Source: an uncultured archaeon (lineage in GTDB: Archaea; Asgardarchaeota; Thorarchaeia; Thorarchaeales; Thorarchaeaceae). Taken from it: DNA of 64,000 nucleotides. A program made the translations under genes and the position numbers. The stretch covers positions 8,832 through 72,831 of the forward strand of contig CAZPWM010000001.1 in assembly GCA_964590575.1 (NCBI GenBank), in the 5' to 3' direction. Below the pieces are notes generated by a model, which was given only the letters and a program-made list of their open reading frames with translations, searched no databases and was not told where the DNA came from. Numbering within the stretch: position 1 is the first letter of the stretch; the number at the start of each line of letters is the position of its first letter. Shown here one piece after another: positions 1-64,000 of this stretch.

Positions 1-602
1 GCACCCTCATCATCTCCCATTAGATAGAGGGGATGTCCACAACAGAACTCCTCTGACCCCATGACGAGATAGTCCACTTCGAGTTTCTCAAGTGTTTGGA
101 AGAGTGACTTCAACACGTCAATCTGACTCCCTCTAAATGACATCAGACAACCGAGAAACACCATGACCTCTGCAGTCTTGCCTTTCTCATAGACTCTGTC
201 CTCAAGACCAGGAATATCATCTTCGAGCTCATCAAGCCAGTAGACAGCTCGGTCCTCAGCAGCAAGACCATAAATGTTCTTCACGTTTGAGAGCGCATCC
301 TGAAGAGGCTCAAGGTAATCAAATTCGTCGGGATGGGTTTCTATAGCTTTAGATCTCTGTTCGTGCCAGATTTTGAGGAGGTCAACTCCTGATGAACAAG
401 CTTCTTCACAGCGCCCGCAGAGTGAACACTGGAACAAGAGCCGTCTGAATTCCTTGCCCAGTTCTTTGTCATCCTCAATCTGGTCCATCACTTGAAGCAG
501 GTACATTTTCCCTCTTGGGGAAAACTGCTCCTCACCAGTTGCATCAAATATCGGACACAATTGCAGACATGAACCACAACGGACACATTTGTCACAGGAC
601 AT
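1..602 (-). CDS. Fe-S oxidoreductase, HdrD/GlcF-like (two 4Fe-4S ferredoxin motifs plus CCG cysteine-rich domain); 3' partial, runs off window start
   Basis: Reverse-strand translation from ATG at 600-602 gives MSCDKCVRCGSCLQLCPIFD...CSLCGRCEEAC...FLGCLMS...EEFCCGHPLYLMGDD: CxxCxxCxxxCP x2 then CCG motif; not in ORF track because truncated. Confidence 0.6.
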   Translation of the reverse strand, partial: MSCDKCVRCGSCLQLCPIFDATGEEQFSPRGKMYLLQVMDQIEDDKELGKEFRRLLFQCSLCGRCEEACSSGVDLLKIWHEQRSKAIETHPDEFDYLEPLQDALSNVKNIYGLAAEDRAVYWLDELEDDIPGLEDRVYEKGKTAEVMVFLGCLMSFRGSQIDVLKSLFQTLEKLEVDYLVMGSEEFCCGHPLYLMGDDEG

Positions 603-797
603 TTCTGATTCTCCAGAGGATTTAGCGAGTCTATTACACTATGTAAGAATGCTCACCGAGTTCGATGGGCGAATTTTCCATTTCTTAATAATGTAGCGCA
701 ATGGATTCAAGTTATTGAGATAAAATACACGAAATGATTGCGGCAAAAGATAGAAGGTGTCCTCCCTGAAACATCAGGGGGGAACCTGTTAGTAGAA

Positions 798-2156
798 TTA
801 GATAGGAGCCTTCGAAATAAAGCCTTTCTCGTAAAGCATTTCAGAGGCTCCACGAGCACGTTTTATGATTTTCTCAGCATGTTGGTAGAGGTCTTTCTCT
901 TCCCAATGTTTCTTTGCAATACCCTGCTCAATGGCCTTCATACCAACAGCTGTAGCTTCAGCAGGATATAGCTCCCACTGGTCCATCGTCGGTATGACTT
1001 TACGGACATTAGCTTCTTTCGCACCGAGGTCAGCTAATGCTTGAGCTGCAGCAATACACATCTCATCAGTGATTGTGCTTGCCCTCACATCGAGAGTTCC
1101 GCGGAAGATTCCAGGGAATCCAAGCGAGTTATTGATCTGGTTATCAAAATCTGATCTGCCAGTTCCAACAATTCGAGCTCCTGCATCCTTGGCATCCCAT
1201 GGCCAGATTTCAGGTAGTGGATTCGCACAAGCGTAGACAATCGAGTCGGTTGCCATCGATTCAATCCATTCTTTCTTTACAGTACCCGGTACAGGTCGTG
1301 AAGCAGTGATGAGTACATCCATTCCTTCAATGACTTCGCCCATATCACCAGTATGTCGTTCTGGATTTGTCTTCTGAGCCAAATCATATTTGAAGGTATC
1401 ATAGTCCTTTTCCTTTACGATATCTTCACGGTCCGCATAGATAGCTCCTTGGGTGTCGACCATGATGATGTTCTTTGGATCAACTCCCGCTGCTATCAAC
1501 AAGTATGCTGTACGAGTATTTGCAGCACCGACACCAAGAAATGCTACTTTGATATTCTCGATGTCCTTCTTGACAACATTCAATCCACCGAGTACGCCAG
1601 CTAGAACTACTGTGGCTGTTCCCTGAGCATCGTCATGCCAAACTGGGATTTTGACATCCGGATCGTGTCTCAGTTCCTCTAGAACCTTGTAACATTTTGG
1701 CTTGGAGATATCCTCAAGGTTGATACCACCAAATGAAGGTTGTAGGAGTTTAACAAACTCAATGATTTTATCAGGGTCTTTCGTGTCGACACAAATCGGC
1801 CATGCATCCACACCACCGAGGTACTTGAAGAGAATTGACTTCCCTTCCATAACAGGACCTGCTGCGAGAGGACCGATATCACCTAGACCGAGAACTCGGG
1901 TACCATCGCTTACAACTGCGACCATGTTCCCCTTGTTCAGATGTTCGTACGCCATCTCGGGATTATCTTTGATGTCCAGGCATGGTTTAGCCACACCAGG
2001 AGTATACCAGATTGCGAAGTCTGAGAAATCCCGAACCGGACATTTACCAATACTCATAATCTTGCCTTGGTAAAATGGGTGAAGGACCATAGCGTCCTTC
2101 CCTGGTTTCTCAGCCTTTTTCTTCAACTCTTCGACAGAGAGCTTTTCTTCAGACAT
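798..2156 (-). CDS. NAD(P)-dependent malic enzyme (malate dehydrogenase, oxaloacetate-decarboxylating)
   Basis: 452 aa; typical malic enzyme motifs (GLGDIGPLAAGPVMEGK, FLGVGAANTRTAYLL Rossmann); full-length small-type malic enzyme. Confidence 0.9.
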   Translation of the reverse strand: MSEEKLSVEELKKKAEKPGKDAMVLHPFYQGKIMSIGKCPVRDFSDFAIWYTPGVAKPCLDIKDNPEMAYEHLNKGNMVAVVSDGTRVLGLGDIGPLAAGPVMEGKSILFKYLGGVDAWPICVDTKDPDKIIEFVKLLQPSFGGINLEDISKPKCYKVLEELRHDPDVKIPVWHDDAQGTATVVLAGVLGGLNVVKKDIENIKVAFLGVGAANTRTAYLLIAAGVDPKNIIMVDTQGAIYADREDIVKEKDYDTFKYDLAQKTNPERHTGDMGEVIEGMDVLITASRPVPGTVKKEWIESMATDSIVYACANPLPEIWPWDAKDAGARIVGTGRSDFDNQINNSLGFPGIFRGTLDVRASTITDEMCIAAAQALADLGAKEANVRKVIPTMDQWELYPAEATAVGMKAIEQGIAKKHWEEKDLYQHAEKIIKRARGASEMLYEKGFISKAPI

Positions 2157-2300
2157 AATGTGCGCCTCTTTGTCTTCAATATACGAGCTATACTCACTCG
2201 CGAAGTGAGTTGAAGCTGAAGAAGTTTCGGTTTAAGTGTATCCGTCTGGTGCATTATCACGACAGCAGGAAAACACTCACACAACCGCGAACACATCGTC

Positions 2301-2312
2301 TTATTAATAAAA
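2301..2312 (+). promoter_or_regulatory. TATA-box-like element (TTATTAATAAAA) ~21 nt upstream of ATG 2333
   Basis: AT-rich octamer at archaeal TATA distance from the first conserved Met of the SagB-type gene; implies leaderless or near-leaderless transcript. Confidence 0.4.
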
Positions 2313-2332
2313 CAACAAACCAATGCTGGTTT

Positions 2333-3070
2333 ATGCCCGGAGTTGGTGATGAGTTTCATAGCTCAACAAAGTATGAGAGAGGTAAACTGCCTGGTCACCA
2401 GTTGGACTGGAGCACTAAGCCGTCGGTATACAAAAAGTACCCAGAGGCTGAGAAGATTGATCTCCCTCCGCCAGTGGTACAGGGTGGACCTGGTCTCTGG
2501 GAAATCCTAAGAACTCGAAGAAGCGTCCGTGCTTATACTCGAGATGCCATAAGCATTGAGGATTTATCTCAGATTCTTTGGGCCACACAAGGAATCACAG
2601 ATTCTATTGGCGACCATCACCTTAGAACCGCTCCCTCCGCTGGAGCTCTTTATCCCATAGAGACCTATCTCTTGATCAACCGAGTTGACGGTTTCAAATC
2701 TGGTCTATACCATTATGATGCTGAAACTCATCAACTTGACGTTCTCAAACTTGGTGACTATTCTCGAGAGGTCAGGGCAGGTGCGCTGGACCAACAAATA
2801 GCTGAACGAGCTTCAGTAGTATTCATTTGGAGCGCTATATTCCAGAGGTCTAAATGGAAGTATCTCCAACGAGCATATCGCTACATATTCCTAGATGCTG
2901 CTCATATAGCACAGAATCTTGCCTTAGCAGCTGAAGGTCTTGGTTTGGGAAGTTGCCAGATTGGTGCTATTTATGATGATTATTTGAACGAGCTAATGGG
3001 TTTTGACATCTCTGAAGAGAGTGTAATCTACTTGAGCAGTGTCGGGAAACCAACCAAGACCATTCAGTGA
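2333..3070 (+). CDS. SagB-type dehydrogenase domain / nitroreductase-family protein
   Basis: RTAPSAGALYPIE signature of SagB-type dehydrogenase domain, nitroreductase fold C-terminal region; ORF-track start 2210 has an implausible basic N-extension, ATG 2333 sits behind a TATA-like box. Confidence 0.8.
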   Translation: MPGVGDEFHSSTKYERGKLPGHQLDWSTKPSVYKKYPEAEKIDLPPPVVQGGPGLWEILRTRRSVRAYTRDAISIEDLSQILWATQGITDSIGDHHLRTAPSAGALYPIETYLLINRVDGFKSGLYHYDAETHQLDVLKLGDYSREVRAGALDQQIAERASVVFIWSAIFQRSKWKYLQRAYRYIFLDAAHIAQNLALAAEGLGLGSCQIGAIYDDYLNELMGFDISEESVIYLSSVGKPTKTIQ

Positions 3071-3072
3071 TA

Positions 3073-3543
3073 CTATAGTTTCAGTCCCCAGTAATTCACG
3101 ATTTGTTCAGCATGTTCCCTGGACCTGACTTTGTCTAATCCTTCAGACCCTCCAAAGATGGCTTCTATCTTTCCATCCTCGCTTATCAAGTATGTAATCC
3201 GCTTAACTCCCATTCCGAGGATATCCAGTTTACTATAAGCACCATATAATTTCGCAATTTCAAGGTCTTCATCCATCAAGATATTGAATGGAAGACGGTG
3301 CTTTGCTCTGAACTTTTGATGGAGCTCAGCTGTGCCTCCTGAAACCCCAAAGATTGGAATCCCGGAGCCTTCGAAAAGCTCATAGCTATCTCGAATTGAG
3401 CATGCTTCAGCAGTACATCCTGGAGTGAAGTCTTTAGGATAGAAATAAAGAACCAACTTCTTTCCTCTGTACTCACTCAGTATGAATTTCCTACCTTCGT
3501 CGTCTTCGGTTTCGAAATCTGGAGCTTCTTCGCCTATCTGCAA
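3073..3543 (-). CDS. bcp: Peroxiredoxin, Bcp/PrxQ family (thiol peroxidase)
   Basis: APDF..., FYPKDFTPGCTAEACS peroxidatic Cys motif, 156 aa. Confidence 0.85.
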   Translation of the reverse strand: MQIGEEAPDFETEDDEGRKFILSEYRGKKLVLYFYPKDFTPGCTAEACSIRDSYELFEGSGIPIFGVSGGTAELHQKFRAKHRLPFNILMDEDLEIAKLYGAYSKLDILGMGVKRITYLISEDGKIEAIFGGSEGLDKVRSREHAEQIVNYWGLKL

Positions 3544-3557
3544 TACTACAATACCCC

Positions 3558-4040
3558 CTACAACTTTAGGTTCCAGAATTTGATGACTTGGTCCGCATGT
3601 TCCTTGGTCTTGACCTTCTCGATTCCTTCTGAGCCACCATAAATTCCCTCAATTCTTCCCTTCTCGTCAATTAGGAAGGTTGTTCGTTCAATACCCATGT
3701 ACTCTTTTCCGTACATGCTCTTTTTCTTATAGACATCATAGAGCTTGGCAAGATCAAACTTCTCATCCATCAACAGTGGAAATGGCAGTTCGTTCTTTTC
3801 TTTGAAGCTCTTATGTGACTTCTCAGTGCCGCCCGACACTCCAAATACAGGTATGTCTGATTTCTTAAACACGTCATAGTTGTCACGAATCGAGCACGCT
3901 TCAGCCTGACATCCTGAGGTGTTATCCTTTGGATAGAAGTACAGGAAGACTTTCTTCCCCTTGAAACTACTGAGTTTGATTTTCTCTCCACTCTCTGTTG
4001 TTGTCGTAAAATCTGGTGCTTTATCGCCTATCTTGAGCAA
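3558..4040 (-). CDS. bcp: Peroxiredoxin, Bcp/PrxQ family (tandem paralog)
   Basis: FYPKDNTSGCQAEACS; ~50% identical to adjacent 3073..3543 product. Confidence 0.85.
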   Translation of the reverse strand: MLKIGDKAPDFTTTTESGEKIKLSSFKGKKVFLYFYPKDNTSGCQAEACSIRDNYDVFKKSDIPVFGVSGGTEKSHKSFKEKNELPFPLLMDEKFDLAKLYDVYKKKSMYGKEYMGIERTTFLIDEKGRIEGIYGGSEGIEKVKTKEHADQVIKFWNLKL

Positions 4041-4177
4041 TGAATTCTCATCCCCTTAAAATTAACAATAATTAACATAAATAGTTACATTTCTAATAAT
4101 AAATATTTGCATACTACTATGACCTTTAGCAATCCTTAAAGAGCAAGTAACATGCTGAGCCTATTGACTTAGGCGGA

Positions 4178-5197
4178 GTGAAGATGGCAGATAGCATCAT
4201 AACCTACAAGTCGTTGACAAAGGTCTACGCGACCATATTCATTGGTACGCTTCTTTTCGTAGTGCTAGGTTACTTCGTCGCAGATCTTTTCCTTCCTTCT
4301 ACGACTTGGGATTGGGTTATTGTACTTTTGTTCTTCATCGGGCTACCCGTGTTAGTCGCTAGTTTAGGATTCTACGTGGGATGGATTGGGAAGAAATCTG
4401 CCATTGAATATACAGATCCCACTTGGGACGTTGAACCAGTTCAGATGACGATTGATGATGCCAAGGCACTCGTCAAACGTAACAAACGCCAATATTGGAG
4501 AATGGTTTCTAACAGTAGTTATTGGACATTCTTCATCCCCATTGTGCTACTCCTGTTCATGGCTGGGTTGCCTGTTTACATATTCTTTGAGTCTCCTGAC
4601 CTTGCCGGATTTGACTCATTGATTTTTTCTCTATCCCTCTCCCTTGCATATCTTATCTCTTCAATTGGTGCTCTTCTAGCCACATCAAACGCAGCCACTG
4701 AAGACTTCGACATTCCTCTGGTACGGGAAGCTATTGCCCTTGCCAAAGCTCAAGAAAAAATAGCTGGCTTGTCTCATGTTCGTGTAGTTTTTGACAAAGG
4801 CAAATTAGATGGCTACAATATCTACGAGAGTCCAAGGGTTGTTTCCCGAATCGCTAGTATAGAAAAGGACGCATACATCGAATCATGGGCTGAGGATCTT
4901 CATGCTTTGACACGTGTACTTTGCAGACTTCATGAATCAGATAGCAACCCACAAGTTGTCTGGTGGTGGATATCCAGAGATCGTAATTTCCGCAAGTTTA
5001 TTGGAACGGATGAGAAGGGCTATTATGTCAGACTACCAGTTCACTCCAAAATGAAGAATCCCGGAGTCAAAGATATCGCTGCTGTTTTTAAAAATGCAGT
5101 AGCAATAATCATCTTAGAATGGTTACAAACTCGTGGTGAGAATAAAGATCTCTCTGGTATTCTCAAGGAGCTTGACGCATTTCCTCATGAGGGATAG
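4178..5197 (+). CDS. Membrane protein, 4 TM + C-terminal soluble domain (paralog family member 1)
   Basis: Two hydrophobic hairpins; conserved IEYTDPTWD and QYWR motifs shared with next two genes. Confidence 0.6.
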   Translation: MKMADSIITYKSLTKVYATIFIGTLLFVVLGYFVADLFLPSTTWDWVIVLLFFIGLPVLVASLGFYVGWIGKKSAIEYTDPTWDVEPVQMTIDDAKALVKRNKRQYWRMVSNSSYWTFFIPIVLLLFMAGLPVYIFFESPDLAGFDSLIFSLSLSLAYLISSIGALLATSNAATEDFDIPLVREAIALAKAQEKIAGLSHVRVVFDKGKLDGYNIYESPRVVSRIASIEKDAYIESWAEDLHALTRVLCRLHESDSNPQVVWWWISRDRNFRKFIGTDEKGYYVRLPVHSKMKNPGVKDIAAVFKNAVAIIILEWLQTRGENKDLSGILKELDAFPHEG

Positions 5198-5199
5198 TA

Positions 5200-6126
5200 T
5201 TGACGGAAGGTCCTATCAGAACCGCGTCATTCTTGAACTATCAGATACTAATTTTCATTGTCGTTTTTGTGTGGGCTTTGATGGGTTTCGAAATTGCCCA
5301 ATATCAGCTACTTACTCTGTATGAAACTCCATACACTTGGATTGCTTGGGCTGTCTTTGCCTTAGTGAGTGTTATTCCCGCCATCACAGCTGTCACTTGG
5401 AGAATGAAGGCTCGGGTCAGTTTTATTGAACCAGAATGGGATTTCAGAGAAAGAGAGATTTCTTTGTCCGAGTACGAGCAAATGATGAAGCAGTATCTCA
5501 ACCAGTATCGAAACTTCCTATCATTTGTTGATTCTCGTCTAATTGCTTTAGCTTGCTTCCTCTCTGTATCTGCTGTAGCATTCCCCTTTCTCCTCATGAG
5601 AACCACAATTATTCTAATCGCTGCAACCCCTGTTATCTTCGGTTTTTTCATCCTCATTTTTGGGCTTGTCAATTCCTCAATAATCTTCAAATTCATACCA
5701 AATGAAGCAACTCTTCATTTTCCCGTTGTACCAGAGAAGATTCTACGTCCATCGATTAGAATTATGCAGACAACATCTGGCATTTCATGGGCTGGAGTGA
5801 GTGTGTTGCTGGGTGAGGCGTCTGGCTACTACACGGTTCGTAAACCCACACCTATATCTCGAATTGAAGGCATTGAGAGTGCTGCCAAAATCCATTGCAT
5901 AATTGACGAATTTGGCAATGTTTCAAAAGTCGTTTCTACGCTATCTCTTGATGATTCTGATACATTAAACATTATTAGCGAGGCCTCCGGCGAGATCTCT
6001 CATAAACAGATTACAGAAATAGTGTACAAGACTCTTCAAGCATACATCAAGGCAAGAGGTCCGGATGAGTTCTTGGATGAAGTACTTGAAGAAGTGACAT
6101 CCTTTCTGAAGAGGTTCAATGGCTAA
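5200..6126 (+). CDS. Membrane protein, 4 TM + C-terminal soluble domain (paralog family member 2)
   Basis: Same architecture; FIEPEWDF / QYRNF motifs; 2-nt gap to upstream gene. Confidence 0.6.
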   Translation: MTEGPIRTASFLNYQILIFIVVFVWALMGFEIAQYQLLTLYETPYTWIAWAVFALVSVIPAITAVTWRMKARVSFIEPEWDFREREISLSEYEQMMKQYLNQYRNFLSFVDSRLIALACFLSVSAVAFPFLLMRTTIILIAATPVIFGFFILIFGLVNSSIIFKFIPNEATLHFPVVPEKILRPSIRIMQTTSGISWAGVSVLLGEASGYYTVRKPTPISRIEGIESAAKIHCIIDEFGNVSKVVSTLSLDDSDTLNIISEASGEISHKQITEIVYKTLQAYIKARGPDEFLDEVLEEVTSFLKRFNG

Positions 6127-7168
6127 TGCAACCAACAATTATCGTAGAGCTTATCACTGCTTATGTTCTGATTTTGTTGAGGGAAGGTTTGGATTGAACG
6201 ATGAAGCTATCATTGATTATAGTCGGCAAGGTAAGGTAAACCGAGCGTTCGCAATTCTAGCAGTACTCTTCTCAGTTGTAGGAATTGTGATGAATTATAT
6301 GAACCTCTATGATTTCAACAAATTACTAGTGTTTATTGCTATGCCCACAGTCCTATTCGTTGTATCGCTAGGAATGGGAGGAGGGTCCAAGAAATCTATT
6401 GATTATATCCCTGGTGAATGGGAAAAGAAAAAGACCTGGGTAAGTTTCACCGATTATGATAATATGGTGGAGCAGTATGAGGATGCCTATGGTGAGCTAT
6501 ACTCAAATCCCGGCGATTTCCTGACCTGTTGTTGCTCACTCGTCTTTATTCTCATCTTCGGATTTCTTATACTACTGTCCCAATCGATGAGCATAATTCT
6601 CCTCAATCCATCACTCGACCCAATTATTTTCATTGTTCTTGAATACAGTATAGTTGCTGTGGCAGGTTTTGTTATTGGTTTCCGGATTCCATCAATTGAT
6701 GCACAGGATTTCTTCAAACGACCGATAAAGGGTGATGTATACAATTTCGCAAGATTCCTTGCGGGTGTTCCTGGCATCAGGGCAGGCATGAATGTTGAGC
6801 TGGGGGTTCGGTCAGGGGTTCAAACAATTATGGAATCTGAAGTCAAGGCTTATGTCCAGAACCTTCCTGAAACAGTCCAAATCCAAGTACAGGTTTCGCA
6901 TTCAGGTTTTGCATATCCATATCTTGTAGGTACGGCTTACAAGGGTGGTCGCATAACCCCCCATGAAGACACATTTCGAATTGGGACGAAATATCCAGCC
7001 CATGTTGAGTATTCAATGGATAAGGATGTCATGGTGATAGTAGCTCGTTTTGATATTCCTGAGCGTACAAGCAGTGTCCCTCACATATCGATGAGTGATT
7101 TCAGGGAGCTAGCAGCCTTACTTGCTGCTGAATTGAAGGATTACTATAATCCAAAGGGGTCGACATAG
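6119..7168 (+). CDS. Membrane protein, 4 TM + C-terminal soluble domain (paralog family member 3)
   Basis: Same architecture; IDYIPGEWE / QYEDAY motifs; start overlaps upstream stop by 8 nt. Confidence 0.6.
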   Translation: MANATNNYRRAYHCLCSDFVEGRFGLNDEAIIDYSRQGKVNRAFAILAVLFSVVGIVMNYMNLYDFNKLLVFIAMPTVLFVVSLGMGGGSKKSIDYIPGEWEKKKTWVSFTDYDNMVEQYEDAYGELYSNPGDFLTCCCSLVFILIFGFLILLSQSMSIILLNPSLDPIIFIVLEYSIVAVAGFVIGFRIPSIDAQDFFKRPIKGDVYNFARFLAGVPGIRAGMNVELGVRSGVQTIMESEVKAYVQNLPETVQIQVQVSHSGFAYPYLVGTAYKGGRITPHEDTFRIGTKYPAHVEYSMDKDVMVIVARFDIPERTSSVPHISMSDFRELAALLAAELKDYYNPKGST

Positions 7169-7234
7169 ACACCTTTAATTATGCGATTTTCAGGCTGAGG
7201 GCGTGTCTAGAGCATGCTAGGAAGTGGGTATTGA

Positions 7235-7528
7235 ATGGCTTCAGGTAATTGGACAAACAAATGGGTTCTGATTCTGATTCTTGGGATACTGATTCAATTG
7301 ATTATCTACCCAGCTGTTTGGGTCTTTCAGCTCTTCACTCATGATTACTTCCCTGATGTTGTTCTAATTTCGCTAATCTCAATAGTCATTCAGATTGGTG
7401 GTTTCTACACCATAATGAACAAGACCCAAGGAATGGATCCCGCAATCTATAGCCAAGGTCGGCCATTTCAGCACAAACTCCGTGAGGAGGATGAGGATGT
7501 GGCAACACGAAAACCAACCTTTGATTAA
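7235..7528 (+). CDS. Small membrane protein (2 TM)
   Basis: 97 aa, two hydrophobic helices, in-operon position. Confidence 0.45.
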   Translation: MASGNWTNKWVLILILGILIQLIIYPAVWVFQLFTHDYFPDVVLISLISIVIQIGGFYTIMNKTQGMDPAIYSQGRPFQHKLREEDEDVATRKPTFD

Positions 7529-7530
7529 TA

Positions 7531-8394
7531 TTGGAGCGGAATAACGTGGAAGAACAAACCAATGAACCAGGTCCTGTAATGAAGTTTGTCCAAGACTATC
7601 GATTAAAGATGTTGATACCTGAACTACTAGTTGTGTTCGGGGTTTGGTATTTCCTCCCGATTCTAGATTCTTCGTTCAGTCCTATGGCTGGTAATGTGTA
7701 TCAGAACTTTGGATTATTCCAGTACATCTTTCAACCATTGTTCTTCCTTCCTTCAGGATTGGTAGTTCTAGCAACTGCTTTCACACTTCATGGCATTTAT
7801 CCACTTGATAACTATCACGAAGGTAAGATTCCTGAGCTTCCCAGAGCTGCAGTTATCATGATTGCACTCTCGTTTATCTTACTACCCGTTCTTGTAGCAT
7901 TCCAGATGCTTGGATACTACATGACCGAGATGACTGAGTTCATCAGCAGGAACCCACTCTGGGAGCGAGTAGAGAGTGTTGGAGACCTTCTGTTCTATGC
8001 AGGTCCGATGTTCTTCGTTGGTCTCCAATGGTGGCTCTTGATTCCAGTGTTTTTCCTTGCACAGGGAGTTGATGGAATTCACAAGATTGCGCACCATGAA
8101 ACATCAAGTGAGAAAATTACTTGGATCTTCTATTTCCTATGGCCTATGTCAATGCCATTCTTTTTCGATTCTGTTGAGATAATGGCGATGGTTGCATTGT
8201 CTATTCCTGCCTTTGCATTCTATTCCTACATTAGACCTTACTACACGTACGTGACCTCAATACACACAGTATCGTTTGCAGTGCTACTCAGCTTGGCAGT
8301 GATTCTGGTGCCATTCTTACCATTGATGAACTTCTGGTTCCCGGGATTCATTCCGCCACACATCCCTCCACGTGCCATACCGTGGCCTTTCTGA
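7531..8394 (+). CDS. Polytopic integral membrane protein (about 7 TM)
   Basis: 287 aa, multiple hydrophobic segments, 2-nt gap from upstream gene. Confidence 0.55.
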   Translation: MERNNVEEQTNEPGPVMKFVQDYRLKMLIPELLVVFGVWYFLPILDSSFSPMAGNVYQNFGLFQYIFQPLFFLPSGLVVLATAFTLHGIYPLDNYHEGKIPELPRAAVIMIALSFILLPVLVAFQMLGYYMTEMTEFISRNPLWERVESVGDLLFYAGPMFFVGLQWWLLIPVFFLAQGVDGIHKIAHHETSSEKITWIFYFLWPMSMPFFFDSVEIMAMVALSIPAFAFYSYIRPYYTYVTSIHTVSFAVLLSLAVILVPFLPLMNFWFPGFIPPHIPPRAIPWPF

Positions 8395-8418
8395 CATAGT
8401 TGAGAATGTGTCTAGCAA

Positions 8419-9456
8419 TTACCTTGAGGATTCAAGAGTCTGCAAGAAGATCTCTTGGAATTTAGAACTCTCCTCATGAATCTTTCTTGAGAGTTCTGGA
8501 CTTGCACCTGAGAGACCACATTGTGTGGATACCATCGTGTTCCTTTCCACTAGGTCCAAGTCAACACCACTTTCTTTCAACAACCGAAAACTCTGTTTCA
8601 GATTAATTGAAAGGGTTTCTAGAATCGATTTCGAGTACGAGTTATCAACATTAGGTAGTGCACCAAGGGCAAGCCCGCCCCCATGCTTCATGAACTCATT
8701 CATTTTCTTTGCCTGTTCCTGCTTAACTTCCGGAGGATATCGGACCAAATCAATATGTGCAAGTTTTGGTTTGCTTTCCCAAAGAGGATACCATCCATCG
8801 AAATTCAATATGCGCCAATCATCACAATAATGGAAAGCTGGGATAACACTCTTAGGATAGACACTATCTGTTTTGTTAATTATTTCTTTCAGAGTGAGTC
8901 CTGGTACAAGTCCTTGATTGATCATCTCAAACACGTGTCCCAAGCTTGGGTCATCTTGGCAAAGAATTAGTGAGTCACAGAACTTGCTTAGGTATTCGAC
9001 CTGACCGATCGCAATCCGTTTCATCAGTCTATGAAAGAAATAGAACATATTCTGAGTAATATGCTGTTTGCCGCTACTATCTCTAATAGTATAGCACATC
9101 GTGGCTGGTGCTGTCTGTTGCGTTTTAAAGATAGGATACATTGTTCCATCCATCATTAAATAGTGACTATGTCCGTGTTCTTTATCCAGCATCAGTGGTC
9201 CATCGTTACTTACCATCTCCCGATATGTATGAATGTCGACATCGAGAACGAAGTTCCCCTTTTCTTCAAATTCCTCCACCAAGACCGCAAACTGTCTTAT
9301 CATATCCTCTTCACGTAAGGCTGTTATACTGTACGAATATGGAAGATTCAATTTCTTCACATAATCAACAGGTATTGATGGATTTGGTTCACCTAGACTA
9401 CCCACTCCAAAGAACTGACCTGCCAAATCTTTTGGAAGGCAACTTTCCAGTTTCAA
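8419..9456 (-). CDS. Hypothetical protein, possibly cobalamin-independent methionine-synthase (MetE C-terminal)/URO-D-like fold
   Basis: 345 aa; C-terminal ...VSTQCGLSGASPEL resembles MetE-like zinc-site region; weak. Confidence 0.45.
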   Translation of the reverse strand: MKLESCLPKDLAGQFFGVGSLGEPNPSIPVDYVKKLNLPYSYSITALREEDMIRQFAVLVEEFEEKGNFVLDVDIHTYREMVSNDGPLMLDKEHGHSHYLMMDGTMYPIFKTQQTAPATMCYTIRDSSGKQHITQNMFYFFHRLMKRIAIGQVEYLSKFCDSLILCQDDPSLGHVFEMINQGLVPGLTLKEIINKTDSVYPKSVIPAFHYCDDWRILNFDGWYPLWESKPKLAHIDLVRYPPEVKQEQAKKMNEFMKHGGGLALGALPNVDNSYSKSILETLSINLKQSFRLLKESGVDLDLVERNTMVSTQCGLSGASPELSRKIHEESSKFQEIFLQTLESSR

Positions 9457-11177
9457 TCACCTCTTTTTGCTTGGCTACGTCGTCGAATGACCTTGTTGCA
9501 TGATTGAACCGCTGGGCAACCTTTACAAAGTTCAGGAACATCTTCGATAACCTGGTCCTCTCCGTAAATTAAGAACTGATCAGCAATCGAAGATTCCGCA
9601 GAAACCATCGCCTCCTCGTTTTGGCTTTTTTTCCGAACCATACATTTGTGCTTGCGAAGATTTTCACTTAGCTCAACCGAATTGCCAGATACTACGACCG
9701 CTGTTGGTCCAACTTTTCTGACAATCTGTTTCGTGAAATCTGGAATCATCATTAATGTTTCAAGGTCCTGCTCACTCTCAGTTTCAAAAAGGGTGACTTC
9801 GGATATTGTAGTGAAGGTGGTTTGAGATGTCCAATCTGTAATAGATCTAACTACATTTCTGGGAACTGGTTTACTGCTCTCTTTCTCTAGGAAGCCAAGG
9901 ATGTCATCTTCACGCAGTCCAATCTCAATCGCCTCGAAGATTGATTTATCTGAAATTTTGAACGTGCTCACTACATCTGTACGAATTGGTTCTGTCAAGA
10001 GCATTAAACGGTAAAGTTTCTGGTATTCCATTTCACTGGTGAATACAGTGAGCTCGAAGTTTGGCAACACAAAGAATGATTCTCGCATCTCAGGCTTTTC
10101 GAACGGTGTCCCCAGGAGAACGTTTTCACCAACATCTGTCAATCTAACTGCGAGAAGTTTCTTGCCACGATATGCTGCTTCAACCAATCCCAGAAGTATT
10201 GGCGTTTCAAGAGATAATTGAACTCTATCCTCGTCGACCTGAATCCATTTCAATGATTGATTCTCTATGAACAATTCACTCCTAATCCAATCCCTGAGTT
10301 CTTCAATACTGATCCAGTCTTCAGACGTACTTTCTCGAAGTCTACAAATTGCCAGATTGAGCGTGTATTCTGTAGGTTGATCAGGGGTGGCCCAGATTGC
10401 TCTTGTTCTGCCAAGTTGGGACAATAGCAGTCTACGAGCTACATTGCGATGCTCTCCTGCAAATAGAATATCTATTTTGGATGGCTGGACTTTATCTCCT
10501 TCTCCTACAGTGTAAGCTCCCATTTTGCGCGCCATCTTTTGGACTAGTTCAAATCGCTCATCGGTTTTCTTAGACATAGGTTCTTTGATGTAGTCGATTT
10601 CTCTTCTGGGAAACTCCCAGGCACTTGTGAGGTGGACCTCTCGTTTTGCTATATGTGATACAAGCAGGAGCATATCTATAATCAAAGTGTCTCGTTCATT
10701 TACGATGTCTTTGACTTTCTTTGGCTTCTCTGGTTGGGGTTGAGGTTTTGTTTCAAATAGGTCCCTTAGATGGGGGATAAAGAACTCTAGGACCTTGAAC
10801 TCTGCAACCTCTCGTCCAAATTCTGTTAATCGTGACATCATTTGTCTGATGATGATACCCTTTTTCCGAAGGTCTCTCTCCGTTTGATTCAGTTGCCCAT
10901 AACTATAGATCTTTCTGAAAGGCTTGAGTCGGTCATAGCTCATAGCTCCCCCACTAAGTGTTAAGAGTCCCAGCAGATCTTTCTCGAGTTGAGAGAATGT
11001 GGCAAATATTCTTTCCCTCTCTTCTGGCATCCTCATTTTCTCTGCGAGCATTTTGATAAGCGATGATCCAGTGTCTTTTCCTGTCACGTCAATGGACCAA
11101 TACTGACATGCAAAGAGTAAGTCTTCTCTGAGGACATGTTCAAGTTCTTTCTCTAGGGATTCTTTTGCCATTATCAT
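9453..11177 (-). CDS. Large hypothetical protein (574 aa), cytoplasmic, C-terminal CxxC...C cluster
   Basis: Long ORF, overlaps downstream gene by 4 nt (operon); no recognisable catalytic motif. Confidence 0.55.
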   Translation of the reverse strand: MIMAKESLEKELEHVLREDLLFACQYWSIDVTGKDTGSSLIKMLAEKMRMPEERERIFATFSQLEKDLLGLLTLSGGAMSYDRLKPFRKIYSYGQLNQTERDLRKKGIIIRQMMSRLTEFGREVAEFKVLEFFIPHLRDLFETKPQPQPEKPKKVKDIVNERDTLIIDMLLLVSHIAKREVHLTSAWEFPRREIDYIKEPMSKKTDERFELVQKMARKMGAYTVGEGDKVQPSKIDILFAGEHRNVARRLLLSQLGRTRAIWATPDQPTEYTLNLAICRLRESTSEDWISIEELRDWIRSELFIENQSLKWIQVDEDRVQLSLETPILLGLVEAAYRGKKLLAVRLTDVGENVLLGTPFEKPEMRESFFVLPNFELTVFTSEMEYQKLYRLMLLTEPIRTDVVSTFKISDKSIFEAIEIGLREDDILGFLEKESSKPVPRNVVRSITDWTSQTTFTTISEVTLFETESEQDLETLMMIPDFTKQIVRKVGPTAVVVSGNSVELSENLRKHKCMVRKKSQNEEAMVSAESSIADQFLIYGEDQVIEDVPELCKGCPAVQSCNKVIRRRSQAKRGD

Positions 11178-11337
11178 TACCGACCACGAAATTGTCAGTT
11201 GGAAACAAGCGCCCAGCTTTTGAGCATTTAAGGAGCTTTTGGTTTTGTCATTTTTTCAACTGATGAAGGTTAGTAGCTCTATTGAAAAAAGAAACAAGCT
11301 TATCTTCACATGATATGACTCGATTCTGGGTGTAATA

Positions 11338-12450
11338 TTGGAACCTGTCCTTTGGAGTGTCAAATATAGGCCTAAAGCTTGGAATGATTTCGTTGGCAAA
11401 GAAAATACAATTAATCAATTGAAATCACTCGTGGAATCCAGTATTTTCACAAACATGATTTTCTATGGGCCCTCTGGAACAGGAAAGACGGCTGCGGCGG
11501 AACTCTACTCAAAGGAGATACTTGGCGATAGCTTTGGTGCCAACTTCAAAATTCTGAACATCCGTGATGTCTGGGATATTCCGGTTAGTAAAGCCAAACG
11601 TTCAGTGCAGGACCTGGCAAAACTTGGTCGTGAGCAGAGGTCCGAATTAGATGAGTATATCTCCGTTGTCTTTCGTGAAGCAAAGACTGAACGAAAAGCT
11701 CGAGGTCGTTCAGGAGACCCTACCAGACGTGAATTACTATTAGAAGCAATTCGATTTTTTGCATCAACCGCAACTGTTGCTGATGAGAAGATCAAAATAT
11801 TAGTCTTAGACGAAGCAGACGCTATGACTTTGAGTATGCAACAGGCACTTCGAAGAACTATGGAGCTATTCAGTGACACCTGTCGATTCATACTCATCAC
11901 TCCTTCTCTTTCAGGATGGAGTCCGGCAATCATCTCAAGGTCTCTAACCTTACACTTTCAAAATCCTCCCCCTGAAGTTGTACAAAAACTAATTGCTGAA
12001 ATTGCTTCAAAAGAAAACGTAATGATAGATGATTCCGCTGTGACAGCAATTGCAAGGGAATCAAGAGGGGATTTGAGACGCGCAATTAATTTACTTCAAA
12101 TTGCTGCTGCTGCAAGTGATTCAGTGACTGAAGATATTGTGTACGAATATTCTGAAACTCAACTAACTACCAGAGCGCGAGATATCGTTACTCTTGCAAT
12201 AAACGGTCAATACGAACCCGCAAGAAAAGAAATTCGAAATCTGATAGCTATTGACGATTACTCACCTCAAGAAGTATGTCTAGAGATCGAACGAGATCTT
12301 GTGAAGCGCCCGTTTGCGCCTGAAGTACTTAGCAAGGTTCTTGATAGAGTTGCAGAGATCGACTATCGTCTCCTACAAGGGAAGAACGCTTTCGTTCATT
12401 TGGCTGCATTATTAGCATCGCTCCGAGCAATAGCTGCTGAGGCCGCCTAA
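11338..12450 (+). CDS. rfcS: Replication factor C small subunit (clamp loader ATPase)
   Basis: WSVKYRPKAWNDFVG, GPSGTGKT Walker A, LVLDEAD Walker B, SRS (SRC-motif position); TTG start inferred; ~45-aa insertion between Walker A and B. Confidence 0.85.
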   Translation: MEPVLWSVKYRPKAWNDFVGKENTINQLKSLVESSIFTNMIFYGPSGTGKTAAAELYSKEILGDSFGANFKILNIRDVWDIPVSKAKRSVQDLAKLGREQRSELDEYISVVFREAKTERKARGRSGDPTRRELLLEAIRFFASTATVADEKIKILVLDEADAMTLSMQQALRRTMELFSDTCRFILITPSLSGWSPAIISRSLTLHFQNPPPEVVQKLIAEIASKENVMIDDSAVTAIARESRGDLRRAINLLQIAAAASDSVTEDIVYEYSETQLTTRARDIVTLAINGQYEPARKEIRNLIAIDDYSPQEVCLEIERDLVKRPFAPEVLSKVLDRVAEIDYRLLQGKNAFVHLAALLASLRAIAAEAA

Positions 12451-12755
12451 AACATCGGATCAATTTCACTACTAATGCTAATCTTGTCATTTAATGCAGA
12501 AGCCAGATTAGGAGCGAGATATTGACGATCGAATAGGAACTCTGCCTTGAGTAAGTCTTCAGATCTGGCTATCATTCCGTTGTCTATCGCCATTGTAAGT
12601 AATCTTCTCACTTGACTTGGTTTGCCATATCGACATCTAAAAGAAATGAATTCGACTGCGTCCTCAACTCGAACCGGATCTCCTTTCTTTCTGAAAAGGT
12701 GCGAGAGAATGAGAAGGAGATCTTTCCCGTTCATATTTTGGGTGGCTCCCGACAC
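12447..12755 (-). CDS. Hypothetical small protein (possible winged-helix fold)
   Basis: 102-aa ORF convergent with rfcS; no motif; would not overlap the kinase if that starts at 12790. Confidence 0.35.
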   Translation of the reverse strand: MSGATQNMNGKDLLLILSHLFRKKGDPVRVEDAVEFISFRCRYGKPSQVRRLLTMAIDNGMIARSEDLLKAEFLFDRQYLAPNLASALNDKISISSEIDPMF

Positions 12756-12789
12756 CCTTTTAGAAGTTGCTGTGTTAGGGAAGAGAGAG

Positions 12790-13752
12790 ATGACAAAACG
12801 ACAACTTACGAGGATTCATGGTCATTCTATACAGGAATTAGAACGCATGGTGCATGATGCATGTAATCTGTTTGATGAGGCGGTGTCGTTAGAGCGTAAA
12901 AATCTTGGTGGATGGTCAAATATCAATATCCGTGGTCACGCCTCAGGAATTGACTTTGTCTTGAAGCTACCTTGGTCTATTTCTACTCACAAAACTGATT
13001 CTTACAAACACCTCTATGACATAAGTATGTATTTCAATAAACTAGATCTTGCTGCTTTTCCACTTTCAATGGGTCACCTCTCTGATACTATGAGCACTCC
13101 CTATATCCTCTTTGAGTACGTCGACGGTGTTGTTCATGATTCTCTCACTGAATTTACAGCTCAAGAATTGTTCTCCCTTAAAACCTGTCTTCAACTCCTG
13201 ACACAACAAAAACCTCCCGGACTCAGTCGATACAAGTCCCCCTCAGACCACCTGACCACAAACTATGCTCTTGTTGAAAATCATGAGGGCCTTTCGATTG
13301 CTTCGCAAGACCTGACTCAACTTATTGACACATTCAATGATTTTTACCCTGAGATTCTATCATTCACTGATTCTCTGGGTTCATGGGGTCCATCGATAAT
13401 GCATGGTGACTTGTGGATTCCTAACATTGTCTTCAAATCTGGACACATTACTCTACTTGATTTTGAAGCCTGTGCATACGGAAATCCGCTTTTTGATTTA
13501 GCCTACCTTCTTGAAACGCCTGTCAGCACCTCTATAGACAAAATTCATGGATTGGTAAGTCTTGAAGATGCGGATGAAGTCAATAGCCTTAGACCACTCG
13601 TAGTTGCATTTCTAGTTAGCTGGTCTCTGGAACGACTCTTGTCAATGGAGTCTGGTTTAGTAGAACCAAATCTAGATACTCTCGAGAACAGGTCTGCTCT
13701 TATTGATTACACCCTTTCCAAAATGACTCGGTTAAAGACACTCCTCTCCTAG
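12790..13752 (+). CDS. Aminoglycoside/choline-kinase-like phosphotransferase (APH fold)
   Basis: HGDLWIPNIVF (catalytic loop HGDxxxxN) and LLDFEAC (DFE/DFG-equivalent); start trimmed from ORF-track 12622 to first Met after non-protein-like extension. Confidence 0.65.
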   Translation: MTKRQLTRIHGHSIQELERMVHDACNLFDEAVSLERKNLGGWSNINIRGHASGIDFVLKLPWSISTHKTDSYKHLYDISMYFNKLDLAAFPLSMGHLSDTMSTPYILFEYVDGVVHDSLTEFTAQELFSLKTCLQLLTQQKPPGLSRYKSPSDHLTTNYALVENHEGLSIASQDLTQLIDTFNDFYPEILSFTDSLGSWGPSIMHGDLWIPNIVFKSGHITLLDFEACAYGNPLFDLAYLLETPVSTSIDKIHGLVSLEDADEVNSLRPLVVAFLVSWSLERLLSMESGLVEPNLDTLENRSALIDYTLSKMTRLKTLLS

Positions 13753-15455
13753 GTGAAGAAACTCTCGGGAGGTTTCTCCCATATCTTCTCATCTACTGAA
13801 GCAATCACATATTGGTATCCTTGCTCAGTGAGGAAAAGTTGACGCTTGGCAGCGAAGTCCATATCGCGCGTGTCTTTTGTGATAAGTGAGTAGAAACGTG
13901 CAAAGCTACCATCAGTTTTAGGTCGAAGAATTCTACCTAACCGCTGAGCTTCCTCCTGACGTGACCCAAAAGTTCCTGAGACCTGAATAGCCACGTTAGC
14001 ATCCGGGAGGTCAAGGGCGAAGTTTGCTACCTTGGACACAATCAGCAACTTTTCAGTTCCCTCTCTGAAAGCTTCATAGAGACGTTGTCTTTCATCATTG
14101 TGGGTCTTCCCAGTAATCAGGGGTGCCCCAACCTCATCAGCTATCAATTTCAATTGGTCAAGATACATTCCGATGACGAGGATGTTATCATCTTGATGAT
14201 ATTCGATGAGCTTCTTGATTATTTCGAGTTTCACTGGGTTCTCTGCTGCAATTCTGTACTTCTTCCTGTCCTCAGCAACCGCATACATTCTTCTCATATT
14301 ATCTGGAAGGTCAAGTCTGATCTCATAGCAAATTGCTGTGGCAATCCAGCCTTGATCCTCTAGTTGTTTCCAAGGCATGTCAAACCGTTTAGGTCCAATT
14401 AAGCTGAACACATCTTCCTCTTTCTCATCCTCGCGGACTAGAGTTGCTGTCAATCCTAACCTTCTGGTTGCTTGGATTGTTGCAGTGACTCGAAATACTG
14501 GTGCTGGAAGAAGATGAACCTCATCGTAGATAATGAGTCCCCAGTTTCTCGCTTCGAATATCTTGAAATGAGGGAACTTGTCCTCTCGTGACTTCCGCCA
14601 AGTGAGGATTTGATACGTAGCAACGGTGACCGGACGAATCTCTTTGCTATCTCCAGTATATTCTCCAATATCCTCCGGTCGTAGTGTTGTTTTATCAAGA
14701 AGTTCTGTGATCCATTGTCTGACTGCTACGACATTAGGGCATAGGATGATGGTTGAGGTCTGTAGTTTGTACATGGCTCCGATGCCCACCATTGTCTTTC
14801 CTGCTCCACATGGTAGGACAACGACTCCCGAACCACCTCTTTCTCCACCACCTGCATGAAAAATAGCAACAGCATCTTCCTGATAGTGCCTAAGACCCCA
14901 CGTTTTTCCCTCGAGAGTTTTTTCGCGAATCTCAAAGGGCAGATGTTCTCCCTCTACGTAACCAGCAATGTCTTCGACCGGGTGTCCAATCTCTATTAGT
15001 GCATGTTTTAGAAAACCTCGTTGTGCAGGGTCAACGCGCATGGTGACCGCATCAGTTCTCTCGATGAGGTACTCTCTGACCTTTTTATTCGCCCATATCT
15101 CCTCTGCGAGGTCCTCATCTTCACATAGGAGAAGAATGTCGGGACCTTCCTTATACAGCGAGATTTGACCATATCTGGACATATAATCGACAATCTCTCT
15201 GGCAATGTTGCCGGGGATTGGATACTTCGCGAATTTTTCCAGCGCAGCAATCACCTCCTTTGGTGACATCCCCATCGCCGCAGCATTCCACAGACTCAGA
15301 GGTGTGACTCGGTATGTATGTACATACTCTGGACTTTTGACTAGCTCTGCAAAACGTGCCAAGGAATCACGCGCATTCTCATACAAAGGATTGTCTACTT
15401 CTAGAAGAACCGATTTATCAGATTGTACTATGAGTGGATTGCTTGGATTTGCCAT
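13749..15455 (-). CDS. xpb: XPB/ERCC3 (Rad25/Ssl2)-type SF2 DNA helicase with N-terminal damage-recognition-like domain
   Basis: LRHYQEDAV, GGSGVVVLPCGAGKTMVG (motif I), IYDEVH (DEVH box), LGLTATLVREDEKE (RED motif), thumb insertion; high similarity to eukaryotic XPB core. Confidence 0.9.
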   Translation of the reverse strand: MANPSNPLIVQSDKSVLLEVDNPLYENARDSLARFAELVKSPEYVHTYRVTPLSLWNAAAMGMSPKEVIAALEKFAKYPIPGNIAREIVDYMSRYGQISLYKEGPDILLLCEDEDLAEEIWANKKVREYLIERTDAVTMRVDPAQRGFLKHALIEIGHPVEDIAGYVEGEHLPFEIREKTLEGKTWGLRHYQEDAVAIFHAGGGERGGSGVVVLPCGAGKTMVGIGAMYKLQTSTIILCPNVVAVRQWITELLDKTTLRPEDIGEYTGDSKEIRPVTVATYQILTWRKSREDKFPHFKIFEARNWGLIIYDEVHLLPAPVFRVTATIQATRRLGLTATLVREDEKEEDVFSLIGPKRFDMPWKQLEDQGWIATAICYEIRLDLPDNMRRMYAVAEDRKKYRIAAENPVKLEIIKKLIEYHQDDNILVIGMYLDQLKLIADEVGAPLITGKTHNDERQRLYEAFREGTEKLLIVSKVANFALDLPDANVAIQVSGTFGSRQEEAQRLGRILRPKTDGSFARFYSLITKDTRDMDFAAKRQLFLTEQGYQYVIASVDEKIWEKPPESFFT

Positions 15456-16028
15456 ATTTTTTCATCATCCAGATACACATCGTTGCTTGAGTAAATGTCC
15501 TATCTGCACACGGAAAGCGTGAAACGGCGGAATTTTGTGGAGATAAACCCTTCGTTGTGACTTCTCGCTGTGACCGTAACGCCTATATACTTCTGACTCC
15601 GAGCCCGCTGTAATTGGTTAACGGAGGTGCAATGAAAAAATGATTGTAATTAGACTTGATACTGTAGTATATACCTGCACCAACGTTGAGAACGCCTAAC
15701 TGGCTTTCATTGCTTCTTTGTGCTTGTCCATCCATTCTACACATCGTGTATGGATTTTCATTGAAGCACGACGTTTGTTGTGGGTCTAGACTTCTCGAGG
15801 TTTGATGTGCTATTAACGTAAGATGTGTGTCGCTCAGCCGATGAGAGTGAACCCAAAGTTGTATACTAACAATCACAAAGAGAATTTTTCGCTAAACACA
15901 AAAAATGCGAACCTAGAATGCAAAAGTTTGGATACACAGAGTCCAAAGAAACGACATGCTCCCCTCTTGGACAGCATTCCTGGGATAAAGCATGGATGTA
16001 GACTCTCCACAAATGAGGTGGCCTAAAG

Positions 16029-16829
16029 ATGTCACCCGTAGTAGTAGAGAAGCTAAATCCTCGGAAACCCAGTGCGCTCTCTCTGAAGAGAGATGTTCAG
16101 AGAGGAAACAAGAGAGGATGGACGGTTGCGATCAATGAGATTAATCTAGACGAAGTCAGGGATGATGCTGTGAAATTCGGGCTTGCTACCGAAGTTCTCT
16201 ATCAGATGAATGCTGGCAAGGAAGCATCGATTTACTTAGCGAACTGGAAAGACTTTCCACTCGTACTGAAAGCCTATAGATTCTGGCAGTCTGCTCAAGC
16301 GAAAAGGAGTAAGGGGTTCTTTGCTCCAGGAAGGATGCAGGCAATTGCAGCACAGGAGTACGGCCTATTACTGGCTTGTTTCAAAGCAGGAATGAATGTT
16401 CCCACTCCTGTTTCTCGCGTCGGCAACTATCTTACAATGAGATACATCGGCGACGATATAGATCCTGCGCCTCAACTTAGGAATGTCCAACTCGAAGAAC
16501 CTGAACTTGTGTTGGATGAGATACTCGATGACTACCTAATTATGTACCGTGATGTTCACTACGTCCATGGAGACCTTAGTGCTTACAATATATTGTGGTG
16601 GCAAGGTAGAGCATGGATTATCGATCTCCCTCAAGCGTATCAGGTTGGTCCCTGGGCTGACATGAAGAGGGTTGTGACTCTCCTACGTCGTGACATTGTG
16701 AACCTGCTTCAGTATTTCAAGAAATACGGAATCAGACGAGACCCTGATGAGATCGTCAAAGTATTCCTCTCAGAATATGTTCCTCACAATCTTAGGAACT
16801 ACAATGAGACCGTAGCTGGGGGCGCCTGA
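16029..16829 (+). CDS. RIO-type serine/threonine protein kinase
   Basis: GKEASIYLA (P-loop-like), VLKAYR, HGDLSAYNILWW catalytic loop, IDLPQA metal-binding loop. Confidence 0.85.
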   Translation: MSPVVVEKLNPRKPSALSLKRDVQRGNKRGWTVAINEINLDEVRDDAVKFGLATEVLYQMNAGKEASIYLANWKDFPLVLKAYRFWQSAQAKRSKGFFAPGRMQAIAAQEYGLLLACFKAGMNVPTPVSRVGNYLTMRYIGDDIDPAPQLRNVQLEEPELVLDEILDDYLIMYRDVHYVHGDLSAYNILWWQGRAWIIDLPQAYQVGPWADMKRVVTLLRRDIVNLLQYFKKYGIRRDPDEIVKVFLSEYVPHNLRNYNETVAGGA

Positions 16830-17666
16830 ATGAGTCGAGTAGACAAGTTCAATCCCCTGGCTAAGGGTAGTGTTATCGATCAGAAAAGAGATGCTTTGAG
16901 GGGTGGTACTAGTGGTAAAGCTGAAATTGGGGAACCAAAGTTTGAGGAGATTCGACGTGAAGCAATCACCTATGGACTGGCTACAGATGTACTCTATCCC
17001 ATAAGTTCTGGAAAAGAAGCCTCAATATTTCTTGCCCTGTGGAAGAATCATCCAATCGTTCTAAAAGCCTACAGACTCTGGGCCACTCCTCATAAATTGT
17101 CTATGACAAAGGGTCACATTAGAGAGTCCAGTGGTAAGAAGACTCGGTGGATACTTGGCTTGATTGAAGACATTGCAGTAGCAGAGTTCGATGTACTTCA
17201 AAACTGCTTCAATGCAGGTGTAAGAATTCCTACTCCAATCTCGCGGGTGGCTAACTACTTGACCATGAGGTTCATTGGAGATGTAGAAACCCCTGCTCCC
17301 CAACTTAGAGAGGTGCAGCTGGAGGCTCCAGAGCATGTTCTGAACGAAGTCTTCGACCAGTACCTGAAGATGTATCGCGATGCTCACTATGTGCATGGAG
17401 ATCTTAGTGCATACAACATCCTTTGGTGGCAAGACAAGCCCTGGATCATTGATGTTCCGCAGAGTGAAACAGTGAACAAATGGTCAGACATGAATAAGGT
17501 TGAGTTAATTCTTCGTCGTGACATTCACAATGTTCTCAAATATTTCGAGAGTTATGGAATAGAACGCGACCCTGAACATATTCTCAATGTGTTTCTTGAT
17601 GCATATATTCCTGACAACTTGAGAAACTATAAGGAGCTACGGAATGAAGGTATGGAGCTCTTGTAG
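16830..17666 (+). CDS. RIO-type serine/threonine protein kinase (tandem paralog)
   Basis: GKEASIFLA, VLKAYR, HGDLSAYNILWW, IDVPQS; start 1 nt after upstream stop. Confidence 0.85.
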   Translation: MSRVDKFNPLAKGSVIDQKRDALRGGTSGKAEIGEPKFEEIRREAITYGLATDVLYPISSGKEASIFLALWKNHPIVLKAYRLWATPHKLSMTKGHIRESSGKKTRWILGLIEDIAVAEFDVLQNCFNAGVRIPTPISRVANYLTMRFIGDVETPAPQLREVQLEAPEHVLNEVFDQYLKMYRDAHYVHGDLSAYNILWWQDKPWIIDVPQSETVNKWSDMNKVELILRRDIHNVLKYFESYGIERDPEHILNVFLDAYIPDNLRNYKELRNEGMELL

Positions 17667-17799
17667 ATATCCTCTGCGAGAAATATCTAATCACCACACG
17701 TCTAAATGAATTAAATGGAAAATACATAGTGAGCCTCAAGCTCATCGCCGAGGCTCCACATACAACATCGTTTGGACGGGTATTAGGCACGACTACCTA

Positions 17800-17834
17800 A
17801 AAAGACCACTAATGTGGTCTTTTATTCCACTTTT
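17800..17834. terminator. Bidirectional terminator-like hairpin (AAAAGACCAC-TAAT-GTGGTCTTTT) followed by T-rich tract
   Basis: Perfect 8-10 bp stem with 4-nt loop between convergent genes 16830..17666(+) and 17833..18249(-). Confidence 0.5.
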
Positions 17835-18249
17835 ATGAGACCTTTCTGAGGACCACTCTGGATACTCCAGGGATCTTCTTCAGGCTATCTTCAAGTTCGT
17901 TGAGAGTCACAACCAGTTGATCTGGAATGAAGTAACACTCATAGTAGCAGCGCTCACCACGGAGACAAACTCCAGTTGTGAAGATGATGTCGCTCAATTT
18001 TGCATCGTTAAATGCAAAGTTCAATTGCTTCAGGAAGTTACGAGAGAGATCACTGATTTCAATCCTGAGCAAATAAATATCCTCGTTAGCGACTGGGAAG
18101 ATTTTCACGACGCGGTCTTTGTGGTGCATTACCACTAACCCTGCCTTCTCCCCGATGTCTGCCACAAACTCAGCCGGGAACACTACTGGTTCTCCGGGTG
18201 TTAAGTGTAGAATAATCGCGCTTGTCGCCCCTTCTTTGTCTATAACCAT
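17833..18249 (-). CDS. Hypothetical protein (138 aa), possible ACT-like regulatory domain
   Basis: ORF with good coding periodicity; no definitive motif. Confidence 0.45.
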   Translation of the reverse strand: MVIDKEGATSAIILHLTPGEPVVFPAEFVADIGEKAGLVVMHHKDRVVKIFPVANEDIYLLRIEISDLSRNFLKQLNFAFNDAKLSDIIFTTGVCLRGERCYYECYFIPDQLVVTLNELEDSLKKIPGVSRVVLRKVS

Positions 18250-18482
18250 TAGATTGGTACACGTCCTTCAGGGTCTGTACTTCAGTTGACTACGTTCTGT
18301 CTATATTAAGCTTATCTGTCACTATGCCTTTTTGAGTGTTGGCCATAGATTAGACTACTTTCAAGAAATTTTGCTAAAAATATACGATAAATCCAGCTAA
18401 ACAAAGCAAGCTATTATTTTACCAGAGTCGGAATCTATAATTGGAATCACGTACTGGATGTAGCTGAGGAGAGAGAGAAGCA

Positions 18483-19196
18483 GTGCATCCCCGTCTACTA
18501 CAACTTGTAGGAATCATTTTAGTAATTGTTACACTTGCGATGACCTTCATTGTCTACCAAAGCACAATGATGATAGAAGGTCAAGAGTTCTTCACGATGA
18601 TTGCTTCAGGAATGATTGCTTGGGCTATTGTTGCATTACCTGAATTAGTACTTGGCTTATGGCTGATTGCCAAAGGAACGCGTGAGGCTCGTATTGGAGA
18701 TGTATCAGGAGACCTCATTCCCCTTGTACAGAAAGAAGGTCGTATCAGTGTGGATGATGCTGCCAGACAACTTGCTGTTGAACCACAGGTTGTCGCTGAC
18801 GCAGCAGAGAAACTAGCTAAGCGTCGACTGCCACTTGTATACCTAGATCGACGAGCTCATGAGATTGTGAGTCCGAAAGCTGTATCGTTGAAGGAGAGTC
18901 TGTTACATCTTCTCTATGCACAGCGACGAATGACTTTTGACCAAATACAAAAAGTAACCGAGTCAACTGATGAGCAGATAGTGGATGCCTTGAAGGAGTT
19001 GTCAAAACAGGGCAAGTTCAGAGGAGTAATTGATGAGAACTCGAGGGTGGTATACACTCAGGAAGCAGTATCTCAACTTCCTAAAGCAGTGACTGTTTGT
19101 CCTAACTGTGACGGAAAGTTGGAAGCTCCAATTCTACCAGGTGAGGAAGAATTCTGTCCATATTGTGGACATGCTATCGTGAACAGACTGAAGTGA
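18483..19196 (+). CDS. Membrane-anchored hypothetical protein with C-terminal zinc ribbon
   Basis: 2 N-terminal TM helices; C-terminal CPNCDG...CPYCGH. Confidence 0.5.
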   Translation: MHPRLLQLVGIILVIVTLAMTFIVYQSTMMIEGQEFFTMIASGMIAWAIVALPELVLGLWLIAKGTREARIGDVSGDLIPLVQKEGRISVDDAARQLAVEPQVVADAAEKLAKRRLPLVYLDRRAHEIVSPKAVSLKESLLHLLYAQRRMTFDQIQKVTESTDEQIVDALKELSKQGKFRGVIDENSRVVYTQEAVSQLPKAVTVCPNCDGKLEAPILPGEEEFCPYCGHAIVNRLK

Positions 19197-19200
19197 CCTG

Positions 19201-20019
19201 TTACACTGCACAGGCGTAGGCTAGATTGCCGCCATGATTGACTACCTGAGCATTTCGTCTTCCTGAGTTCAGTTCAGAGAGGAACTCGCTTATCCCCTCA
19301 TTGACATCCTGGTATGACAATTCTCTGCCTGCAGTCCGTAATGCTATAGGTGCATAGCTCTCCTTCAGGATTGAAGCGTAGTCCCTCCTCAACCCCATCT
19401 TGTCACCAAAAATCTCTACACCCTGGACCTTCCCATCAACACTGACGATCATTCCAACCTCATCGTCTGTCCAGTTGAAGCGACTTATGTATCTCTCAAA
19501 TTCATGTCCATGGTATGCATAGAGTTCTCCAAGTGCGCTTGTGCCAGAGTGGACTCCCCATGCTGAGAGAATCTGTTGAACTATGCTCCATACATATTGT
19601 TGGTTCCTACCTTCTAGGATTGCCTTTCGCATTGTGATCGGTGTGTTAGTATGTAACCATTCACCCTGTGAGTGTTCCCATCTTCCTGCTTCGATGCAGA
19701 ACACATTCAGGTTTCTATATCCTTCAACTACTGTACTCTCAGCAATAATGCGGTCCTGCTTTCCGCCTCCGAGTACTCCCTCACCACACCTGACCAATGT
19801 TGGTTCTTCTGCGAAGAAGCGAAGACTCGGTACATTACCGGTTTCTTCCACATTCATATTGCCCATTTCCAGAGCAATCTGAGTTGATACAATTCCATTA
19901 TAGAGCTCAGCGCTTGCATCTACAATACCGGTCACCGCTAAATTCCCTTGGATCTGTGGTGCGGTCAATTCAGCATTATCGACTAGCTTCAATACTTGTC
20001 TTGTGGCCCCATTACTCAT
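19201..20019 (-). CDS. Hypothetical protein (272 aa)
   Basis: Long ORF, no recognised motif. Confidence 0.5.
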   Translation of the reverse strand: MSNGATRQVLKLVDNAELTAPQIQGNLAVTGIVDASAELYNGIVSTQIALEMGNMNVEETGNVPSLRFFAEEPTLVRCGEGVLGGGKQDRIIAESTVVEGYRNLNVFCIEAGRWEHSQGEWLHTNTPITMRKAILEGRNQQYVWSIVQQILSAWGVHSGTSALGELYAYHGHEFERYISRFNWTDDEVGMIVSVDGKVQGVEIFGDKMGLRRDYASILKESYAPIALRTAGRELSYQDVNEGISEFLSELNSGRRNAQVVNHGGNLAYACAV

Positions 20020-20089
20020 GTTCCACCCTCATTCATTCTTGTGTGGTTAACTCTATAAAAACCGCACAGAATCTCTCAAAACAAGAATC

Positions 20090-21241
20090 TCATTCAAATC
20101 TCTCTCGACGAACTCTCCATCTATTAATGACGGTATCTCCTTTTACAACATGATAGTTGTCGTACAAATTTGCAGTAAGGCATGAGTGGTTGGGAAGTAT
20201 CCTAATCTTATCTCCATGTTCAAAATGAAGAGTAGCATTTTTAGTCATGACGAGTTTTCCGTGCTCCTGTGATAATGCGTCAATGATTACCCCACTTTCT
20301 AAACTCCCTGCATCGTAATCTCTGATTACCTGACCATATCCAGGGTTAGGTATAATATGAGTTGGTCCTTGGTCTTTTGAAAGAGCGGTTGCTCCTGCAT
20401 CAATCACAATCCTGTCTTTGTTTTTGCTTATGACACTCGATAGAACGGTAAGAGCGCAATCAGCTACTTGACAAGAGCCTAGAGCAACCTGTGTATAATC
20501 AAAGAATACATAGTTACCCGGTCGTATCTCAGTAATGCCATCCCGAAACGTGTCCGTGAGAAGCGTAGTGGGTGTTGAACCAATACTTACCACTTCAGGA
20601 GCCAGTTGAGCGCTTTCAGCCTTCAGTGTTTCTGCGAATTGAACCATTATTTCTTGCTCTTGTTTCGCAATGGTCTTGATCTCTTCAACAGTGGTCCCAT
20701 TATAGGAATGACCTGCATGAGTCAAGATACCTTTGAAGTGTAGGTTTGGATTCTCATGAATCTTCTTTACAAGCGTAACCGCGCTGGGGCTTTTTGGGTC
20801 GATACCACATCGAGGGTATCCACAGTCTACCTTGACCAGAACATCTAGTTTCATCCGCGCCTCTCTACAAAACCTCTCAAGATGGTCGACGATTTTCGGA
20901 TGATCCACGAGTAAATTTAGGTGCGTCTTTTCCGATATCCGTCGTACTCCTTGAAACTTGTCTAATGCTAGTGGGACTGCGTATGATATATCCCTAAATC
21001 CTGCATCTGCAAATGCATCTGCTTCACCGAGTGTTGAAACTGTTATGCCCACTGCTCCATTTTCTAGTTGCTTCTTGCCAATCTCAATGCATTTGTGAGT
21101 CTTGATGTGTGGACGAAGATTAACTCCATTCTTCTTTGCCTTAGCAGCCATACTCCTGATATTGTACTCTAGCTTATCATAATCTACGAGGAGAATCGGA
21201 GTCTTTAGGTCTGACAGATTCATCTTTGGCATTGCATACAC
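20090..21241 (-). CDS. PLP-dependent fold-type III enzyme (alanine racemase N-domain; D-serine dehydratase/D-threonine aldolase-like)
   Basis: RPHIKTHKC (PLP-lysine in HxKT context), 383 aa with C-terminal beta domain. Confidence 0.75.
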   Translation of the reverse strand: MYAMPKMNLSDLKTPILLVDYDKLEYNIRSMAAKAKKNGVNLRPHIKTHKCIEIGKKQLENGAVGITVSTLGEADAFADAGFRDISYAVPLALDKFQGVRRISEKTHLNLLVDHPKIVDHLERFCREARMKLDVLVKVDCGYPRCGIDPKSPSAVTLVKKIHENPNLHFKGILTHAGHSYNGTTVEEIKTIAKQEQEIMVQFAETLKAESAQLAPEVVSIGSTPTTLLTDTFRDGITEIRPGNYVFFDYTQVALGSCQVADCALTVLSSVISKNKDRIVIDAGATALSKDQGPTHIIPNPGYGQVIRDYDAGSLESGVIIDALSQEHGKLVMTKNATLHFEHGDKIRILPNHSCLTANLYDNYHVVKGDTVINRWRVRRERFE

Positions 21242-21311
21242 TCGTTCTCTTGGTTGGACATACTACCTCAAATACTCTCGTGCGGGGCGAGCGGAATCGT
21301 TTAGTACAACA

Positions 21312-21851
21312 ATGAATTATTTTTTCTTGGTGTTTGAAATGGGTACAATCTCCAAACTTCTACTGAATATGTTAGAGCATGAGAGTAATCAAACGAGGTT
21401 TGTTTTATCTGCTGCTGAACATGTCGACCTCAAATATACTCCTAAGGACGGATTACGTTCACTCATTGATTTGGCTAATCACATTGCGCAGATTCCACTA
21501 ATTGATCTTAAGTTCTATTCTATGGAATTCAAAACATTTGAAGAAGTTCAAGCAATGGAAAAAGAACTTCGTAAGAGGTCAATTGATGAACTGCTGATAG
21601 TCTATGACCAAGGAATTGAAACGATCAAGGAATTCATCTCGAAACTCTCAGATGAACAACTTCTTGAAAATAACTTGAAAGTTATTTTATCGTTATTCTA
21701 TCAAAACGGTCATGAAAAGAGCTGGTCTCATTATATCCCAGAAATTACAACTCATCTCGCAATGCACAAAATGCAACTATGGATGTATCTGAAATTAGCG
21801 GATGCTCCTGTAAGTATGTGGACCTACTATGGTATTCCTCAAAGTGACTAG
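21312..21851 (+). CDS. Hypothetical protein, possibly DinB/YfiT-like four-helix-bundle metalloprotein
   Basis: 179 aa; spaced His residues (LANHIAQ..., HLAMHKMQ); weak. Confidence 0.4.
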   Translation: MNYFFLVFEMGTISKLLLNMLEHESNQTRFVLSAAEHVDLKYTPKDGLRSLIDLANHIAQIPLIDLKFYSMEFKTFEEVQAMEKELRKRSIDELLIVYDQGIETIKEFISKLSDEQLLENNLKVILSLFYQNGHEKSWSHYIPEITTHLAMHKMQLWMYLKLADAPVSMWTYYGIPQSD

Positions 21852-21856
21852 TTGAA

Positions 21857-23290
21857 TCACGTTATTCCATGTTGACTACCACGAATCCGTCGCCGAAGGT
21901 TGAGACGAACTTCATCGACCCTCTCTTTCACTCTACTCCCCTTTGGCCAGAACTCCTTGATCTCATCAAAGCCATGGACATCCCAATAAAGCGGACATGC
22001 TCCATAACAGTAGCTAAACTTGTCACATTTCTTACAACCTTCTGGAGCAAAGTCCTTCGCTCTCCAGAATTTACTAGCTCTATTATACCAAACCTGCTCA
22101 AACCCTTCGTTGAGTAGATTTCCAACAGGTTCACTGAAGCTTGAGCATGGAAGGAGACCTCCTTCTGCGTCAACTGAAAGTAACCCATCACAACAGGCAC
22201 AGCTCTTAGCTCCGAGTCCGTGCGCTATCGGGTTGAAGATACAGACTGGTGTGGGTGCGTACCACACGAACTGAATGCACTTTTTATTTGCACGTCTCTT
22301 AACGCGTTTCACAATGTCCTTGATTTCAGAATACTTGACTTGGAGTTCCTCTCTGAGTTTGGCTGCTGTCCCAGTGTATATGACCATGTTCATACTAAAG
22401 TAAGTGAGCTCCAAAACATCAGCATGGAAATCAACTAGTTCCTCAAGCTTGTCTAGATTGGGTCTGCAGATGGTTGTGTTGCAGTGTGTGTAGATGTCGG
22501 TTTCCCGTAGATTCTTGATACCCTGCACAGTCTTGTCGAAGGCACCTGGGCTTCCAACAATGTAATCGTGCGTTTCAGCATCTGGACCTTCAATAGAAAC
22601 CTGTGCACTGTTCAGTCCCGCATCAACTAGCTTCTGTACGAATTCCTTGTCGTGGCAACGAATTCCATTTGTGATTAGATTGACACGAAGGCCCCTCTTT
22701 CTTGCATGGGCTATTAGTTCAAACAAATCCTCCCGGAGGGTTGGTTCTCCACCAGTGAAAGACAGACTTGGAACATGTGCATCATCAACGATGATGTCAA
22801 TGACCCGTTTCACTTCCTCAGTCGTCATCTCACCGGATTCTCGATACGGTGAGTAGGCATAACAGAACCGACACTTGTTGTTGCATCGATAGGTGAGAGC
22901 AATTTCACTAAGGACTGGATACTTGATCTCTCCTTCTCCAAATGGCACTATCCTCGCAGTCTTGTAGCTATAGATGTTCTGATTGCCTATGGCCATGTTT
23001 CTGAGATCATCAATAAAAGCGGCGAGGTCATTGGTAACAACCTGTTCTGCTCCTCCTGCATCCACAAAGTGCTTAATGATATCCTCTAGTGACTCATTGT
23101 CAAGAAGCATCTTTAGCATCCTCATACCAGTTTCATTCAGATGCATTATCTTGTTCGGACGTAGAATGAGTAGGTTGTCCTGAGGTCTTGCAAAGAAGAA
23201 GTCTCTAACCTCATCAATGAAAGCAGGAACCCATTGCAGGTCTTCCAATGTGTAATCATAATAGGGTATTGAAGGCGGTGAGGTCATCAC
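21857..23290 (-). CDS. Radical SAM/SPASM-domain peptide/protein-modifying enzyme with N-terminal PqqD-like RRE domain
   Basis: N-terminal ~90 aa PqqD-like pattern (LILRPNKIMHLNETGMRMLKML...EDIIKHF), CNNKCRFCY (CxxxCxxC), C-terminal SPASM with CKKCDKFSYCYGAC (CxxCx5Cx3C) and additional Cys. Confidence 0.85.
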   Translation of the reverse strand: MMTSPPSIPYYDYTLEDLQWVPAFIDEVRDFFFARPQDNLLILRPNKIMHLNETGMRMLKMLLDNESLEDIIKHFVDAGGAEQVVTNDLAAFIDDLRNMAIGNQNIYSYKTARIVPFGEGEIKYPVLSEIALTYRCNNKCRFCYAYSPYRESGEMTTEEVKRVIDIIVDDAHVPSLSFTGGEPTLREDLFELIAHARKRGLRVNLITNGIRCHDKEFVQKLVDAGLNSAQVSIEGPDAETHDYIVGSPGAFDKTVQGIKNLRETDIYTHCNTTICRPNLDKLEELVDFHADVLELTYFSMNMVIYTGTAAKLREELQVKYSEIKDIVKRVKRRANKKCIQFVWYAPTPVCIFNPIAHGLGAKSCACCDGLLSVDAEGGLLPCSSFSEPVGNLLNEGFEQVWYNRASKFWRAKDFAPEGCKKCDKFSYCYGACPLYWDVHGFDEIKEFWPKGSRVKERVDEVRLNLRRRIRGSQHGIT

Positions 23291-23393
23291 AATTGAGATT
23301 TACTCTGACCATCTTAAGGGTTCGGTTAGAGGTATGAGAATCTGAAAGGCTTATCAGTCTCCATTCTTCAGATATGTATAACATCATCGTGGA

Positions 23394-23798
23394 GTGTCTT
23401 CGATGAGCACAAATGAGATAAAATTACCATATGGTACGATTTCGAAGAAGAAGTTGATTATGCATTTCAGTGCATATGACATAGATTTGCCAGTTATCGC
23501 AGCTGGCATTCGCGAGAGAATGGACGTTCTGAAAGAACTAGAAGTTTCATTCGCTGGGTTTGGAACTGAGGTTCCTGAGAAAATGACGGAACAATCACCT
23601 GCAGTCATAAAGTGCTTCTTTGAGTATGTTGGAAAAGAGACTGATGCAAGTGTTATCTTGAAACGTGTTTACCACTTGATTTGGGGAGGTATGATTTCGG
23701 AATTCCCTGATCTTGTTGAGTGGGCTGCCGCGAAGGCTGACCTTTCAAATCTCACTATCGCACAAGCGGATGTTCTCAGAGCACAACGTGGCGATTGA
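23394..23798 (+). CDS. Hypothetical protein (134 aa)
   Basis: ORF divergent from rSAM gene, co-directional with downstream Cys-His-tail protein. Confidence 0.45.
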   Translation: MSSMSTNEIKLPYGTISKKKLIMHFSAYDIDLPVIAAGIRERMDVLKELEVSFAGFGTEVPEKMTEQSPAVIKCFFEYVGKETDASVILKRVYHLIWGGMISEFPDLVEWAAAKADLSNLTIAQADVLRAQRGD

Positions 23799-23849
23799 AC
23801 TAATCAATGGGTCTAGTAATTGGAGACTAGTTAGTAAGAGGGTCATGCT

Positions 23850-25979
23850 GTGAAGAGAGATCTGGCAAACGCGTTCATAATTGGTCTGATACTGCTTTCA
23901 GCTATCCCCATCTATTTCGCAGATAGCACACCGAGCCAATCAGTTGAGGTCAATCTAGATAGTGTCCTAGTAGATGTTATGGTACTTCAAAATGGACGAA
24001 TCAATGTCACTTACTGGATTACTATCACAGTTTTATCAGGAACTCTCAACGAGTTTGACCTTTTCGGAATCCAAGAAACCACGATTTATGACACTGATCG
24101 CGCGTATGCTGAAGTAGGAGAAAATCGTTACAGTTTACTTGTTACAAAAATGTCGAGTGGATACACACTGAGGTTATCACAGAGTGTTTCTGCAGTGAAC
24201 ACTGTGACTGTTGTCTTTGGTTACTACAGTACGAATCGAATCATAGAGAAAACAACATCTGGCACTTATGGAGATCTTGGAGTTTTCAATTGGGCACCGG
24301 TCCAATGGGAGATCCCTATTGACTATGAAGCAGTCCAGGTCATCTATCCTATCGAAATGAATGCGTCATGGATTGAACCAAGTAATGGCGTTACTACTGA
24401 AGGCGCTGAGTTCGCTGGTTATGTCGTAGATGCCAATCAAGGTCTATGGGATGGAAGTCTCTTCGAGAACTTCGAGGAAGAGAATCTTCTAGCGTATCCG
24501 TATAGTGCCTCGGCTGATCCTCGCTACTTTACAGTTAGTCTAGGTCACACAAATATTGGAGATTATGATCATTTTAGGGTTTTTCACTACACTAACTGGA
24601 GCTTCTACGAACCATATCTTGAAGCTGGTGCTCTTGGTATCGATTATGTTCCGATAATCAATGTTAACGCAGATACGCTGTTTAACCTGCAGCTTGCCGT
24701 TTTCAACTATGGTGATGCTAACTTAGAGGATGTGACAATTACTATGTCTTTGCCCGAAAATCTCACACTCACGTCTGGGTCTGTGACGACACTTGTGGGA
24801 GATTTATCAGGTGGAGAAACATGGTACGAGTCTTACTCACTCATCCCTGCTAATGTTCCGGCTATCCTTACGATAGCTTTCCAAGTGAGTGCATCAAATC
24901 TGAACGCAACTGATTGGCTCACATTCACAATTGATGTATATGTCCAGGAGTATATTCCTCCGTTGATTCCGCCGAATCTGCTATTTGGAGGAGCCGCCAT
25001 TGTTATTGCTCTAGGTTTCATATTCTATGGCTACAGGAGAGTCACTCGTACCTATGGTGCAAAATGGGAGGCTGATGATACAACCTATACCTATGAGAGT
25101 CCTGAGATAGCGATACAGACATTCGGAGAGCCGGGAACGGTTGCAGAACTGGATCCAATCGAATCTGCATTCTTCATCAATACAACGCGACAAAAACTCG
25201 TGTCAATGATTCTCATGTCTTGTGTCAGAAAAGGCGCAGTTCGAGTTTTATCCACAGATCCTATGAAGCTCTCGGTGACAGGTCTTCAATTCCAAGACTT
25301 GACATATTATGAAGAGCTGTTTCTAGCAGCGATTGTTGATGATGAGCTCGACCCTGAGAAAGTAGATGACTTGCTTGAAGAGCTTGCTGACAAAGTTCAG
25401 GAGAAAGCATGGAGTGCAGACTTTGAGGCTACTAAGACACAGCATGACGAGATGATCGATGGGGCATGGGAAGAGTTAGAATCCTATCCAACACCGGATG
25501 ACAGGATAGACTATTACTTCAATCGTCAATACCATGGAGGTGGTTGGGCTTGGTATTGGCTGTACATGAATCCACGACATGATCACATCGGCGATGTCTT
25601 TGATAGACGTGGACCCTCCATCTCACCACCACAGGTTCCAGACTGGTTCTCTCAACTATCTGAGGCGACAGGTCATGCTATTAGTGGTGTTGGTCGGGTA
25701 GTAGGTGATGTAGCGGCAACCACTGGTCAGATTATGAACAATGTTGCAAACACTATTGGTAGTGTCCTTGAAGGAGTAGGCAATATCATCACTGAACCAC
25801 TAAAACCTCTTATTGAGAGTACCAGCAGATGTGTGTCACACGATGCATGTCATAGTGCTTGCGTTTCTCATGATGCATGCCATAGTGCCTGTCACAGTGC
25901 TTGCCATAGTGCTTGTGTCTGTCATAGTGCGTGTCATAGTGCCTGTCACAGTGCGTGTGTTTCCGGGGGCTTTAGATAA
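23850..25979 (+). CDS. Signal-anchored/single-pass membrane protein (709 aa) with C-terminal (Cys-His-Ser-Ala)n repeat tail
   Basis: N-terminal hydrophobic signal/anchor, mid-protein TM (LLFGGAAIVIALGFIFYGY), C-terminal 49 aa containing 11 Cys and 10 His in CHSAC/CVSHDACHSA units. Confidence 0.7.
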   Translation: MKRDLANAFIIGLILLSAIPIYFADSTPSQSVEVNLDSVLVDVMVLQNGRINVTYWITITVLSGTLNEFDLFGIQETTIYDTDRAYAEVGENRYSLLVTKMSSGYTLRLSQSVSAVNTVTVVFGYYSTNRIIEKTTSGTYGDLGVFNWAPVQWEIPIDYEAVQVIYPIEMNASWIEPSNGVTTEGAEFAGYVVDANQGLWDGSLFENFEEENLLAYPYSASADPRYFTVSLGHTNIGDYDHFRVFHYTNWSFYEPYLEAGALGIDYVPIINVNADTLFNLQLAVFNYGDANLEDVTITMSLPENLTLTSGSVTTLVGDLSGGETWYESYSLIPANVPAILTIAFQVSASNLNATDWLTFTIDVYVQEYIPPLIPPNLLFGGAAIVIALGFIFYGYRRVTRTYGAKWEADDTTYTYESPEIAIQTFGEPGTVAELDPIESAFFINTTRQKLVSMILMSCVRKGAVRVLSTDPMKLSVTGLQFQDLTYYEELFLAAIVDDELDPEKVDDLLEELADKVQEKAWSADFEATKTQHDEMIDGAWEELESYPTPDDRIDYYFNRQYHGGGWAWYWLYMNPRHDHIGDVFDRRGPSISPPQVPDWFSQLSEATGHAISGVGRVVGDVAATTGQIMNNVANTIGSVLEGVGNIITEPLKPLIESTSRCVSHDACHSACVSHDACHSACHSACHSACVCHSACHSACHSACVSGGFR
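25831..25964 (+). repeat. In-frame tandem 12-nt/30-nt coding repeat (TGYCAYAGTGCN)n encoding (CHSA)n
   Basis: Directly visible periodicity: tgtcatagtgct / tgccatagtgcc / tgtcacagtgct ... ; two longer 30-nt units (CVSHDACHSA). Confidence 0.8.
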
Positions 25980-26735
25980 TTGCCAGAACCTTTTGCTACT
26001 ATTTTCCATCTTAGTGACATACACATAGGTGAAGCTGGAGTTACTGTAAATGACCTGAAGAAAGCCATCGACTCAATTGAAGAAGTAGCTGCAAGTTCAC
26101 CCGCACCCTTACTGATTGTGACTGGCGATCTTACCACTGAGGGTCTCTTAGAGGAGTATGAGGGAGCTGCGTCAGTATTGAATGATGTTACGTTTCCTAA
26201 AGTAATCATTCCTGGGAATCATGACGAAAGGAATTATGGATCAGTGTTGTTCGAAGAGATGTTTGGGGATCGATTCAAGACATTCGAGTCTGAACACTTG
26301 GCGGTCTTTGCTGCTGATAGTGCAGAACCCGATAATGATGCAGGTCATGTTGGTAGGGTGAAGTACAATGAGATTAGAGACTTTTTCAATCAAGCCAAGA
26401 ACAAGACAAAAATATTTGCTCTTCATCATCACCTAATCCCAGTTCCACACACTGGACGAGAGTTTAATGTAGTAGAAGATGCTGGTGACGTTCTTGGTGT
26501 ACTTGATGGTGCAAGATGCTCATTGGTCTTGAATGGTCATCGTCATGTTCCATGGATGTGGCGACTAGGCGAGATGATTCTATTCAATACAGGAACTCTT
26601 CTTTCACGACGTGTTCGAGGGTCGATGACACAGCTACACACGAGGATTTCATTGAGTGCAGACCATGTCAGTTTTACACTCTGTCATAAAGATGGCAGCG
26701 AACGACTGTTTGCGGAATCCTCGTTTCGTGTGTAA
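25980..26735 (+). CDS. Calcineurin-like metallophosphoesterase
   Basis: LSDIHIG, GDLTTEG, GNHDE, HHHL, GHRH motifs; start (TTG) immediately after upstream stop - translational coupling. Confidence 0.75.
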   Translation: MPEPFATIFHLSDIHIGEAGVTVNDLKKAIDSIEEVAASSPAPLLIVTGDLTTEGLLEEYEGAASVLNDVTFPKVIIPGNHDERNYGSVLFEEMFGDRFKTFESEHLAVFAADSAEPDNDAGHVGRVKYNEIRDFFNQAKNKTKIFALHHHLIPVPHTGREFNVVEDAGDVLGVLDGARCSLVLNGHRHVPWMWRLGEMILFNTGTLLSRRVRGSMTQLHTRISLSADHVSFTLCHKDGSERLFAESSFRV

Positions 26736-26762
26736 AATCTCTCATGTGACAGATTTGGTAGT

Positions 26763-27119
26763 TCAGTAAGCTGTGAATATCCAGACAACATCTACTGAGG
26801 TCACATTTGAAAGTGTGAGAAATGAACTGACAACACCGCGAACCACGACGATAGAATTCAGAGTCGAGGCGCCTGTCCAGGTAAAGCCCAATATGTTAAG
26901 ACCATCTTGGACTGTAACGAAATTACCAACCCGGGCTGTGATCTCTCCTTTGACAGAAACAGGTGTACCTACTGATACTAGACCATCATTGATATCATTA
27001 ATACTGGTAAGGCCAAATACCCCATCGTGCCAACTGACAACACCGACAGAAACTATCACAATTACAACGACAACAAGAAGAATTTTTGCTATTGGTTTTC
27101 CTTTCTTCCTTTTTGGCAT
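26763..27119 (-). CDS. Hypothetical N-terminally anchored small protein
   Basis: Basic N-terminus then hydrophobic helix (ILLVVVVIVIVSVGVV), beta-rich remainder. Confidence 0.4.
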   Translation of the reverse strand: MPKRKKGKPIAKILLVVVVIVIVSVGVVSWHDGVFGLTSINDINDGLVSVGTPVSVKGEITARVGNFVTVQDGLNILGFTWTGASTLNSIVVVRGVVSSFLTLSNVTSVDVVWIFTAY

Positions 27120-27210
27120 GTTACTCCACCACCTTCAATAGAAACGCGTCAACTAATTAGTCTGACGCCTCAAGAGGCAAACGCTTTAGGCTAGATTATC
27201 ATGTCCAAAA

Positions 27211-28440
27211 ATGGTCACGATGAATGCGGCAGAGAGATTTGTGATAATTTGTGGAGAGATAGGAAACTACACCGAAAGGATGACCGGTGTTAGTGTTGTT
27301 GATGCATTTACCGGCCCTGAAGAATTTCATCCAAAGAAACAGAGTAAAGAGAAATCCCCTACTGAATTGGTTCATGATATCCATCAGACTTTCGACATGT
27401 TGCGAGATGAAATAGGTGACCCGATTCGTTTTGAATACATGATGGGTGAGTTACATTCGTTGAACGTAGTTGTTGACTGGGTTGCCGGAAAGGAGATGTC
27501 CTATGCGGAACTTGTTGAAGGGCTCTTTCAAATTAAGTTAAAACGATTCCCAGAAGATGATATTGACCAAAACATCCAACTACTAGAAGAACGAATCTCT
27601 GATTTTCCTGGAGATGATCTGCGCGATAAAGTTACTCGATTTGGCTCAGAGGGTGAAACTACCGGAGAGGCACTTCAACATCTAATAGAGAATGAACTTC
27701 AGAACAAATCCTTAGAAGTCGGTCAAATGTTCAGAAACCAAATATATTCGAAAATGGGTGCATCGGTTCCTGATAATGGAGTCCAATACGAGGCAGTAAG
27801 AAACCAACCCTGGAGCGGCTACAACTGGTATCAGGGTGGGTTCAAGTCTCTCAACCAGTTCAACATTGACTCTAAATTCAACAAGGACTCTCTACTCAAT
27901 GTAATCTATCATGAATATGAGCATCATGTTTCAAACCTGTGGCGTGAGAAAGCTTACCTTAACAGTAAGAACCTGGAGCTTTCCACTGTTCTTCTTCACA
28001 CAGGTCGATGCGTAATCTCGGAAGGAACTGCAGATTGTGCGAAGGAGTTTTTGGGAGTTACAGATGATAGTCCAAGAACACTAGTTGATAATACACTCTA
28101 TATACTACGACGTATGGTTGGTATAAATGCCGCAATCATGTTGAATGATGAGGGAAAATCTGCTGATGAGGCGGTTGACTACATGGTTAATCGAGGATTC
28201 CGAACACGTGAGGCTGCTCAACAATCGCTCAATTTCATTTCACCAACTTCAAAGGATGGGAAATTGAACTTCTTTGCTCCCTACATCTTCACCTACTTCC
28301 TAGGTCGGACAGACTATGTTCTCCCAATGTATCTCAAGGCAGTTGAGAAAGATGTACTTCCAGATTTCTTCAGGACCGTGTATATGAACCCATATTCGGG
28401 GTCAAGTGTAACATGGGACAAGTCATTCGACTGGATGTAA
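27211..28440 (+). CDS. Hypothetical protein with HExxH motif (putative zinc metallopeptidase-like)
   Basis: IYHEYEHHVSN; 409 aa cytoplasmic. Confidence 0.5.
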   Translation: MVTMNAAERFVIICGEIGNYTERMTGVSVVDAFTGPEEFHPKKQSKEKSPTELVHDIHQTFDMLRDEIGDPIRFEYMMGELHSLNVVVDWVAGKEMSYAELVEGLFQIKLKRFPEDDIDQNIQLLEERISDFPGDDLRDKVTRFGSEGETTGEALQHLIENELQNKSLEVGQMFRNQIYSKMGASVPDNGVQYEAVRNQPWSGYNWYQGGFKSLNQFNIDSKFNKDSLLNVIYHEYEHHVSNLWREKAYLNSKNLELSTVLLHTGRCVISEGTADCAKEFLGVTDDSPRTLVDNTLYILRRMVGINAAIMLNDEGKSADEAVDYMVNRGFRTREAAQQSLNFISPTSKDGKLNFFAPYIFTYFLGRTDYVLPMYLKAVEKDVLPDFFRTVYMNPYSGSSVTWDKSFDWM

Positions 28441-28782
28441 CACAAGAACAGTAGAACCTATGGATCAAGATAAAAGAAGAAAAAACCTGATAATGGGAGA
28501 ACTAAAAAATTTGAAACCTTCTTCTGTATAACTGATCTGGGACTATTGTTCTTCCTCTGGATATTAAATGTCTTCTTTCGGGCGACAATTGGTGAACTAA
28601 TTGCTATATACTTCATCGGTAGCATAGTACTGATTGCAGTGCTTCGTGCGATTGACAAAAGAGCAGCTTAGCATGCACTCGATATTCTCTCGAGACCTTG
28701 AGGTCTAGATTCTTCTGAATGTGTATTTTCAAAAATGAGAGATGTGTGATGGCAAAAAACCATCACACTGATGATTGAGATA

Positions 28783-30153
28783 CTATCTACTACTTCGTGC
28801 CTTGTTGTAGGCTCTGTCTAACTCTTGACTCATTGAGCTAGGAATGGCAGTCTTGCCTGTGATATCCCCTTCCTTGCGTCTAATGAAGACATAGAGGAGT
28901 GTGACATACACGATATCGAATGTGCGTAGAACAAGTGTACTAGGTATGGCTGCAAAGACAACGAATACAACGGTGACCAAGACTGTGGTGATAATATCCC
29001 CTGCGGAATATATCCATCCAAACAATGCACCAAAAATTGCAAAGCCAAAGAAGATCATGAATGCAAGAACACCAAAACCCCATCTTACTGCAGTTTCCTT
29101 GATCATTACGTCGACAAAGTTCTTACGTACTAGACCGGCACTCCGTTTGATGGCTTTAGTTGCACTCAGTTCTTCAGCAACCATTGCAGGAATTGTAAAA
29201 TAGTTGACAAGTGCCCATACCCAGCCTATGATGCCCTCTGCGGCATACCCCACACCTCGACCGACTGCACTTTGAGATTTACTAGCAGCGCCTCTAATTG
29301 CAATTCTGACTATCGCAATAATCACACTCATGATGCTCAGTACAATAAGTGCGCCAAGAACTCCAAGTGAAGAGCGCACACCATCCCCAAGAGATGGATC
29401 ACGACCTCGCATGTAGATGTAAGTAATCGCTGATGTAGTAGAGTACGCAAAGTTGTAGAAGAATATTGTCACGAAGAGAAAAACTACAATGCCAATTGCA
29501 TACGGCCAGTCTCTCTCAATCATAAACTCAAAATTAGTGTCGAGAACCTGTGGCATGAAGTAAACTAAAATGCTCGCAAACAGTACTGCTGAAACGAGCG
29601 TGAAGATCATTGTCAATAATGGTGGGACAAATGTCCCTTTCTCATCTAGTGTAACTTGTCCTGTCAGTTTAATTATCTCACCTGCTCTCCGTACACGGTC
29701 TCTGAAGACTGTAAATAGAAGAACTGTAAGGAACAACGTGAAGAGTCCCGGTATCATGATTGGCCACCATGTACTAATCAAGGATAATGGCAATGCTCCT
29801 GTGAATACAAGAAATAGTACAAGTCCCCATGATAAGATGTTCATGAAAATCGCACCTATGGTGATTAGCGTTCCACCCAGACGTCGTGCAGCTAGAGATG
29901 CTAGTAGGCCCATAGCAACACTCATCCCGATTATACCTAATAGTCCAGCACCCAACAACCACATTTGACCTGCTAAAAACGGAATGTAATAAGTTATGAT
30001 GCCTGTTAGGTCGTACATTAGCCATAGATTATAGAGTGCATAGACTCCAAATGCTATGAACCCTCCAAAGATAACAAGGAGCCCTACAACCGGACCCTTG
30101 CGGCTTGGAAATTTCTCTTTCTTATGATATTCATAAATATCAGTACTTGTCAT
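28783..30153 (-). CDS. Polytopic integral membrane protein (about 10-12 TM)
   Basis: 456 aa, continuous hydrophobic segments. Confidence 0.55.
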   Translation of the reverse strand: MTSTDIYEYHKKEKFPSRKGPVVGLLVIFGGFIAFGVYALYNLWLMYDLTGIITYYIPFLAGQMWLLGAGLLGIIGMSVAMGLLASLAARRLGGTLITIGAIFMNILSWGLVLFLVFTGALPLSLISTWWPIMIPGLFTLFLTVLLFTVFRDRVRRAGEIIKLTGQVTLDEKGTFVPPLLTMIFTLVSAVLFASILVYFMPQVLDTNFEFMIERDWPYAIGIVVFLFVTIFFYNFAYSTTSAITYIYMRGRDPSLGDGVRSSLGVLGALIVLSIMSVIIAIVRIAIRGAASKSQSAVGRGVGYAAEGIIGWVWALVNYFTIPAMVAEELSATKAIKRSAGLVRKNFVDVMIKETAVRWGFGVLAFMIFFGFAIFGALFGWIYSAGDIITTVLVTVVFVVFAAIPSTLVLRTFDIVYVTLLYVFIRRKEGDITGKTAIPSSMSQELDRAYNKARSSR

Positions 30154-30273
30154 GATGACTCTCCTCCAGAGTTAGCTTATCACTGAATTACGTAAACCCT
30201 ATTATAAGTTAAATCTTAGGGCGAAAAGACCAAAACACAAGTTAATTATAGTGAACATACAATCAGAATCTAC

Positions 30274-30747
30274 ATGGAATCTATTCGCTATTGTGCACCT
30301 GGACACATCTTTTGCAAAGCAAACAAGGTGATGCTTGCTGTTGATGGCAGTGAGGGTTCGTCACGAGCTGCTACTGTGGCATTTGAGGTGGCCGAGATGA
30401 CAAATTCGAAGCTGTTCATCATACATGTCATTCCAACCTCGGTTGTAAAACAATTCTCCCTCATGTCAGACGCAAACCCCGATGATGTCCTTCACAAATA
30501 TGAAGAAAAAGGTAAAACGCTACTTGATGGCTATAAGAGAGCCGCTGATGACTATAATCTTGAAGTTGAGCTAATCCTAGAGAAAGGCTCTCCATCCGAG
30601 AGAATCATCATACTGGCAAAGGAATTGGAAATTGACCTATTAGTTATAGGCTCAGTGGGCGCATCTGGTGCACTCAGGTCTGGTGTAGGCAGTTCTGCTG
30701 AACGTGTAGTACTTGGTTCTACTAAGCCCGTTCTTGTAGTAAAATAG
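30274..30747 (+). CDS. Universal stress protein (UspA family)
   Basis: VMLAVDGSEGS...LFIIHV...LLVIGSVGASGALRSGVGSSAERVVLGSTKPVLVVK. Confidence 0.8.
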   Translation: MESIRYCAPGHIFCKANKVMLAVDGSEGSSRAATVAFEVAEMTNSKLFIIHVIPTSVVKQFSLMSDANPDDVLHKYEEKGKTLLDGYKRAADDYNLEVELILEKGSPSERIIILAKELEIDLLVIGSVGASGALRSGVGSSAERVVLGSTKPVLVVK

Positions 30748-30793
30748 ATTGAACGACTGATGTTCAAGCCTATTTGATTGGGAAATCATCAAA

Positions 30794-31087
30794 TCAGAAA
30801 CCAAAGGGCATCATTGGAATTTCGTTATCCTCATCTAACTCTCTTACCATTCGCATTATTCCTCTGATACTGAGGAGCTCCCAAGCGGGTTTAACAAATG
30901 CTATTGAAATCTGTTTCGCGTCCTCCTGCGGGATTCCATTTTCTCTAAGTGTCTTATAGAATTCCTTGGCTCCCTTTTTGACATCGTTTCGTCCTTGACG
31001 AAGTGACCACCAAAGTTTGAATAGGAGCTTTGATCCACCGCCTATAGCACTCCCTGTAATTGATGCAATGGATCTCGCGGTTCCCAT
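30794..31087 (-). CDS. Hypothetical small protein (paralogous motif with 31090..31506)
   Basis: KEFYKTLRENGIPQEDAKQISIAFVKP motif. Confidence 0.45.
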   Translation of the reverse strand: MGTARSIASITGSAIGGGSKLLFKLWWSLRQGRNDVKKGAKEFYKTLRENGIPQEDAKQISIAFVKPAWELLSIRGIMRMVRELDEDNEIPMMPFGF

Positions 31088-31089
31088 TT

Positions 31090-31506
31090 CTATTCAAACT
31101 CCTCATCATCTTCGTCATCATCGTAGTTATCTGATCCTCGTCGTTTCCTCTTCTTCTTGCCACTAATTTCGATAGATGTTTCGTCGCTCACCATACTCAT
31201 GAGCTTGCTGAAGTCAAGAGCTCCAACAAATTTCTTAGTCATGTCAAGAGCTACTTCCTCGGGGATTCCCTCAGCGATGAGATTGCTATAGAATTTCCCG
31301 ATTCCTGCTGCCATGTTACCGGCAGCCTCAGGACTGTACACACTACCGATTAAGCCCGATATCAGTTTCGGAATTGCATCGTTGAGCGCACTGAAGAGTT
31401 CAGGCAATGCGCCTGCTATTTCCTTCAGTTCTTCAGCCTCACTCTTTTCTAATCTTGTTTTCTTTTTTGGTTCTGAGAATTCGTCACTCAAATTTATCTT
31501 CACCAA
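31090..31506 (-). CDS. Hypothetical small protein with basic-then-polyacidic C-terminal tail
   Basis: GKFYSNLIAEGIPEEVALDMTKKFVG motif; KKKRKRRGSDNYDDDEDDEEFE tail. Confidence 0.5.
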   Translation of the reverse strand: MVKINLSDEFSEPKKKTRLEKSEAEELKEIAGALPELFSALNDAIPKLISGLIGSVYSPEAAGNMAAGIGKFYSNLIAEGIPEEVALDMTKKFVGALDFSKLMSMVSDETSIEISGKKKRKRRGSDNYDDDEDDEEFE

Positions 31507-31573
31507 GTATTATGTAGACTGGTCACTTACTATATATAAATTGGAAAAAAGTGACCACTTCTTTAGAAACTTG

Positions 31574-32032
31574 CTACTCCCTCACCAGAGCGAAATACCT
31601 TGCTCTATCATCCTCATCTTCGATGATTTGCAAAATGCCCCGTTTAACAAGGTCATTCACTCGTTCCCGTACAATCCTTCTAGATGCTGTTCCTCTCTCA
31701 GCTCTCACAGATGCTGTTAATTGACTGATATTGAGAGGACGGGAATTGTCTAGTATCTGGATGATCCTCCAGCTGATATCGTCTTTCTTCAAATCTCCAT
31801 ATCTTGACTCTAATCTCTCAATCTTGGTGAATTTTCCCATCAATCGTACCATGCCATCATAGAACTCGAATCCTTCTTTGATAACTTTGGCTGAAGTACG
31901 GACTTCCTCGATACCTGGACCGACCCTCTCTATAAGCTCCTCGAGTCTAGCTAACCTTTCAGAGATTTCATCTAATCTATCTTGGACTTCCTCAATTGTC
32001 AGATCTGATTTCGTGTTTTTGATTCCAGTCAA
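31574..32032 (-). CDS. Coiled-coil + winged-HTH putative transcriptional regulator (start uncertain; ORF-track extends to 32140)
   Basis: C-terminal ISWRIIQILDNSRPLNISQLTASV...RERVNDLVKRGIL wHTH; possible TTG start at 32030-32032. Confidence 0.5.
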   Translation of the reverse strand: MTGIKNTKSDLTIEEVQDRLDEISERLARLEELIERVGPGIEEVRTSAKVIKEGFEFYDGMVRLMGKFTKIERLESRYGDLKKDDISWRIIQILDNSRPLNISQLTASVRAERGTASRRIVRERVNDLVKRGILQIIEDEDDRARYFALVRE

Positions 32033-32141
32033 GGAAGTGTCGCCACCTAGAATCAATAGTAGAAAGTGATAAGTCTGACGAATGCCGCGTAAGGACACCT
32101 GACCTGAAAAATGGTTCGAAGACATAGGAAGAATAAGCAAT

Positions 32142-33554
32142 TTGACCGGAGAAGAAGGTGAAAACGTAGTTGAAAATGTACTACCTCTACGTGATCTATT
32201 TCACTTTGCACACTTCTCCAGATTTTACAGACTGTACGTGCCTGCATCAATTCTTGTGGGTATTGCATGCGGCCTCTTCATGGTTTTATTTCAACTTCTT
32301 ATTGATACTGCGATTACTGTATTCTCTGTGCTTCCACTCTTCATCGCTCCTTTGATTGGAGGTGCATTTTCAGGTGTTCTCATCTATTTTGGGCGAACGG
32401 AGATTCAGGGGAGTGGGATTTCAAAAGCTATTGAAATGACACACAAACCAGGCTCACTTAGAAAAGGTACAACGCTCACAAAACTCGTAGCAACATCTGT
32501 ATCTATTGGGTCTGGAAATCCAGTAGGACGAGAGGGTCCTGCAGTATTAATCGGTGCAGGTGTCGGGAACGCTATTGGTCGAAGGCTTGGTTTCCGAGAT
32601 GACTCACATCTCAGAGTATTTCTGATGATGGGCTCTGCAGCTGCAACTGCTGGTATCTATAAGGCACCACTCGGTGGCGCTCTGTTTGCCACTGAGGCTC
32701 CATATAGACAAGATGCTCGACTTGGTTATTTTGTACCAACAGTGATTGCTGCATTGAGCTCTTTTGTTGTATTCATAGGCGTGTATCCATTTATCACAGG
32801 ACATGGAGCTGGTCCATTATTCACTTTTACTGCAGCATTAAGCATCACGCTTGCCGAGATTCCCTTCTTGGTTCTCTTTGGTGTTGTTGCAGGTGTCATT
32901 TCGATTCTATTTGCTGTGAGCCTCATGGCTACGCGTAACTTCTTCACAGTAAAATTTCCAAATTGGGTGGATCCTGTGATTGGCTCATTGCTTGCGTGCG
33001 TAGTCATTTTCGTTACATCCCTATTTGTAGACCCATCTCTTACAATCGCGGGAATGGGTTATGATGTAATTAACACGCTCGCACTTCATCCTGCGCCAAT
33101 TTTAATGATAGTTATCTTACTTTTTGGAAAGCTCTTCGCATCATCATTTGTAGTTGCAGGAAAGGTTTCAGGAGGCGTGCTTGCTTCATCATTGTTTGTC
33201 GGGGCAATGCTAGGGTTATTCTTTGGCGAGATCTTCTTTCCCTCCAATGTTCCTGCGATTATGGTCCTAGGAATGGGTGCGGTCCTTGCTGCCACGACGA
33301 ATACTCCTGTCGCAACCACCATCATGATGCTTGAGATGAGTCAAAACTTTGACCTAGTCATTCCTCTAGTGATTTGTATCTGTGTTTCCTATCTCGTAAG
33401 TGGAGGCACCTCATTGTATGAAGGTCAAAAAATAAGCAGAGACGATGAAACACCCGGCTTCTATGCCAATGTACTTCCTCCAAGAAAGCTTGGATACGAG
33501 AAAATTGATGGAGACGAAACAGAGCAAGATAGCGATGAAATCAATATACTCTGA
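32142..33554 (+). CDS. ClC-family chloride channel / H+/Cl- exchanger (no CBS domains)
   Basis: GSGI, GREGP (GKEGP motif), GGALFATEA, multiple TM helices, 470 aa. Confidence 0.8.
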   Translation: MTGEEGENVVENVLPLRDLFHFAHFSRFYRLYVPASILVGIACGLFMVLFQLLIDTAITVFSVLPLFIAPLIGGAFSGVLIYFGRTEIQGSGISKAIEMTHKPGSLRKGTTLTKLVATSVSIGSGNPVGREGPAVLIGAGVGNAIGRRLGFRDDSHLRVFLMMGSAAATAGIYKAPLGGALFATEAPYRQDARLGYFVPTVIAALSSFVVFIGVYPFITGHGAGPLFTFTAALSITLAEIPFLVLFGVVAGVISILFAVSLMATRNFFTVKFPNWVDPVIGSLLACVVIFVTSLFVDPSLTIAGMGYDVINTLALHPAPILMIVILLFGKLFASSFVVAGKVSGGVLASSLFVGAMLGLFFGEIFFPSNVPAIMVLGMGAVLAATTNTPVATTIMMLEMSQNFDLVIPLVICICVSYLVSGGTSLYEGQKISRDDETPGFYANVLPPRKLGYEKIDGDETEQDSDEINIL

Positions 33555-33659
33555 TTTCTACGAAAATTAATAGGCAATTGCAGTAATAAGGTGTCTAAAG
33601 GGAGATTGGTTTCGGAGGTTCACTCGAATCGCAAACTGACCCCCTAGGAGGAGTAATCT

Positions 33660-36271
33660 TTGCAGAAGAAAGTGGTAAGTACACTTTTGACCCTTTGTCT
33701 AATTCTCTCAAGTGTTCCTGTTCTTCTCTATGTCATGCCGATAGATGAAGTACAGCCAACAAAGATTGAACCAGTGACATTGGACTTTAACAGATTGACT
33801 GAACTTTATGGAGAGCAGATTCCAGTAGTTGTTCGTTTTAATCAAGGTCTCTCGTCTGGATTACAAGATATCATCTCATCTATGCAATTGGAATTTAGCC
33901 TCGGAAGTGCAAGTAAAAGTCACATCGGTTCGTACTATCTACTGAATGGCAATCCGGATAGTCTTCAGGCTTTGATTGATATGGGTGTTGTTGCGAAGAT
34001 TGCTCCGCAGACACATACACAATTTCTGGAAACTCCTAGAGACCTCTCAATTCCAGAAATCAATGCTGATGATGTCTGGTCGACGCTTGATGATTTGAGT
34101 AGAAACATCACAGGTCGAGATATTCTCATTGCGGATCTCGATTCAGGAGTAGATTGGCGACATCCTGACCTCTGGTTTGCTGATGGCGGCCAATACACTT
34201 GGTTTGACCATGCTGCAAACGGTCAGCTGGATAATGGAACTGATGGTATAGATCTCAACCCTGATGGAATCATTATGCCTGATGAGGCTCTGTATGTTCT
34301 TGATTTAGATCGGAATGGCATTTTCAATGTTCGATTTGAATGGGCATGGCTTGACAATGTCACTCAAAATGGATCTCCAGACATCGGTGAACCGTTCTTT
34401 GTTGTGAATGATACTTCGGGTGATGGTTTCCTTGACCTTGGAGAACCCTTGGTCATGTTGGGAACTCCTAAAACCAAGTACATCTTTGAAATGGATGGTA
34501 ATCCCTCACCAAGTCTACAGTTATGGGAGCGTGGAGTGAACCTTACATCAAGCACTCACAAAGACGACAGTCCTTATGGTGGAGGTCATGGAACCGCTGT
34601 CGCTGGAATACTATTGGGTGGACAACTTGGTTTTCGAGACTATGTTGGTGTGGCCCCTGATGCAGAGTTAATGCTGATTCGTGTTATAGGCGATCAGTTC
34701 ACGTGGATCTCAATTGAAGCAGGGCTTGCAATCGCAAACAATACGGGGGCTGATGTTATTCTTACAGAAATCGGGTCATGGACCTATCAATATCTCGATG
34801 GTAGTTCATTGGCTGAGGAAATAATTGACGATTTAGTTGCTGATGGCATTCCAGTAATCTCTCCAAGTGGGAATCTTGGAGGAAAGGACAAACACGCAAT
34901 GATCAACACAGTCCGTTTGCTCCCCATCAGATTGATTTCTTAGTTCCTACAGTAGATGGCCTTTATGTCTTTGAAGACATCACGGAGGTCTACATAACAG
35001 TCCTAACGGTTGATCCCACTGATTTCGTGGTGAGTAATTTTAGTTTGACAATTAATGGAACCACAACCTACCTTAATCCCGGAGTGGGTGAGGGTATATG
35101 GTTCCTGCAATCTAACATTATCCCTGGGGTCAATGTGCAGTCTTACATCTCTACTTCTACAAGAGGTACGAAGATGCTTGCCATCCAACTCTATGGAGCT
35201 CTTCCCACCACTCCTCCCGTCGTGCCCTACCAACTTGGCATCTCAACACCTGATGCCGCAACGATTCATGCGTATATCTCTGATGACCAGAGTGGATGGA
35301 CTGGTGGATGTGTATGGACAACCGACATGGCGGATAGTTATCATATTACATGGCCATCGACAGCAGACAGTGCAATAAGTGTCGCAAGCTATCACACAAG
35401 GAGTCTCTATGGGACAATTGGAGATCGTGCTAGCTTCTCCTCTATTGGTCCAAGGATTGATGGTTTTCCCAAACAGACTGTTGCAGCTCCTGGAGGTTAC
35501 GACATTATCTCAGACTATGCAAATGGTTCTGTTTGGGCCTCTTGGTTTAATGGTGGTGGTGCATTACCTTTTCAGCCGCAGTTTGGAACTTATCGGTTAT
35601 TTAGTGGAACAAGTGCATCAGGACCGCATGTTGCAGGAGCAGCTGCACTGCTGCTTCAAGCCAATGTTACTATTGGGGGTCAAATGAAAGCAATTTTTGA
35701 GTCCACTGCAGTAAGTGATGTGTTCACCGGGGTTGTCCCAAACGACATGTGGGGTAGTGGTAAACTGGATGTGGAGGCTGCATTAGCCTTCATCACTCCT
35801 GGTCCTGATGTTGATGGTCCAGTGATTGGGAACCATAATCGAAGCCCCTTCACGCCTAATTCTACTGAATCAGTACTGGTGAATGTTACAGTGTCAGACG
35901 CTTCTGGGGTCGACACAGTGATTCTTTCATATTACAATGGCTCAACCTGGTTCAATGTCACAATGACTTGGACTGGGTTATATTATGAAGGCACAATTCC
36001 TGCATTCCCGAATGGAACTACTATACTTTATCGTTTCTACGCAAACGACACACTTGATAACTGGTCCATGTCTGGGACATTTAGCTACACTGTTACAGAT
36101 CCTGGAACCACCACAACCACGACCACCAGTACAACCTCGACAACGGGAAGCCCGACTACGACCTCCCCTCCCCCCGAAGAACCGGATTACCTTCGATTGG
36201 CGGTGATACTAAGTGTGGTGCTTGCGTTGATAATTCTGGCAGTTGTATGTAATCGAAGGAGGTCACGATGA
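33660..36271 (+). pseudogene. Subtilisin-like (S8) surface protease, frameshifted: Asp/His/Asn in ORF 33660..34943, Ser in ORF 35027..36271
   Basis: DLDSGVD and HGTAVAG in first ORF; SGTSASGPHVAGAAALL in second; frame +2 reads through 34862..35030 joining them; Thr-rich stalk and C-terminal TM plus RRRSR. Confidence 0.6.
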
Positions 36272-36392
36272 CCAGATTAAGGCAAAGGATAAAAATTTGT
36301 GTTCTTTACACACTCGAAGTAGCGTGAGCAGGTCTTATATGAGCTAAGTTTATTGCGAAGTCGTCGACAAAACAAGACAAAAGGTATCAACC

Positions 36393-36731
36393 ATGAAGCA
36401 ACTTGGCGGATTTACTCTCGACTTAGGACATAAGAAACACATGCCTGTGGAAGTTCTAGTCGATAATGGCAATACACTCATTCTGATAGACTGTAACTGT
36501 TGCGAGGAAAATCTTTCGCGAAGGCTTCCTGGAGGTGCTCTCATACCTATTGCGACAGCCTTGAAAACCTTCTTTGCGGCTCGGGGGATGAGAAATATCG
36601 ATGTCAATGTGAGCGGAGTAATGATGCGCCGTACCTACAAGGGTATCATGGATGAGTCGGACCTTCCTGAGATGACAAAGGAATTGGAACAGGCTGTTAG
36701 TAATTTCACTCGCAAACGAAAGAAGAGATAG
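36393..36731 (+). CDS. Hypothetical protein (112 aa)
   Basis: ORF only. Confidence 0.3.
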   Translation: MKQLGGFTLDLGHKKHMPVEVLVDNGNTLILIDCNCCEENLSRRLPGGALIPIATALKTFFAARGMRNIDVNVSGVMMRRTYKGIMDESDLPEMTKELEQAVSNFTRKRKKR

Positions 36732-36765
36732 GTTGGAGAGAGAATACACTCTCCCCAGAATGGTA

Positions 36766-37860
36766 CTATTGATTTTCAGCTTGGAACTCTTTGAGATATT
36801 CAGCAAGTTTCATACAACCCTCAAGAGACATTGCATTGTAGATTGAAGCTCTCATTCCTCCAACTGAGCGATGTCCTTTGAGTCCCACCAAATCTCTTGC
36901 AGTTCCTCCAGCAACACACTTCTGTTCCAGCTCTGGCGAAGCCATGGTGAATGTCACGTTCATGAGCGAACGCGAATCCTCCCTTGCATGACCCTTGTAG
37001 AACCCATCGGAGGAGTCAATAACATCATAGAGGACTTTTGCCTTCTCTATATTTCTCTTCTCCATCTCCTTCACTCCACCTATTTCTTTCAGGTACTCAA
37101 GCGAGAGCTTACAGATATAGATTGGGAAAACTGGTGGTGTATTGTACATAGAGTCGTTGTCGGAATGGGTTTTCCACTTTTGCATTGAAGGTGCACGATC
37201 TGGAGCTCGATCAAGAAGATCCTCTCTTACGATGACTAAAGTGACCCCTGCTGGTCCAAGATTCTTTTGGGCTCCAGCATAGATTACGCCATAGTCCTTA
37301 ACATTGATAGGTCGATCCATGAGGTTCGAAGACATGTCACAGACAAGAGGAACGTCCTTAGGAACGGAGGGTAGGTATGACCACTCGGTTCCATAGAGTG
37401 TATTGTTACTTGTGAAATGTGCGAATGCGTTCTCCTCATTGAATTTAACATTCTTTGGAATGTATGAAAAATTCTCATCTTCGGAAGAGGCAATTACTTT
37501 GACTTCCCCAAAGAGTTTAGCTTCTTTGATCGCTTTCGTGGACCATCCGCCTGTATTAGCATATTCCATTGGTTTTCCAGGGATATGAAGATTAAGGGGT
37601 ACCATATAGAATTGAGTCGAAGCTCCACCTCCCAGCCACAGAACCTTATAGTCCGTCGGAACTCCCATCAACTCTCTCACAAGATCAGTAGCATCATTCA
37701 TGGCTTTCTCCCACTCTTTTGACCGATGTGAAATCTCCATCACTGACATGCCAGTTCCCGCGAAATTCAAGAATTCCTCCTTGGCTTTCTCAAGGACTGA
37801 TAGTTGTAATGTAGCTGGTCCAGCGTAGTAGTTCCATACTCTCTTTATCATTATCTTCAC
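36766..37860 (-). CDS. serC: Phosphoserine aminotransferase (class V aminotransferase)
   Basis: NYYAGPATL, ISHRSKEW, 364 aa SerC-type. Confidence 0.9.
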   Translation of the reverse strand: MKIMIKRVWNYYAGPATLQLSVLEKAKEEFLNFAGTGMSVMEISHRSKEWEKAMNDATDLVRELMGVPTDYKVLWLGGGASTQFYMVPLNLHIPGKPMEYANTGGWSTKAIKEAKLFGEVKVIASSEDENFSYIPKNVKFNEENAFAHFTSNNTLYGTEWSYLPSVPKDVPLVCDMSSNLMDRPINVKDYGVIYAGAQKNLGPAGVTLVIVREDLLDRAPDRAPSMQKWKTHSDNDSMYNTPPVFPIYICKLSLEYLKEIGGVKEMEKRNIEKAKVLYDVIDSSDGFYKGHAREDSRSLMNVTFTMASPELEQKCVAGGTARDLVGLKGHRSVGGMRASIYNAMSLEGCMKLAEYLKEFQAENQ

Positions 37861-39201
37861 TTACTCCAGTTTGTTTATTGTGAATCCAGTCCAGACTTTA
37901 GGCTGGAAGAACGTACTCTTTTGAGGCATGCATTCGAAATTTTTCGAAACAGCTTCAACCTCATTTATTCGTGTCGGGTTCATAAAGAAAACGGCCTGAC
38001 CATCATTCTGGACAGACTTTATCGATTCCTTTACAGCATCACCTATGCCTTTAATGTAGACAACATACCCTCCTCCCTTCATTGTACCCTGCTCCAGCTT
38101 CTTTTTATCAATTCCCAGCATTTTGTCAAGAACGAGGGTATGAAGTATAGCCACATCGAGACCTCGAAGTTCTATAGACTTGTTTGGCAAGAGTTCATCC
38201 ATCACTGAAACCTCCTTCAATGTAAGAGCATAGAACTTTCCATTATCCATGTAGAGTCCAAAGGAATGTTTTCCTTTCCGGAACTTATTCTCCATTAGCT
38301 CAAACATGGACTCTGATGATTCAAATATATCAACATCGAAGTATTTGTTGATGTCTTCAAGGAGTTTATCCTTGGAGAAGTCTTCCAAGTTTTGTACAAG
38401 TCTATGAGTAGGCAGGACTACAAGTCCGGGATTTGAGATATTAACAAATGTGAGCATGCGGTATCTTGCGGTTTCTAGCTCTGGGTGTTCTTTAGACAAT
38501 GCAAGGGCTGTTTTATATCTATGATGACCATCAGCTATTATAACGAACTTGTCATCCATTAGTCGGACTATCTCTTTCAGGTCATCTTCATTGTCAATTC
38601 TCCAGAGTCTATGACGGATACCATCGTAGTCAACAACATCGCCAACTGGATTGTCCTTCATATGCTTCTCAAGGATTGCATCCACCTGTCGTTCATGGTC
38701 CGGGTAAATTACAAAAATCTGTCCAAAATTAGCCATGCAACTTCTACATAGACTAAGTCGGTCTTCAATATCTTTTGGGAGGGTTTCTTCGTGTTGAAGA
38801 ACTCCATCAAAAATACTAACGCTCGGAGCTCTTGTTGCGAATTCTTCGAGTTCAATCAACCCAATGAATCCAAACCTAAATAGTGGTTTTCCCTTAATCT
38901 CAAAGTCCTGTCCATAGACATAGAATGACTCTTTCTCATCAGGTGTGAGAATACCCTCATTGATCCATTTATTGAAGTGGTTTCTCGCTCTGGTATACTG
39001 ATTTGATGAAGGTGTGTCGTTTTCTTCAGATTTGTTCTTTATGATCCATGCCATATTATAATCAGAAAGTGATTGAAGTTCGTCTATCTTGTCGCCCTTA
39101 ATGATATCATAAGGCGGAGTCACCAATCGAGACAACTCGCCCGCCTTGGCCTCGTTGTATCTATAAGCTTTGAATGGTTTTACACGTACCATCGTTAGCA
39201 T
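37861..39201 (-). CDS. DUF1015-family protein
   Basis: IIADGHHRYKTA signature (ADGHHR); stop codon abuts serC start. Confidence 0.8.
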   Translation of the reverse strand: MLTMVRVKPFKAYRYNEAKAGELSRLVTPPYDIIKGDKIDELQSLSDYNMAWIIKNKSEENDTPSSNQYTRARNHFNKWINEGILTPDEKESFYVYGQDFEIKGKPLFRFGFIGLIELEEFATRAPSVSIFDGVLQHEETLPKDIEDRLSLCRSCMANFGQIFVIYPDHERQVDAILEKHMKDNPVGDVVDYDGIRHRLWRIDNEDDLKEIVRLMDDKFVIIADGHHRYKTALALSKEHPELETARYRMLTFVNISNPGLVVLPTHRLVQNLEDFSKDKLLEDINKYFDVDIFESSESMFELMENKFRKGKHSFGLYMDNGKFYALTLKEVSVMDELLPNKSIELRGLDVAILHTLVLDKMLGIDKKKLEQGTMKGGGYVVYIKGIGDAVKESIKSVQNDGQAVFFMNPTRINEVEAVSKNFECMPQKSTFFQPKVWTGFTINKLE

Positions 39202-39372
39202 CTCCGGTTTCTAACTATAGATTCTGCTGAGCCGGCTCTTAGACTCTTTGTCATAAGTCTTTCTTTCCGAATGAAACTCTCTCACGTTTGAGAAAATTCC
39301 CAAACGTCAAACTTAAATGACTAAGGGTGACGGACACGCGAACCTATAATATCGACGGGGAGACATAAATAA

Positions 39373-39642
39373 ATGGAATTTTGTGAGAAATGCGGAGCCC
39401 TCATGTTTCCTAAAAAAGAGGAAGGAAAAAAGACAATCATATTGAAGTGTCGAGAATGCGGGCATGAAAAATCAGTTCGTTCTCCTCCTGATTACAAAGT
39501 AGAACATCGAATAAAACACACTCCTCGTGAGAAGATTGTTATCGTTGAAGAGGATTCAAAACATATGTCGGAGATGACTGAGGATGAACGTCGTGAAAGA
39601 CGTAAAGAAATACTGGAATACTACGAGTCGGAAGATGAATGA
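39373..39642 (+). CDS. Zinc-ribbon protein with charged C-terminal tail (Elf1-like / TFS-RPB9 N-ribbon-like)
   Basis: CEKCG...(19 aa)...[10 protein letters not shown]; acidic/basic tail; 89 aa. Confidence 0.55.
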
Positions 39643-39746
39643 GTATCTTCGGGTAACCTTAATATCCCTTCACATGGTCAGTTTACATGCCTATCATTAT
39701 CGGCCGTCTGAACACTGACTAATTTTACAATCCGATTTTTCACGGA

Positions 39747-40649
39747 TTGTATACTCATAAAATGGAGGACCTGAACAAGATGGGAACTAATCTTCATTAT
39801 AATCATCATAATTACCTGTTGAAAAATGGAAACATTGCAGATAAGCTGCGCCTTGCAGCTAGTTGGACTGACCTTTCTGAAGGGCAACTAACAGAACTGA
39901 TGCATGAAGTAACTCGAGTTCAGAACAAAGATGGCGGGATACCATTTGGTGTACAGCCAGGAAATCCAAGTTCCGTGAAAGAAACTGCAGAGGTATTGGC
40001 TCTAATATCTAGATACAAATCTCAGTGGGGTAAAATCCTCGATGAAATGGTCAAGTTTCTTATCTCGCGGCAAAAGAATGATGGAGGATTCAGTGAAACC
40101 CTGAATTTGGACCCCTATATTGAAGATAAATGGGGTGGTATTGGGCGAGATTGGTATCCTGTGGCTAAGAGTTTAACATGGCTAACAGGGAAAGCACTCG
40201 AAGCATTATGTCTTGCAGAATATCATGATGAAGAAAGACTAAGAAGAGCCAGAGACTTCCTCCTTTACAACCAGTATGAAGATGGTCACTGGCCTGATTT
40301 TATTGGCCGTGAAGTATCAGATCCACTTGCGACCGGTAATATTTTGCTCGCGCTAGAAGCAGTAGGGATTAATTCCAATAACAAAGTTTACCAAGATGGT
40401 CGGACTGCTCTTCTTCAGCATTTGAAAGACTCTGTTGAGAATAAATCAACATTTGACATGGTAGATTTGACTGCTGTAGGAAAACCTAATTCCAATCTTG
40501 AGAAAGAGGTCATCCGCAATGGAGTAGAACTCATAATCCAAAGCCAAAATGAAGATGGTGGTTGGGCTCCACTTGGGTCTAAGAAGAGTGATCCTGAATT
40601 GAGTTCCATACTCGCATTCGTCGCATCGAAGTTAAACAAGTATGCATAA
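39747..40649 (+). CDS. Prenyltransferase/squalene-cyclase (alpha-alpha toroid) repeat protein
   Basis: Repeated QxxDGG(I/F/W) units: QNKDGGIPFG, QKNDGGFSE, YEDGHWPD, QNEDGGWAP. Confidence 0.65.
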   Translation: MYTHKMEDLNKMGTNLHYNHHNYLLKNGNIADKLRLAASWTDLSEGQLTELMHEVTRVQNKDGGIPFGVQPGNPSSVKETAEVLALISRYKSQWGKILDEMVKFLISRQKNDGGFSETLNLDPYIEDKWGGIGRDWYPVAKSLTWLTGKALEALCLAEYHDEERLRRARDFLLYNQYEDGHWPDFIGREVSDPLATGNILLALEAVGINSNNKVYQDGRTALLQHLKDSVENKSTFDMVDLTAVGKPNSNLEKEVIRNGVELIIQSQNEDGGWAPLGSKKSDPELSSILAFVASKLNKYA

Positions 40650-41205
40650 CAAACGAGGTGACCAAGTGGTAGAGAAAGTTCTTGCGCTACTCGAGAAAGA
40701 CGAAAAATATCTCGCTGGTGTATTTACCTCTGAAGGGCTCTACACTAGTTCTCTCCCATATGCTAAAAAATCGGATGCAATCAAAGGTGTGAATGGACAT
40801 TCCCTTCGTAGAGATGACAGTGATGAAAATCTAGCAGTTCTTGAAACAGTCTATGCCATCCATGAGGGGGTTAGAGATGCAGCTATAGACGAAATCAAGT
40901 TAGATTTCTCTGGGTTCACACCTAAGCAGGTATCTGTTCTCAAGATTGTATTGACAATTCCATTTGGTTCAACCTTGACTTATGGATCTGTTGCAGAAAA
41001 AGCAGGACTGCCTAATGCTGCTAGATTTGTTGGGAATGTAATGCGTATCAATCGACTTGGACCCGTAATTCCATGTCATCGCGTTGTTTCATCAACTGGT
41101 CTTGGAGGTTATACAGGTGGTATAGACAAGAAGATTGATTTACTAGCACGTGAGGGAGTCATTCGCGGAGACTTTTCACAGAAGGCTTTACATAGGATTC
41201 CGTAA
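40642..41205 (+). CDS. ogt: Methylated-DNA-protein-cysteine methyltransferase (Ogt/MGMT) family
   Basis: IPCHRVV active-site motif with Cys retained, preceding helix-turn-helix. Confidence 0.75.
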   Translation: MHNKRGDQVVEKVLALLEKDEKYLAGVFTSEGLYTSSLPYAKKSDAIKGVNGHSLRRDDSDENLAVLETVYAIHEGVRDAAIDEIKLDFSGFTPKQVSVLKIVLTIPFGSTLTYGSVAEKAGLPNAARFVGNVMRINRLGPVIPCHRVVSSTGLGGYTGGIDKKIDLLAREGVIRGDFSQKALHRIP

Positions 41206-41245
41206 TTTCCGAAGTGGACCCCTTCGGTTTGGATGCGTGTACCTT

Positions 41246-41722
41246 ATGAACTTGAAAGTACGAAGAAACGGGGACATCGTTGAGTTACGTAAGGTAGAAC
41301 TTGAAACCTTGAGCCCTCCATTATTCAGGACGCTCATCGGTTATAATTCACTGAAGCGTCTTGGTTACTCAATTTCATTTATCCGTCCTAAGAAGAGCTC
41401 GAGCGGCGACTTTGAAAGGATTCGATACAACTTCATCGAGCGAGGAATTATGACCCGCCAACTTGAGGGTGAACTTGAACCCGATATGAAACGTGGCATT
41501 CTCAATCAACTACCTCGCGGAAATTTCTCAATTATTCTTCTGCTGACTCAAGTTCCACGAAGAGGTGTAAACATCAGACTCGATAAATTCGAGTATGAAT
41601 TCCTCGGCTGCATTCTCATGAGAAATGATGAAACCCTTGATGTTGTGATGAATATTACACCCACGAGAGATATTCTAATGCCGATGTATGATAGAGATGA
41701 AATCATGACGGAAAGTGCGTGA
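41246..41722 (+). CDS. Hypothetical protein (start trimmed to internal Met)
   Basis: ORF-track 41150 start overlaps ogt 3' end with arginine-rich low-quality segment. Confidence 0.4.
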   Translation: MNLKVRRNGDIVELRKVELETLSPPLFRTLIGYNSLKRLGYSISFIRPKKSSSGDFERIRYNFIERGIMTRQLEGELEPDMKRGILNQLPRGNFSIILLLTQVPRRGVNIRLDKFEYEFLGCILMRNDETLDVVMNITPTRDILMPMYDRDEIMTESA

Positions 41723-41902
41723 GTCTATATCTTACTCGTGAAAGGAGTTGATTTTTCCTCCAACTGCTTGAGTTCCAGCCGTTTCTTTCTGGCTTGGTAT
41801 CCTGCGAGTCCTGCTCTCCCTGCTAGAATAACAACTGGGACTACCCACCAAATGATGATGTAAGTAAAATCGTACTGCATTCTGTTTCATCCCAATACAA
41901 AA

Positions 41903-43681
41903 ATGAATGAAATTAAGGATGTCGCAAGACGCAGTATTTACTTATCTTTATCAAGAACGTACGACCTATACAATTCAGAGAGGAAATCCTACTTGCCTAG
42001 AAGTGTGAGAGAAGTCCCAAAAGAGATTGCTGCATTTGGAGAGCGCCAGTTCAAGGATTCTGGTGCAGCCGCAGTTGAAGTTCTTCGAGTAAAAGCAGCT
42101 GTGATGAGAAAGCACTTTCGTCAATTGAAAGGGATCACATTTCTCGTGGCTGTTGTAGCACGTGATCGGGTTCGAATCTATTTCTTCAACGCTGCTGGAG
42201 TCATGCTTGTGGGTGAGAATGTAGAGGTACCAGTATACCAAAAAGTTCGTGCAAGTTCCAAGCTCATCGCAAAGTATGAGAAACCAAGAGAGCTCACTCC
42301 TGAGGAGCAACGCATTGAAGCAACACAGGAGCTTAGAGAATCGTTAGTCAAAGCTATTCGTCGTGTGACTCGTTTTCTAAATGTAGCTCCGCCAACATTC
42401 CCAGATATTTTCGTCACTCGAACAAGCTCTGAAGAATCCAGCCAAAGTTTTGGGCTTCAGTTAACAGATGATAGGGAATACCTTTTCGAAGAATCCGCAC
42501 TAAAGACAAAATGGGTTGATGGACTCATTACTCGGACAGCGTTTCTTGTGCATCTTGAATCTGCACACTCAAAGACTCATATTGCTTCCTTAGTTGGCAA
42601 TGGGATTGCACTGGCTCTATTGAAGGATCCTGCAAAAAAGGGATTCCGTGAATTCTGGTTGAAAATCAGCAAAGATACAGAATGGTCTCCTCTAGTGAAT
42701 CACATGATCAAGCATTCGGATTGCTATGCGGGTAATGGGTTTGTTAGACTCTATTCACTTCTTCAACAAATATCTTCTTCTAGCTCAGTTGATGATTGGA
42801 TCCTCCCATTCAGAGTAATTCACGATAGTGCGAGGGTCTCAATAGGAACTGAAGAATACCATACAATTCAGGGGTTCTGCAAGACTCTATCAAACCCTCG
42901 AAAATTGAATTCTCGAAAACACAGTCTTGAATCTATTCACATGGCTCCTCGTGTTATTTGCGATCCCACTCCTTTGAACACTCAAATCTTCATCTCCCAT
43001 GGGTCCCCCTCAGATGAAGACTGGGCAACTGTGTCATTCATTGATGGCTCAGAAGTTAAGACACTCAGAATAGGCCCAGCAGATGAATCACGTGTAACAA
43101 CAATAGAATATTGGATGAATCTTGAGGATGTCTACCCTACATCTGGGGGATTGATCTCTCATGGCAAGAATGTTCTCCAGCGAGCTCTAGCAACTCTTGG
43201 GATCGAAACCACTCCTTCTGGGACATTTGAGGCAGCCATTGAATTCTCAGACTCCGTTTTAACCGCTAATGAGAAAGCTGTCCTTGAACGTTTGATTCTT
43301 GGAAAGTCTGATGTATTGTCGAATACATTGGTTGGCTCACCCCAGATAATTGACAAGCTACTTGCTAAAGGGAAAATCATGTTCCTGCCAAGCTTCAACC
43401 ATATTGGAGTGGATTCGGATTATCTATTGAGAGGGCCAACTGATTTAGTGAGGCAAATTGTAAGACAAAATTGCGTTGAGGCTACTCTCTTCAATAACAC
43501 TGCAGAGTCATTTGCTGTGGTTTCTGCCCCTCCAACTTGGAGAGATGGACTTCTTGAATCCACTGTCAAGGAAGGTGTGTCCATCTGGTCCATCATATCG
43601 ACCACCTCGAATAGAAATATTCTGCGTTGTGAGGATTCGTTTCCAAAACAAGTTGTGACCTGGTCTGATGGTGTCACTTGA
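41903..43681 (+). CDS. Large hypothetical protein (592 aa)
   Basis: Long ORF, no motif recognised. Confidence 0.5.
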   Translation: MNEIKDVARRSIYLSLSRTYDLYNSERKSYLPRSVREVPKEIAAFGERQFKDSGAAAVEVLRVKAAVMRKHFRQLKGITFLVAVVARDRVRIYFFNAAGVMLVGENVEVPVYQKVRASSKLIAKYEKPRELTPEEQRIEATQELRESLVKAIRRVTRFLNVAPPTFPDIFVTRTSSEESSQSFGLQLTDDREYLFEESALKTKWVDGLITRTAFLVHLESAHSKTHIASLVGNGIALALLKDPAKKGFREFWLKISKDTEWSPLVNHMIKHSDCYAGNGFVRLYSLLQQISSSSSVDDWILPFRVIHDSARVSIGTEEYHTIQGFCKTLSNPRKLNSRKHSLESIHMAPRVICDPTPLNTQIFISHGSPSDEDWATVSFIDGSEVKTLRIGPADESRVTTIEYWMNLEDVYPTSGGLISHGKNVLQRALATLGIETTPSGTFEAAIEFSDSVLTANEKAVLERLILGKSDVLSNTLVGSPQIIDKLLAKGKIMFLPSFNHIGVDSDYLLRGPTDLVRQIVRQNCVEATLFNNTAESFAVVSAPPTWRDGLLESTVKEGVSIWSIISTTSNRNILRCEDSFPKQVVTWSDGVT

Positions 43682-45365
43682 TTTTCTTTATTATAGTGCC
43701 AATTGCTCGAGTGTTGGCCTCTCTCAGAACAATCTTGTCTCCTACATTCAAAGCCTCAGGCGAGATCATGAACTCAAGTCGCACTCGAGCAAAATCACCA
43801 ACACTTAGATAATCTGCATCATAGATTTTCTTGAGGACCACCGTCTGTTGTATTGTGTGTGCTTGTAGGACTGGTGCATAGCCTACGGAGATTTTCGTTG
43901 GATGCCGTGTGACAATGATGTTCGCTTCGAAAGTTCTACAACTTCCGGATTCTATGTCCGGGTCTGTAATCATCTGACCTCTTCGAACAAGATGTTTGTC
44001 TACGTCTTTGATATCAAAGCCAAAGAGATCCCCTGCCTTCACCATTCCAATTCGTTTCTTGAACATCTCAATACTGAACAGTCGCCCCTCTTGGAACTGG
44101 TTACCACCATCTGGTCCTATTCTTAGTGCCTGACCCTTCTTGAACATGCCTGACTTGACTGTCCCCGTGACAACTACATTTGCTCCCTTTATTCCTCGAT
44201 ACACTTTGTCAACATATGCTCGTGCAGGATCACTCAGACCGATATGATTAGAGTTTACAGGGAGTGATTTGAGAAGGTTTGTCAAAAGTTCTAATGATTT
44301 CGACTCCAGAGCTGAGATTAGAAATATGGGCACTATCACTTCGTTACTGAGTTCTCTTACAATCGGAGGTATTTCATCACTTGTTCTAACCGTGACTGGT
44401 ATTCGTCCTACTTCTTTGAGACTATTTCTAACTACATTCACTACAAGTTCTAGATCTTGAGGACTAGTTTTATCTGTCTTTGAAATCATAACGATAAAAG
44501 GCGCGCCTTGATTGGCCATCAATATCATATGCTCTCGAGTTATCTCATCAAGTCTTGGAACACCATAGTTCAGCTCTTCTTGCCTGATTAGATATGCTTC
44601 TTCCGGACCCGGAATTAGAACAAGTCCATATTGTGCATCAGCTCCAAGGATTGATCTTATCATTGTCTTGCTGTATTCTTTGTGACCTGGTGCATCGAAG
44701 AATGTGATTATCTTCACGGATTGATCTAGAACTCTAGCTGAGTCTTCCTTGTTCAATGGATTCTCAGGATATACTGTGTTGCCTTCTTCATCAAATCCCA
44801 TGAATGCAAGGTGAATATCTGCAGTTTGTCCCCTTGTAATTTCCTGCGGATGTGTGAGGAGGAATGATCTCGCGCTTCCACTACCATTGTCAGGGCGTCC
44901 CGTAACTAGAGCCCCAATCAAACTAGATTTTCCTGAGTTGACTCTACCCGCAACATTGATTGAACAAGTTTCTTTTATTTCCGGTATTGCAAGTCGTTTC
45001 AGAAGATAAGACCCGACCATCCCCTGCAGTGTTTCAATCTGCTCCTCTTCAACAATCTCAACTGATGCTTCTTCGCACAGCTCAGCAAGAATCCTCTCCG
45101 ACGTTTTCAAAGCATTCTCCGATATTCCGTGTACTTGCCACTCCTTCCCTCCGATATCCTCAATACCAATGAGAAAAAGTCCCTCAAATGGACTCTCACA
45201 TGTCATATAGCGAATCCGCGTGACTAACTTCTGTTTCCTCTCAGTCTTGAGGTCTGCTCGAGTGAGTTTCCTCTTGAACTCTGTACTTCGATTCTCTCCT
45301 TTCATCAGGATTTTGAGAATCTCATCAGGCGTTGTCATTTGGTGTACTCCATGTCTTCTCTTCAT
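43674..45365 (-). CDS. EF-Tu-like translational GTPase of GTPBP1 family
   Basis: AGRVNSGKSS (G1), DAPGH (G3), SKTD (G4), C-terminal beta-barrel domains II/III, ~130-aa N-terminal extension. Confidence 0.75.
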   Translation of the reverse strand: MKRRHGVHQMTTPDEILKILMKGENRSTEFKRKLTRADLKTERKQKLVTRIRYMTCESPFEGLFLIGIEDIGGKEWQVHGISENALKTSERILAELCEEASVEIVEEEQIETLQGMVGSYLLKRLAIPEIKETCSINVAGRVNSGKSSLIGALVTGRPDNGSGSARSFLLTHPQEITRGQTADIHLAFMGFDEEGNTVYPENPLNKEDSARVLDQSVKIITFFDAPGHKEYSKTMIRSILGADAQYGLVLIPGPEEAYLIRQEELNYGVPRLDEITREHMILMANQGAPFIVMISKTDKTSPQDLELVVNVVRNSLKEVGRIPVTVRTSDEIPPIVRELSNEVIVPIFLISALESKSLELLTNLLKSLPVNSNHIGLSDPARAYVDKVYRGIKGANVVVTGTVKSGMFKKGQALRIGPDGGNQFQEGRLFSIEMFKKRIGMVKAGDLFGFDIKDVDKHLVRRGQMITDPDIESGSCRTFEANIIVTRHPTKISVGYAPVLQAHTIQQTVVLKKIYDADYLSVGDFARVRLEFMISPEALNVGDKIVLREANTRAIGTIIKKIK

Positions 45366-45541
45366 TCTCTCTACTGGTTATAAGCCCTATCAACAAATGC
45401 TATTTTGCTTGAGTGAGTCCTTAACCAGAGAACACTTTTTTTCACAAGTATTTCTGCTCCTTGAAACTCTTTCGTGACAACACAAAAGCATATCAGTGAA
45501 ACGATAAGAACGTCATTAATACCCACCACAGAGGGACTCCT

Positions 45542-48500
45542 ATGTACAATAGATACTTCATTCTGGCAATCTTACTCGTACCCCTTTTTCTAACTCCCAC
45601 TTCTGTGGCTGCACGAGTGGAATTGAATTCCACATTCGGTTCAGACAGACCGCTGATTGAATCCCGCCTTAGAATGGAGGTTCAATCTTCACCAAATCCT
45701 ACAAGCGCTCTTCTTGAATTCAAGAGTCCTTTGTCATCTACTGAGATCCTTAGAGCTGAAAGTTTAGGAGTCACTTTCGTGAAGCGTGGATCCTCGATTG
45801 TCAACGTTGGCCGGATTTATTCTGTAGAGATAAACAATATCGTTTCTTTGGAAGCCCTATCTGAAATAGGTCTAATCAGAGCCACTTCTGGAAAAAAACA
45901 ATACATACCCGCTCTCTCATCCTCAGTGCCTGCGATTCGAGCTGATGATGTTTGGACGAATCTGAACAAGAACGGTGGGGCAGTCAATGGTTCCGGCGTA
46001 ACGGTTGCAGTTCTAGATACTGGCGCTCTTTGGACACATCCTAGCTTTTGGCGTGCATCACCCGGCGAGTACAAGACCATTAACAATGGGTCTGACTACT
46101 ATGTAGATCTGGATAATGACACGGTGCCAGATTCTACCGAAATTATTCGTTTTGTGGGTGGAGGCGGACCTGACTTTTCCTACGCATTTAACTACATGTA
46201 CATTAATGCAGATGGGATCGCAGGGTTTAGCTATGCATCTGGAGACCGCTGGATTGGTGGAATTGATGCAAATGATGATACGGTCATAACTTTGGGAGTT
46301 GAGAATGTAGTTCTCTTAGACGTATCAAAAGTCGCAGTTTTCTACGACCAAGAACACTCCAACGTGTATGTGAGAGATGTCAATCTCACTCAAGCGGTGT
46401 CCATTGGTGATTATGATGGTCATGGAACACATGTAGCTTCCACTATTGCCGGTGGTCAAGTTGGAATGACATCCTATGTCGGTGTTGCCCCTGGCGCAGA
46501 TTTGATAATTATCAGAAGTGTTCTCCAATCTGCTGACATCTTGGATGGTATAGCCTTTGCAATTGAGAATGATGCGGACATTATCAACATGTCTTTCTCT
46601 TCATATCTGGGATTTTTAGATGGGACTGATTTGGAAGACCTTGCGGTATCAGAAGCGTTCCTGAGGTATGGAGTATTGACAACTGCAGCTGCTGGAAATC
46701 TTGGTAATAAAAACAAACACGCTCGATTCTCTGCGGCACAAGGGTCTTCGGGTTCTGCTTTGATGAGAGTAGATGATGTTGTTATATCAAGAGCACCATT
46801 TCTGAGCTTGTTGTGGCACTCGTCAGACAATGATGAGCATGTTATACTAACACCACCCTCCGGTAATCCAATAGACCTTGGAGCCTTCTCATCTATTGCA
46901 CAGCAATCCTGGGCACTTGAAGATGAAAATCTTGCAGCCTATATTTTTGCGGATGTCAGTATACGAGGGCTCAACAATGTGATAATCCAAGTTTCCACAA
47001 ATGACCATATGTGGGCGAATGGTGTTTGGAATGTAACAGTCACTAATGGTTCGGGTGACCTCATTTGGATAGACGGATTCGCATGGGATGGACGGTGGGA
47101 AACAACCCACTTAACTTTCCAGACCGCTCTTGATTCAGGAAGAAGTATCAGTTCCCCTGCTACTGCTGATCTTGCAGTGGCAGTTACTGCCTACAGTGAA
47201 GTAAGTTCAGGAATTATGAGCGAATCTAGTAAGGGTCCCAGGGTTGATGGCTCTCCAAAACCAACTGTGGCTGCCCCTGGTGATAATATAGCTGCAGCTC
47301 TGGCTAGTCTTACTAGCCTATGGACTTCAAAGGATGGGACCAGTATGGCCTCGCCGCACGTTGCGGGAGTGCTAGCACTTATTCGCCAAGCCTCAGGCAA
47401 GAACTCTGCATGGTTGGACTACTCTGCCTTGGTCAATGGTGCTGGAGGTCAGGCTTCACATTATGAAACAGCCTCGCCCTCATGGGGCCATGGTCTCACT
47501 GATGCTCTGTGGTCAGTTGTTCAAGTTTTAGATTCTCCAGGTATGGATGGTTCTACAATGTCCGATTGGTACGGTGTGAGTGAACTATTCGGAGATGCAA
47601 CAAATCTCTCAGTCAATGGAGGACATGATATCATTTCTGCCAAGTCATTCTTGGACAATGATACTATTGGAATAGCAATAACCATGAGGGCCGCACCTGA
47701 TTTACAGGGTACGGATGTTCTCAGCATTGAGTGGGATAATGATTCAAATGTGGGTACTGGGAGGAACGGAGCTGACATCGTTGTCAATATTACTGGAGGG
47801 TCTGCAGATGTCTATGAATGGAATGGTAGTTCCTATGTAGCTTCATCTCTAGTTTCACAATGGTGGACTGATTCGACAGCAGTGATCCTTCGGCTTGATG
47901 GTATTACTCCTGGCGTTCGTGGAATTATATCTATGAGTACACATAACTCTACGATGAGCAATATCGACCAAGCTGGTCCTGGGACGCTCACTGATATGTT
48001 GCCCCCTGTCATGGAAGACCTCTGGATGCAGTTTAATGATGGTTCAATGATTATTCACCTAGCCACGAGAGATCGCGACACTTCACAAGAACTTCGAAAC
48101 ATTGCGTGGAGTGTTGTCAACGGGCCTCTTGCAACTCTCAACTCATCATCACGAGTAGGAGAAAGCGATTACATAATCACTGTTCCTGAGAATCTGATTA
48201 CTTCTGATTATCTCAATAGCCTTTCATTGAATATCACATCAGAGAGCTTTACTCTTATCTTACCACTCGTTTTGCTTTCAACCCAAATCGGTCCACAACT
48301 AGTGTTTTCAATCGCTACGCTCAACCAAGATGTTGTTCGAGTTGGATTCCTGTTGAATGATTTAATTGCTGGCGAATTGGTGTTGGAGGGTTTTACTCTC
48401 GCTTCCTTGGTCTACGTAGCATTCCATTCTGAATCTGGGTCTTGGCTCAATTTCACTCTTTCAAGTAGTACTGGTCATTACGACTTTGAGATATCCCCCT

Positions 48501-48691
48501 CATACTTCCAACTAGGGTCACATGAGGTATACGCAATCGCTATAGGGCAGGTAGTACCTGGAACATCTCTGAATTTCGCCACTCTAACAGTGGTACAGGA
48601 TTACACTGTGCTAGCTGTAGGGGCTGCAATCCTTATCGTGGGTTGTGGTATAATTGTGATTATGCGAAGACGTAGAGGTGACATAGGCTGA
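45542..48691 (+). CDS. Subtilisin-like (S8) serine protease, secreted/surface-anchored (1049 aa)
   Basis: Signal peptide; VAVLDTGA (Asp), HGTHVASTIAGG (His), AAGNLGN (Asn), GTSMASPHVAGVLALI (Ser); C-terminal TM plus RRRRG. Confidence 0.85.
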   Translation: MYNRYFILAILLVPLFLTPTSVAARVELNSTFGSDRPLIESRLRMEVQSSPNPTSALLEFKSPLSSTEILRAESLGVTFVKRGSSIVNVGRIYSVEINNIVSLEALSEIGLIRATSGKKQYIPALSSSVPAIRADDVWTNLNKNGGAVNGSGVTVAVLDTGALWTHPSFWRASPGEYKTINNGSDYYVDLDNDTVPDSTEIIRFVGGGGPDFSYAFNYMYINADGIAGFSYASGDRWIGGIDANDDTVITLGVENVVLLDVSKVAVFYDQEHSNVYVRDVNLTQAVSIGDYDGHGTHVASTIAGGQVGMTSYVGVAPGADLIIIRSVLQSADILDGIAFAIENDADIINMSFSSYLGFLDGTDLEDLAVSEAFLRYGVLTTAAAGNLGNKNKHARFSAAQGSSGSALMRVDDVVISRAPFLSLLWHSSDNDEHVILTPPSGNPIDLGAFSSIAQQSWALEDENLAAYIFADVSIRGLNNVIIQVSTNDHMWANGVWNVTVTNGSGDLIWIDGFAWDGRWETTHLTFQTALDSGRSISSPATADLAVAVTAYSEVSSGIMSESSKGPRVDGSPKPTVAAPGDNIAAALASLTSLWTSKDGTSMASPHVAGVLALIRQASGKNSAWLDYSALVNGAGGQASHYETASPSWGHGLTDALWSVVQVLDSPGMDGSTMSDWYGVSELFGDATNLSVNGGHDIISAKSFLDNDTIGIAITMRAAPDLQGTDVLSIEWDNDSNVGTGRNGADIVVNITGGSADVYEWNGSSYVASSLVSQWWTDSTAVILRLDGITPGVRGIISMSTHNSTMSNIDQAGPGTLTDMLPPVMEDLWMQFNDGSMIIHLATRDRDTSQELRNIAWSVVNGPLATLNSSSRVGESDYIITVPENLITSDYLNSLSLNITSESFTLILPLVLLSTQIGPQLVFSIATLNQDVVRVGFLLNDLIAGELVLEGFTLASLVYVAFHSESGSWLNFTLSSSTGHYDFEISPSYFQLGSHEVYAIAIGQVVPGTSLNFATLTVVQDYTVLAVGAAILIVGCGIIVIMRRRRGDIG

Positions 48692-48747
48692 AGATCATAA
48701 TCATCGGATATGGTCCTGGTGGTGCTGCAGCTGCAGTCGCTGCTCGG

Positions 48748-49968
48748 ATGTTCAATACGCAGTCTGAAATTCAAATTATCACTGAGGAAACATTAGAATC
48801 TCACAGAAAACCAGGCGCCTCGATGGCACTTGAGTTTCCTGATACTTCAGATCTCCGGATAGACGATTGGTCGTTTGATGCTCTCTCAAAGAAACGAATC
48901 GCCACCATCACAGGAACTCAGGTGACGGGAGGAGATTCCACCTCCAAAGAAATCTATATCAAAGGATCCCATGGCGAGAAGACTTTGAGCTATGACAGAC
49001 TCATCTTAGCTACTGGAGGCATTCCTGCTTTGCCGAATATACCCGGTACGGATTTAGCAGGTGTCTTCACAATTCAGACGATGGCTGATACAAGTGAGAT
49101 TGGAAACCAGTTGTCTGGGATGAAATCGATTATAGTTGTTGGCGCTGGTTTCAGCGGTCTCGAAACTGCTGAGAGGCTTCTTTCAATTGGAAAAGATGTT
49201 CACCTCCTTATACGATCCCGACTTATGCGAAAACAATTGGAGGAACCAATGAGCCTGGAACTTCAGTCAAGAATTCCAGACAGACTGAATGTACACGTTG
49301 GTAAATCCCCTTCATCCGTAATTGGGGATAAAAAAGTGCAAGGAATAACTGTTGGTTCAGAAACAATTCCTGTCGATGCGATTCTTTTCATGACCGGTGT
49401 CCGACCTAATACCGAGCTTGCTAAGAAACTTGGTGTCAAGATTGGCCCCTTGGGAGGAATAGTAGTTGATGAAGCGATGAAGACATCTGTGAATGATATC
49501 TTCGCAGTCGGCGACTGCGTTGAGATGAAAGATTCGCTTACTGGAAAGCCACTTCTTCTTCCAATTGGTAGTGTAGCCGCTCGTGCAGGTCGACAAGCAG
49601 GAGTTACCGCAGCAGGTGGCTCCAAGATATATGATGATACACTACGTCGCCTACAGTATGACCATATCTTCAATACTGATATTGTTGTAGTCGGTCATTC
49701 AACCACAACTGCTACCGAGATGGGCTTGAAAACTGATGTTCAATATTTTGAGGATAGCACAGAATTTGCGAAAGTAGCTTTAGTCACAACTGATGATGGA
49801 CGCCTTGTTGGAGGTCAGGTGATATCTTCACGCATGGGTGCTCGGCTTGGTTATGAAATACTTGAGCGAGTTGAGTCTGGAGCCACCCTAAGAGAAAAAC
49901 CCCTTCTCAAACCACGTCACGAAAGATTGCGTGAGTATCTAGAATCTACTTATGGTCCTATTCGATAG
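48748..49968 (+). CDS. FAD-dependent pyridine nucleotide-disulfide oxidoreductase (N-terminus probably begins upstream at a non-canonical start)
   Basis: Second Rossmann IIVVGAGFSGLE, C-terminal FAVGDC; first Rossmann motif KIIIIGYGPGGAAAAVAAR encoded in-frame at 48691..48747. Confidence 0.8.
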   Translation: MFNTQSEIQIITEETLESHRKPGASMALEFPDTSDLRIDDWSFDALSKKRIATITGTQVTGGDSTSKEIYIKGSHGEKTLSYDRLILATGGIPALPNIPGTDLAGVFTIQTMADTSEIGNQLSGMKSIIVVGAGFSGLETAERLLSIGKDVHLLIRSRLMRKQLEEPMSLELQSRIPDRLNVHVGKSPSSVIGDKKVQGITVGSETIPVDAILFMTGVRPNTELAKKLGVKIGPLGGIVVDEAMKTSVNDIFAVGDCVEMKDSLTGKPLLLPIGSVAARAGRQAGVTAAGGSKIYDDTLRRLQYDHIFNTDIVVVGHSTTTATEMGLKTDVQYFEDSTEFAKVALVTTDDGRLVGGQVISSRMGARLGYEILERVESGATLREKPLLKPRHERLREYLESTYGPIR

Positions 49969-52897
49969 ATGGCGGTGGGAGTTCCCACTCATCATCATCT
50001 GCTTTCTGTGTGTTGAGGTATCGTCGAGGTGGTTTTTGTCGACCTTGAATCCTGGTTAATATGACATATCCGAGGCCAATTCCAACTACTCCCAAGAGTG
50101 AAAAGATAACTGTCAATACCAAGGCATCATCCGCCGCATAAACTGGAACTAGTATGGTTTTCGTAAAGATCCTCACATTCCCTGCTAAGTCGGTAGCTAC
50201 AACTTGGATAGAAAAGAATCCTCCACTATTGAAAATAAAGGAAGTTGAAAATCTATAACCGAATTCCTCGAGGATAGCACCAGTCAGGTTCACTCCAGCT
50301 GGTCCAATAATACTCATTGAAACACTCTCAAGATCGTCGTCGAAAATGTATGCTGACACATTTGCTTCTTGACCAAACTCACCGATGTTAAGTTTAACAT
50401 CAAATATCCTTGGAGCATCTGGTATGATAATAGTAGCTAGATTTCTCAAGAGTCTAAGATTATCTGCACCTACACTGATTGCATCAAATAGAATATCATC
50501 ATACAAAGTCGATCCGTCTGATATTGCGAAGACCTGTCCACGACCATATTCAGCTGTAGCAACAATGGCATGAGTCCTACCAGTATCTTCCCAGAGCAGA
50601 CCTCTCGCATTAGATATACTTGAGTTCACATGAAGTGTACTGCCTTGGACGACATAGAGGTTGTTCACACCATCCATTAATGGATCATTCTCTACGTAGC
50701 CGCTGTAGTTGGCACCGTATACCAATCCATATCCTTCAAATCCAAATCCTATTGCCCTCCTTTCGCACTGGATGCCAAACGGTCCGAGAATCGCATTGTA
50801 ATCATCGAAAGCAAATGATGCCTCTCCAGTAACCTGATTAAATGATTCTGAAAAAACAAGCAGTGTCCCTCCGTTCTCAACAAACGCATGAATCGCTGTT
50901 ATTTCACTCACAGAGTATGACGTTTCTGTGTCCATGATTGTGAACACATCTGCACCTGAAATTGTGCTCAAATCAATATAGCTTCTAGAGAAGTCTTCAG
51001 AATTGCCAAACTCTGACACTACCATTCCTTTCTCTCTAAGATATTCCGTAAAGTATCCATAGTATGAGGGGTCATCAATATCCCCGTCTGGGCCACTGGA
51101 ATGATGCTCCATGTCCACCATCATTCTCCCGCCAAAAATTGTGACGGTGTATCTGATTTCAATTGATGCAACAACATCACTTCCTTGTGTCAAATTGAGA
51201 TGACCTGTATATACTCCAGCAGCAGAAAGAGGTACGCCTTCAGGTATTACGAGTTCAACCTCGAAGTATGAATATCCTGTTGTTACTATAAGCTCTTCAA
51301 CATCTGTTTCGATAAATTGACTTGCATTCCCTGAGAGTGTGATGTTCACAAGACCTATTGATTGTGTCGAGATGACAGCAACATTTTGAGGGGGGCGATT
51401 ATCGCCAACAATAAGGACCTGTGAGCTTCCTGGTAGGGTTGGAAGGCTCCGTGGTGTCATCAGAGTTATGTCTCGTGCTGAGCTATCCAGAAGCTGAGAT
51501 GCTTTAGATACATTTGCCAAACCCCACCCCTGACTCATCGGGTCATCTCCTAGATCTTGTGCTGTGCTCATCAGAGCTACCTTTGCCTCCACTGGTGTAA
51601 GAGCCGAATGCCTCTGTGTTAGTAGAGCAATCAATCCCGCAATCATCGGTGTTGAAGCAGAGGTTCCGGACCAACGAGTATAACTGGTGCCAAACTGACT
51701 ACTGTTATAAGCTGGATATTCAAGAGCGTTGACATTGTTTCCTCTTCCTGAAACCACCTGATTTCCTGGTGCTACAACATCTGGTTTTGCAGTGTATCCT
51801 AGTGGATCTGAAGATGTTCGCAACACAGGGCCAACACTACTAAATGCTACAACACCAGTGTCACCAAATGAAGACCCAACTGTGACTGCTTCCTCTGCTA
51901 CCCCTGGAGAATTGATTGTAAATGCTGCTGGTCCTGAATTCCCAGCAGCAACAACAACAGAAATCCCGGCTGCAACTGCATTTTTAATCTCACTTATCGA
52001 TGGTTCAACAATGTACAAGCTGTCGACCCATTCTCCTCCCAGACTGATGCTTATGACATCCACATTTTGTTCGATTGCAAACTCAATACCTTGGGCTATT
52101 ACATCATCCTCACCAGATCCTGAAGCATCAAGCACTTTAATCGCTAATAGATTTGCACCAGGAGCAATTCCCATAAGACTACCATTGCTTGCAGTTCCAT
52201 CGCCTACCGCATTCCATGCGCATGCTGTTCCATGTCCATTGTCATCATAAGCAACAATACCGTTTCCAGGATTCATATCATCTTGACCATCAATCAAGTC
52301 CTTGAATCCAATCAAACGATTTTGAAGGTCCGGATGGCCACTCCAAACGCCACTGTCCAACACTGCGATTGTTGTACCTGTGCCATTGTAACCCTCAGCC
52401 CACATCAGGTCTGCACTAAGAATTGAATCGAAGTGAACATATCCGTTCCCGTTTTCAGCTAGAACGTATTTCTCTTGAGGTATAACTTCGTCAAGTAGCT
52501 GCCGTTCCTGATTCATCTTTATCGACTCCATGTTGGATACTTGAGAAAGAGCTTGGACTTCATCAACTCTGAGTGATAACGAAACCATAGGAATCAAGTG
52601 AAATGCATATCTTATTTGGACACTGTCAATACCTGCTAAGCTTATTCTTTCTACCATCTCATCAGTGGATGTTCCTTCTGGGAATTTCACTATGACTGAG
52701 ATGCGACTGTCAGATTCCATCGTAGATAATGCTACAGCAATGTCGGAATCAACGAGAGCATTCTTGTGTTCTGTTTCTTCTGTTACAGCTCCTGAATAAA
52801 TGGCGATAGGTGTGAATAGGAGAGTCAGAAGTACGACAGCCACAAAACGTCGATAGTATAATTTGTGGATAGCTGGCATGTTCAAATGTCCTTCCAA
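49958..52897 (-). CDS. Subtilisin-like (S8) serine protease, surface-anchored (979 aa; real start possibly Met at 52879)
   Basis: Signal peptide, TTIAVLDSGV, HGTACAW, AAGNSGP, WSGTSASTPMIAGLIALL; C-terminal TM then charged tail. Confidence 0.85.
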   Translation of the reverse strand: MEGHLNMPAIHKLYYRRFVAVVLLTLLFTPIAIYSGAVTEETEHKNALVDSDIAVALSTMESDSRISVIVKFPEGTSTDEMVERISLAGIDSVQIRYAFHLIPMVSLSLRVDEVQALSQVSNMESIKMNQERQLLDEVIPQEKYVLAENGNGYVHFDSILSADLMWAEGYNGTGTTIAVLDSGVWSGHPDLQNRLIGFKDLIDGQDDMNPGNGIVAYDDNGHGTACAWNAVGDGTASNGSLMGIAPGANLLAIKVLDASGSGEDDVIAQGIEFAIEQNVDVISISLGGEWVDSLYIVEPSISEIKNAVAAGISVVVAAGNSGPAAFTINSPGVAEEAVTVGSSFGDTGVVAFSSVGPVLRTSSDPLGYTAKPDVVAPGNQVVSGRGNNVNALEYPAYNSSQFGTSYTRWSGTSASTPMIAGLIALLTQRHSALTPVEAKVALMSTAQDLGDDPMSQGWGLANVSKASQLLDSSARDITLMTPRSLPTLPGSSQVLIVGDNRPPQNVAVISTQSIGLVNITLSGNASQFIETDVEELIVTTGYSYFEVELVIPEGVPLSAAGVYTGHLNLTQGSDVVASIEIRYTVTIFGGRMMVDMEHHSSGPDGDIDDPSYYGYFTEYLREKGMVVSEFGNSEDFSRSYIDLSTISGADVFTIMDTETSYSVSEITAIHAFVENGGTLLVFSESFNQVTGEASFAFDDYNAILGPFGIQCERRAIGFGFEGYGLVYGANYSGYVENDPLMDGVNNLYVVQGSTLHVNSSISNARGLLWEDTGRTHAIVATAEYGRGQVFAISDGSTLYDDILFDAISVGADNLRLLRNLATIIIPDAPRIFDVKLNIGEFGQEANVSAYIFDDDLESVSMSIIGPAGVNLTGAILEEFGYRFSTSFIFNSGGFFSIQVVATDLAGNVRIFTKTILVPVYAADDALVLTVIFSLLGVVGIGLGYVILTRIQGRQKPPRRYLNTQKADDDEWELPPPSIE

Positions 52898-53067
52898 TCG
52901 AACGACTTCTAGATGTAAGATAAGGCTTTTCTTGAGTGCTATCTTGCATTCAATACGCCAAACATCATAGCTCGGAAACTCCGAGAGATGTGAGTAAATT
53001 GGTTCGTGTCAATATTATAGTGTGGGTTGGATACTAAGTCCAACCACGAATGAGGTGTATTGACAAG

Positions 53068-53361
53068 ATGGGTGATAAACCACCGGTATATGAGCGACGC
53101 CTTCAGCTAAAGCACTTCTTTGAGGATCGTGAGACTAAAGATACACGGAGGACTCGGTTCGAGATTCAGGTAAGCATGCCCGAACAGACCTCCGAGGGTT
53201 GGGTGAACGATGGTAAGGTACGACTCTCGATTGGCGAGGACCGAAACATAAAGGGTTCCTTCCTCCTTTCAATCGAAGAGGCAACCAGATTTCTCAAAGC
53301 ACTTGAAATTGCTGTAACTGATCACGAAGTTGAGAAGGCTGCTCTCTGGAAAGAAAAGTAA
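53068..53361 (+). CDS. Hypothetical small protein
   Basis: ORF only. Confidence 0.3.
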   Translation: MGDKPPVYERRLQLKHFFEDRETKDTRRTRFEIQVSMPEQTSEGWVNDGKVRLSIGEDRNIKGSFLLSIEEATRFLKALEIAVTDHEVEKAALWKEK

Positions 53362-53486
53362 CAGACTAGGGCTTTATCCGGGATTTTGTATAGTCGGACA
53401 TGCCTTTCTATATTCGACAACAATACAAAGTTAATTTTTATCCTCCAAGAGGATTCAGGTTCTTGCGTCACACAGGAGGATTCTCA

Positions 53487-54578
53487 ATGTTTAGTCACTT
53501 ACCATCTGTTGGATATGAGCTACTTGTTGATTTTCAAATTCCAATGGATGATATCGTCGCAGCGATACCATACGTCGTGCCACTACTAGCACTTGCAATA
53601 TTGTTGTTTCTTTATCAAAGACATTTACCACAGACCGAAATGAAACGTAATATCACGCTATGCATCGGAATCCTCGGTTTTGGTGCTGCAATGATTGCAA
53701 TCATATATTCCACTTTCGGAACTTTGTTGGGTTTTGGATCTGCAAGCACTTTCGGGCATTTTCTACAACTCTTGACTGATATCTTCTTTGGATCTATATG
53801 GAGCTCACTTCTTTATTTTGCGGGTTTTATTGTGGTTCTCTCAATCATTGCCTACTATCTTATTTCACCACCTGATCCTGATCTTGTCGCATTACGCGAA
53901 GAGCTCAAGAGTTCAAAGAGTGAATCTAAGACTTCAAAGGATGAACTTCAGAAACTGGAGGCGGAGAACAAGAAGCTCACTGAATTTGTTTCTGAAAAGG
54001 AGGATACTCTAACTGCTCTTGAAGGTGAACTTGAAGCCATCAAGGCTGAGATTGGTGAACGCGAAACATCAATTGCGCTGATGGAAGAGCAACTGAAGGT
54101 TGGTTCTACTACTGCACCTAGTCCGGATGAGAACCTTCTTGAAAAAATCAAGATGAAGGATGCACAAATTCAATCCCTAGAAAATGAAATAGCTGATTTT
54201 CGTCTTGCAGCTGAAGGCTTACCACGACATCATGCACCAGCAGCTGATGACAATATTGTCATTGAGCTATCAAGCAAACTAAACGAGGCTCAGACAAAAT
54301 GGGAAGACCTAAGCCGAAGAGCTGAAACCGCCTCTGAAGTTTCAGATAGTGTCATCTCAGATTTAGTTGAGTTAATCTCTCACGTAGAATCAAGCAATCA
54401 AAGTGATGGAGGCAAACAGGCATTGGTCACGTTGATTGAAAGTCTAGGTCGTTCTATGACTCGAGTAGCTAGAGAAATTGGCGATTCCCATGGCGAAGAA
54501 CCTAAGATTGAGATGATTGGGGCAATAATCATGGTGAATGAGATCGTAGACACTATCAAGAAGATGGTCAGGAAATAG
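53487..54578 (+). CDS. Membrane protein with long C-terminal coiled coil
   Basis: GGAGGA 8 nt upstream of ATG 53487; 4 TM then heptad-rich EL/KL region. Confidence 0.55.
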   Translation: MFSHLPSVGYELLVDFQIPMDDIVAAIPYVVPLLALAILLFLYQRHLPQTEMKRNITLCIGILGFGAAMIAIIYSTFGTLLGFGSASTFGHFLQLLTDIFFGSIWSSLLYFAGFIVVLSIIAYYLISPPDPDLVALREELKSSKSESKTSKDELQKLEAENKKLTEFVSEKEDTLTALEGELEAIKAEIGERETSIALMEEQLKVGSTTAPSPDENLLEKIKMKDAQIQSLENEIADFRLAAEGLPRHHAPAADDNIVIELSSKLNEAQTKWEDLSRRAETASEVSDSVISDLVELISHVESSNQSDGGKQALVTLIESLGRSMTRVAREIGDSHGEEPKIEMIGAIIMVNEIVDTIKKMVRK

Positions 54579-55017
54579 TCCTCCTCCAGATTTCTCACTT
54601 CATCATCTTATATTTTCAATATGACATTGAAAGTTACATATTTTTGAAGATTGTTTCAAAAGGTGGTGTATCAGTATACACATTGACATTTTCCAAGCTT
54701 CATATCCGTTTTTGTTCGAAAAAAAGGAATATCCGCCTTCTTTTTATTCTTTTGAACTTTCTCGGCTCGAGCATAGACCATTCGGGGAAAATGAATAGCA
54801 CAAATTAGTACAAGTCTTGCGCAATCCTTAATAGAGGCAATCATGCTGTTCGTTCTTAATCACAAACCCTTGGAGAACGTGAATAGAGGAGAGAACTGAG
54901 CAATACTTGGTCAGTTTTGGAGGTTTTTGTACGTTTAGAGAGGATATTATCTTTGCGGAAATTGTGCTATCTAGACGGTCTGGTTCTCCATTGAAAAAGT
55001 GAGGAGATAAATATAAA

Positions 55018-58000
55018 ATGAATAACCTGAGAAAAACTGCGGTTTTACTTATTGTTGGTGTGTTCATATTTAGCATGGTACTTGTACCTTTCACACCAAT
55101 GGCCAATGTTGAATCCCAGGCAGCAGCTCCGACCAATTATCAAAAGGATTTCGTAGATAAGTGGGCTACACGCCTACAAGACGAGATGCCGTCGGAGAAA
55201 ATGGATTCGGTACTCGCATCCTATATCGAAACAGGTGTTTTGGATCAGAATGTTGTTACCACAAGAAGTGGTGACATCAAACTGGTTCTATACATGGAAC
55301 CAACGTTCGATGCATCTATACTGGCAAATATTGCTAAAGTGAACTGGAAGTTAGATCTAAAGTTGGTTACCGTTGTATCAGTTGATGTCAGCTCAGTTGA
55401 AGCTTTGAAACAGCTTAAGACTGTGGACAGTATTCAATATATTCAAGCTGATTATTTCCTAGAACCTGAACCGATTGTGGATCTGGCAAACGAAGTTGAG
55501 CCCTCAATGTTCGTAATCAATGATATGATTGGTGCCACCGGACCCTATGCTTCTGGATACAGCGGAACTGATGTTGTCGTGGGTGTCGTCGACTCTGGTG
55601 TCGACTTCAGTCAAGAAGACATGAGAAACGCTGAGTACAACAATGGTACCTATCCGATGTCTTACGACCCGTCAAGCATGGGTCTGACAGAGATGGTAAT
55701 TGGAAACAGCACTGTCGTCACCAACACAACTGCTTGGCTCGAGGCTGGCAACCTTCTCACATATGAGATGGGTGGCAAATACTACCTAAATGTCACTGGC
55801 TGGGATCCAGTCTGTAACATGGAAGGTAGTGCCAGACACCTAATGGGTCTTGCACCTCCATACGGAGATGGTTACCCATACGGTGCGGTTATCGGATTCG
55901 TCGGTCTATATGAGTGGGCTTGGGGTGGAAACAATATGTCCGAGTTCGTCTACAATGAGATGTGGAAGGACTGGGAGATTCCTGCTCCTGTTGCCGCTAA
56001 CTACACATTCGGTTGGGCGTTCCAACAGAAGATTGATGGATATGCAAAGGTGTTTGCGCCTTCAATGGTCTACGATGGTGGTCTAGTCATTGACTGGAAC
56101 GGAACACTTGGTTGGACTAGAATGTGGAATTGGGCCATTGCTTCCCAGAATCCTAACTATCCACAGTATCTGCCCACTGAGATTGATCTCAACACGACTG
56201 TTGATAGAGATTTAATCAAAGGTATGATGGACTGGAGCTACGTCGATGACATAGCTGCAAGTTACGTCTTCAACAAAGATAAGAACATCCTCATGGCTGA
56301 TGTTGACGATGATGGTACAATTGACTGTGGCCTTGGCTCACTGAGCTGGGCATATGATGATCTTGGTTGGTTGACAGTTAACCCTGGCCTGTTCTTCGGT
56401 ATCACCGATGATGGTATGGCATGGAACGCATTGTTCACAACTGACACAGACCATGGACACTGGACAGCTGCAACTATTGCATCTGCAGGCACCTACGGTC
56501 ATGATGTATATGGTAACGGAACTCTCTATTACTTACCTGGAGTAGCTCCCGGCGCGAAAATAATTGCTTCTAAAGGAATTACATCGGGTGGTGATCTAGC
56601 AGCACAAGTCTGGGCTATGGGCTTCACCCTAAATGAAACCTCTGGCTACTGGGAATACATTGGAGATGGTCCGGAACACAGAGCACACATGGTTTCCAAC
56701 TCTTGGGGTTGGGGTCCTGGTGGTATGTACCTACAGCTGAGGATTTACTCAATGGTGTACGACCTAGCATCAGTTCCTGGTGTATTGGCACCTTCCTATC
56801 CTGGAGTGCTCATGTTCTTCTCTGCCGGAAATGAAGGCACTGACTACGGTTCAATGGGTACACCTGGTGGTACATTCTCTGTGGTATCAGTTGGTGCGAC
56901 AATGGCTAACCACTTGTACGCAGATACCTACTATCCATACCAGCCTAACTATCAACAAGCATTCTTCACGGCGACCGGACCTGCCTACGCTGGCTTTGTT
57001 AAGCCTGATGTAATGGCGCCCGGTTTCTTCGGGTTCAGTCCAGAACCATCCGAGAATGATTGGCTTGATGCAGGCGATACGTTCCTATATTGGTCCGGAA
57101 CAAGTCTGTCCTGTCCAATAGCTGCGGGCGTTACTGCACTCATTATGGATGCCTACAACGTCAATAATGCAATGATGCCATCCCCACAAATGACAAAGAA
57201 CATTCTCTTGTCATCTGCTACAGATATGGGTCTCGACCCATTGAACCAAGGTCATGGCTTTGTCAATGCTGAAGCTGCATGCGCTGCTATCGAAACTGGT
57301 GCTGTTGCCGAATATGTCTTCGAAACAGCAAGCTTCAAGAACTACGGCGAGCAGATTGCAGACTCATGGGCATACTGGGTTGCTGACTGGTCTCCATTCG
57401 GCGACATCTACTACAACGACACTGCTATCCCAGCCCTGCTAGATCCTGCAGGTCTTGAGTCAAGCAGTCTATTCTTCGGTACTGTCGTTCGTGGAGAGAC
57501 TAAGGAAGTCACAATGTCCATTGTGGACTATGCAGGAACTGGTGCAGTTCTTACTGACTTCGATACTGTCCAACCATGGTACTACACTGAAGCCAGTAAG
57601 CTAGAGTTCTCACTCACAGGCTACAAGTACAATGACACAAACTTCGATCCCTACATCCTAAGAGATGGATACTTCAATCTCTTTGACAACATGACTGGCC
57701 CTGAGCAAACCGCCTTCTTAGACGCCAACTACGCGACAATCCAGATTGCGTTTGATGCGGCTGATACCGGTATCTCTGCTCGTCTGTTTGATTGGAGTGA
57801 CACATCTGGTGGGACAGAATTGAACTTCTGGAACACTAGCACAAGTACAGGCGACTATCTTGTCTATGTCCACAGGTGCAATGGACCGAACCTCCTGACC
57901 ATGCGTGTCGGGAGTGCAGGAACATTGGCTGACCTCTTCAACTACAACCCAACACTGATACTGTTTGGTGCAGATGGAGTCACAGTGGATGTTACCATCC

Positions 58001-59883
58001 AAGTCTGGGGTAAGACAACCACAACTGAAGTTGATTTAGCAGACTTTGCTGCAGGTGTGGTCAATGCAACACTGACCGTTCCTGGCAATGCGGAATACGG
58101 AGTTCATCAGGGTTCAATCACCTTCACTGATGGAGCATGGACTCACGAGATTCCATACTCATACACAGTCGAGATGGATCTGACTGGCGCTGAGGGTGCT
58201 GTAATGACCCTCGTCGATGGAGCTGGTCCTGAAGTGACCCCATACGATACTGGAACAGCGATAACCTACTTCACTCCTGGTACAACTAGTACTCAGGAAG
58301 GTGGTGGTTTCACAACGTTCCACATCGACATTCCGTACAACATTGCAATCAATGCATCAGTTCTCGTTATGAGGGCTGAGTGGATGAACGCAGGAACAGT
58401 CGTAGACATGGCTCTGAGGACTGAAACCGGTGCAGGCATCACTGCTACAGATTCTGGTGGTCTACCATTCGATCCACATCCAACAGGTGCCCTGACTAAT
58501 ACTATAATCTGGCAGCCTGGTGGTCTGATCAATGGAACCTACTGGTTTGAGTACAACATTCATGTGTTTGATGGTGCAACCGTACCGGAACCCATCACAA
58601 TCACATTCCAGTTGTATGGACCTACCTCTCTACAACCTGGTGACCCAGGCTTCACTTGGACCGCACTCGATCACGTCTCACCGACAACGATCAATCCAGA
58701 TGATGTGCTAACAGGTGACCACGTCGTGATTGAGAGCTCTTGGAGCATTCCAGTAGTGGCTGGTCTACCTGAGTATTCGACTATAACTCAAACGAGGATC
58801 TCATTTCTGCAGGGACTCTATAAGGAAATTGACGGAATCTATGCAGATCCCCAAGGATACGATGCATGGCCCGTTCCGTTGCCGAATATTGGTACCTACA
58901 ACTGGGAAACCGTTGATGGAATCAAAGCAGAGGATGTCGTTCACGTATCCATAGACTCACAAAATGCTGCTGATCCAGCAATTCAGGTCTATCCCTGGGA
59001 TGACATCAACCTCGATGGCGAGGTTGATTACGAGGACGAGCTTGGTACTAAGCTAATAGACCAAGACCAAGGTACAACTGGAAACGGTGAGAGTGGTGTC
59101 TTCACGGCTGCCGAAGATATGAGCATTGCTATTCTTGTGTTTAACTTCGCATATGTATACCAACCTGGTGTGCATTACACACTCATAGTTGACTCACAAG
59201 TTGCATTAGACATTGACAGCGAACCAGGCACTCTTGAATACACCTCGTATGAGACATACGACTTCCTGAGGAACGTCACATTCTCCGTCAAACTGTATTG
59301 TTGGACAGAGACTGATGTTGCTTGGGTACTCAATTACGGTTCATTGAGGTTCGAGAACTTCTTTGCACCAGTCGTCACTGTAAACGCAGCTGTTGACCTG
59401 GGTAACGATATGTGGAACTTCACATGGACTGCATCCGATGCCAACATGTACGATTCGTTGTACTATAGCATATGGCTCAGCTCAGATGGTGGAAACACGT
59501 TCCAGTTAGTGAGCCAGAATCTGACGGAGACGTTCTATGTGTGGGATTCAGACGGATTCCTAATCGATGACTACATGTACAAAGTTAAGGTCTACGACTG
59601 TGACCACACATATCTCGTTGGTGGTGTTCCACTAGGTACAGCCGATACGCCGCCTTCGTCATACTGGCCAGGTCTGTCAAGTGATTCCATTAGCGCTTCG
59701 TTCAACGCTGGAAATGTTCCGCCAATCACGACAACCACAACGACAACGACTACTACAACTACAACTACTACAACTACAACTGTAGTACCCCCGCCATTCG
59801 ATCCCTTGTTGATTGGACTGCTGGGTGGAATCGGTGTTGGTGTAGTGGTTCTGCTGATACTCTTCCTGATCAGGAAGAAGTAA
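55018..59883 (+). CDS. Giant subtilisin-like (S8) serine protease (1621 aa) with poly-Thr stalk and C-terminal TM anchor
   Basis: Signal peptide; VVGVVDSGVD, HGHWTAATIASAG, SAGNEGT, WSGTSLSCPIAAGVTALI; (T)18 then VVPPPFDP-TM-RKK. Confidence 0.85.
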   Translation: MNNLRKTAVLLIVGVFIFSMVLVPFTPMANVESQAAAPTNYQKDFVDKWATRLQDEMPSEKMDSVLASYIETGVLDQNVVTTRSGDIKLVLYMEPTFDASILANIAKVNWKLDLKLVTVVSVDVSSVEALKQLKTVDSIQYIQADYFLEPEPIVDLANEVEPSMFVINDMIGATGPYASGYSGTDVVVGVVDSGVDFSQEDMRNAEYNNGTYPMSYDPSSMGLTEMVIGNSTVVTNTTAWLEAGNLLTYEMGGKYYLNVTGWDPVCNMEGSARHLMGLAPPYGDGYPYGAVIGFVGLYEWAWGGNNMSEFVYNEMWKDWEIPAPVAANYTFGWAFQQKIDGYAKVFAPSMVYDGGLVIDWNGTLGWTRMWNWAIASQNPNYPQYLPTEIDLNTTVDRDLIKGMMDWSYVDDIAASYVFNKDKNILMADVDDDGTIDCGLGSLSWAYDDLGWLTVNPGLFFGITDDGMAWNALFTTDTDHGHWTAATIASAGTYGHDVYGNGTLYYLPGVAPGAKIIASKGITSGGDLAAQVWAMGFTLNETSGYWEYIGDGPEHRAHMVSNSWGWGPGGMYLQLRIYSMVYDLASVPGVLAPSYPGVLMFFSAGNEGTDYGSMGTPGGTFSVVSVGATMANHLYADTYYPYQPNYQQAFFTATGPAYAGFVKPDVMAPGFFGFSPEPSENDWLDAGDTFLYWSGTSLSCPIAAGVTALIMDAYNVNNAMMPSPQMTKNILLSSATDMGLDPLNQGHGFVNAEAACAAIETGAVAEYVFETASFKNYGEQIADSWAYWVADWSPFGDIYYNDTAIPALLDPAGLESSSLFFGTVVRGETKEVTMSIVDYAGTGAVLTDFDTVQPWYYTEASKLEFSLTGYKYNDTNFDPYILRDGYFNLFDNMTGPEQTAFLDANYATIQIAFDAADTGISARLFDWSDTSGGTELNFWNTSTSTGDYLVYVHRCNGPNLLTMRVGSAGTLADLFNYNPTLILFGADGVTVDVTIQVWGKTTTTEVDLADFAAGVVNATLTVPGNAEYGVHQGSITFTDGAWTHEIPYSYTVEMDLTGAEGAVMTLVDGAGPEVTPYDTGTAITYFTPGTTSTQEGGGFTTFHIDIPYNIAINASVLVMRAEWMNAGTVVDMALRTETGAGITATDSGGLPFDPHPTGALTNTIIWQPGGLINGTYWFEYNIHVFDGATVPEPITITFQLYGPTSLQPGDPGFTWTALDHVSPTTINPDDVLTGDHVVIESSWSIPVVAGLPEYSTITQTRISFLQGLYKEIDGIYADPQGYDAWPVPLPNIGTYNWETVDGIKAEDVVHVSIDSQNAADPAIQVYPWDDINLDGEVDYEDELGTKLIDQDQGTTGNGESGVFTAAEDMSIAILVFNFAYVYQPGVHYTLIVDSQVALDIDSEPGTLEYTSYETYDFLRNVTFSVKLYCWTETDVAWVLNYGSLRFENFFAPVVTVNAAVDLGNDMWNFTWTASDANMYDSLYYSIWLSSDGGNTFQLVSQNLTETFYVWDSDGFLIDDYMYKVKVYDCDHTYLVGGVPLGTADTPPSSYWPGLSSDSISASFNAGNVPPITTTTTTTTTTTTTTTTTTVVPPPFDPLLIGLLGGIGVGVVVLLILFLIRKK
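59728..59781 (+). repeat. (ACN)18 codon repeat encoding poly-threonine linker
   Basis: acgacaaccacaacgacaacgactactacaactacaactactacaactacaact. Confidence 0.8.
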
Positions 59884-59919
59884 GCACGTAGGATCGTTAC
59901 AAATAGTTTAACGGAATAT

Positions 59920-59953
59920 GGGGGCTTTGCCCCCATCCCCCTTTTCTTTTTTC
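59920..59953. terminator. Bidirectional terminator-like hairpin GGGGGC-TTT-GCCCCC followed by T-rich tract
   Basis: Perfect 6-bp GC stem plus TTTTCTTTTTTC between convergent genes. Confidence 0.55.
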
Positions 59954-60052
59954 ATCCTTTGAATCTGCATGACAAGTCAGAGACCGTACGATCTGTATTC
60001 CTACTCACACCTGAAAATGATAGTGCATTGTGTTGAAGAATATGGACCTAGG

Positions 60053-60586
60053 TTATTCGAATTGTTCCCTTACAACAATATCTGGGATTCTCTTTCGTGG
60101 TCGCATAGGTGGAAGTTTCCCATCGATTTTACCAACTGGTATCATTGCCACTGGTCTCATATCCACTGGAATATTGAGTGTCTTTGAAACTGCATCCTCA
60201 TCGAAAGCACCTACCCAGCAGGCGCCATAACCGTGAAGATGTGCGCCATACAAGATGTTTAAAGATAGTGCCGCAGTATCTTGAAGTGTATACAATGTTC
60301 TTCCACGCTCCTGGTATCTCTCTGCTGATTCTTCTGGAACTGCGCAAACGACATAGATTACTGGAGCGTCAGCAATGAACTTTTGGTTGAATGCTGCGTC
60401 AGCAAGTTGATTTTTCAACTCCATATTCGTTACGATGATGATTCTCCATGGCTGACAATTTCCACCGCTCGGAGCGCTGATTCCTGTCTTTACGATGTCA
60501 TCGATTATTGAATCCGGAATTGACTCACTGGTAAATTTCCTGATTGACTGTCGGGACCTTATCTTTTCTATACAATCAATACTCAA
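60053..60586 (-). CDS. Nitroreductase-family flavoprotein
   Basis: RQSIRKF, SAPSGGNCQPWR motifs typical of NfnB/FRase fold. Confidence 0.8.
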   Translation of the reverse strand: MSIDCIEKIRSRQSIRKFTSESIPDSIIDDIVKTGISAPSGGNCQPWRIIIVTNMELKNQLADAAFNQKFIADAPVIYVVCAVPEESAERYQERGRTLYTLQDTAALSLNILYGAHLHGYGACWVGAFDEDAVSKTLNIPVDMRPVAMIPVGKIDGKLPPMRPRKRIPDIVVREQFE

Positions 60587-61570
60587 TCAAAGCACCTCCG
60601 GGTTGACAATGTTTGGTGGTTTCTCATCATTGAGAGCAGCAATAATATTCTCAGCACACATCGTTGCCATTGTTGCTCTTGTGTTCCTACTGGCGCTACC
60701 TATATGCGGAACAAGAACGATATTTGGAAGTCTTAACAATGGACTATCCTTGGAGATGGGTTCTTTCTCGAACACATCAAGTCCAGCTCCTCCTAATTGC
60801 CCCGTCGATAGTGCGCGATGTAATGCATCCTGATTAACAACTTGGCCTCTTGAAGTATTGATGAGAATAGAACCTGTCTTCATCATCCTCAACTCTTTTT
60901 CATCAATCAGGTGCTGTGTTTCAGGAGTGAGGGGTACATGTATTGTGACAATATCCGACTCTCTCAGTAATATTTCAAGACTAGCTGCTCGCGCACCCAC
61001 AAGTCTTTCCAGAACAGCTATATGTCCGTTATGACTACGAGAGTGATAAAGCACTCTCATGTTGAATCCCTGTGCTCTCCTTGCAACTGCTTGTCCAATT
61101 CTCCCCATTCCGATAATTCCTATGGTCGCACCATAAATGTCCGCTCCCAGAAGAAGCTCAGGTCCCCACGCTACATTCCAGTTTCCATTTCGAACATACC
61201 GATCAGCTTCAACAATGCGTCTGGCAGTTGCCATAATAAGAGACCATGCGAGATCCGCTGTGGTCTCTGTGAGTACTCCAGGGGTGTTAGTGACAATGAT
61301 TCCTCGTCGTGTTGCTTCTTCGACGTCGATGTTATCGTACCCAACAGCATATTGAGCAATCACCTTGAGATTCGGCAGCTGATCAATCAAGTCCGAAGCA
61401 ATTGGATCTGAGAGGAGTGTGACTAGTCCTTGGCAGTTTTTCGCCTTTTCTACAATCTCCTCTCTACTAGGTGGATGTTCTGATGGCCATACGGAAACCT
61501 CGAACTTCTCTCTGAGTAGTTTCAGGCCCTCTTGAGGGATTTTTCGGGTTACAAACACTTTCTGAATCAT
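60587..61570 (-). CDS. gyaR: D-isomer-specific 2-hydroxyacid dehydrogenase, glyoxylate/hydroxypyruvate reductase (GyaR-like)
   Basis: NYAVGYDNID, GIIGMGRIGQAVARRA NAD-binding, 327 aa without ACT domain; close to archaeal GyaR pattern. Confidence 0.8.
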   Translation of the reverse strand: MIQKVFVTRKIPQEGLKLLREKFEVSVWPSEHPPSREEIVEKAKNCQGLVTLLSDPIASDLIDQLPNLKVIAQYAVGYDNIDVEEATRRGIIVTNTPGVLTETTADLAWSLIMATARRIVEADRYVRNGNWNVAWGPELLLGADIYGATIGIIGMGRIGQAVARRAQGFNMRVLYHSRSHNGHIAVLERLVGARAASLEILLRESDIVTIHVPLTPETQHLIDEKELRMMKTGSILINTSRGQVVNQDALHRALSTGQLGGAGLDVFEKEPISKDSPLLRLPNIVLVPHIGSASRNTRATMATMCAENIIAALNDEKPPNIVNPEVL

Positions 61571-61696
61571 TTTGCTCGCATTTTATTCACAAAGAGAGCT
61601 CTTGAATCCTGCTGTATGTGAGTACCTCATGGTTCATGCTGAGAACAGACGGCTTATATTTGAAAAGACAAATTATGAATATCATAGGATTGTGAG

Positions 61697-62005
61697 TTGC
61701 AGATGTCCTTGGATCTTCCAAACAGTGCGATATTAGTCCTCGGTAGTTTAGCTGCTGAGGGGCCGATGACTCCGAAGACCATCATCGAAAAAGTAGGACT
61801 CGCACCGCGCACGATTTCATTTGCTCTTAGAACTTTAATCAGGGAACAAGTTATCCGGAAGACACCTAACCTCGCTGATATGCGACAGCCAATCTATCAT
61901 GTTGATATGGAGCGTTACAAAGAATTACAACTTCGATTTAATTCGGGTCAACTCTCACAGATGCCCTCTACTTTCAGATCTTCTGGTCATTCTTTCAATC
62001 GTTAG
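61697..62005 (+). CDS. Small winged-helix DNA-binding protein (paralog A)
   Basis: LAPRTISFALRTL ... NLADMRQPIYHVDM. Confidence 0.55.
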   Translation: MQMSLDLPNSAILVLGSLAAEGPMTPKTIIEKVGLAPRTISFALRTLIREQVIRKTPNLADMRQPIYHVDMERYKELQLRFNSGQLSQMPSTFRSSGHSFNR

Positions 62006-62150
62006 TACAAATCCCCTCTATTGGCCTTTCAAAATTGGGTAGATACGCTTATTTGTGGAAGACTGCTATAAACCGTTGGTTTATTAATTCTAATGTGTTT
62101 TAGTAAATGGGAACAGAAAGACCAAACTCTCAGGGGATGGTATAGACCGT

Positions 62151-62417
62151 ATGTCTATCGAACTACCACGTAGTGCAATAATCGTCTTAGACCGTCTAAC
62201 CAATGAAGGTCCATTGACGCCAAAGGACATTAGCAGTAGGGTTGATCTTGCACCTCGAACCGTGAGTTTTGCTCTAAGAAAATTAATGGGTCAGAAACTA
62301 TGTAGGAGGATTCCCAACCTCACTGATATGCGACAACCCTTATACGTGGCTGACATGGATCGTGCAAGGGAACTTAGGATGAGGTTTGAACATGTCTTTA
62401 GGCAAGTTCTTGTGTGA
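62151..62417 (+). CDS. Small winged-helix DNA-binding protein (paralog B)
   Basis: LAPRTVSFALRKL ... NLTDMRQPLYVADM; ~45% identical to paralog A. Confidence 0.55.
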   Translation: MSIELPRSAIIVLDRLTNEGPLTPKDISSRVDLAPRTVSFALRKLMGQKLCRRIPNLTDMRQPLYVADMDRARELRMRFEHVFRQVLV

Positions 62418-62552
62418 GTACCTTTTACTCTCCGCATATCCTTCCTTCACAACAGGCATTATCCTATAAATTACAATCTTCAGGATTTTCTAGAGATACA
62501 ATACGATTACGTTAATAACCGTACTTGGTTTCGCAGATTCAGGTGAATACAT

Positions 62553-62738
62553 ATGGCTCACGAAGGACTAGCAGCGTTCATGGTCATGCTTGGGGTGCTC
62601 CTTCTCCTTGCGTTTTATCTCGGACCGCGGAATGAAGCACGATTGAGAAAACGACAAGAAGCCATGATCATGCTTGTTCCATCTGCATTTTTACTCTTCA
62701 TTCTTGCAGCAGTTGTATTCAGTGGAATTTTAGGTTGA
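62553..62738 (+). CDS. Small hydrophobic protein (2 TM)
   Basis: 61 aa, two hydrophobic helices; weak. Confidence 0.3.
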   Translation: MAHEGLAAFMVMLGVLLLLAFYLGPRNEARLRKRQEAMIMLVPSAFLLFILAAVVFSGILG

Positions 62739-63782
62739 ATCTTGTGGAAAGTCAAGTGCCACAAGTTTACAAAAAATTCCTGCAGACACAAGGTCAGCTG
62801 TAGTTCCTGGATTTAGGAGATTACCCTCTCTCCGTAATTCTCCATCAAGAGTTTTCATGAGCTCTAGAGGTCCCGTTTCTTGATTCCACGCCTTCATTGT
62901 TTTCTCAGCTAACGCACGGACTTCTTCTGCTCTCTTTGTTCCAGCTTTCTTTGCGATGAGACCATCGGGTCGTTGTGATAGTAGCCAGACAAATGTTTGA
63001 ACAATCCCCTCCTCCAAGTTCTCAAGGCTATCTGCTACTTTATCGAGATATGGAAAGACCCGCGATAGTGTTAGTTCGAAGTTGTTTGCCCACTCACCAC
63101 TAATTTCATCAACATCTGCTGACATTTTAAAAAGACCCTGCAGAGTTAGTTTATCATCAAGAATATTGGATAATACAAGTTGATTGTCAATATCATATCT
63201 ACTGTGATTTTCTGTCCAACTTGCTGATTCCTCGACTTTCGGATTTGTTGTTCTGATAAGATGAAATGTTTTGTAGAGGTTCAAAGTGTCGTCAACTGAA
63301 GTATTCTCAGTAATTTCCTTCAACCATTTCAAAATACTCCCTGTTGAGTAACTCTCATCATGAGTTACTGCTGCAGCACTGGCTACGACAAGTGGAATAT
63401 AGAGGAGGATGGTCCCAAGAATGGTATTTCGTTTGTTGATCCCTGTAAATGTGTCTTGGGCACTCAGATGGATCAGCTCTCCGATATTGATCTCAGAGGA
63501 GCTCAGTTTTCCCTCTGCTAATGCCACTCCCCTAGACGCACTCGTGTAAAGACCTCTTGCCATTAATGAAGCACTCGCAAGGAAATGTCTATAGTCCGTA
63601 TCTGAGAATCCAAAGTGTCTGTTGACATTTCCTGGCTTTGGCGAGCTAGCTTCCAGAAGAATTGATAGCTGACCAATGCTGGATAGTCTCCAAGAAGTCC
63701 TTTTCATTAGGTTTTTTCGGGTGTCAGCATCCGTTTTAGACATTCGCATTGTTAAGCTCAGAAAGTGTAAAAAGGAATACAA
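62730..63782 (-). CDS. Triphosphoribosyl-dephospho-CoA synthase (CitG/MdcB)-family protein, tentative
   Basis: C-terminal NPGTTADLVSAGIF resembles CitG NPGTSADL region; 350 aa. Confidence 0.45.
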   Translation of the reverse strand: MYSFLHFLSLTMRMSKTDADTRKNLMKRTSWRLSSIGQLSILLEASSPKPGNVNRHFGFSDTDYRHFLASASLMARGLYTSASRGVALAEGKLSSSEINIGELIHLSAQDTFTGINKRNTILGTILLYIPLVVASAAAVTHDESYSTGSILKWLKEITENTSVDDTLNLYKTFHLIRTTNPKVEESASWTENHSRYDIDNQLVLSNILDDKLTLQGLFKMSADVDEISGEWANNFELTLSRVFPYLDKVADSLENLEEGIVQTFVWLLSQRPDGLIAKKAGTKRAEEVRALAEKTMKAWNQETGPLELMKTLDGELRREGNLLNPGTTADLVSAGIFCKLVALDFPQDST

Positions 63783-64000
63783 TCTGAATCTCGCACATGT
63801 CGAAGGTGTTTTTACCAGCGCGCTTGACTTTCTCTCAAGTTGGAATTTTTATTTCGATTCTATCATATCTTGTAGTTCGAGGCTTTTTTGTTATCTTGAG
63901 GATTGGAGGGGTACTATGGAGTCAAGCAGGTGGATACCTTGCAATTGCGTTGCCACTCAGTCCTGTCATTATTTTGGGTTTCGCTGCATGTGTCATATCC

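Follow-up and report, generated by a model that had tools for sequence, protein, structure and literature searches.

Do the five adjacent membrane-protein genes at positions 4178–8394 of this DNA, here called g1 to g5, constitute one operon that encodes one new membrane complex, as a sequence-only reading had suggested? All five open reading frames lie on the + strand of the window, by which we mean the whole 64-kb stretch of DNA analysed. The first gene, g1 (4178–5197), begins with GTG and encodes 339 residues, and is followed after a gap of 2 nt by g2 (5200–6126), which encodes 308 residues with a shorter C-terminal domain. The longest reading frame of g3 starts at 6119 (349 aa) and would overlap g2; since most g3 orthologs are 319–326 aa long and start at an equivalent position, the most likely start is the TTG at 6194 (6194–7168, 324 aa), which would leave 67 nt between g2 and g3. 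The 66-nt gap between g3 and g4 described earlier agrees with the coordinates, as does the rest of the spacing, whereas the g2–g3 overlap probably does not stand; across orthologous loci these two genes are close or overlapping. The small g4 (7235–7528, ATG start) encodes 97 residues and g5 (7531–8394) a polytopic protein of 287 residues. Each of the five has a dN/dS of 0.04–0.14 against close relatives, indicative of purifying selection and hence of real coding genes. No tRNA or Rfam family is found within the 64-kb window.

The proteins encoded by g1, g2 and g3 resemble one another over most of their length at 22–23% pairwise identity, with BLASTP E-values of 2e-10 (g1–g2), 9e-6 (g1–g3) and 9e-7 (g2–g3). 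These values bear out the proposed tandem triplication, and indicate that the three are true, ancient but distant paralogs. Hydropathy finds four transmembrane (TM) segments in each of them, in line with the single topology they had been assigned, and two in g4. In the AlphaFold model of g1 (pLDDT 90.5), the helices comprise residues 14–38, 46–73, 115–137 and 145–168 and are followed by an alpha/beta domain; a four-TM bundle with a C-terminal domain of ~170 residues is common to all three paralogs. The external loops of the model, which join the first helix to the second and the third to the fourth, are ~7 residues long. Read from the sequence, the loop of residues 71–112 and the N-terminus are rich in lysine and arginine, from which the positive-inside rule places the soluble parts of g1–g3, including all the conserved ones, on the predicted cytoplasmic side.

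In an alignment of 42 sequences from all three orthogroups, Lys72, Trp83 and Phe177 (g1 numbering) are invariant and Ala173 is nearly so. The invariant loop residues identify the I(E/D)Y..W motif as a family signature. Of the two first-loop motifs that the sequence-only reading expected to persist in orthologs, this one does so throughout the alignment, whereas Q-Y-x3-Y is weaker, being only about 70% conserved. A ~26-residue WWW...GYYV insert is present in g1 and absent from g2, and g1 and g3 each carry subfamily-specific invariant surfaces of their own on the predicted cytoplasmic domain. The number of invariant positions is 10 among 32 sequences for g2, the fastest-evolving paralog, and 69 among 27 sequences for g3, the most conserved of the three. 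The suggestion of a variable-specificity family finds no support: each locus has one copy of each paralog, the orthogroups stand 1:1:1 and are under purifying selection, and the short outer loops, together with conserved soluble parts predicted to be cytoplasmic, argue against a surface or variable-specificity role.

The family formed by g1–g3 is restricted to Thorarchaeota and is found throughout that lineage. When 1.84 billion representative proteins were searched exhaustively with HMMs, 116 matches were obtained, all but two of Thorarchaeota type and distributed over three orthogroups (g1 36, g2 56, g3 24); the outliers are a spurious 1201-aa match and one marginal 350-aa protein. All named members are from Thorarchaeota, and neither word-indexed searches nor the exhaustive HMM search found relatives outside this group. 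Thorarchaeota are Asgard archaea, the closest known relatives of eukaryotes, and to our knowledge their membrane biology is almost unexplored by experiment.

No known family in Pfam, NCBIfam, PADLOC, PHROGs or PDB sequence profiles is matched by g1–g5, in agreement with the earlier statement that no known transporter, secretion or sensor family can be recognized; g4 has no match in the first four of these collections, the profiles of g1, g3 and g5 retrieve nothing among PDB sequences at E<0.1, and the g1 model has no fold match in the PDB. Together with the lineage-limited HMM matches, the empty curated searches confirm the family as new, as had been proposed: its tandem three-paralog architecture and a confident fold without a PDB match are established here. 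Because the family is lineage-wide, absent elsewhere and confidently modelled without a solved counterpart, it is a well-defined object for structural and functional studies. Several candidate identities were rejected. For g1–g5 and the neighbouring genes, the matches to MFS_1, DUF6057, DUF6814 and DUF2207_C in Pfam and NCBIfam are sub-threshold TM noise. The same applies to SPC12/SPCS1 (PF06645) for the N-terminal hairpin of g3, which 5 of 28 g3 members match below the cut-off (best E 8e-4); the g3 of the window itself is unmatched, and the g3 profile does not retrieve SPCS1 among PDB sequences. An anti-phage or viral origin was likewise discarded, as PADLOC and PHROGs give nothing significant and the context is housekeeping and collinear.

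The five genes appear to be organized as two adjacent units, g1-g2-g3 and g4/g5, and not as the single operon proposed before. A BRE/TATA-like element, AGCAATCCTTAAAGAGC, the putative promoter of g1, lies at 4128..4144 on the + strand, about 34 nt before the g1 start codon (GTG), and occurs, counting minor variants (for example GCTTAAAGAG and CTCTTAAGGAG), in 29 of the 34 related loci with the upstream region displayed. A second BRE/TATA-like element, ACACCTTTAATTA, is positioned directly after the g3 stop codon (7169–7181, + strand), 54 nt before the start codon (ATG) of g4. It is kept in all 28 loci that have g4 on the + strand, even in those that diverge most, and this conservation suggests that g4 has its own transcription start. 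The orientation of g5 varies: it is reversed in 16 of 29 loci, each time with a conserved GATAnnCTTAAG element of its own (16/16), and in one locus (L021) g4 is inverted together with g5. The properties of an operon, namely genes in the same direction, no internal promoter and a conserved arrangement, are found for g1–g3 and not for g1–g5 as a whole. This class of motif is rare, with five occurrences in the 64-kb window, four of which precede g1, g4 (where two overlap) and d574. We considered a specific operator common to these three genes and rejected it, as the CCTTAAA/CCTTTAA core with its A-rich upstream part resembles the generic BRE/TATA type.

The two-TM protein g4 has 30 invariant positions among 30 sequences, mostly in its charged C-terminal tail, GRPFQHKLREEDE..RKPTF. 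The highly conserved g5, described previously as a 7-TM protein, is instead modelled with about 9–10 helices (pLDDT 74.8, moderate confidence), and its predicted fold, polytopic and all-alpha, resembles isoprenoid synthases and is UbiA-like. Its invariant motifs, P91-LDNYHEGK-99 and D181-GIHKIAHHE-190, place His, Asp and Glu residues at helix ends. An internal pseudo-twofold repeat with one motif per half, as in the UbiA superfamily, was sought by comparing the N-terminal with the C-terminal half; hhalign gives no significant score (probability <5%, E 0.01–0.06), and its best alignment, 58–86/148–176, sets the two motif-bearing helices in register.

We favour, with a probability of roughly 0.4, an arrangement of two neighbouring units of integral membrane proteins that are specific to Thorarchaeota and face the cytoplasm: a g1–g3 hetero-oligomer, and a g4/g5 unit in which g5 is an intramembrane enzyme. 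In the first unit, a three-gene operon would encode three ancient paralogs, each with a four-helix TM bundle and with its N-terminus, its TM2–TM3 loop (a beta-hairpin and a helix) and its C-terminal alpha/beta domain presumably on the cytoplasmic side; the bundles would anchor the assembly while the cytoplasmic domains do the work. In the second, g4, with two TM helices and a charged tail that would be cytoplasmic, stands beside the strongly conserved g5, whose invariant His/Asp/Glu clusters are predicted to lie at the cytoplasmic membrane interface. There, a non-canonical His-rich site may replace the Asp-rich motifs, and g5 could be a metal-dependent enzyme whose substrate would be a lipid or an isoprenoid-linked compound. 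Cooperation of g1–g3 with g4/g5 is conjectural. The multi-subunit complex of the earlier reading may exist for g1–g3, but paralog losses weaken the case, and a strict 1:1:1 assembly would not be obligatory: g3 is absent from L012, L019 and L031 and g2 from L036, and deletion scars mark the loss of g3 in L012 and L019.

The alternative that survives best, though we consider it distinctly less likely, is that these are functionally unrelated neighbours in a slowly rearranging region, where g1–g3 would act independently, for instance each anchoring a different partner from the cytoplasm; g4 and g5 would have roles of their own. Collinearity extends over ~20 kb, from the malic enzyme to XPB/RIO, in every Thorarchaeota locus, which makes gene adjacency, including that to bcp, weak evidence of function. 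The genes also evolve at very different rates (ortholog identity 67–89% for g5, 45–82% for g3, 34–80% for g1 and 23–72% for g2), individual paralogs have been lost, and g1 and g3 differ in the invariant surfaces of their cytoplasmic domains. However, the order of g1-g2-g3, their tight packing and their single promoter-like element are kept throughout the lineage, and ancient paralogs kept in tandem are often subunits of hetero-oligomers.

A single complex of all five proteins, encoded by one operon, seems to us rather unlikely. It would account for the co-directional, tightly spaced genes of the window, for the adjacency of the five in every sufficiently long locus, save where g2 or g3 has been lost in particular lineages, and for the prediction that the conserved soluble parts all lie on the same side of the membrane. 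Against it are the element between g3 and g4, the inversions of g5 with its own element and of g4 in L021, the four lineages that lack g2 or g3, and the flanks of ~20 kb, whose unrelated housekeeping genes are just as collinear. A more elaborate proposal, in which g1–g3 (whose cytoplasmic domain would have a new fold), g4 and a non-canonical, His-rich, UbiA-fold g5 make up a previously unknown membrane machine specific to Thorarchaeota that makes or remodels an isoprenoid or a lipid of the membrane on its cytoplasmic side, is quite improbable; if true, it would amount to a new class of enzyme with a bearing on the membrane biology of Asgard archaea.

That g1–g3 are permease subunits of a transporter or channel we regard as very unlikely. 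In its favour, the proteins are multi-TM and show weak, sub-threshold TM-region matches to MFS_1 and similar families, the best being MFS_1 itself with an E-value of 0.0028 and 17.1 bits (cut-off 33.4). No known transporter family (ABC-2, MFS or others) is matched above the Pfam or NCBIfam cut-off, and no match recurs consistently across 42 members of g1–g3. Least probable is a membrane module for oxidative stress that shares its regulation with the divergent Bcp peroxiredoxins and the nitroreductase, for although two bcp genes and the nitroreductase lie divergent from and beside g1–g5 in nearly all loci and invariant histidines abound in g5, the five proteins lack redox motifs such as CxxC, the neighbourhood belongs to the general collinear block, and the bcp1–g1 spacer, once thought to hold a promoter common to both sides, has two distinct conserved elements, ATTAACAATAATTAAC beside bcp1 and AGCAATCCTTAAAGAGC upstream of g1.

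Among known systems, the topology of g1–g3, and the topology only, recalls reticulon/REEP-type proteins, with two hairpins, a cytoplasmic loop of ~40 residues in between and both termini cytoplasmic. Unlike these, g1–g3 have no reticulon or TB2/DP1 match in Pfam, and the g1 model has four full-length helices (23–28 residues) in a bundle instead of wedge hairpins, plus a folded cytoplasmic domain of ~170 residues; a reticulon-like reading was rejected on this model and the absent Pfam match. More generally, g1–g5 fit the lineage-specific, well-conserved blocks of archaeal families, mostly without functional prediction and enriched in TM helices, described in Méheust et al. 2022 (PMC9258230), whose searchable text and supplements do not name them. 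Lineage-specific hypothetical membrane families being common in archaea, the five genes, with no assigned function, are of moderate interest.

The closest known systems to g5 are the UbiA-superfamily intramembrane prenyltransferases (archaeal DGGGP synthase 6m31, AfUbiA 4tq3, ApUbiA 4od4 and UBIAD1). The likeness is one of predicted fold, in a model of moderate confidence, and sequence homology was rejected: none of 32 g5 members matches PF01040 (UbiA) at E<=10, hhalign of g5 against E. coli UbiA/MenA/CyoE is not significant (probability 0.7%, E 0.079), and the g5 profile has 0 matches among PDB sequences. The helix count between the two g5 motifs also has no obvious counterpart in UbiA. No conserved Asp-rich box is present in g5, NDxxDxxxD and DxxxD both being absent; where the UbiA superfamily has these two motifs, which bind Mg2+ and diphosphate, g5 has PLDNYHEGK and DGIHKIAHHE. 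If g5 were confirmed as a UbiA-like-fold enzyme with a different metal-binding chemistry, it would broaden the range of catalysis known for that fold and might be relevant to the lipid metabolism of Asgard archaea.

The five plus-strand membrane-protein genes g1–g5 lie where the sequence-only reading had placed them, and encode proteins of 339 aa (g1, 4178-5197), 308 aa (g2, 5200-6126), 349 aa (g3, longest ORF, 6119-7168), 97 aa (g4, 7235-7528) and 287 aa (g5, 7531-8394). The gene spacing of that reading holds for the ORF coordinates, but probably not for the g2/g3 overlap: orthologs of g3 are mostly 319-326 aa, and their start matches a TTG at 6194, from which g3 is probably translated as a 324-aa protein, 67 nt downstream of g2. 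All five genes have dN/dS of 0.04-0.14 against their closest relatives, values that are approximate because dS is near saturation.

Comparison with related loci (L001-L036) divides what had been proposed as one five-gene operon. Directly after the g3 stop, ACACCTTTAATTA (7169-7181) is kept in all 28 loci with a plus-strand g4, the most divergent included, and g5 shares the direction of g4 in 13 of the 29 loci that reach it and lies on the opposite strand in 16. Each inverted g5 (16/16) is preceded by GATAnnCTTAAG; in L021 the inversion takes in g4 as well as g5. These arrangements are best read as g1-g2-g3 forming an operon, with g4(-g5) as a separate unit in the present genome and g5 independent in half the lineage. 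The proposal of a promoter shared with the bcp genes is not supported either, as the g1 side has its own element, AGCAATCCTTAAAGAGC (4128-4144, conserved in 29/34 loci), and so has the side of bcp1, the divergent peroxiredoxin gene. The latter, ATTAACAATAATTAAC (4061-4076), with an ATTAA-N6-TTAAT inverted repeat adjoining the bcp1 start, is kept in most loci and could represent either an operator or the TATA region of bcp1. A special operator for g1, g4 and d574 (the gene for a 574-aa neighbour protein) was rejected, since the presence of the same motif type before d574 identifies the element as one of general BRE/TATA type.

Tandem paralogy of g1–g3 is borne out by pairwise BLASTP (E values of 2e-10, 9e-6 and 9e-7; 22-23% identity over most of the length). 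The 108 proteins found with g1 are all hypothetical, carry no Pfam domain and, where named, come from Thorarchaeota, Sifarchaeia or "Promethearchaeota" MAGs. With one genome scanned for each GTDB species, 36 loci were found, 35 of which bear one of these labels. The exception, L027 (JBHLLF010000002.1), is labelled Candidatus Hermodarchaeota, which may be a taxonomic misassignment; its locus arrangement is near-identical, and its identities similar, to those of the Thorarchaeota contig L026. An exhaustive search of 1.84 billion representative proteins with a profile built from the three paralog groups yielded no more than 116 matches at E≤1e-3. Apart from a spurious protein of 1201 aa and a marginal one of 350 aa, these sort cleanly into three orthogroups (36 for g1, 56 for g2 and 24 for g3). 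This clean split indicates that the triplication is old, older than the sampled radiation, and, as the named members among the most divergent matches are again Thorarchaeota, the family appears confined to that lineage. Matches to g5 are from Thorarchaeota alone, at least 69% identical among the 120 matches listed. None of the five proteins, singly or over 32-42 family members, matches Pfam or NCBIfam at the curated threshold, and PADLOC, PHROGs and family-profile searches of PDB sequences gave no match, in agreement with the earlier failure to recognize known motifs. The g1–g3 paralogs fall outside every family and solved fold tested, and we take them for a new protein family; archaea commonly have hypothetical membrane families restricted to one lineage (Méheust et al. 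2022, PMC9258230).

Hydropathy supports the proposed topology of two hairpins (four TM segments) in each of g1–g3 and two segments in g4, and gives at least six in g5. The predicted g1 model (pLDDT 90.5, pTM 0.80, from 32 sequences only) starts with an N-terminal strand and TM helices 14-38 and 46-73, followed by a loop that forms a beta-hairpin (76-78, 85-90) and helix 92-105, and by a second TM pair (115-137 and 145-168). Its C-terminal domain combines a single helix with six strands, among them a long hairpin (198-225), and closes with a pair of helices. As Lys and Arg abound in the N-terminus and the 71-112 loop, we infer by the positive-inside rule that this loop and the C-terminal domain are cytoplasmic; the external loops have only ~7 residues. 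Three residues, K72, W83 and F177, are the only ones invariant over all orthogroups, and A173 is almost invariant; all four sit at the membrane–cytoplasm boundary, and this conservation makes the I(E/D)Y..W loop motif of the sequence-only reading a true family signature. Many more charged and aromatic positions of the cytoplasmic domain are invariant within g1 and within g3. Conservation of g2 is poor, and an insert of ~26 residues is missing from it. Foldseek with the whole-chain g1 model found no fold match in the PDB (best E 0.31), and "no known fold" applies to the predicted chain within that scope.

All long loci keep the gene order malic enzyme–nitroreductase–bcp–bcp–g1..g5–d345–d574–RFC–APH kinase–XPB–RIO, and the block ends in an APH-type kinase, a canonical XPB and two tandem RIO kinases. 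Collinearity extends over ~20 kb (798-17666) in all Thorarchaeota species representatives, with protein identity of some genes down to 24-40%. The minus-strand d574 (9453-11177) has an XPB N-terminal-type domain only (Helicase_C_3, E 1e-10), is divergent to the RFC small-subunit gene (11338-12450) and is 58-86% identical in all loci; it is a probable member of fam18955, an Asgard 'TFIIH-like/ERCC3-like' family that adjoins RFC small-subunit genes (Méheust et al. 2022, PMC9258230). Between g5 and d574 lies d345 (345 aa, 8419-9456, minus strand), with no match in Pfam or NCBIfam; among the 28 loci reaching d574, tblastn finds no trace of it in 10 (e.g., L009, L011, L015, L026, L027, L030-L032 and L035) and matches only a ~30-codon fragment in L013, so it is either dispensable or fast-evolving. 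The tandem Bcp/AhpC-TSA peroxiredoxin paralogs (3073-3543 and 3558-4040, both minus strand) appear as a single copy in several loci (e.g., L006, L011, L013 and L021), because both queries match the same coordinates. Farther along, a plus-strand 237-aa protein (18483-19196) with a C-terminal zinc ribbon has a weak, sub-threshold DDRGK-domain match (E 2.6e-4; 21 bits, cut-off 27.8), and a DDRGK-like protein might be an interesting eukaryote-like trait; it adjoins an ARPP-1 domain protein (19201-20019, minus strand).

Our preferred reading, at a probability of roughly 0.4, is that these membrane proteins face the cytoplasm and belong to two neighbouring units: g1–g3 would form a hetero-oligomeric, membrane-anchored module, and g4/g5 a second unit, with g5 probably an intramembrane metallo-enzyme of UbiA-like fold. 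General collinearity makes adjacency, that of bcp included, weak evidence of shared function, and that the five are unrelated neighbours is the strongest rival, though itself doubtful. A single complex of five subunits is somewhat less likely again. Strict three-subunit stoichiometry is not universal, given the absence of g2 or g3 in four loci: L012 and L019 have lost g3 by deletion, and codon remnants of its N- and/or C-terminus persist in the g2–g4 spacer (L012:3243-3426, RIGLSDKSIIDYSRQG and DFRNLAGLLASELNDNHNPP with its stop; L019:5174-5316, FANILAKELKKNYNEAQ with its stop); g3 is absent from L031 too, and g2 from L036. A transporter is improbable, and a redox-stress module slightly more so. 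The variable-specificity family once suggested, or a surface family, is essentially excluded by single-copy 1:1:1 orthologs, purifying selection, the tiny size of the external loops and the lack of any defence-system signal.

In the second unit of the preferred reading, g4 combines two TM helices with a charged tail, GRPFQHKLREEDE..RKPTF, which is invariant and predicted to be cytoplasmic. The g5 protein is exceptionally conserved (114/287 positions invariant in 30 sequences), with invariant polar residues at helix ends: L86-HGIYPLDNYHEGKI-100, E145/R146/E148/D152, D181-GIHK-A-HHET-191 and R235-PYYTYV. On the most economical reading, g5 would be an intramembrane enzyme that depends on a metal. 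Structure comparison of its model, of moderate confidence (pLDDT 74.8), listed DGGGP synthase (6m31, 10.3), AfUbiA (4tq3, 10.1), DPPR synthase (8j8j, 9.8), ApUbiA (4od4, 9.3) and UBIAD1 (8djm, 8.1). Direct tests of UbiA membership failed: g5 has no conserved Asp-rich motifs, no family member scanned matches PF01040, and the hhalign probability against the genuine E. coli proteins UbiA, MenA and CyoE is 0.7%. The internal-repeat comparison was not significant. Thus, although it differs from UbiA in motifs and sequence profile and is no demonstrable member, the modelled g5 is UbiA-like in its fold and in the placement of its conserved charged clusters.

Follow-up and report, generated by a model that had tools for sequence, protein, structure and literature searches.

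A radical SAM/SPASM enzyme paired with the Cys-His tail of a DUF2207-like membrane protein: a putative protein-modification system in archaea and bacteria

Among radical SAM RiPP maturases, the reaction most often catalysed is thioether cross-linking. CteB is one of these enzymes and contains a fused N-terminal RRE. Both CteB/CteA (SCIFF) and PapB/PapA (freyrasin) combine a radical SAM enzyme carrying SPASM-type auxiliary clusters with a Cys-rich substrate. PapB makes six identical thioether links in repeated CX3D motifs (PMC10177961), while QhpD installs several intra-chain thioethers and cross-links its protein subunit, QhpC, three times (PMC7876137). QhpC, the gamma subunit of quinohemoprotein amine dehydrogenase, is a retained protein part and not a secreted natural product, and its gene shares one operon with that of QhpD (PMC7876137). 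Small and soluble, this subunit has about 110 residues, bears a cleaved 28-residue N-terminal leader and is exported to the periplasm. Further SPASM enzymes are predicted to act on short Cys-containing repeats, namely those of the ACGX-repeat (TIGR04340), CXXX-repeat and His-Xaa-Ser systems of NCBIfam, the targets of which are small peptides. PqqE, which links Glu and Tyr in PqqA, exemplifies a radical SAM/SPASM enzyme combined with a recognition domain of the PqqD type. Standard RiPP mining discards candidate precursors encoded by genes longer than 600 bp (PMC10288494). Large-protein substrates are thus dropped by design, and a whole class of them may have been overlooked.

The locus described here is located in a window of 64,000 nucleotides from an uncultured archaeon of the Thorarchaeaceae (Asgardarchaeota). 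The four ORFs of the preliminary description were all confirmed in position when the window sequence was checked. The first core component is a radical SAM/SPASM enzyme of 477 aa with a fused N-terminal PqqD-like RRE (21857..23290, minus strand). A divergent intergenic region of 103 nt (23291..23393), which presumably contains the promoters, separates its gene from p134 (23394..23798, plus strand, 134 aa), a small cytoplasmic alpha/beta protein, and from the following p709. As most orthologues comprise 476 aa and 131 aa, respectively, the true starts are probably the ATG at 23287 for the enzyme and the ATG at 23403 for p134, giving these same lengths.

The architecture of RRE, radical SAM core and SPASM domain proposed previously for the enzyme is borne out by Pfam, with all three domains above their cut-offs. 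The N-terminal domain does score as an RRE (residues 42-98, 22997..23167; PF05402, 34.0 bits against a cut-off of 23.4), followed by Radical_SAM (residues 132-288; PF04055, 106.3 bits against 29.5) and SPASM (residues 367-423; PF13186, 24.3 bits against 21.5). The core model match and the CxxxCxxC motif, present as C136-x3-C140-x2-C143 and kept in 99-100% of 112 enzyme homologues, place the enzyme in the radical SAM superfamily. The same PqqD domain is precomputed in most orthologues and is weaker in the type III enzymes (20.0 bits). Its motif residues R35, D38, I42, P45, N46, N52, L59 and L62 show at least 90% conservation across the 112 enzymes, which represent all three clades.

The SPASM region (21995..22243) contains seven conserved cysteines, as in ranthipeptide systems, and each is Cys in 98-100% of the 112 sequences. 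With C-x9-15-G-x4-C ... C-x2-C-x5-C-x3-C ... C, corresponding to two auxiliary clusters, taken as the standard motif, the enzyme reads C364-x12-G377-x4-C382, then C419-x2-C422-x5-C428-x3-C432. The distribution differs from that of the ranthipeptide enzymes, as there is no Cys after C432 and an additional conserved C350 lies upstream of the usual pattern. In CteB, PapB and Tte1186, the last SPASM Cys ligates AC2 (PMC10177961). Since this residue is missing and an extra Cys is present upstream, the chemistry of the enzyme may differ from that of these three thioether synthases.

More than 85 orthologues with 70-90% identity are found in Thorarchaeota, and bacterial homologues are about 50% identical. 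The closest solved structures, SkfB and PqqE, are distant at about 71 bits each; SkfB (6efn) matches in the core only, and PqqE aligns with residues 106-433. CteB is absent from the solved-structure matches at E <= 1e-5. In the profile search, no NCBIfam equivalog or other curated family was reached. The resemblance to SCIFF/ranthipeptide-type systems suggested in the preliminary description is retained as a likeness, but the enzyme lies below the cut-offs of all tested maturase families, including the PapB family of ranthipeptide maturases (NF047865, 91.8 bits against 340). Sactipeptide maturase membership, judged on StsB (NF045574) and SkfB (TIGR04403), is likewise not indicated, with 113.5 bits against 625 for StsB. 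The scores for PqqE (TIGR02109, 133 against 381), AhbD (TIGR04545, 146 against 500), NirJ2 (TIGR04055, 144 against 500), MftC (TIGR03962, 101 against 265), the ACGX-repeat enzyme (TIGR04340, 100.6 against 400) and HxsC of the His-Xaa-Ser system (TIGR03977, 108.3 against 267.9) follow the same pattern. Furthermore, the window locus differs from PqqE/PqqD in having neither a PqqA-like peptide nor other pqq genes.

The second core component and presumed substrate is p709 (23850..25979, plus strand, 709 aa), whose homologue family comprises 210 representatives. Its layout consists of a signal/anchor, an extracellular domain, a transmembrane helix, a cytoplasmic domain, a linker and the tail. DUF2207/YciQ-like proteins (PF09972) share this arrangement, with a signal sequence, an extracellular N-terminal domain, a transmembrane helix, a cytoplasmic domain and a low-complexity C-terminal tail. 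In Pfam, p709 of the window does not match DUF2207 at E <= 0.01; the N-terminal domains of three homologues (L045, L079 and L090) score 22.2, 17.3 and 19.0 bits, respectively, against a gathering cut-off of 24.4. Judged from sequence, p709 would be a remote DUF2207-like single-pass membrane protein. Both its extracellular and its cytoplasmic domain are conserved across phyla. A hydropathy scan and an alignment across phyla locate the single helix at residues 375-395 approximately (24972..25034), followed by RRVTR, a basic cluster conserved in all lineages. According to the positive-inside rule, the C-terminal third and hence the tail are therefore predicted to be cytoplasmic. PDB sequence searches with p709, p409 and p134 gave no match, and the AF2 model of the cytoplasmic domain with the tail is unusable (pLDDT 48.6, tail 30-40).

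Ordinary DUF2207 proteins have Gly-rich tails and, to our knowledge, no radical SAM partner; we also know of no role for DUF2207-like membrane proteins in general. The enzyme-tail pair thus offers a functional lead for them. In one homologue (L170), a CHSA tail is joined to a Gly/Ser-rich end, which we take to be of the kind found on ordinary DUF2207 proteins. The tail proteins are 560-720 aa long, with insert-bearing variants of up to 967 aa.

The tail comprises the last 49 residues of p709 (25830..25976) and is composed of H-[S/D]-A-C units. It contains the 11 Cys counted before and, upon recount, 9 His and not 10, while the other 660 residues of the protein hold a single Cys. At the DNA level, it is an imperfect 12-nt tandem repeat, and the peptide hardly varies among about 38 Thorarchaeota genomes. 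Across 35 different DNA versions from Thorarchaeota, peptide identity is 98-100%, nucleotide identity drops to as little as 69%, synonymous sites are saturated (pS 0.93) and Ser codons switch between AGY and TCN. As the peptide is maintained despite synonymous saturation, the tail is not a product of chance and is under very strong purifying selection. A 16-residue core is common to the tails of Thorarchaeota, Anaerolineae, Thermoproteota and type III, and is also identical in many unassigned metagenome lineages; a longer stretch of 26 residues is common to Thorarchaeota and most Anaerolineae tails. Outside the tail, p709 falls to about 35% identity between phyla, but the core stays identical, implying very exact structural or chemical demands.

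The A-C-H-S unit of the tail resembles the A-C-G-X unit of the ACGX-repeat system. Unlike ranthipeptide motifs, which have no His, the repeat has an invariant His, and it has no fixed Asp or Thr acceptor. Its third position varies (S, D, N, Q or H), so no residue corresponds to the Asp of PapA. The alignment revealed no leader or recognition sequence, and the linker preceding the tail differs from lineage to lineage.

Essentially all orthologues of the 709-aa protein bear the tail. A first homologue search had returned seven matches, most of them seemingly tailless, which proved to be an artefact. One of these (P0122) ends in Nextera adapter sequence, another (P0121) is interrupted by an in-frame TAG with an intact tail beyond it, and the remaining ones stop at contig ends. 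For the TAG in L001/L007, a point mutation or sequencing error is a simpler reading than a recoded codon, since a close relative has CAG (Gln) at this position.

The enzyme gene and the tail gene occur together in rearranged settings. In Thorarchaeota-type loci, wherever upstream DNA is available, p134 is oriented divergently next to the enzyme gene and p709 comes after it; in the low-coverage locus L011, p709 is broken off after about 80 codons. In Anaerolineae, a p709 homologue lies immediately upstream of the enzyme gene on the same strand in 26 of 32 testable loci and within 10 kb in two more, with no tail gene within 10 kb in the other four. Both Thermoproteota loci (two MAGs) have the homologue 2 kb downstream of the enzyme gene. 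A reciprocal metagenome scan, performed by the tail DNA pattern alone, yielded 120 loci, 98 of them with enough flank, and in 90 of these 98 the enzyme gene adjoins the tail gene. The median gap in type III loci, one member of which is Ca. Ozemobacteraceae, is 27 nt. The two genes are divergently oriented in Thorarchaeota. In Anaerolineae and type III, they run in tandem with the tail gene leading, and in Thermoproteota and an Asgard hybrid the tandem starts with the enzyme gene. Enzyme clusters and tail types correspond one-to-one without mixing, indicating co-diversification. Relatives with (Cys-Ala)n tails, with a further ten-residue tail sequence or with hybrid tails also adjoin enzymes of the clade, which are 32-38% identical over the full length, RRE included.

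The functional tie between the enzyme and a Cys-His tail, previously proposed from one locus, is therefore strongly supported by tail-bearing homologues beside the enzyme in three phyla and many metagenome lineages. The enzyme homologues are linked to these proteins and not to a different short precursor. In the loci compared, the enzyme gene is not accompanied by any conserved short ORF; in place of a short precursor with leader and core, the conserved partner is the large tail protein. Given that Asgard archaea, other archaea and several bacterial groups all contain the pair, it has the appearance of a protein-modification system not described before. No curated Pfam or NCBIfam model matches the tail protein. 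Neither a paper nor a Pfam or NCBIfam model for the enzyme-tail system was found in a search of the literature outside Haft and Basu 2011, which may mention a related target class. Searches for CHSAC and HSACHSAC returned irrelevant matches only, those for DUF2207 together with radical SAM returned none, and those for Asgard, SPASM and RiPP returned nothing relevant. The earlier statement that the arrangement is undescribed, least of all in archaea, holds in its first half within these searches, but the system is far from archaea-specific. Its occurrence both in typical bacteria of anoxic sediments and among the closest archaeal relatives of eukaryotes suggests the horizontal spread of a habitat-useful trait.

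The most convincing explanation, which we regard as likely, is a two-gene system in which the enzyme modifies the tail of the DUF2207-like protein. From the conserved pairing, we infer that the tail is the substrate. The components would be a radical SAM/SPASM enzyme that resides in the cytoplasm and has a peptide-recognition domain of its own, and a membrane protein ending in a repeat of about 45 residues. After membrane insertion, the enzyme would dock on the cytoplasmic C-terminus via its RRE, and its 5'-deoxyadenosyl radicals would abstract hydrogen atoms along the repeat. Many identical modifications would be installed in succession, a processive repeat-by-repeat logic like that of PapB on its CX3D motifs. 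By precedent, Cys-sulfur-to-carbon thioether cross-links would be the foremost candidate, although this assignment is tentative and given somewhat less than an even chance. The floppy tail would thereby become a rigid Cys/His-rich structure. There is a good chance that it stays attached and is not released, serving the membrane protein, e.g., as a metal- or cluster-binding module. A metal-binding role of the mature tail is possible, and such a Cys/His-rich sequence could also bind metals without any modification. It is conceivable, if rather doubtful, that the enzyme makes no ordinary thioethers but builds a new protein-derived structure from the invariant Ala-Cys-His units, e.g., Cys-His cross-links or a ladder of modified residues along which metal ions or clusters are lined up. 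In that case, the DUF2207-like receptor would gain a redox-active or metal-sensing cytoplasmic "wire", and the (Cys-Ala)n relatives would join it in a class of membrane proteins matured by radical SAM enzymes that is ancient and widespread in Asgard and other archaea and several bacterial phyla.

Compared with the described systems, the presumed substrate is unusual. Ranthipeptide substrates are short stand-alone peptides, in contrast to the C-terminus of a membrane protein of 560-720 aa. PqqE likewise differs, as the tail is Cys/His-rich. A conceptual parallel is provided by QhpD/QhpC, in which a radical SAM/SPASM enzyme acts on a substrate that stays a functional protein part, as proposed for the tail, and both pairs are encoded by neighbouring genes. 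However, the repeat forms the cytoplasmic terminus of a membrane protein without an evident leader, and the two pairs have no sequence relationship beyond the superfamily. As a radical SAM/SPASM clade is defined here together with its presumed substrate, the chemistry is directly testable.

An unlikely alternative assigns p709 the role of a very large "leader", from which a neighbouring metallopeptidase would free the modified tail of about 45 residues. The tail would then be a true RiPP, e.g., a metallophore or signal, and there are known RiPP precursors in which the N-terminal part is large. The candidate peptidase in the window is p409 (27211..28440, plus strand), a neighbour confined to Thorarchaeota, which is encoded just beyond p709 or the phosphoesterase in 26 Thorarchaeota loci. 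Its HExxH motif, HEYEHH, is intact in 25 of the 26 orthologues covering the region and reads HEYGHH in one. It has no Pfam, NCBIfam or PDB match; judging from the motif, p409 is possibly a metallopeptidase, and its involvement in the enzyme-tail system is speculative. In the Anaerolineae cassette, an InhA-like (M6-type) protein, c16, is conserved, and the leader of QhpC is removed by a dedicated protease of the same operon (PMC7876137). On the other hand, no peptidase is common to all lineages, and type III operons instead carry m2, a membrane protein without a peptidase motif. The conservation of the extracellular and cytoplasmic domains of p709 would be unexpected for a mere carrier, no exporter is conserved next to the pair, and the InhA-like protein is probably secreted, which would place it on the wrong side of the membrane.

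It is quite improbable that the tail instead serves as a docking or cofactor module. With metal or iron-sulfur clusters bound to it, the tail would recruit the enzyme via the RRE or feed it electrons, the real substrate being something else, e.g., a membrane lipid or small molecule. Cys/His-rich tails are classic metal binders, the missing fixed acceptor in the repeat would fit, and lipid-modifying SPASM enzymes are among the relatives (GDGT-MAS, 7tol, 61 bits; Tes, NF045702, 92 bits). This similarity is, however, no higher than that to the peptide maturases SkfB and PqqE, and no lipid-pathway gene is conserved with the pair across lineages. RRE domains are known as recognition modules for peptide substrates, and the extreme conservation of one exact repeat, along with the one-to-one match of enzyme clade and tail dialect, is what an enzyme-substrate relationship predicts. 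That gene order is merely inherited and the tail a stand-alone metal-binding low-complexity region is highly implausible: adjacency within Thorarchaeota proves little, since the whole neighbourhood is syntenic there, but the pairing survives complete locus rearrangement, is kept in both archaea and bacteria although every other neighbour differs, is recovered in a search that begins with the tail, and spans more than 150 independent contigs, for which assembly chimeras are implausible, so that the initial fallback of an enzyme unrelated to the tail is effectively excluded.

Besides the core pair, the loci encode several neighbours. The metallophosphoesterase (25980..26735, plus strand) belongs to PF00149 (49.4 bits against a cut-off of 21.5), and its TTG start codon comes immediately after the TAA stop codon of p709. 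Of 33 Thorarchaeota genome loci, 18 contain the gene and 15, among them those of close relatives of the window, do not, and it is missing from all Anaerolineae, Thermoproteota and type III loci. The preliminary description treated it as coupled to p709 within a divergent unit about 100 bp from the enzyme gene; the layout of this unit stands, but co-occurrence rules out the phosphoesterase as a system component. The Thorarchaeota neighbourhood is syntenic overall and includes an Ala-racemase-like gene, p237, p409 and p456.

The proteins p134, p237 and p409 appear to be lineage-specific helpers. A single shared third component was rejected, as comparisons of c7, p409, p134, m2 and m6 as remote homologues gave hhalign probabilities of 1% or less, with the exception of m2 against c18 (25%). 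p134 is a lineage-specific accessory, which is always present in Thorarchaeota loci and occurs in some type III loci. Its fold assignment was dropped, as only generic alpha/beta sandwiches were matched (Z <= 7.3), T3SS-chaperone-like matches being no better than many others. In 37 Thorarchaeota loci, p237 (18483..19196, plus strand) is encoded beyond the enzyme gene, on the side away from p709. It is a membrane protein with two transmembrane helices, a middle part resembling a winged helix and a zinc ribbon at the C-terminus. Among the lineage-specific neighbours compared, only p237 and c18 of the Anaerolineae cassette are related (hhalign 96%, E 4e-9, 158 columns). The flanks of type III loci lack p237, which probably serves as an accessory in the branch of Thorarchaeota and Anaerolineae. 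Small genes encoding transmembrane and zinc-ribbon proteins also flank the (CA)n and CVC systems.

Two genes in the window are best described as encoding an enzyme and its presumed substrate, and the analysis supports this pairing. The enzyme is a 477-aa RRE/radical SAM/SPASM protein (21857–23290, minus strand). Its partner is a 709-aa membrane protein (p709; 23850–25979, plus strand), the C-terminal 49 residues of which form a Cys/His-rich tail, the presumed site of modification. A gap of 103 nt separates the enzyme gene from the divergent gene of a 134-aa protein (p134; 23394–23798, plus strand), which precedes p709. A calcineurin-like phosphoesterase gene (25980–26735, plus strand, 251 aa, assigned with Pfam) has its TTG start immediately after the TAA stop codon of p709. 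This four-gene layout had been claimed in the preliminary description, and its coordinates agree with the ORF list. The 11 Cys reported for the last 49 residues of p709 are likewise found there, whereas the reported 10 His are 9 on recounting; the remaining 660 residues contain one Cys. Neither p134 nor p709 matches any Pfam or NCBIfam family, and the 64 kb window holds no second Cys-repeat tail and no second radical SAM gene.

The tripartite architecture previously ascribed to the enzyme is confirmed, as all three Pfam models match, namely PqqD at residues 42–98 (34 bits, cut-off 23.4), Radical_SAM (106 bits) and SPASM (24.3 bits, cut-off 21.5). The enzyme reaches no NCBIfam family. The best scores are obtained with AhbD (146 bits), NirJ2 (144), PqqE (133), StsB (113), ACGX-system (101) and PapB (92), far under the cut-offs of 340–625 bits. 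The nearest solved structures are those of SkfB and PqqE, at approximately 71 bits. More than 85 orthologues with 70–90% identity are found in Thorarchaeota, and bacterial homologues share about 50% identity; the N-terminal domain is as conserved as the catalytic core. On these comparisons the enzyme is assigned to a distinct clade. Residue conservation was computed over 112 enzymes from all clades. The CxxxCxxC motif and seven SPASM cysteines (C350, C364, C382, C419, C422, C428 and C432) are Cys in 98–100% of them, and the RRE motif R35, D38, I42, P45, N46 and N52 is at least 90% conserved. In CteB, PapB and Tte1186, four Cys ligate AC2 and three ligate AC1, the cluster to which the substrate Cys binds (PMC10177961). 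By motif spacing, C364, C382 and the Cx2Cx5Cx3C block of the enzyme are arranged as in these proteins, but the last Cys is missing and an extra Cys lies 14 residues upstream.

At the DNA level the tail consists of imperfect 12-nt repeats. Selection was analysed on 35 distinct DNA sequences of the Thorarchaeota tail, among which the peptide is 98–100% identical while nucleotide identity falls as low as 69% and synonymous sites are saturated (pS 0.93). The Ser codons of the Thorarchaeota tails alternate between the AGY and TCN families. The 31-residue linker directly before the tail evolves much faster, with a pN/pS of 0.28. A near-invariant peptide despite saturated synonymous sites, next to a faster linker, argues that the tail is functional and very strongly constrained, as opposed to a low-complexity region free to drift. 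In every lineage the repeat unit has fixed Ala, Cys and His, and the fourth position is S, D, N, Q or H.

The association of enzyme and tail was followed in both directions. A scan from the enzyme side, restricted to one genome per species, yields 80 loci, of which approximately 42 belong to Thorarchaeota and related Asgard MAGs, 35 to Anaerolineae (Chloroflexota) and 2 to Thermoproteota. In the Thorarchaeota loci with upstream DNA, tblastn finds the p134 gene divergent from the enzyme gene and followed by p709 in all but one (L011), a contig with 0.47x coverage in which the p709 gene stops after about 80 codons. Of the 32 testable Anaerolineae loci, 26 carry a homologue of p709 residues ~380–705 directly upstream of the enzyme gene and in the same orientation, and 2 further ones carry it within 10 kb; the other 4 have no nearby tail gene. 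Both Thermoproteota loci carry the p709 homologue 2 kb downstream of the enzyme gene. The Anaerolineae and Thermoproteota ORFs encode 570–840 aa with C-termini nearly identical to the window tail; outside the tail they are only about 35% identical to p709.

The tail-side scan searched metagenomes with a degenerate DNA pattern for a 15-residue stretch of the tail and returned at least 120 loci. All matches listed are C-terminal tails, and they comprise at least 5 of the Thorarchaeota type, at least 27 of the Anaerolineae/Thermoproteota type, at least 84 of a type III and at least 4 others. Among the matches listed, an enzyme homologue adjoins the tail gene in 90 of the 98 sufficiently flanked loci, and in each of the remaining 8 the downstream sequence extends for no more than 1.7 kb. 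For type III, the enzyme gene starts at a median of 27 nt past the tail stop codon among these matches. Clustering of the enzymes recovers the tail types with zero mismatches. The type III enzymes share a mean mutual identity of only 43%, and the repeat is nonetheless unchanged. Neighbour clustering and profile comparisons leave the enzyme and the tail protein as the sole components common to all lineages.

The preliminary description is thus upheld in its central point, the link between enzyme and tail, which is recovered from enzyme to tail and from tail to enzyme. The system is not restricted to archaea and also occurs in Anaerolineae. One other part of the earlier reading does not hold. 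The phosphoesterase, described as coupled, follows p709 in 18 of 33 Thorarchaeota genome loci and is missing from the other 15, which include close relatives of the window. Owing to this patchy occurrence and its absence from all other lineages, it is placed outside the system.

A cross-phylum alignment and a hydropathy scan give the layout of the p709 family, consisting of a signal/anchor, an extracellular domain, one TM helix with a basic cluster, a conserved cytoplasmic domain, a variable linker and the tail. The positive-inside rule predicts that the tail lies in the cytoplasm, the compartment in which radical SAM enzymes work. The cytoplasmic domain carries the conserved motifs Y-E-x-P-E-I-x-I-x-T-F-x-x-P-G and W-x-A-D, and an insert of about 110 aa with a weak DUF11 match, placed between the extracellular domain and the TM helix, is found in Thorarchaeota only. 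An exhaustive search of 1.84 billion representatives gives 210 family members at E ≤ 1e-3. Homologues of p709 score 22.2, 19.0 and 17.3 bits against the DUF2207 N-terminal model, slightly under its threshold of 24.4. In one metagenome locus (L170) the CHSA repeat runs into a Gly/Ser-rich end of the kind known from ordinary DUF2207 proteins. Two proteins of 923 and 967 aa (P0264 and P0275) contain a large cytoplasmic insert including CxxC...CxxC zinc-ribbon-like motifs and have a shorter tail, and P0270 (507 aa) has its C-terminal region and tail in common with them. The p709 orthologue of Thorarchaeota MAG QM2B.38 (L001, identical to L007) has an in-frame TAG at 4371–4373, about 20 codons before the tail. 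The reading frame and the entire tail are intact past this codon, and the close relative L041 has Gln there, so a sequencing error or a recent point mutation probably accounts for the TAG. The contig terminus of locus L002 (2490–2544) is a Nextera transposase adapter (CTGTCTCTTATACACATCT); the p709 orthologue is therefore truncated, giving P0122 a false C-terminus.

In the proposed mechanism, the RRE would guide docking of the enzyme on the cytoplasmic C-terminus of the membrane protein, and repeated radical chemistry would then proceed along the H-[S/D]-A-C units. Thioether formation in the tail is suggested tentatively, by analogy. It is the commonest reaction of radical SAM RiPP maturases; PapB installs six links in repeated CX3D motifs (PMC10177961) and QhpD three thioether links in one protein subunit (PMC7876137). 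The SPASM Cys pattern of the enzyme differs, the window repeat shows no fixed acceptor residue and its His is invariant, three points that argue against a simple copy of either system. The modified tail would probably stay attached to the membrane protein, since that protein is conserved in its other domains and the lineages share no peptidase or exporter.

Full-length members of the p709 family show further tail dialects, namely (CA)n, a second repeat type and hybrids, one of them in a Promethearchaeota MAG. Distant relatives with other Cys-repeat tails, including (CA)n and a CHSA/(CA)n hybrid, are encoded in L203 (6001–9135), L204/L205 (6001–8858) and L206 (3131–7764). The gene context of one member per dialect was looked up, and in each a radical SAM/SPASM gene adjoins the p709 relative. 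These enzymes are 32–38% identical to the window enzyme over residues ~25–445, RRE included, and none of them reaches a curated family. With p709 relatives bearing other Cys tails and enzymes of the same clade alongside, sequence comparison identifies the window system as one dialect of a larger, uncharacterised superfamily. Independent evidence of enzyme adjacency in the (CA)n dialect comes from P0310, an apparent frameshift fusion in which an out-of-frame (CA)n tail (RLRLRIVRLCLCLC) is joined to the N-terminus of an RRE-type enzyme. In the (CA)n cassette of L203 (9119–11030), the first enzyme gene is directly followed by another radical SAM gene, shorter than the first (384 aa; RRE-like N-terminus, no SPASM match), and by a class I methyltransferase gene, which suggests additional modifications in this dialect.

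The system is of an already known kind, an RRE/radical SAM/SPASM maturase acting on a Cys-rich ribosomal substrate; its substrate class, enzyme clade and cross-domain distribution are new. Neither the enzyme clade nor the tail protein nor any of the accessories has a model in Pfam or NCBIfam (June 2026 release). A full-text literature search found no description of the system, and an earlier passing mention is possible. A large-scale survey of radical SAM enzymes associated with RREs discarded candidate precursors from genes of more than 600 bp as false positives (PMC10288494), a filter that would conceal exactly this arrangement of an enzyme with a large tail protein. The chemistry is now directly testable.

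The accessory genes vary between lineages. The p134 gene is universal in Thorarchaeota and present in some type III loci; its AF2 model (pLDDT 79.5) shows an alpha/beta sandwich of a generic kind, for which a structure search gave no convincing relative. Anaerolineae and Thermoproteota encode an unrelated coiled-coil protein, c7 (about 395 aa), and type III loci encode a membrane protein, m2 (about 325 aa), likewise unrelated. The neighbouring protein p237 (18483–19196), which lies outside the coordinates of the preliminary description, combines two TM helices with a middle part resembling a winged helix and a zinc ribbon at the C-terminus. In 37 Thorarchaeota loci it is conserved close to the enzyme gene. 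Profile comparison identifies it as a homologue of c18 from the Anaerolineae cassette (hhalign 96%, E 4e-9), and it is a probable accessory of the Thorarchaeota/Anaerolineae branch. Small TM and zinc-ribbon genes resembling p237 also flank (CA)n and CVC systems. In most Thorarchaeota loci the enzyme gene also has a neighbour (20090–21241) whose product contains Ala_racemase_N and D-Ser-dehydratase-like domains. In NCBIfam this product scores best against the 3-hydroxy-D-aspartate aldolase BhcC (161 bits, under the cut-off of 690), and as the gene is absent from the bacterial cassettes, its position probably reflects synteny only. Between p237 and this gene lies that of an ARPP-1 domain protein (19201–20019; PF20208, E 9e-37), found in only 7 related Thorarchaeota loci and thus a variable insertion within an otherwise syntenic region. 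Further along the window, p409 (27211–28440) has no family match and carries a HEYEHH (HExxH) motif, which 25 of the 26 Thorarchaeota orthologues spanning the region retain intact; it may therefore be a metallopeptidase, perhaps of an undescribed family. The Anaerolineae pair is located inside a conserved block with a GHMP kinase, a GT1 glycosyltransferase and an InhA-like MAM-domain protein (L045, 5956–8063 and 13121–15193).

Follow-up and report, generated by a model that had tools for sequence, protein, structure and literature searches.

Four anciently diverged S8 subtilase genes at conserved positions in Thorarchaeota, one with an unusually conserved membrane anchor

The window, meaning the whole 64-kb stretch of DNA that was analysed, belongs to a Thorarchaeota-like Asgard archaeon and carries four S8 subtilase genes (A, B, C and D) that represent an ordinary conserved gene set, except for the unusually conserved membrane anchor of D. 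We consider it probable that the four genes diverged anciently, became fixed in their syntenic context and encode pre-pro-enzymes, likely tethered to the cell surface, that digest external protein for import. The ORFs at 33660..36271, 45542..48691, 49958..52897 and 55018..59883, all within 26 kb, were located as originally annotated and are all genuine. A search with the Pfam profile PF00082 gave 42.7 and 57.4 bits for the two halves of A, 121.3 for B, 178.1 for C and 100.4 for D, all above the curated cut-off of 21.8 bits. The full catalytic set attributed to each protein could also be placed in the four of them, with Asp, His and Ser in this order, together with the oxyanion Asn, within D[ST]G, HG[TH], GN and GTS motifs. 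Regarding the large non-catalytic insertions or extensions described in the initial annotation, long spacings are found in A, B and D, whereas C keeps a near-canonical spacing and only has a C-terminal extension; both the insertion patterns and the C-terminal domains are unlike among the four proteins. Assignment to the T7SS mycosins (TIGR03921) was rejected, as the top score, obtained with C, was 114.5 bits against a cut-off of 278.75, reflecting generic S8 similarity. The four genes are interspersed among unrelated housekeeping genes, so that their co-regulation is not implied.

Gene A (plus strand), recognised from PF00082 matches in both halves, intact orthologs and its tail, encodes ~868 aa once its frameshift is repaired. 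A signal-like N-terminus and an I9-type propeptide region precede the catalytic domain (D161/H310/N405/S650), which carries insertions both between Asp and His (149 aa spacing) and between Asn and Ser (245 aa), and which is followed by a beta-sandwich, a Thr-rich linker with a longest T-run of 7, a PDYL motif, a transmembrane (TM) helix and RRRSR. This C-terminal module, PPPEEPDYLRLAVILSVVLALIILAVVCNRRRSR (36176..36268, plus strand), conforms to a pattern of xD[YTP..]L, TM helix and basic end found in 83 of the 95 full-length A-family proteins. The frameshift reported for this gene was traced by three-frame translation and ortholog alignment to the loss of a single C at 34913..34914 (plus strand), where CC stands for the ortholog-implied CCC (GTC CCG TTT = V-P-F); at the lesion, the orthologs read KHAMINT[AV]PF[AV]PHQIDF. 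The deletion reflects either a recent inactivation of the gene or a mistake in the assembly. A true pseudogene in the source organism, which the stop arising 10 codons after the lost base would suggest, falls somewhat short of an even chance, since the remainder of the gene is undamaged, with 72-85% identity to intact orthologs of 860-890 aa (more than 90 orthologs lack the frameshift), and the lesion sits within a short C run, a typical context of indel errors.

Gene B (45542..48691, plus strand), supported by its PF00082 score and its orthologs (69-73% identical in some cases, 41-44% in others), encodes 1049 aa with catalytic residues D159/H294/N386/S601 and spacings of 135 aa (D-H) and 215 aa (N-S). 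A C-terminal extension of ~400 aa leads to a DY-type boundary, a TM helix and RRRRGDIG. For gene C (49958..52879, minus strand), a subtilisin with propeptide identified by PF00082, its orthologs and its similarity to Tk-SP, the longest ORF extends to a TTG at 52897, but the likely start is the ATG at 52879, in agreement with the orthologs. Its catalytic residues are D181/H222/N320/S413, and beyond the catalytic domain come a DUF4350/GIFT-like domain and a TM helix.

Gene D (55018..59883, plus strand) was characterised through PF00082, a family alignment and a predicted structure. Its 1621-aa product has catalytic residues D192/H479/N605/S696, invariant across 23 aligned family sequences, and the AF2 model compared with the PDB shows a subtilisin alpha/beta fold (1wmd, E 3.8e-13; BPN', E 5e-12). 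The D-H spacing of 287 aa accommodates a family-specific insertion (~aa 200-470; 55615..56427, plus strand) between Asp192 and His479, which is confidently modelled and has no counterpart among the Foldseek matches, these being confined to the subtilisin core. Further on, a beta-sandwich array of ~7 Ig/FN3-like domains (~aa 818-1564; 57469..59709, plus strand) is predicted with a mean pLDDT of 79, multi-Ig/FN3 ectodomains being its only Foldseek matches, with low TM-score. The run of 18 consecutive Thr noticed in this protein is real (aa 1571-1588; 59728..59781, plus strand) and forms a linker predicted to be disordered, after which the AF2 model places the terminal helix. The size of D had been regarded as unusual for a subtilase, an idea that found no support: D is large, yet of normal size for its family, in which ~33 homologs span most of the query, and there are solved subtilases of 1346-1647 aa. 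Its family consists of ~1600-aa enzymes found in Asgard MAGs only, the named ones being from Thorarchaeota or Lokiarchaeota.

All four proteins have an N-terminal hydrophobic segment behind a basic n-region, which agrees with the signal peptides originally proposed, cleavage being presumed, and all end in a C-terminal hydrophobic helix. The Thr/Pro-rich linker thought to be common to the four exists in A and D, whereas B, whose folded domain runs straight into the helix, and C lack it; similarly, the helix is general but C departs from the short basic tail with 37 aa ending in PPSIE. N-x-S/T sequons reach 1.48 per 100 aa in the subtilases compared with 0.38 in 22 cytoplasmic proteins from the same window (Poisson P ~9e-20). 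Against composition shuffles, the sequon richness claimed for all of them was confirmed for A (19 observed, 6.3 expected), B (17 and 9.9) and D (20 and 12.2), but was not significant for C (11 and 7.1; p 0.08). The layout of archaeal surface glycoproteins, with signal peptide, sequon-rich ectodomain and C-terminal TM helix, was well chosen, and the products of the four genes are most likely glycosylated, membrane-tethered surface enzymes. Each would be made as a pre-pro-enzyme and exported through its N-terminal signal sequence, with an I9-type propeptide that, from what is known of the family and by homology in the case of C only, may aid folding before being cut off. Many sequons would become N-glycosylated, and the enzymes would stay at the surface as type-I membrane proteins through the single C-terminal helix and a basic stop-transfer end, with A and D on a Thr-rich, probably O-glycosylated spacer and D raised additionally on its ~7 beta-sandwich domains.

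The most likely job of such enzymes would be to cut external proteins into peptides for import and fermentation by the cell. In this regard, the extracellular protein-degrading lifestyle suggested by the initial annotation is plausible, and such a role has already been proposed for Asgard archaea: members including Thorarchaeota express extracellular peptidases, serine peptidases predominate among the peptidase genes of Gerdarchaeota, and these archaea are inferred to live by catabolising peptides and amino acids (10.1101/858530). Moreover, the D-type homologs P0019, P0020 and P0031 have an N-terminal SBP_bac_5 (OppA-type) domain, and this fusion to a peptide-binding domain links cutting with peptide capture. 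Both the fusions and the inferred lifestyle make it unlikely that the subtilases act chiefly on surface proteins of the cell itself, in their maturation, their shedding or the turnover of envelope components, a function with a precedent in the STABLE protease, proposed to act on the tetrabrachion precursor (PMC5744192). That function would also suit four very different, individually conserved enzymes with presumably distinct tasks, and no transporter gene adjoins any of them, nor does a peptide transporter gene lie elsewhere within the 64-kb window.

The unexpected part of the set is the C-terminal module of D, FDPLLIGLLGGIGVGVVVLLILFLIRKK (59797..59880, plus strand), delimited by family conservation and composed of a DP boundary, a GxxxGxxxG helix and a basic end. 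These last 28 residues are the top-conserved 28-aa window of the protein (rank 1/1594; 0.73 compared with a mean of 0.39), more conserved than the active site, and their synonymous sites are diverged and saturated. Judging from the aligned sequences, the membrane helix of D is constrained more strongly than its active site. Because the helix is the most conserved part and has a GxxxGxxxG glycine zipper, we read it not as a passive anchor but as a helix that would pack on itself or on a membrane partner. Near-identical tails are found on non-S8 FG-GAP and LamG-like fragments of Thorarchaeota/Sifarchaeia, looser variants on beta-helix and InlB-repeat proteins from the same groups, and D-like tails on the A-family members P0149 and P0150. 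Self-association explains such a distribution over unrelated proteins no better than a common recognition signal would. It can be summarised as a candidate domain with a Thr/Pro linker, [ILF]DP[LI]LIGLxGGIGxGVV..LILFL and a basic cluster, whose partner may be a processing enzyme or a common membrane platform. Only tentatively would we propose that this tail is an undescribed sorting or docking domain of Thorarchaeota/Sifarchaeia, common to unrelated surface families and recognised by a membrane partner. If true, Thor would have its own equivalent of Loki-CTERM and Heimdall-CTERM, offering a handle on how the Asgard cell surface is built.

A rival reading holds that the tails of D, and perhaps of A, are true sorting signals: a membrane enzyme reserved for this task, whether archaeosortase-like, rhombosortase-like or of another kind, would recognise the DP/PDYL boundary and cut, for re-anchoring to lipid or release, in parallel to PGF-CTERM and ArtA in haloarchaea. 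PGF-CTERM proteins have a signature, a TM helix and a basic cluster preceded by a Thr-rich linker, and the same tripartite layout behind such a linker is seen here; a conservation above that of the active site and the recurrence of the tail on FG-GAP, LamG-like, beta-helix, InlB-repeat and A-family proteins also speak for it. We nevertheless regard it as improbable. The archaeosortase processing envisaged by the initial annotation found no support when the tails of A, B, C and D were scanned against NCBIfam sorting-signal models (E up to 10), including PGF-, PEF-, VPXXXP- and PIP-CTERM, Loki-CTERM (NF033507, cut-off 19.9 bits) and Heimdall-CTERM (NF045529, 24 bits): none was reached at cut-off, the B tail scoring 11.9 and 7.8 bits with the last two, which gave zero matches to A, C and D. 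The window and the loci L003-L013 contained no archaeosortase/exosortase gene, and another candidate sorting enzyme was lacking both from the window and from ~130 kb of related loci. Moreover, known sorting signals keep their motif constant and let the helix vary, whereas the entire helix is conserved in D, a better fit to helix packing, and the Asp-Pro boundary is explicable as an ordinary helix N-cap, a common function of this dipeptide. Finally, neighbouring surface proteins in one locus (L009) share the linker/TM/basic design of D with quite different helices, as plain type-I anchors would have.

In four loci (L003, L005, L007 and L008) the order B / pyr_redox / C / small ORF / LMBR1-like / D is kept and goes on after D with nitroreductase / 2-HADH / CitG, and in L004 gene A lies upstream of B. 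One-to-one orthologs occupy matching positions in other Thorarchaeota genomes at identities down to 33-47%, the position of D being kept even at 33%. Among the paralogs, identity is ~27% for A-B and C-D, and the other pairs are barely alignable. Because the paralogs are ~27% identical or less and the orthologs hold the same gene order, the four subtilase genes are an ancient fixed part of the chromosome of this lineage, without recent expansion. The locally expanding paralog family initially suggested by four S8 genes inside 26 kb is refuted by this low identity, by the differing insertions and C-terminal domains and by the positionally conserved orthologs of relatives, and is most improbable; an old set present in relatives without expansion is the very outcome that the initial annotation had named as weakening its view.

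An old and positionally fixed set means that A, B, C and D can be annotated as four distinct families in Asgard genomes, with D defining a clear ~1600-aa family, found only in Asgard MAGs, whose insertion domain is new. As they stand, the genes refine a picture already drawn, in which several surface-exposed serine proteases of Thorarchaeota fit peptide fermentation in sediments. If the D tail turns out to act as a recognition signal, surface proteins of these archaea could be catalogued with it as a sequence tag, and it would be a lead to the machinery that handles it.

Compared with known systems, the tails remain below every model cut-off of PGF-CTERM (ArtA), Loki-CTERM and Heimdall-CTERM, without a sorting enzyme in the loci examined, but share with them a Thr-rich linker, a short boundary motif, a hydrophobic helix and a terminal basic cluster. 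Tk-SP of Thermococcus kodakarensis (PDB 3afg) is closest to C, with an alignment of E 8e-57 (residues 48-467) that covers the propeptide and the canonical subtilisin domain. The two enzymes are archaeal and extracellular, export of C being presumed, but C has ~500 aa extra, among them the DUF4350/GIFT-like domain, the TM helix and the conserved tail with its PPSIE end. The Csp germination subtilases of Clostridia (CspB/CspC; PDB 4i0w, 9pr9) are closest to A and B. Their alignment with B (residues 290-618) continues through the long stretch inserted between Asn and Ser, which occupies an equivalent position in the fold. The NCBIfam CspBA match (E 3e-18) is far under cut-off; membership was rejected with 65 and 28.9 bits for B and 24.4 and 22.7 for A, against CspBA and CspC cut-offs of 1250 and 675. 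The resemblance is limited to the position of the insertion, and A and B, which differ from Csp in an additional Asp-His insertion, signal sequences, TM anchors and archaeal origin, are not germination proteins. For the catalytic half of D, the best sequence and fold matches are the high-molecular-mass subtilisins KP-43 and SubHal (PDB 1wmd, 5fax) and tripeptidyl peptidase II (3lxu), a cytosolic enzyme whose catalytic Asp and His are likewise separated by a long insertion. D differs from the three in its 287-aa spacing, filled by an insertion without structural match, and in ~860 further residues of beta-sandwich, poly-Thr linker and TM helix. Assignment to tripeptidyl peptidase II was rejected, as the sequence match is confined to D residues 595-755 (E 1.2e-5) and Foldseek gave TMq 0.32 with rmsd 12.5. 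The next-nearest relatives of D are 1300-aa S8 proteins of Desulfurococcaceae (P0035, E 1e-22), and its similarity to STABLE and pyrolysin-type subtilases spans just ~25% of the query. STABLE of Staphylothermus marinus is a surface-bound archaeal subtilase carried by a stalk, whose proposed role is to supply peptides for fermentation (PMC5744192). Like these enzymes, D is a very large archaeal subtilase, presumably stalked at the surface; STABLE is held there by the tetrabrachion S-layer stalk, whereas D would be held by its own TM helix.

Four genes for S8 subtilases, designated A to D, lie in the window: A at 33660-34943 plus 35027-36271 (+), as a pair of long ORFs, and B (45542-48691, +), C (49958-52897, -) and D (55018-59883, +; 1621 aa) as single long ORFs, with the ATG at 52879, which matches the orthologs, as the most likely start of C. 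All four exceed the Pfam Peptidase_S8 cut-off by a wide margin and keep the catalytic Asp, His and Ser together with the oxyanion Asn within standard motifs, and an alignment of 23 D-family sequences showed D192, H479, N605 and S696 to be invariant, which confirms the protease identity proposed in the initial annotation. Their N-termini carry a basic n-region followed by a hydrophobic stretch, and a strongly hydrophobic helix is found at or near each C-terminus. Moreover, N-x-S/T sequons reach 1.48 per 100 aa in the subtilases versus 0.38 in 22 cytoplasmic proteins of the window (Poisson P ~9e-20). The earlier reading of the four products as surface-anchored glycoproteins is judged right, and we infer that they would be exported, glycosylated, relieved of a propeptide and retained at the membrane.

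Some traits initially ascribed to every one of the four proved to be restricted to part of them. Sequons are above composition shuffles in A, B and D, but the excess in C is not significant. The Thr-rich linker is present only in A and D, including the reported run of 18 Thr in D, whereas B terminates in ...TLTVVQDYTVLAVGAAILIVGCGIIVIMRRRRGDIG and C continues after the helix with a 37-aa tail, RIQGRQKPPRRYLNTQKADDDEWELPPPSIE, neither of them having a linker. As for the large insertions or extensions, A and B each contain two insertions (Asp-His spacings of 149 and 135, Asn-Ser spacings of 245 and 215, respectively) and D a single very large one (Asp-His 287), but C shows extensions without insertions and an almost canonical spacing (Asp-His 41, Asn-Ser 93). 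The post-helix tail of the C family (window 49958-50068, -; orthologs in the related loci L003, L005, L007 and L008) closes with PPSIE-COOH, which is invariant and has an acidic W-E stretch in front of it, and this holds even among orthologs of 45-47% identity. Such an end resembles a short recognition motif at the C-terminus to which a cytoplasmic partner could bind.

A three-frame reading of A showed that frame 0 runs to a stop after ...GNLGGKDKHAMINTVRLLPIRLIS and that frame +2 goes on with ...SPFAPHQIDFLVP, while orthologs read KHAMINT[AV]PF[AV]PHQIDF at this site. Comparison of the frames with the ortholog reading places the lesion at 34913-34914, where one C has been lost from GTC CCG. 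Intact orthologs of 840-910 aa number more than 90, with 83-85% identity for the best of them, and the frameshift is either a true inactivation or an assembly error. Programmed frameshifting was discarded, as the orthologs are in frame across the site.

The description of the four genes was largely right, but the idea of a locally expanding family does not survive. Identity amounts to 27% for A with B over ~700 aa and, within the catalytic domain only, for C with D, and A/B can be aligned with C/D over just ~110 residues. In L003 and L005 the B and C orthologs show 69-75% identity, and the genes follow one another as B, oxidoreductase, C (convergent and overlapping), LMBR1-like gene and D-like gene; in L004, an A ortholog lies ~9 kb upstream of B. 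Two more Thorarchaeota assemblies keep this order and extend it through the nitroreductase, 2-HADH and CitG genes, with B 41-44%, C 45-47% and D 45% and 33% identical. Since the paralogs are diverged and the orthologs keep their position, the four genes are an old, fixed set, and the conservation in relatives that the annotation itself had named as weakening an expansion is what other Thorarchaeota show. B relatives come from MAGs labelled Candidatus Thorarchaeota and Promethearchaeota, and named homologs of A and D nearly all from Thorarchaeota, with some from Lokiarchaeota, Hermodarchaeota and Sifarchaeia.

The subtilase genes are separated and flanked by unrelated housekeeping genes, among them those for a CLC channel, a class-V aminotransferase, DUF1015, MGMT, an EF-Tu-like GTPase, a pyridine-nucleotide oxidoreductase, an LMBR1-like membrane protein, a nitroreductase, a 2-hydroxyacid dehydrogenase, CitG, RFC, XPB and RIO kinases; neither a peptide transporter nor an archaeosortase gene was found in the window. 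Eukaryote-type families are matched by the LMBR1-like protein (53400-54578, +; a weak match, its place between C and D conserved at every related locus), a choline-transporter-like/DUF6159 membrane protein (28783-30153, -) and an EF-Tu-family GTPase of 563 aa whose N-terminus carries a long extension (43674-45365, -). A radical SAM/SPASM protein with an N-terminal PqqD-like domain (21857-23290, -) has the layout of peptide-modifying maturases, and two tandem RIO-domain kinase genes occupy 16029-17666 (+), the second beginning at the base that directly follows the stop codon of the first. Pfam matches are lacking for five successive ORFs of 287-349 aa at 4178-9456 (four + and one -) and for those at 23850-25979 (709 aa), 27211-28440 (409 aa) and 41903-43681 (592 aa).

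Public records already label orthologs as 'S8 family serine peptidase', and only the conserved, shared tail of D, that is, the boundary motif, helix and basic end that follow the Thr linker, might lead to something new. Ranking all 28-aa windows across 27 full-length D-family proteins puts the C-terminal 28 residues, FDPLLIGLLGGIGVGVVVLLILFLIRKK, first for conservation, with a mean column identity of 0.73 versus 0.39 overall (rank 1 of 1594, above the windows of the catalytic residues). The tail-coding DNA of the window, L007 and L008 is ~68% identical, with synonymous differences in 12-14 of the 21-22 codons for the same amino acid, which indicates selection at the protein level and rules out recent recombination or an overlapping DNA or RNA element. 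A search of the tail profile across 1.84 billion representative proteins gave 53 matches at E up to 0.001, nearly all at the extreme C-terminus. Most of them are D-family proteins or fragments, but ~15 have unrelated upstream parts, such as the beta-helix/NosD proteins P0194 and P0206, the InlB-B-repeat protein P0204, an FG-GAP fragment (P0185, PPPIDPLLIGVLGGIGVGVV...), a LamG-like fragment (P0195) and a complete secreted protein of 269 aa (P0202); those with a named source come from Thorarchaeota or Sifarchaeia. Two other searches were uninformative, the second with regard to other protein families: a word-index search built on a 44-aa profile of the tail was swamped by poly-Thr words, returning five short fragments and missing the D family, and in a metagenome scan with the tail alignment only 1 of 600 pattern matches passed tblastn confirmation (L006, a D-type fragment). 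The A-family tail does not stand out by its conservation, scoring 0.47 where the family averages 0.57; all that recurs in it is a short PDYL-type boundary and a basic end, (E/T)EPDYLRLA...RRRS(R/K) in 83 of 95 full-length members, and a few A-family members, such as P0149 and P0150, have D-like tails.

The D helix shows a GxxxGxxxG pattern (G-LLG-G-IGV-G), and we favour a permanent anchor, in which this glycine-zipper helix would pack against another copy of itself or a partner in the membrane. Sorting signals were first recognised as tripartite tails common to unrelated ectodomains, and a tail of this kind is what D shares with other surface proteins. Known models and enzymes, however, all fail to fit it, and conservation covers the entire helix rather than a short motif alone. 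When the four tails were scanned against NCBIfam (E up to 10), no model cut-off was reached and no archaeosortase-type signal appeared: D matched no sorting model, and B showed a weak likeness to LPxTATN (22.5 versus 32 bits) and Loki-CTERM (11.9 versus 19.9 bits). The archaeosortase processing initially suggested is therefore unsupported, and nothing was found in the literature on Loki-CTERM, Asgard or Thorarchaeota archaeosortases or Asgard surface-protein anchors bearing on sorting in these lineages. In addition, four adjoining surface proteins of the related locus L009 share the linker, helix and basic end with quite different helices, so this design may simply be the type-I surface-protein architecture of these archaea. 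Altogether, we regard a sorting function of the D-type tail as unlikely. The L009 proteins (positions 1-16257; 987, 1161, 1055 and 888 aa in succession) each finish with a poly-Thr linker followed by a TM helix and a basic tail, and the two with a Pfam record are of the beta-helix/NosD type. A PEMT/ICMT-family membrane methyltransferase gene lies a few kb from tail-bearing surface-protein genes at two unrelated loci (L009 2466-3050, -; L012 4277-4948, -), perhaps by chance.

Regarding function, an OppA-type peptide-binding domain (SBP_bac_5) precedes the expanded S8 domain in the D-type homologs P0019, P0020 and P0031, a fusion that ties D-type proteolysis to peptide capture. Such proteins (these three and P0029) reach 2586 aa, with SBP_bac_5 at the N-terminus and PKD-like domains near the C-terminus. 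According to a preprint (10.1101/858530), extracellular peptidase genes are highly expressed in Asgard archaea, including Thorarchaeota, and serine peptidases predominate among the peptidase genes of Gerdarchaeota; furthermore, a feeding role has been proposed for STABLE, a known surface-bound archaeal subtilase (PMC5744192). Owing to these fusions, expression data and precedent, nutrient acquisition by glycosylated, surface-tethered proteases is the favoured role. Two JGI contigs from different samples, 3300036435 and 3300036157, are 100% identical to window 54878-59912 and 54889-59913 (L001 and L002) and hold just D with ~130-140 nt before it and 29-30 nt after it, and several more D homologs occur on ~5-kb JGI contigs; assembled monocistronic transcripts would fit these D-only contigs. 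At 59920-59952, 37 nt past the D stop codon, a GC hairpin (GGGGGC TTT GCCCCC) with a T-rich run after it could act as a bidirectional terminator for D and the convergent nitroreductase gene, between which it is placed.

Among known subtilases, C is a subtilisin of the Tk-SP type, propeptide included (3afg, E 8e-57, residues 48-467), and additionally carries a DUF4350/GIFT-like domain. B, and A through B, can be aligned with the clostridial Csp proteases right across the Asn-Ser insertion, with scores far under the Csp family cut-offs. Identities as anti-phage S8 (IteS) or mycosin were rejected as generic, far sub-cut-off S8 similarity. The catalytic half of D is nearest to KP-43/SubHal and next, weakly, to TPP II; the AF2 model of residues 1-800 (mean pLDDT 73.5) shows a subtilisin core (1wmd, E 4e-13) and a confidently folded insertion at ~200-470 with no structural match in the PDB. 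Residues 761-1621 (mean pLDDT 79) are modelled as ~7 beta-sandwich domains, a disordered Thr linker and the terminal helix, for which Foldseek returned only generic multi-Ig/FN3 arrays (TM ~0.1) and no nameable specific homolog. Some 33 homologs span most of D, all source-named ones from Thorarchaeota or Lokiarchaeota MAGs, and the next matches are S8 proteins of ~1300 aa from Desulfurococcaceae. D is certainly large, as first remarked, but normal for its own family, nearly all complete members having 1570-1680 aa, and since solved subtilases reach 1346-1647 aa, its size is notable rather than exceptional.

Follow-up and report, generated by a model that had tools for sequence, protein, structure and literature searches.

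The closest described counterparts of the locus analysed here are bacterial proteins of the DUF1015 family, for which a role as a non-orthologous SerB was first proposed in C. difficile by Hofmann et al. 2018 (PMC6110889). The operon of that organism comprises an AGXT-like aminotransferase, a short dehydrogenase and DUF1015, and extracts make serine from 3-phosphoglycerate (PMC6110889). According to the GapMind 2026 preprint (bioRxiv 10.1101/2024.10.14.618325), the C. botulinum DUF1015 gene CBO1128 rescues E. coli serB::kan, and a resemblance to the serine kinase SbnI was found, the family being named SerBK. The same work reports that a recognisable SerB is absent in 47 of 50 genomes carrying a serA-linked close homologue, that B. 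thetaiotaomicron needs BT1151 to grow when L-serine is the nitrogen source, and that AlphaFold 3 confidently places ATP in the C. difficile protein. Its authors note that a serine kinase run backwards to serine is thermodynamically unfavourable, with K about 4e-4. The sequence-only reading of this locus held that no function of DUF1015 had been established by experiment, a view now outdated.

Two free serine kinases form a second point of reference. SerK of Thermococcus kodakarensis (TK0378; PDB 5x0b/5x0e; homologue 1vk1) is ADP-dependent; serine assimilation in this archaeon runs via SerK, an aminotransferase and SerA, with a proposed supply of O-phosphoserine to cysteine synthesis (PMC5120207). 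SbnI (PDB 5ujd, 5uje, 6nr6) is an ATP-dependent enzyme of staphyloferrin B biosynthesis. Literature searches yielded nothing useful on which serine-pathway genes Thorarchaeota or other Asgard archaea carry.

The window, a 64-kb stretch of DNA from a Thorarchaeota-like archaeon, carries a two-gene minus-strand pair, found by ORF and profile searches, in which a DUF1015 gene lies directly upstream of serC (Table 1). We consider it probable that this is a serBK-serC operon whose DUF1015 product acts as a nucleotide-dependent phosphotransferase between O-phospho-L-serine and L-serine, an assignment supported by homology, context and fold. Family membership, operon structure, gene-pair conservation and fold are features of the archaeal pair itself; the ability to stand in for SerB in vivo and the part played in using serine come from published work on bacterial homologues and would extend to the archaeal protein by analogy. 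The DUF1015 protein would interconvert O-phospho-L-serine and L-serine, a step that usually falls to the HAD phosphatase SerB, and SerC, translated from the same mRNA, would interconvert O-phosphoserine and 3-phosphohydroxypyruvate. Together they would connect free serine to 3-phosphohydroxypyruvate, and onward to 3-phosphoglycerate via a PGDH encoded elsewhere. Reading DUF1015 as a non-orthologous SerB is not new, being already found in Hofmann et al. 2018 and the GapMind preprint.

Table 1. Features of the DUF1015-serC locus (positions in the window).
Feature	Position	Strand	Remarks
DUF1015 / SerBK-type gene	37861..39192	-	443 aa from ATG 39192; ORF open to ATG 39201 = 446 aa
serC, phosphoserine aminotransferase	36766..37851	-	361 aa from ATG 37851; ORF open to GTG 37860 = 364 aa
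GGAG Shine-Dalgarno-like motif	39202..39205	-	9 nt upstream of ATG 39192; read from sequence, putative function
ADGHHR codons	38518..38535	-	A220-R225 of the 443-aa DUF1015 protein
AGTGA Shine-Dalgarno-like motif for serC	37857..37861	-	overlaps last base of DUF1015 stop, contains GTG 37860
Hairpin, 9-bp stem + 6-nt loop, then pyrimidine-rich tract	36734..36757	-	candidate transcript end, putative function

The DUF1015 ORF matches Pfam PF06245 over profile positions 1-324 of 325 (E 4.8e-84; 282.5 bits, cutoff 25.8). Pfam returns DUF1015 as the sole family for this protein, and an NCBIfam search with it gave no match. An alignment of 118 diverse DUF1015 proteins has 31 invariant columns with the window protein included, and the family-invariant residues present in it comprise ADGHHRY, PYD, HE-x-T and the C-terminal P-x-K-x-T...P-K; the ADGHHR motif is invariant across all 118. 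Identity to the fetched bacterial DUF1015 proteins, a set outside which CDIF630erm_01132, CBO1128 and BT1151 fall, is 33-42%. The window SerC exceeds the equivalog cutoff of NCBIfam TIGR01364 (486 bits, cutoff 443.6) and that of PRK05355 (489.8 bits, cutoff 253). With PF06245 and TIGR01364 matched on the same strand, the adjacency of DUF1015 and serC claimed from the sequence alone is confirmed.

The junction between the two genes requires a small revision. The sequence-only reading had the DUF1015 gene ending immediately before a serC start at 37860. An in-frame GTG does begin there, at the base following the DUF1015 stop TAA (37863..37861), but it was rejected as the serC start because the conserved SerC N-terminus fixes ATG 37851: the pattern M-x-K/H-R-V-x-N-F/Y..GPATLP, conserved in five relatives, maps to that codon in the alignment. 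The predicted start is thus ATG 37851, leaving a gap of 9 nt after the DUF1015 stop. Since GTG 37860 lies inside an (A/G)GTGA motif upstream of the ATG in all relatives, it is probably part of the serC ribosome-binding site; in L004, L006, L007, L008 and L092 the same arrangement is kept, with (A/G)GTGA placed 4-5 nt before the ATG. For DUF1015, ATG 39192 is probably the start. The GGAG motif abuts ATG 39201 and so cannot serve it, and a 100%-identical database entry (P0001) is 443 aa long, as are most close relatives.

Downstream of serC, the hairpin occupies a 34-nt gap that separates the gene from a convergent 112-aa ORF, and its RNA fold has an energy of -14.7 kcal/mol (z = -3.14 vs shuffles). 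Two antisense ORFs that overlap well-supported genes, 36871..37188 and 37921..38208, were taken to be spurious. Scanning the window for Rfam families and tRNAs gave no hits, and a sigma-70 promoter/terminator scan, a model inapplicable to archaea, gave chance-level counts.

The DUF1015-serC pair is retained in Thorarchaeota relatives down to 66% identity. In a neighbour-joining tree, the Thorarchaeota proteins group with three Thermoplasmata-like archaeal and seven Planctomycetota loci, and in this clade a same-strand class-V aminotransferase lies near DUF1015 in 14 of 14 fetched loci, against 2 of 73 outside it. The adjacency exceeds chance (Fisher p = 2e-14; 3e-11 without the four syntenic Thorarchaeota loci). 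The aminotransferase is within ~110 nt in 12 of the 14 and at 0.8 and 2.5 kb in the remaining two. Loss of linkage in relatives, together with a canonical serB and serA elsewhere in the genome, had been named beforehand as grounds for abandoning a serine-pathway role; the linkage is conserved.

The slot beside DUF1015 is filled by either a canonical SerC or an AGXT-like enzyme, the two types being 23-25% identical. Locus L092, whose DUF1015 is 51% identical to the window protein, encodes DUF1015, a SerC 61% identical to that of the window and a 292-aa dehydrogenase, in that order. L090 and L091 encode DUF1015, an AGXT-like aminotransferase and then a dehydrogenase orthologous to that of L092 (67-69% identical). 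This short dehydrogenase scores best against the PGDH model TIGR01327 (341 bits vs 213 for GyaR). Among the best 120 matches to it (at least 62% identity), none is named Thorarchaeota. Because two non-orthologous aminotransferases occupy the same operon slot, the comparison adds independent support for the proposed role.

Outside the clade, about 70 of the 73 DUF1015 loci lack a ser gene within 5 kb, and the family may thus not have one uniform function; moreover, the entire neighbourhood is syntenic within Thorarchaeota, so these loci are not independent. Both observations would suit an explanation in which DUF1015 acts on another substrate or regulates, and sits beside serC by inherited synteny with no bearing on serine. 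However, the two genes are found paired in several phyla amid unrelated neighbours, and the pairing survives the exchange of one aminotransferase type for the other, often includes a PGDH-like gene, and involves a protein whose sole structural relatives act on free serine. We therefore regard an accidental neighbourhood as highly improbable.

The relationship to free serine kinases emerges from structure. The AlphaFold2 model of the DUF1015 protein (pLDDT 94.1, pTM 0.92) contains both a ParB/sulfiredoxin-like N-domain and a SerK-type C-domain, and its best nine Foldseek matches are all SerK, 1vk1 or SbnI, at probability 1.0. The model thus gives the protein the same two-domain fold, of the ParB/sulfiredoxin type, as the free serine kinases SerK and SbnI, with ~200 additional residues; this is the outcome of the structure prediction that had been proposed as a check. 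A single-sequence PDB search gave no match at E <= 1, and the DUF1015 profile gave weak matches to SerK and 1vk1 (E 0.004-0.04), pairing IADGHHRY with IVDGHHRW (1vk1, 5x0e) and PQKST with SPKTT. Given these results and the exclusive Pfam match to DUF1015, the protein is placed, by sequence, outside the SerK/SbnI family despite its presumably similar working. A search with an N-terminal sub-profile of DUF1015 for the equivalent of the SerK catalytic glutamate E30 gave no SerK match; two invariant residues, D29 and E135, are no more than candidates.

This fold bears directly on the chemistry. Following the proposal of Hofmann et al., DUF1015 might be a true hydrolytic phosphoserine phosphatase that uses the kinase-like fold only as a phosphate-binding scaffold, which would account for the serB::kan rescue and for the frequent absence of SerB from genomes with serA-linked homologues while posing no thermodynamic problem; ParB-fold proteins are able to hydrolyse nucleotides (PMC12704722). 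Such a phosphatase appears unlikely to us: the complete two-domain SerK/SbnI architecture is kept, including the invariant DGHHR of both nucleotide-dependent kinases, the AlphaFold 3 placement of ATP in the C. difficile protein speaks for a nucleotide, and the need for BT1151 in L-serine use would be left unexplained. Action in the phosphorylated serine pathway as a non-orthologous SerB, the role suggested from the sequence alone, is supported by the CBO1128 genetics, the conserved linkage and the serine-kinase fold. The other suggestion made there, a 3-phosphoglycerate-handling step, found no support and was rejected, as serine is the substrate of the proteins with this fold and the PGDH role belongs to a separate gene in relatives.

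The remaining serine-pathway content of the window agrees with the sequence-only reading on two points. Neither a HAD-type SerB nor a SerA is present among window ORFs of at least 120 aa, and phmmer with E. coli SerB gave no match in the window, nor in the loci that were fetched. The only D-2-hydroxyacid dehydrogenase of the window, at 60587..61570 (-), is GyaR-like rather than SerA-like: it passes the glyoxylate reductase cutoff of PRK13243 (458.5 bits, cutoff 455), and its best PDB match is GyaR (372 bits vs 224 for a PGDH). It was rejected as a cryptic SerA, being above the glyoxylate reductase equivalog cutoff and 22 kb distant. The window is also rich in large secreted-type subtilases.

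The direction of the reaction is less clear. The Thorarchaeota pair could be purely catabolic or supply-oriented, with a free serine kinase making O-phosphoserine from peptide-derived serine; this product would pass via SerC to 3-phosphohydroxypyruvate and 3-phosphoglycerate, or into cysteine synthesis, while serine itself would come from another route, e.g. GlyA. The kinase fold, the T. kodakarensis precedent and the BT1151 phenotype on L-serine are consistent with such a role, as are the lack of an adjacent serA in Thorarchaeota, the presence of cysK 1.8-3.9 kb from DUF1015 in five Acidobacteriota loci, and the subtilases, which fit a peptide-degrading lifestyle. This lifestyle argument is circumstantial, however, and the family's only direct functional test, rescue of a serB mutant, is biosynthetic; we hold a purely catabolic or supply role to be possible but not the expected one. 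For the phosphotransferase itself, we lean slightly towards biosynthesis, as a SerB replacement, with serine assimilation in a peptide-degrading lineage nearly as likely.

More speculatively, and with rather low confidence, the DUF1015 proteins of this clade may be reversible, energy-conserving SerB replacements in which ADP or AMP, not water, receives the phosphoryl group of O-phosphoserine, and may form a bidirectional module between serine and 3-phosphohydroxypyruvate with their obligatory aminotransferase partner. In an energy-limited, peptide-fermenting Asgard archaeon, this module could work towards 3-phosphoglycerate in times of plentiful serine and in the opposite direction otherwise. 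A shifted equilibrium, or coupling to SerC through channelling, might be the contribution of the 200 residues that SerK lacks.

Automated annotation in Thorarchaeota and related archaea reads only 'DUF1015 domain-containing protein'. Assigning the gene allows the final reaction of serine synthesis, or the initial one of serine assimilation, to be annotated in these organisms. It also brings archaea into SerBK, a family proposed only recently for bacteria, and relates DUF1015 to archaeal SerK in addition to SbnI. The compact two-gene system may additionally serve for asking how a kinase-fold enzyme replaces a phosphatase.

Compared with known systems, the Thorarchaeota DUF1015 protein shares with the HAD-superfamily SerB only the proposed pathway step; fold and chemistry differ, and phmmer with E. 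coli SerB reveals no sequence relationship. SerK and SbnI share its DGHHR-type motif. Despite this resemblance, SerK has 242 aa rather than 443, is 13-17% identical, was annotated as ParB whereas the Thorarchaeota protein matches only DUF1015 in Pfam, and has a known role as a kinase but none in place of SerB. SbnI, also much shorter and 10-16% identical, belongs to a siderophore cluster and feeds SbnA rather than SerC. The C. difficile operon has the same AGXT-like, short-dehydrogenase and DUF1015 layout as L090 and L091, but its aminotransferase is AGXT-like, whereas the Thorarchaeota partner is a canonical SerC. SerBK (CDIF630erm_01132 of C. difficile, CBO1128, BT1151) is the nearest counterpart. 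Although the Thorarchaeota gene is archaeal and has no adjacent serA, its product matches the Pfam family of these proteins along its whole length, carries all family-invariant residues and, like them, resembles free serine kinases in structure. Adjacency to serC and/or serA marks SerBK, and here serC lies 9 nt downstream; the gene thus shares an operon with a phosphoserine-type aminotransferase, joined in its nearest archaeal relatives by a PGDH-like dehydrogenase.

In the window, the DUF1015 protein is a member of the Pfam DUF1015 family, with no match to NCBIfam and none in a PDB sequence search run with this single protein. Its gene is followed on the minus strand by serC, the product of which also matches a second SerC model (PRK05355, 489.8 against a cutoff of 253). 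Since the upstream neighbour is divergent and the downstream neighbour convergent, the two genes form a two-gene operon. The 34-nt gap past serC contains a 9-bp hairpin (-14.7 kcal/mol, z -3.1). The downstream 112-aa ORF has no Pfam match; the version in the Thor relative L004 matches it at 85% identity, and two others (L006, L007) have it too. Its slot holds a PGDH-like gene in the closest non-Thor archaeal relatives, but on the opposite strand.

Coordinates of the DUF1015-serC operon, its neighbours and other loci in the window
Feature	Coordinates	Strand	Remarks
Five consecutive ORFs	4178..9456		287-349 aa; no Pfam match whatsoever
Helicase_C_3-domain protein	9453..11177		Adjoins the five-ORF run
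XPB helicase	13749..15455		Farther along
237-aa protein	18483..19196	+	Weak DDRGK-domain match, 21 bits (below cutoff 27.8); C-terminal zinc ribbon
PLP enzyme	20090..21241	-	Ala_racemase_N and D-ser_dehydrat domains
Radical SAM/SPASM protein	21857..23290	-	PqqD-like domain at N-terminus
Two adjacent ORFs	33660..36271	+	427 and 414 aa; first and second halves of Peptidase_S8 profile
112-aa ORF, downstream neighbour	36393..36731	+	Convergent with serC
serC, phosphoserine aminotransferase	36766..37860	-	364 aa; TIGR01364 486 bits (cutoff 443.6)
DUF1015 gene	37861..39201	-	446 aa, full-length; Pfam PF06245 E 4.8e-84, profile positions 1-324 of 325
Zn-ribbon gene, upstream neighbour	39373..39642	+	Divergent from DUF1015
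eEF1A-like GTPase paralogue	41903..43681	+	563 aa
592-aa protein	43674..45365	-	Convergent with GTPase paralogue, overlap 8 nt; no Pfam match
Subtilase	45542..48691	+	1049 aa
Subtilase	49958..52897	-	979 aa
Subtilase	55018..59883	+	1621 aa
Dehydrogenase	60587..61570		NCBIfam glyoxylate reductase 458.5 (cutoff 455)

The sequence-only reading placed the serC start directly after the DUF1015 stop. An in-frame GTG does begin there, at base 37860, next to the TAA at 37863..37861, but a junction alignment with five relatives favours ATG 37851 as the start. The SerC N-terminus (M-x-K/H-R-V-x-N-F/Y...GPATLP) is conserved, and the window copy begins at that ATG. In every aligned relative an (A/G)GTGA motif lies 4-5 nt 5' of the serC ATG, and the window GTG falls within it. 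This motif matches GGUGA, the Shine-Dalgarno core complementary to the 3' end of archaeal 16S rRNA. The conserved N-terminus and the motif placement point to an intergenic gap that is most likely 9 nt, with the serC ribosome-binding site overlapping the DUF1015 stop codon. Despite this gap the genes remain tightly coupled, as that reading had held. For DUF1015, ATG 39192 is likewise better placed than ATG 39201, because it has GGAG 9 nt upstream and yields 443 aa, the length of a 100%-identical database entry and of most close relatives.

Near-identical and 69-89% identical DUF1015 proteins carry the source name Candidatus Thorarchaeota, and the window contains archaeal genes for the RFC small subunit, XPB, RIO kinases and a TFS/RPB9-type Zn ribbon. 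Neither a HAD phosphatase nor SerA was found in a Pfam census of window ORFs of at least 120 aa, and the SerB and SerA proteins of E. coli, used as phmmer queries, matched only the dehydrogenase. Besides passing the glyoxylate reductase cutoff, this enzyme scores 372 bits against GyaR and 224 against PGDH structures. These results bear out two earlier claims: the window holds no phosphoserine phosphatase, and its only D-2-hydroxyacid dehydrogenase is GyaR-like rather than SerA-like.

Several other loci were recorded. The two adjacent Peptidase_S8 ORFs are a single subtilase gene split by a frameshift, which marks it as a pseudogene or stems from faulty assembly; the alignment with the single-gene homologue in L004 (883 aa) follows frame 3 as far as 34925 and picks up frame 2 at 34898. 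Three further very large subtilases in 15 kb represent an unusual concentration of S8 proteases, consistent with a peptide-degrading lifestyle. The PLP enzyme, of D-serine dehydratase/D-threonine aldolase type, sits 17 kb from the operon. The GTPase paralogue and 592-aa protein are also paired in L004, L006 and L007. The 237-aa protein is possibly related to the UFMylation adaptor of eukaryotes, relatives of which have been reported for Asgard archaea. The radical SAM/SPASM protein has an architecture typical of peptide-modifying maturases.

For the gene context, a DUF1015 profile built from 46 sequences was run against GTDB species genomes; 80 loci were fetched, and look-up added three relatives from archaea and one from bacteria. 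The pair is kept in four Thor relatives at 87, 72, 69 and 66% identity (L004, L006, L007, L008), which are not independent because the entire neighbourhood is syntenic. Among the Thermoplasmata-like loci, L092 encodes a DUF1015 protein 51% identical to the Thor protein, flanked by archaeal ribosomal protein genes, followed by SerC (61% identical to the window SerC; TIGR01364 516 bits) and a 292-aa dehydrogenase. L090 and L091 (DUF1015 ~45% identical) instead have an AGXT-like class-V aminotransferase, which shares just 23-25% identity with the canonical L092 SerC, before an orthologous dehydrogenase (67-69% identical to that of L092). The best model for the three dehydrogenases is PGDH TIGR01327 (322-341 bits, against 213-228 for GyaR), under the cutoff because these proteins lack the C-terminal portion of the model, which has 525 positions. 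DUF1015 precedes an AGXT-like enzyme at seven Planctomycetota loci and a full-length PGDH (624 bits) in Anaerolineales (L076). The Thermotogae locus L020 runs aminotransferase, PGDH, DUF1015, the same layout as the C. difficile operon.

In an approximate neighbour-joining tree, the Thor, L090-L092 and Planctomycetota loci form one clade. A same-strand aminotransferase lies nearby at all 14 fetched clade loci and at 2 of 73 outside (Fisher p = 2e-14; 3e-11 without Thor loci). Most non-clade loci (Clostridia, Acidobacteriota, Desulfobacterota, others) have no ser gene within 5 kb of DUF1015; the recurrent serA/serC linkage sought across genomes therefore belongs to some subfamilies, not to every DUF1015 protein. 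The strongest comparative argument for a functional pairing is that two non-orthologous aminotransferases occupy one slot. That displacement also speaks against an unrelated DUF1015 function with serC adjacency as inherited synteny, which is unlikely. DUF1015 and the aminotransferase make up the conserved core, which corresponds to the two steps linking serine with 3-phosphohydroxypyruvate. Separately, cysK lies 1.8-3.9 kb from DUF1015 at five loci of Acidobacteriota and relatives (L061, L069, L071, L077, L081; TIGR01139 gives 372 bits in L077, cutoff 351). Beyond the serC-linked clade, this is a second and weaker hint that the family is connected with the metabolism of serine, O-phosphoserine and cysteine.

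An AlphaFold2 model of the Thor protein, built from a 118-sequence alignment, reached pLDDT 94.1 and pTM 0.92. The top Foldseek matches in the PDB were only free serine kinases, namely 1vk1, T. kodakarensis SerK (5x0j, 5x0e, 5x0k, 5x0g, 5x0b) and SbnI (6nr6, 5uje, 5ujd), with E 1.6e-7 to 6.7e-5, probability 1.0 and target-normalised TM-scores of 0.49-0.55; matches ranked under these were noise. In the model, an entire two-domain kinase is thus embedded in DUF1015, which has ~200 extra residues. From sequence alone, the 46-protein profile reaches 1vk1 and SerK (E 0.004-0.04) through two motifs: IADGHHRY, which aligns with IVDGHHRW, and PQKST at the end of a C-terminal stretch, which aligns with SPKTT; both DUF1015 motifs are invariant in the 118-sequence alignment. 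A sub-profile search for the counterpart of the SerK catalytic E30 gave no match; the invariant residues D29 and E135 are putative counterparts.

The proposal that DUF1015 acts as a non-orthologous SerB holds in substance, but it is not new, having been made and partly tested in bacteria. In C. difficile, a three-gene operon encodes an AGXT-like aminotransferase, a 'hydroxypyruvate reductase' acting as PGDH, and the DUF1015 protein CDIF630erm_01132, put forward as the phosphoserine phosphatase that the pathway lacked (Hofmann et al. 2018, PMC6110889). The GapMind 2026 preprint, which named the family SerBK, reports that DUF1015 homologues frequently adjoin serA and serC, that of 50 genomes in which a close homologue is linked to serA, 47 have no confident SerB, and that the predicted structure resembles the serine kinase SbnI (bioRxiv 10.1101/2024.10.14.618325). 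Bacterial members can replace SerB in vivo, C. botulinum CBO1128 rescuing E. coli serB::kan, and support serine utilisation, B. thetaiotaomicron BT1151 being required for growth with L-serine as nitrogen source; an unexplained D-serine phenotype was also noted for BT1151 (bioRxiv 10.1101/2024.10.14.618325). SerK of T. kodakarensis depends on ADP, phosphorylates free serine specifically and has been proposed to route serine to 3-phosphoglycerate via an aminotransferase and SerA, and into cysteine (PMC5120207).

The operon joins a DUF1015 protein of SerK/SbnI fold to SerC, a pair conserved across phyla. The Thor protein would carry a phosphoryl group from O-phosphoserine to an adenine nucleotide or in the reverse direction, with SerC probably performing the neighbouring step. 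A purely hydrolytic phosphatase, as a reading of the serB rescue, appears improbable beside the kinase fold. By analogy, that rescue favours biosynthesis as the direction in vivo, although its authors left unexplained how a kinase might run backwards (equilibrium constant ~4e-4; bioRxiv 10.1101/2024.10.14.618325). Serine assimilation is nearly as likely, since it would fit a protein of kinase fold, the phenotype seen in B. thetaiotaomicron, the precedent of SerK in T. kodakarensis and a window with many large subtilases; a kinase that is catabolic only, at odds with the rescue, is a tentative alternative.

By context and fold, the Thor protein is consistent with the SerBK proposal. Its interpretation as an archaeal SerBK-type protein is sound but foreshadowed in the literature, and the useful additions are the series of archaeal operons and the link to SerK. 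Unrelated to HAD SerB, the protein is predicted from its model to work like SerK and SbnI, yet it lies outside their sequence family.
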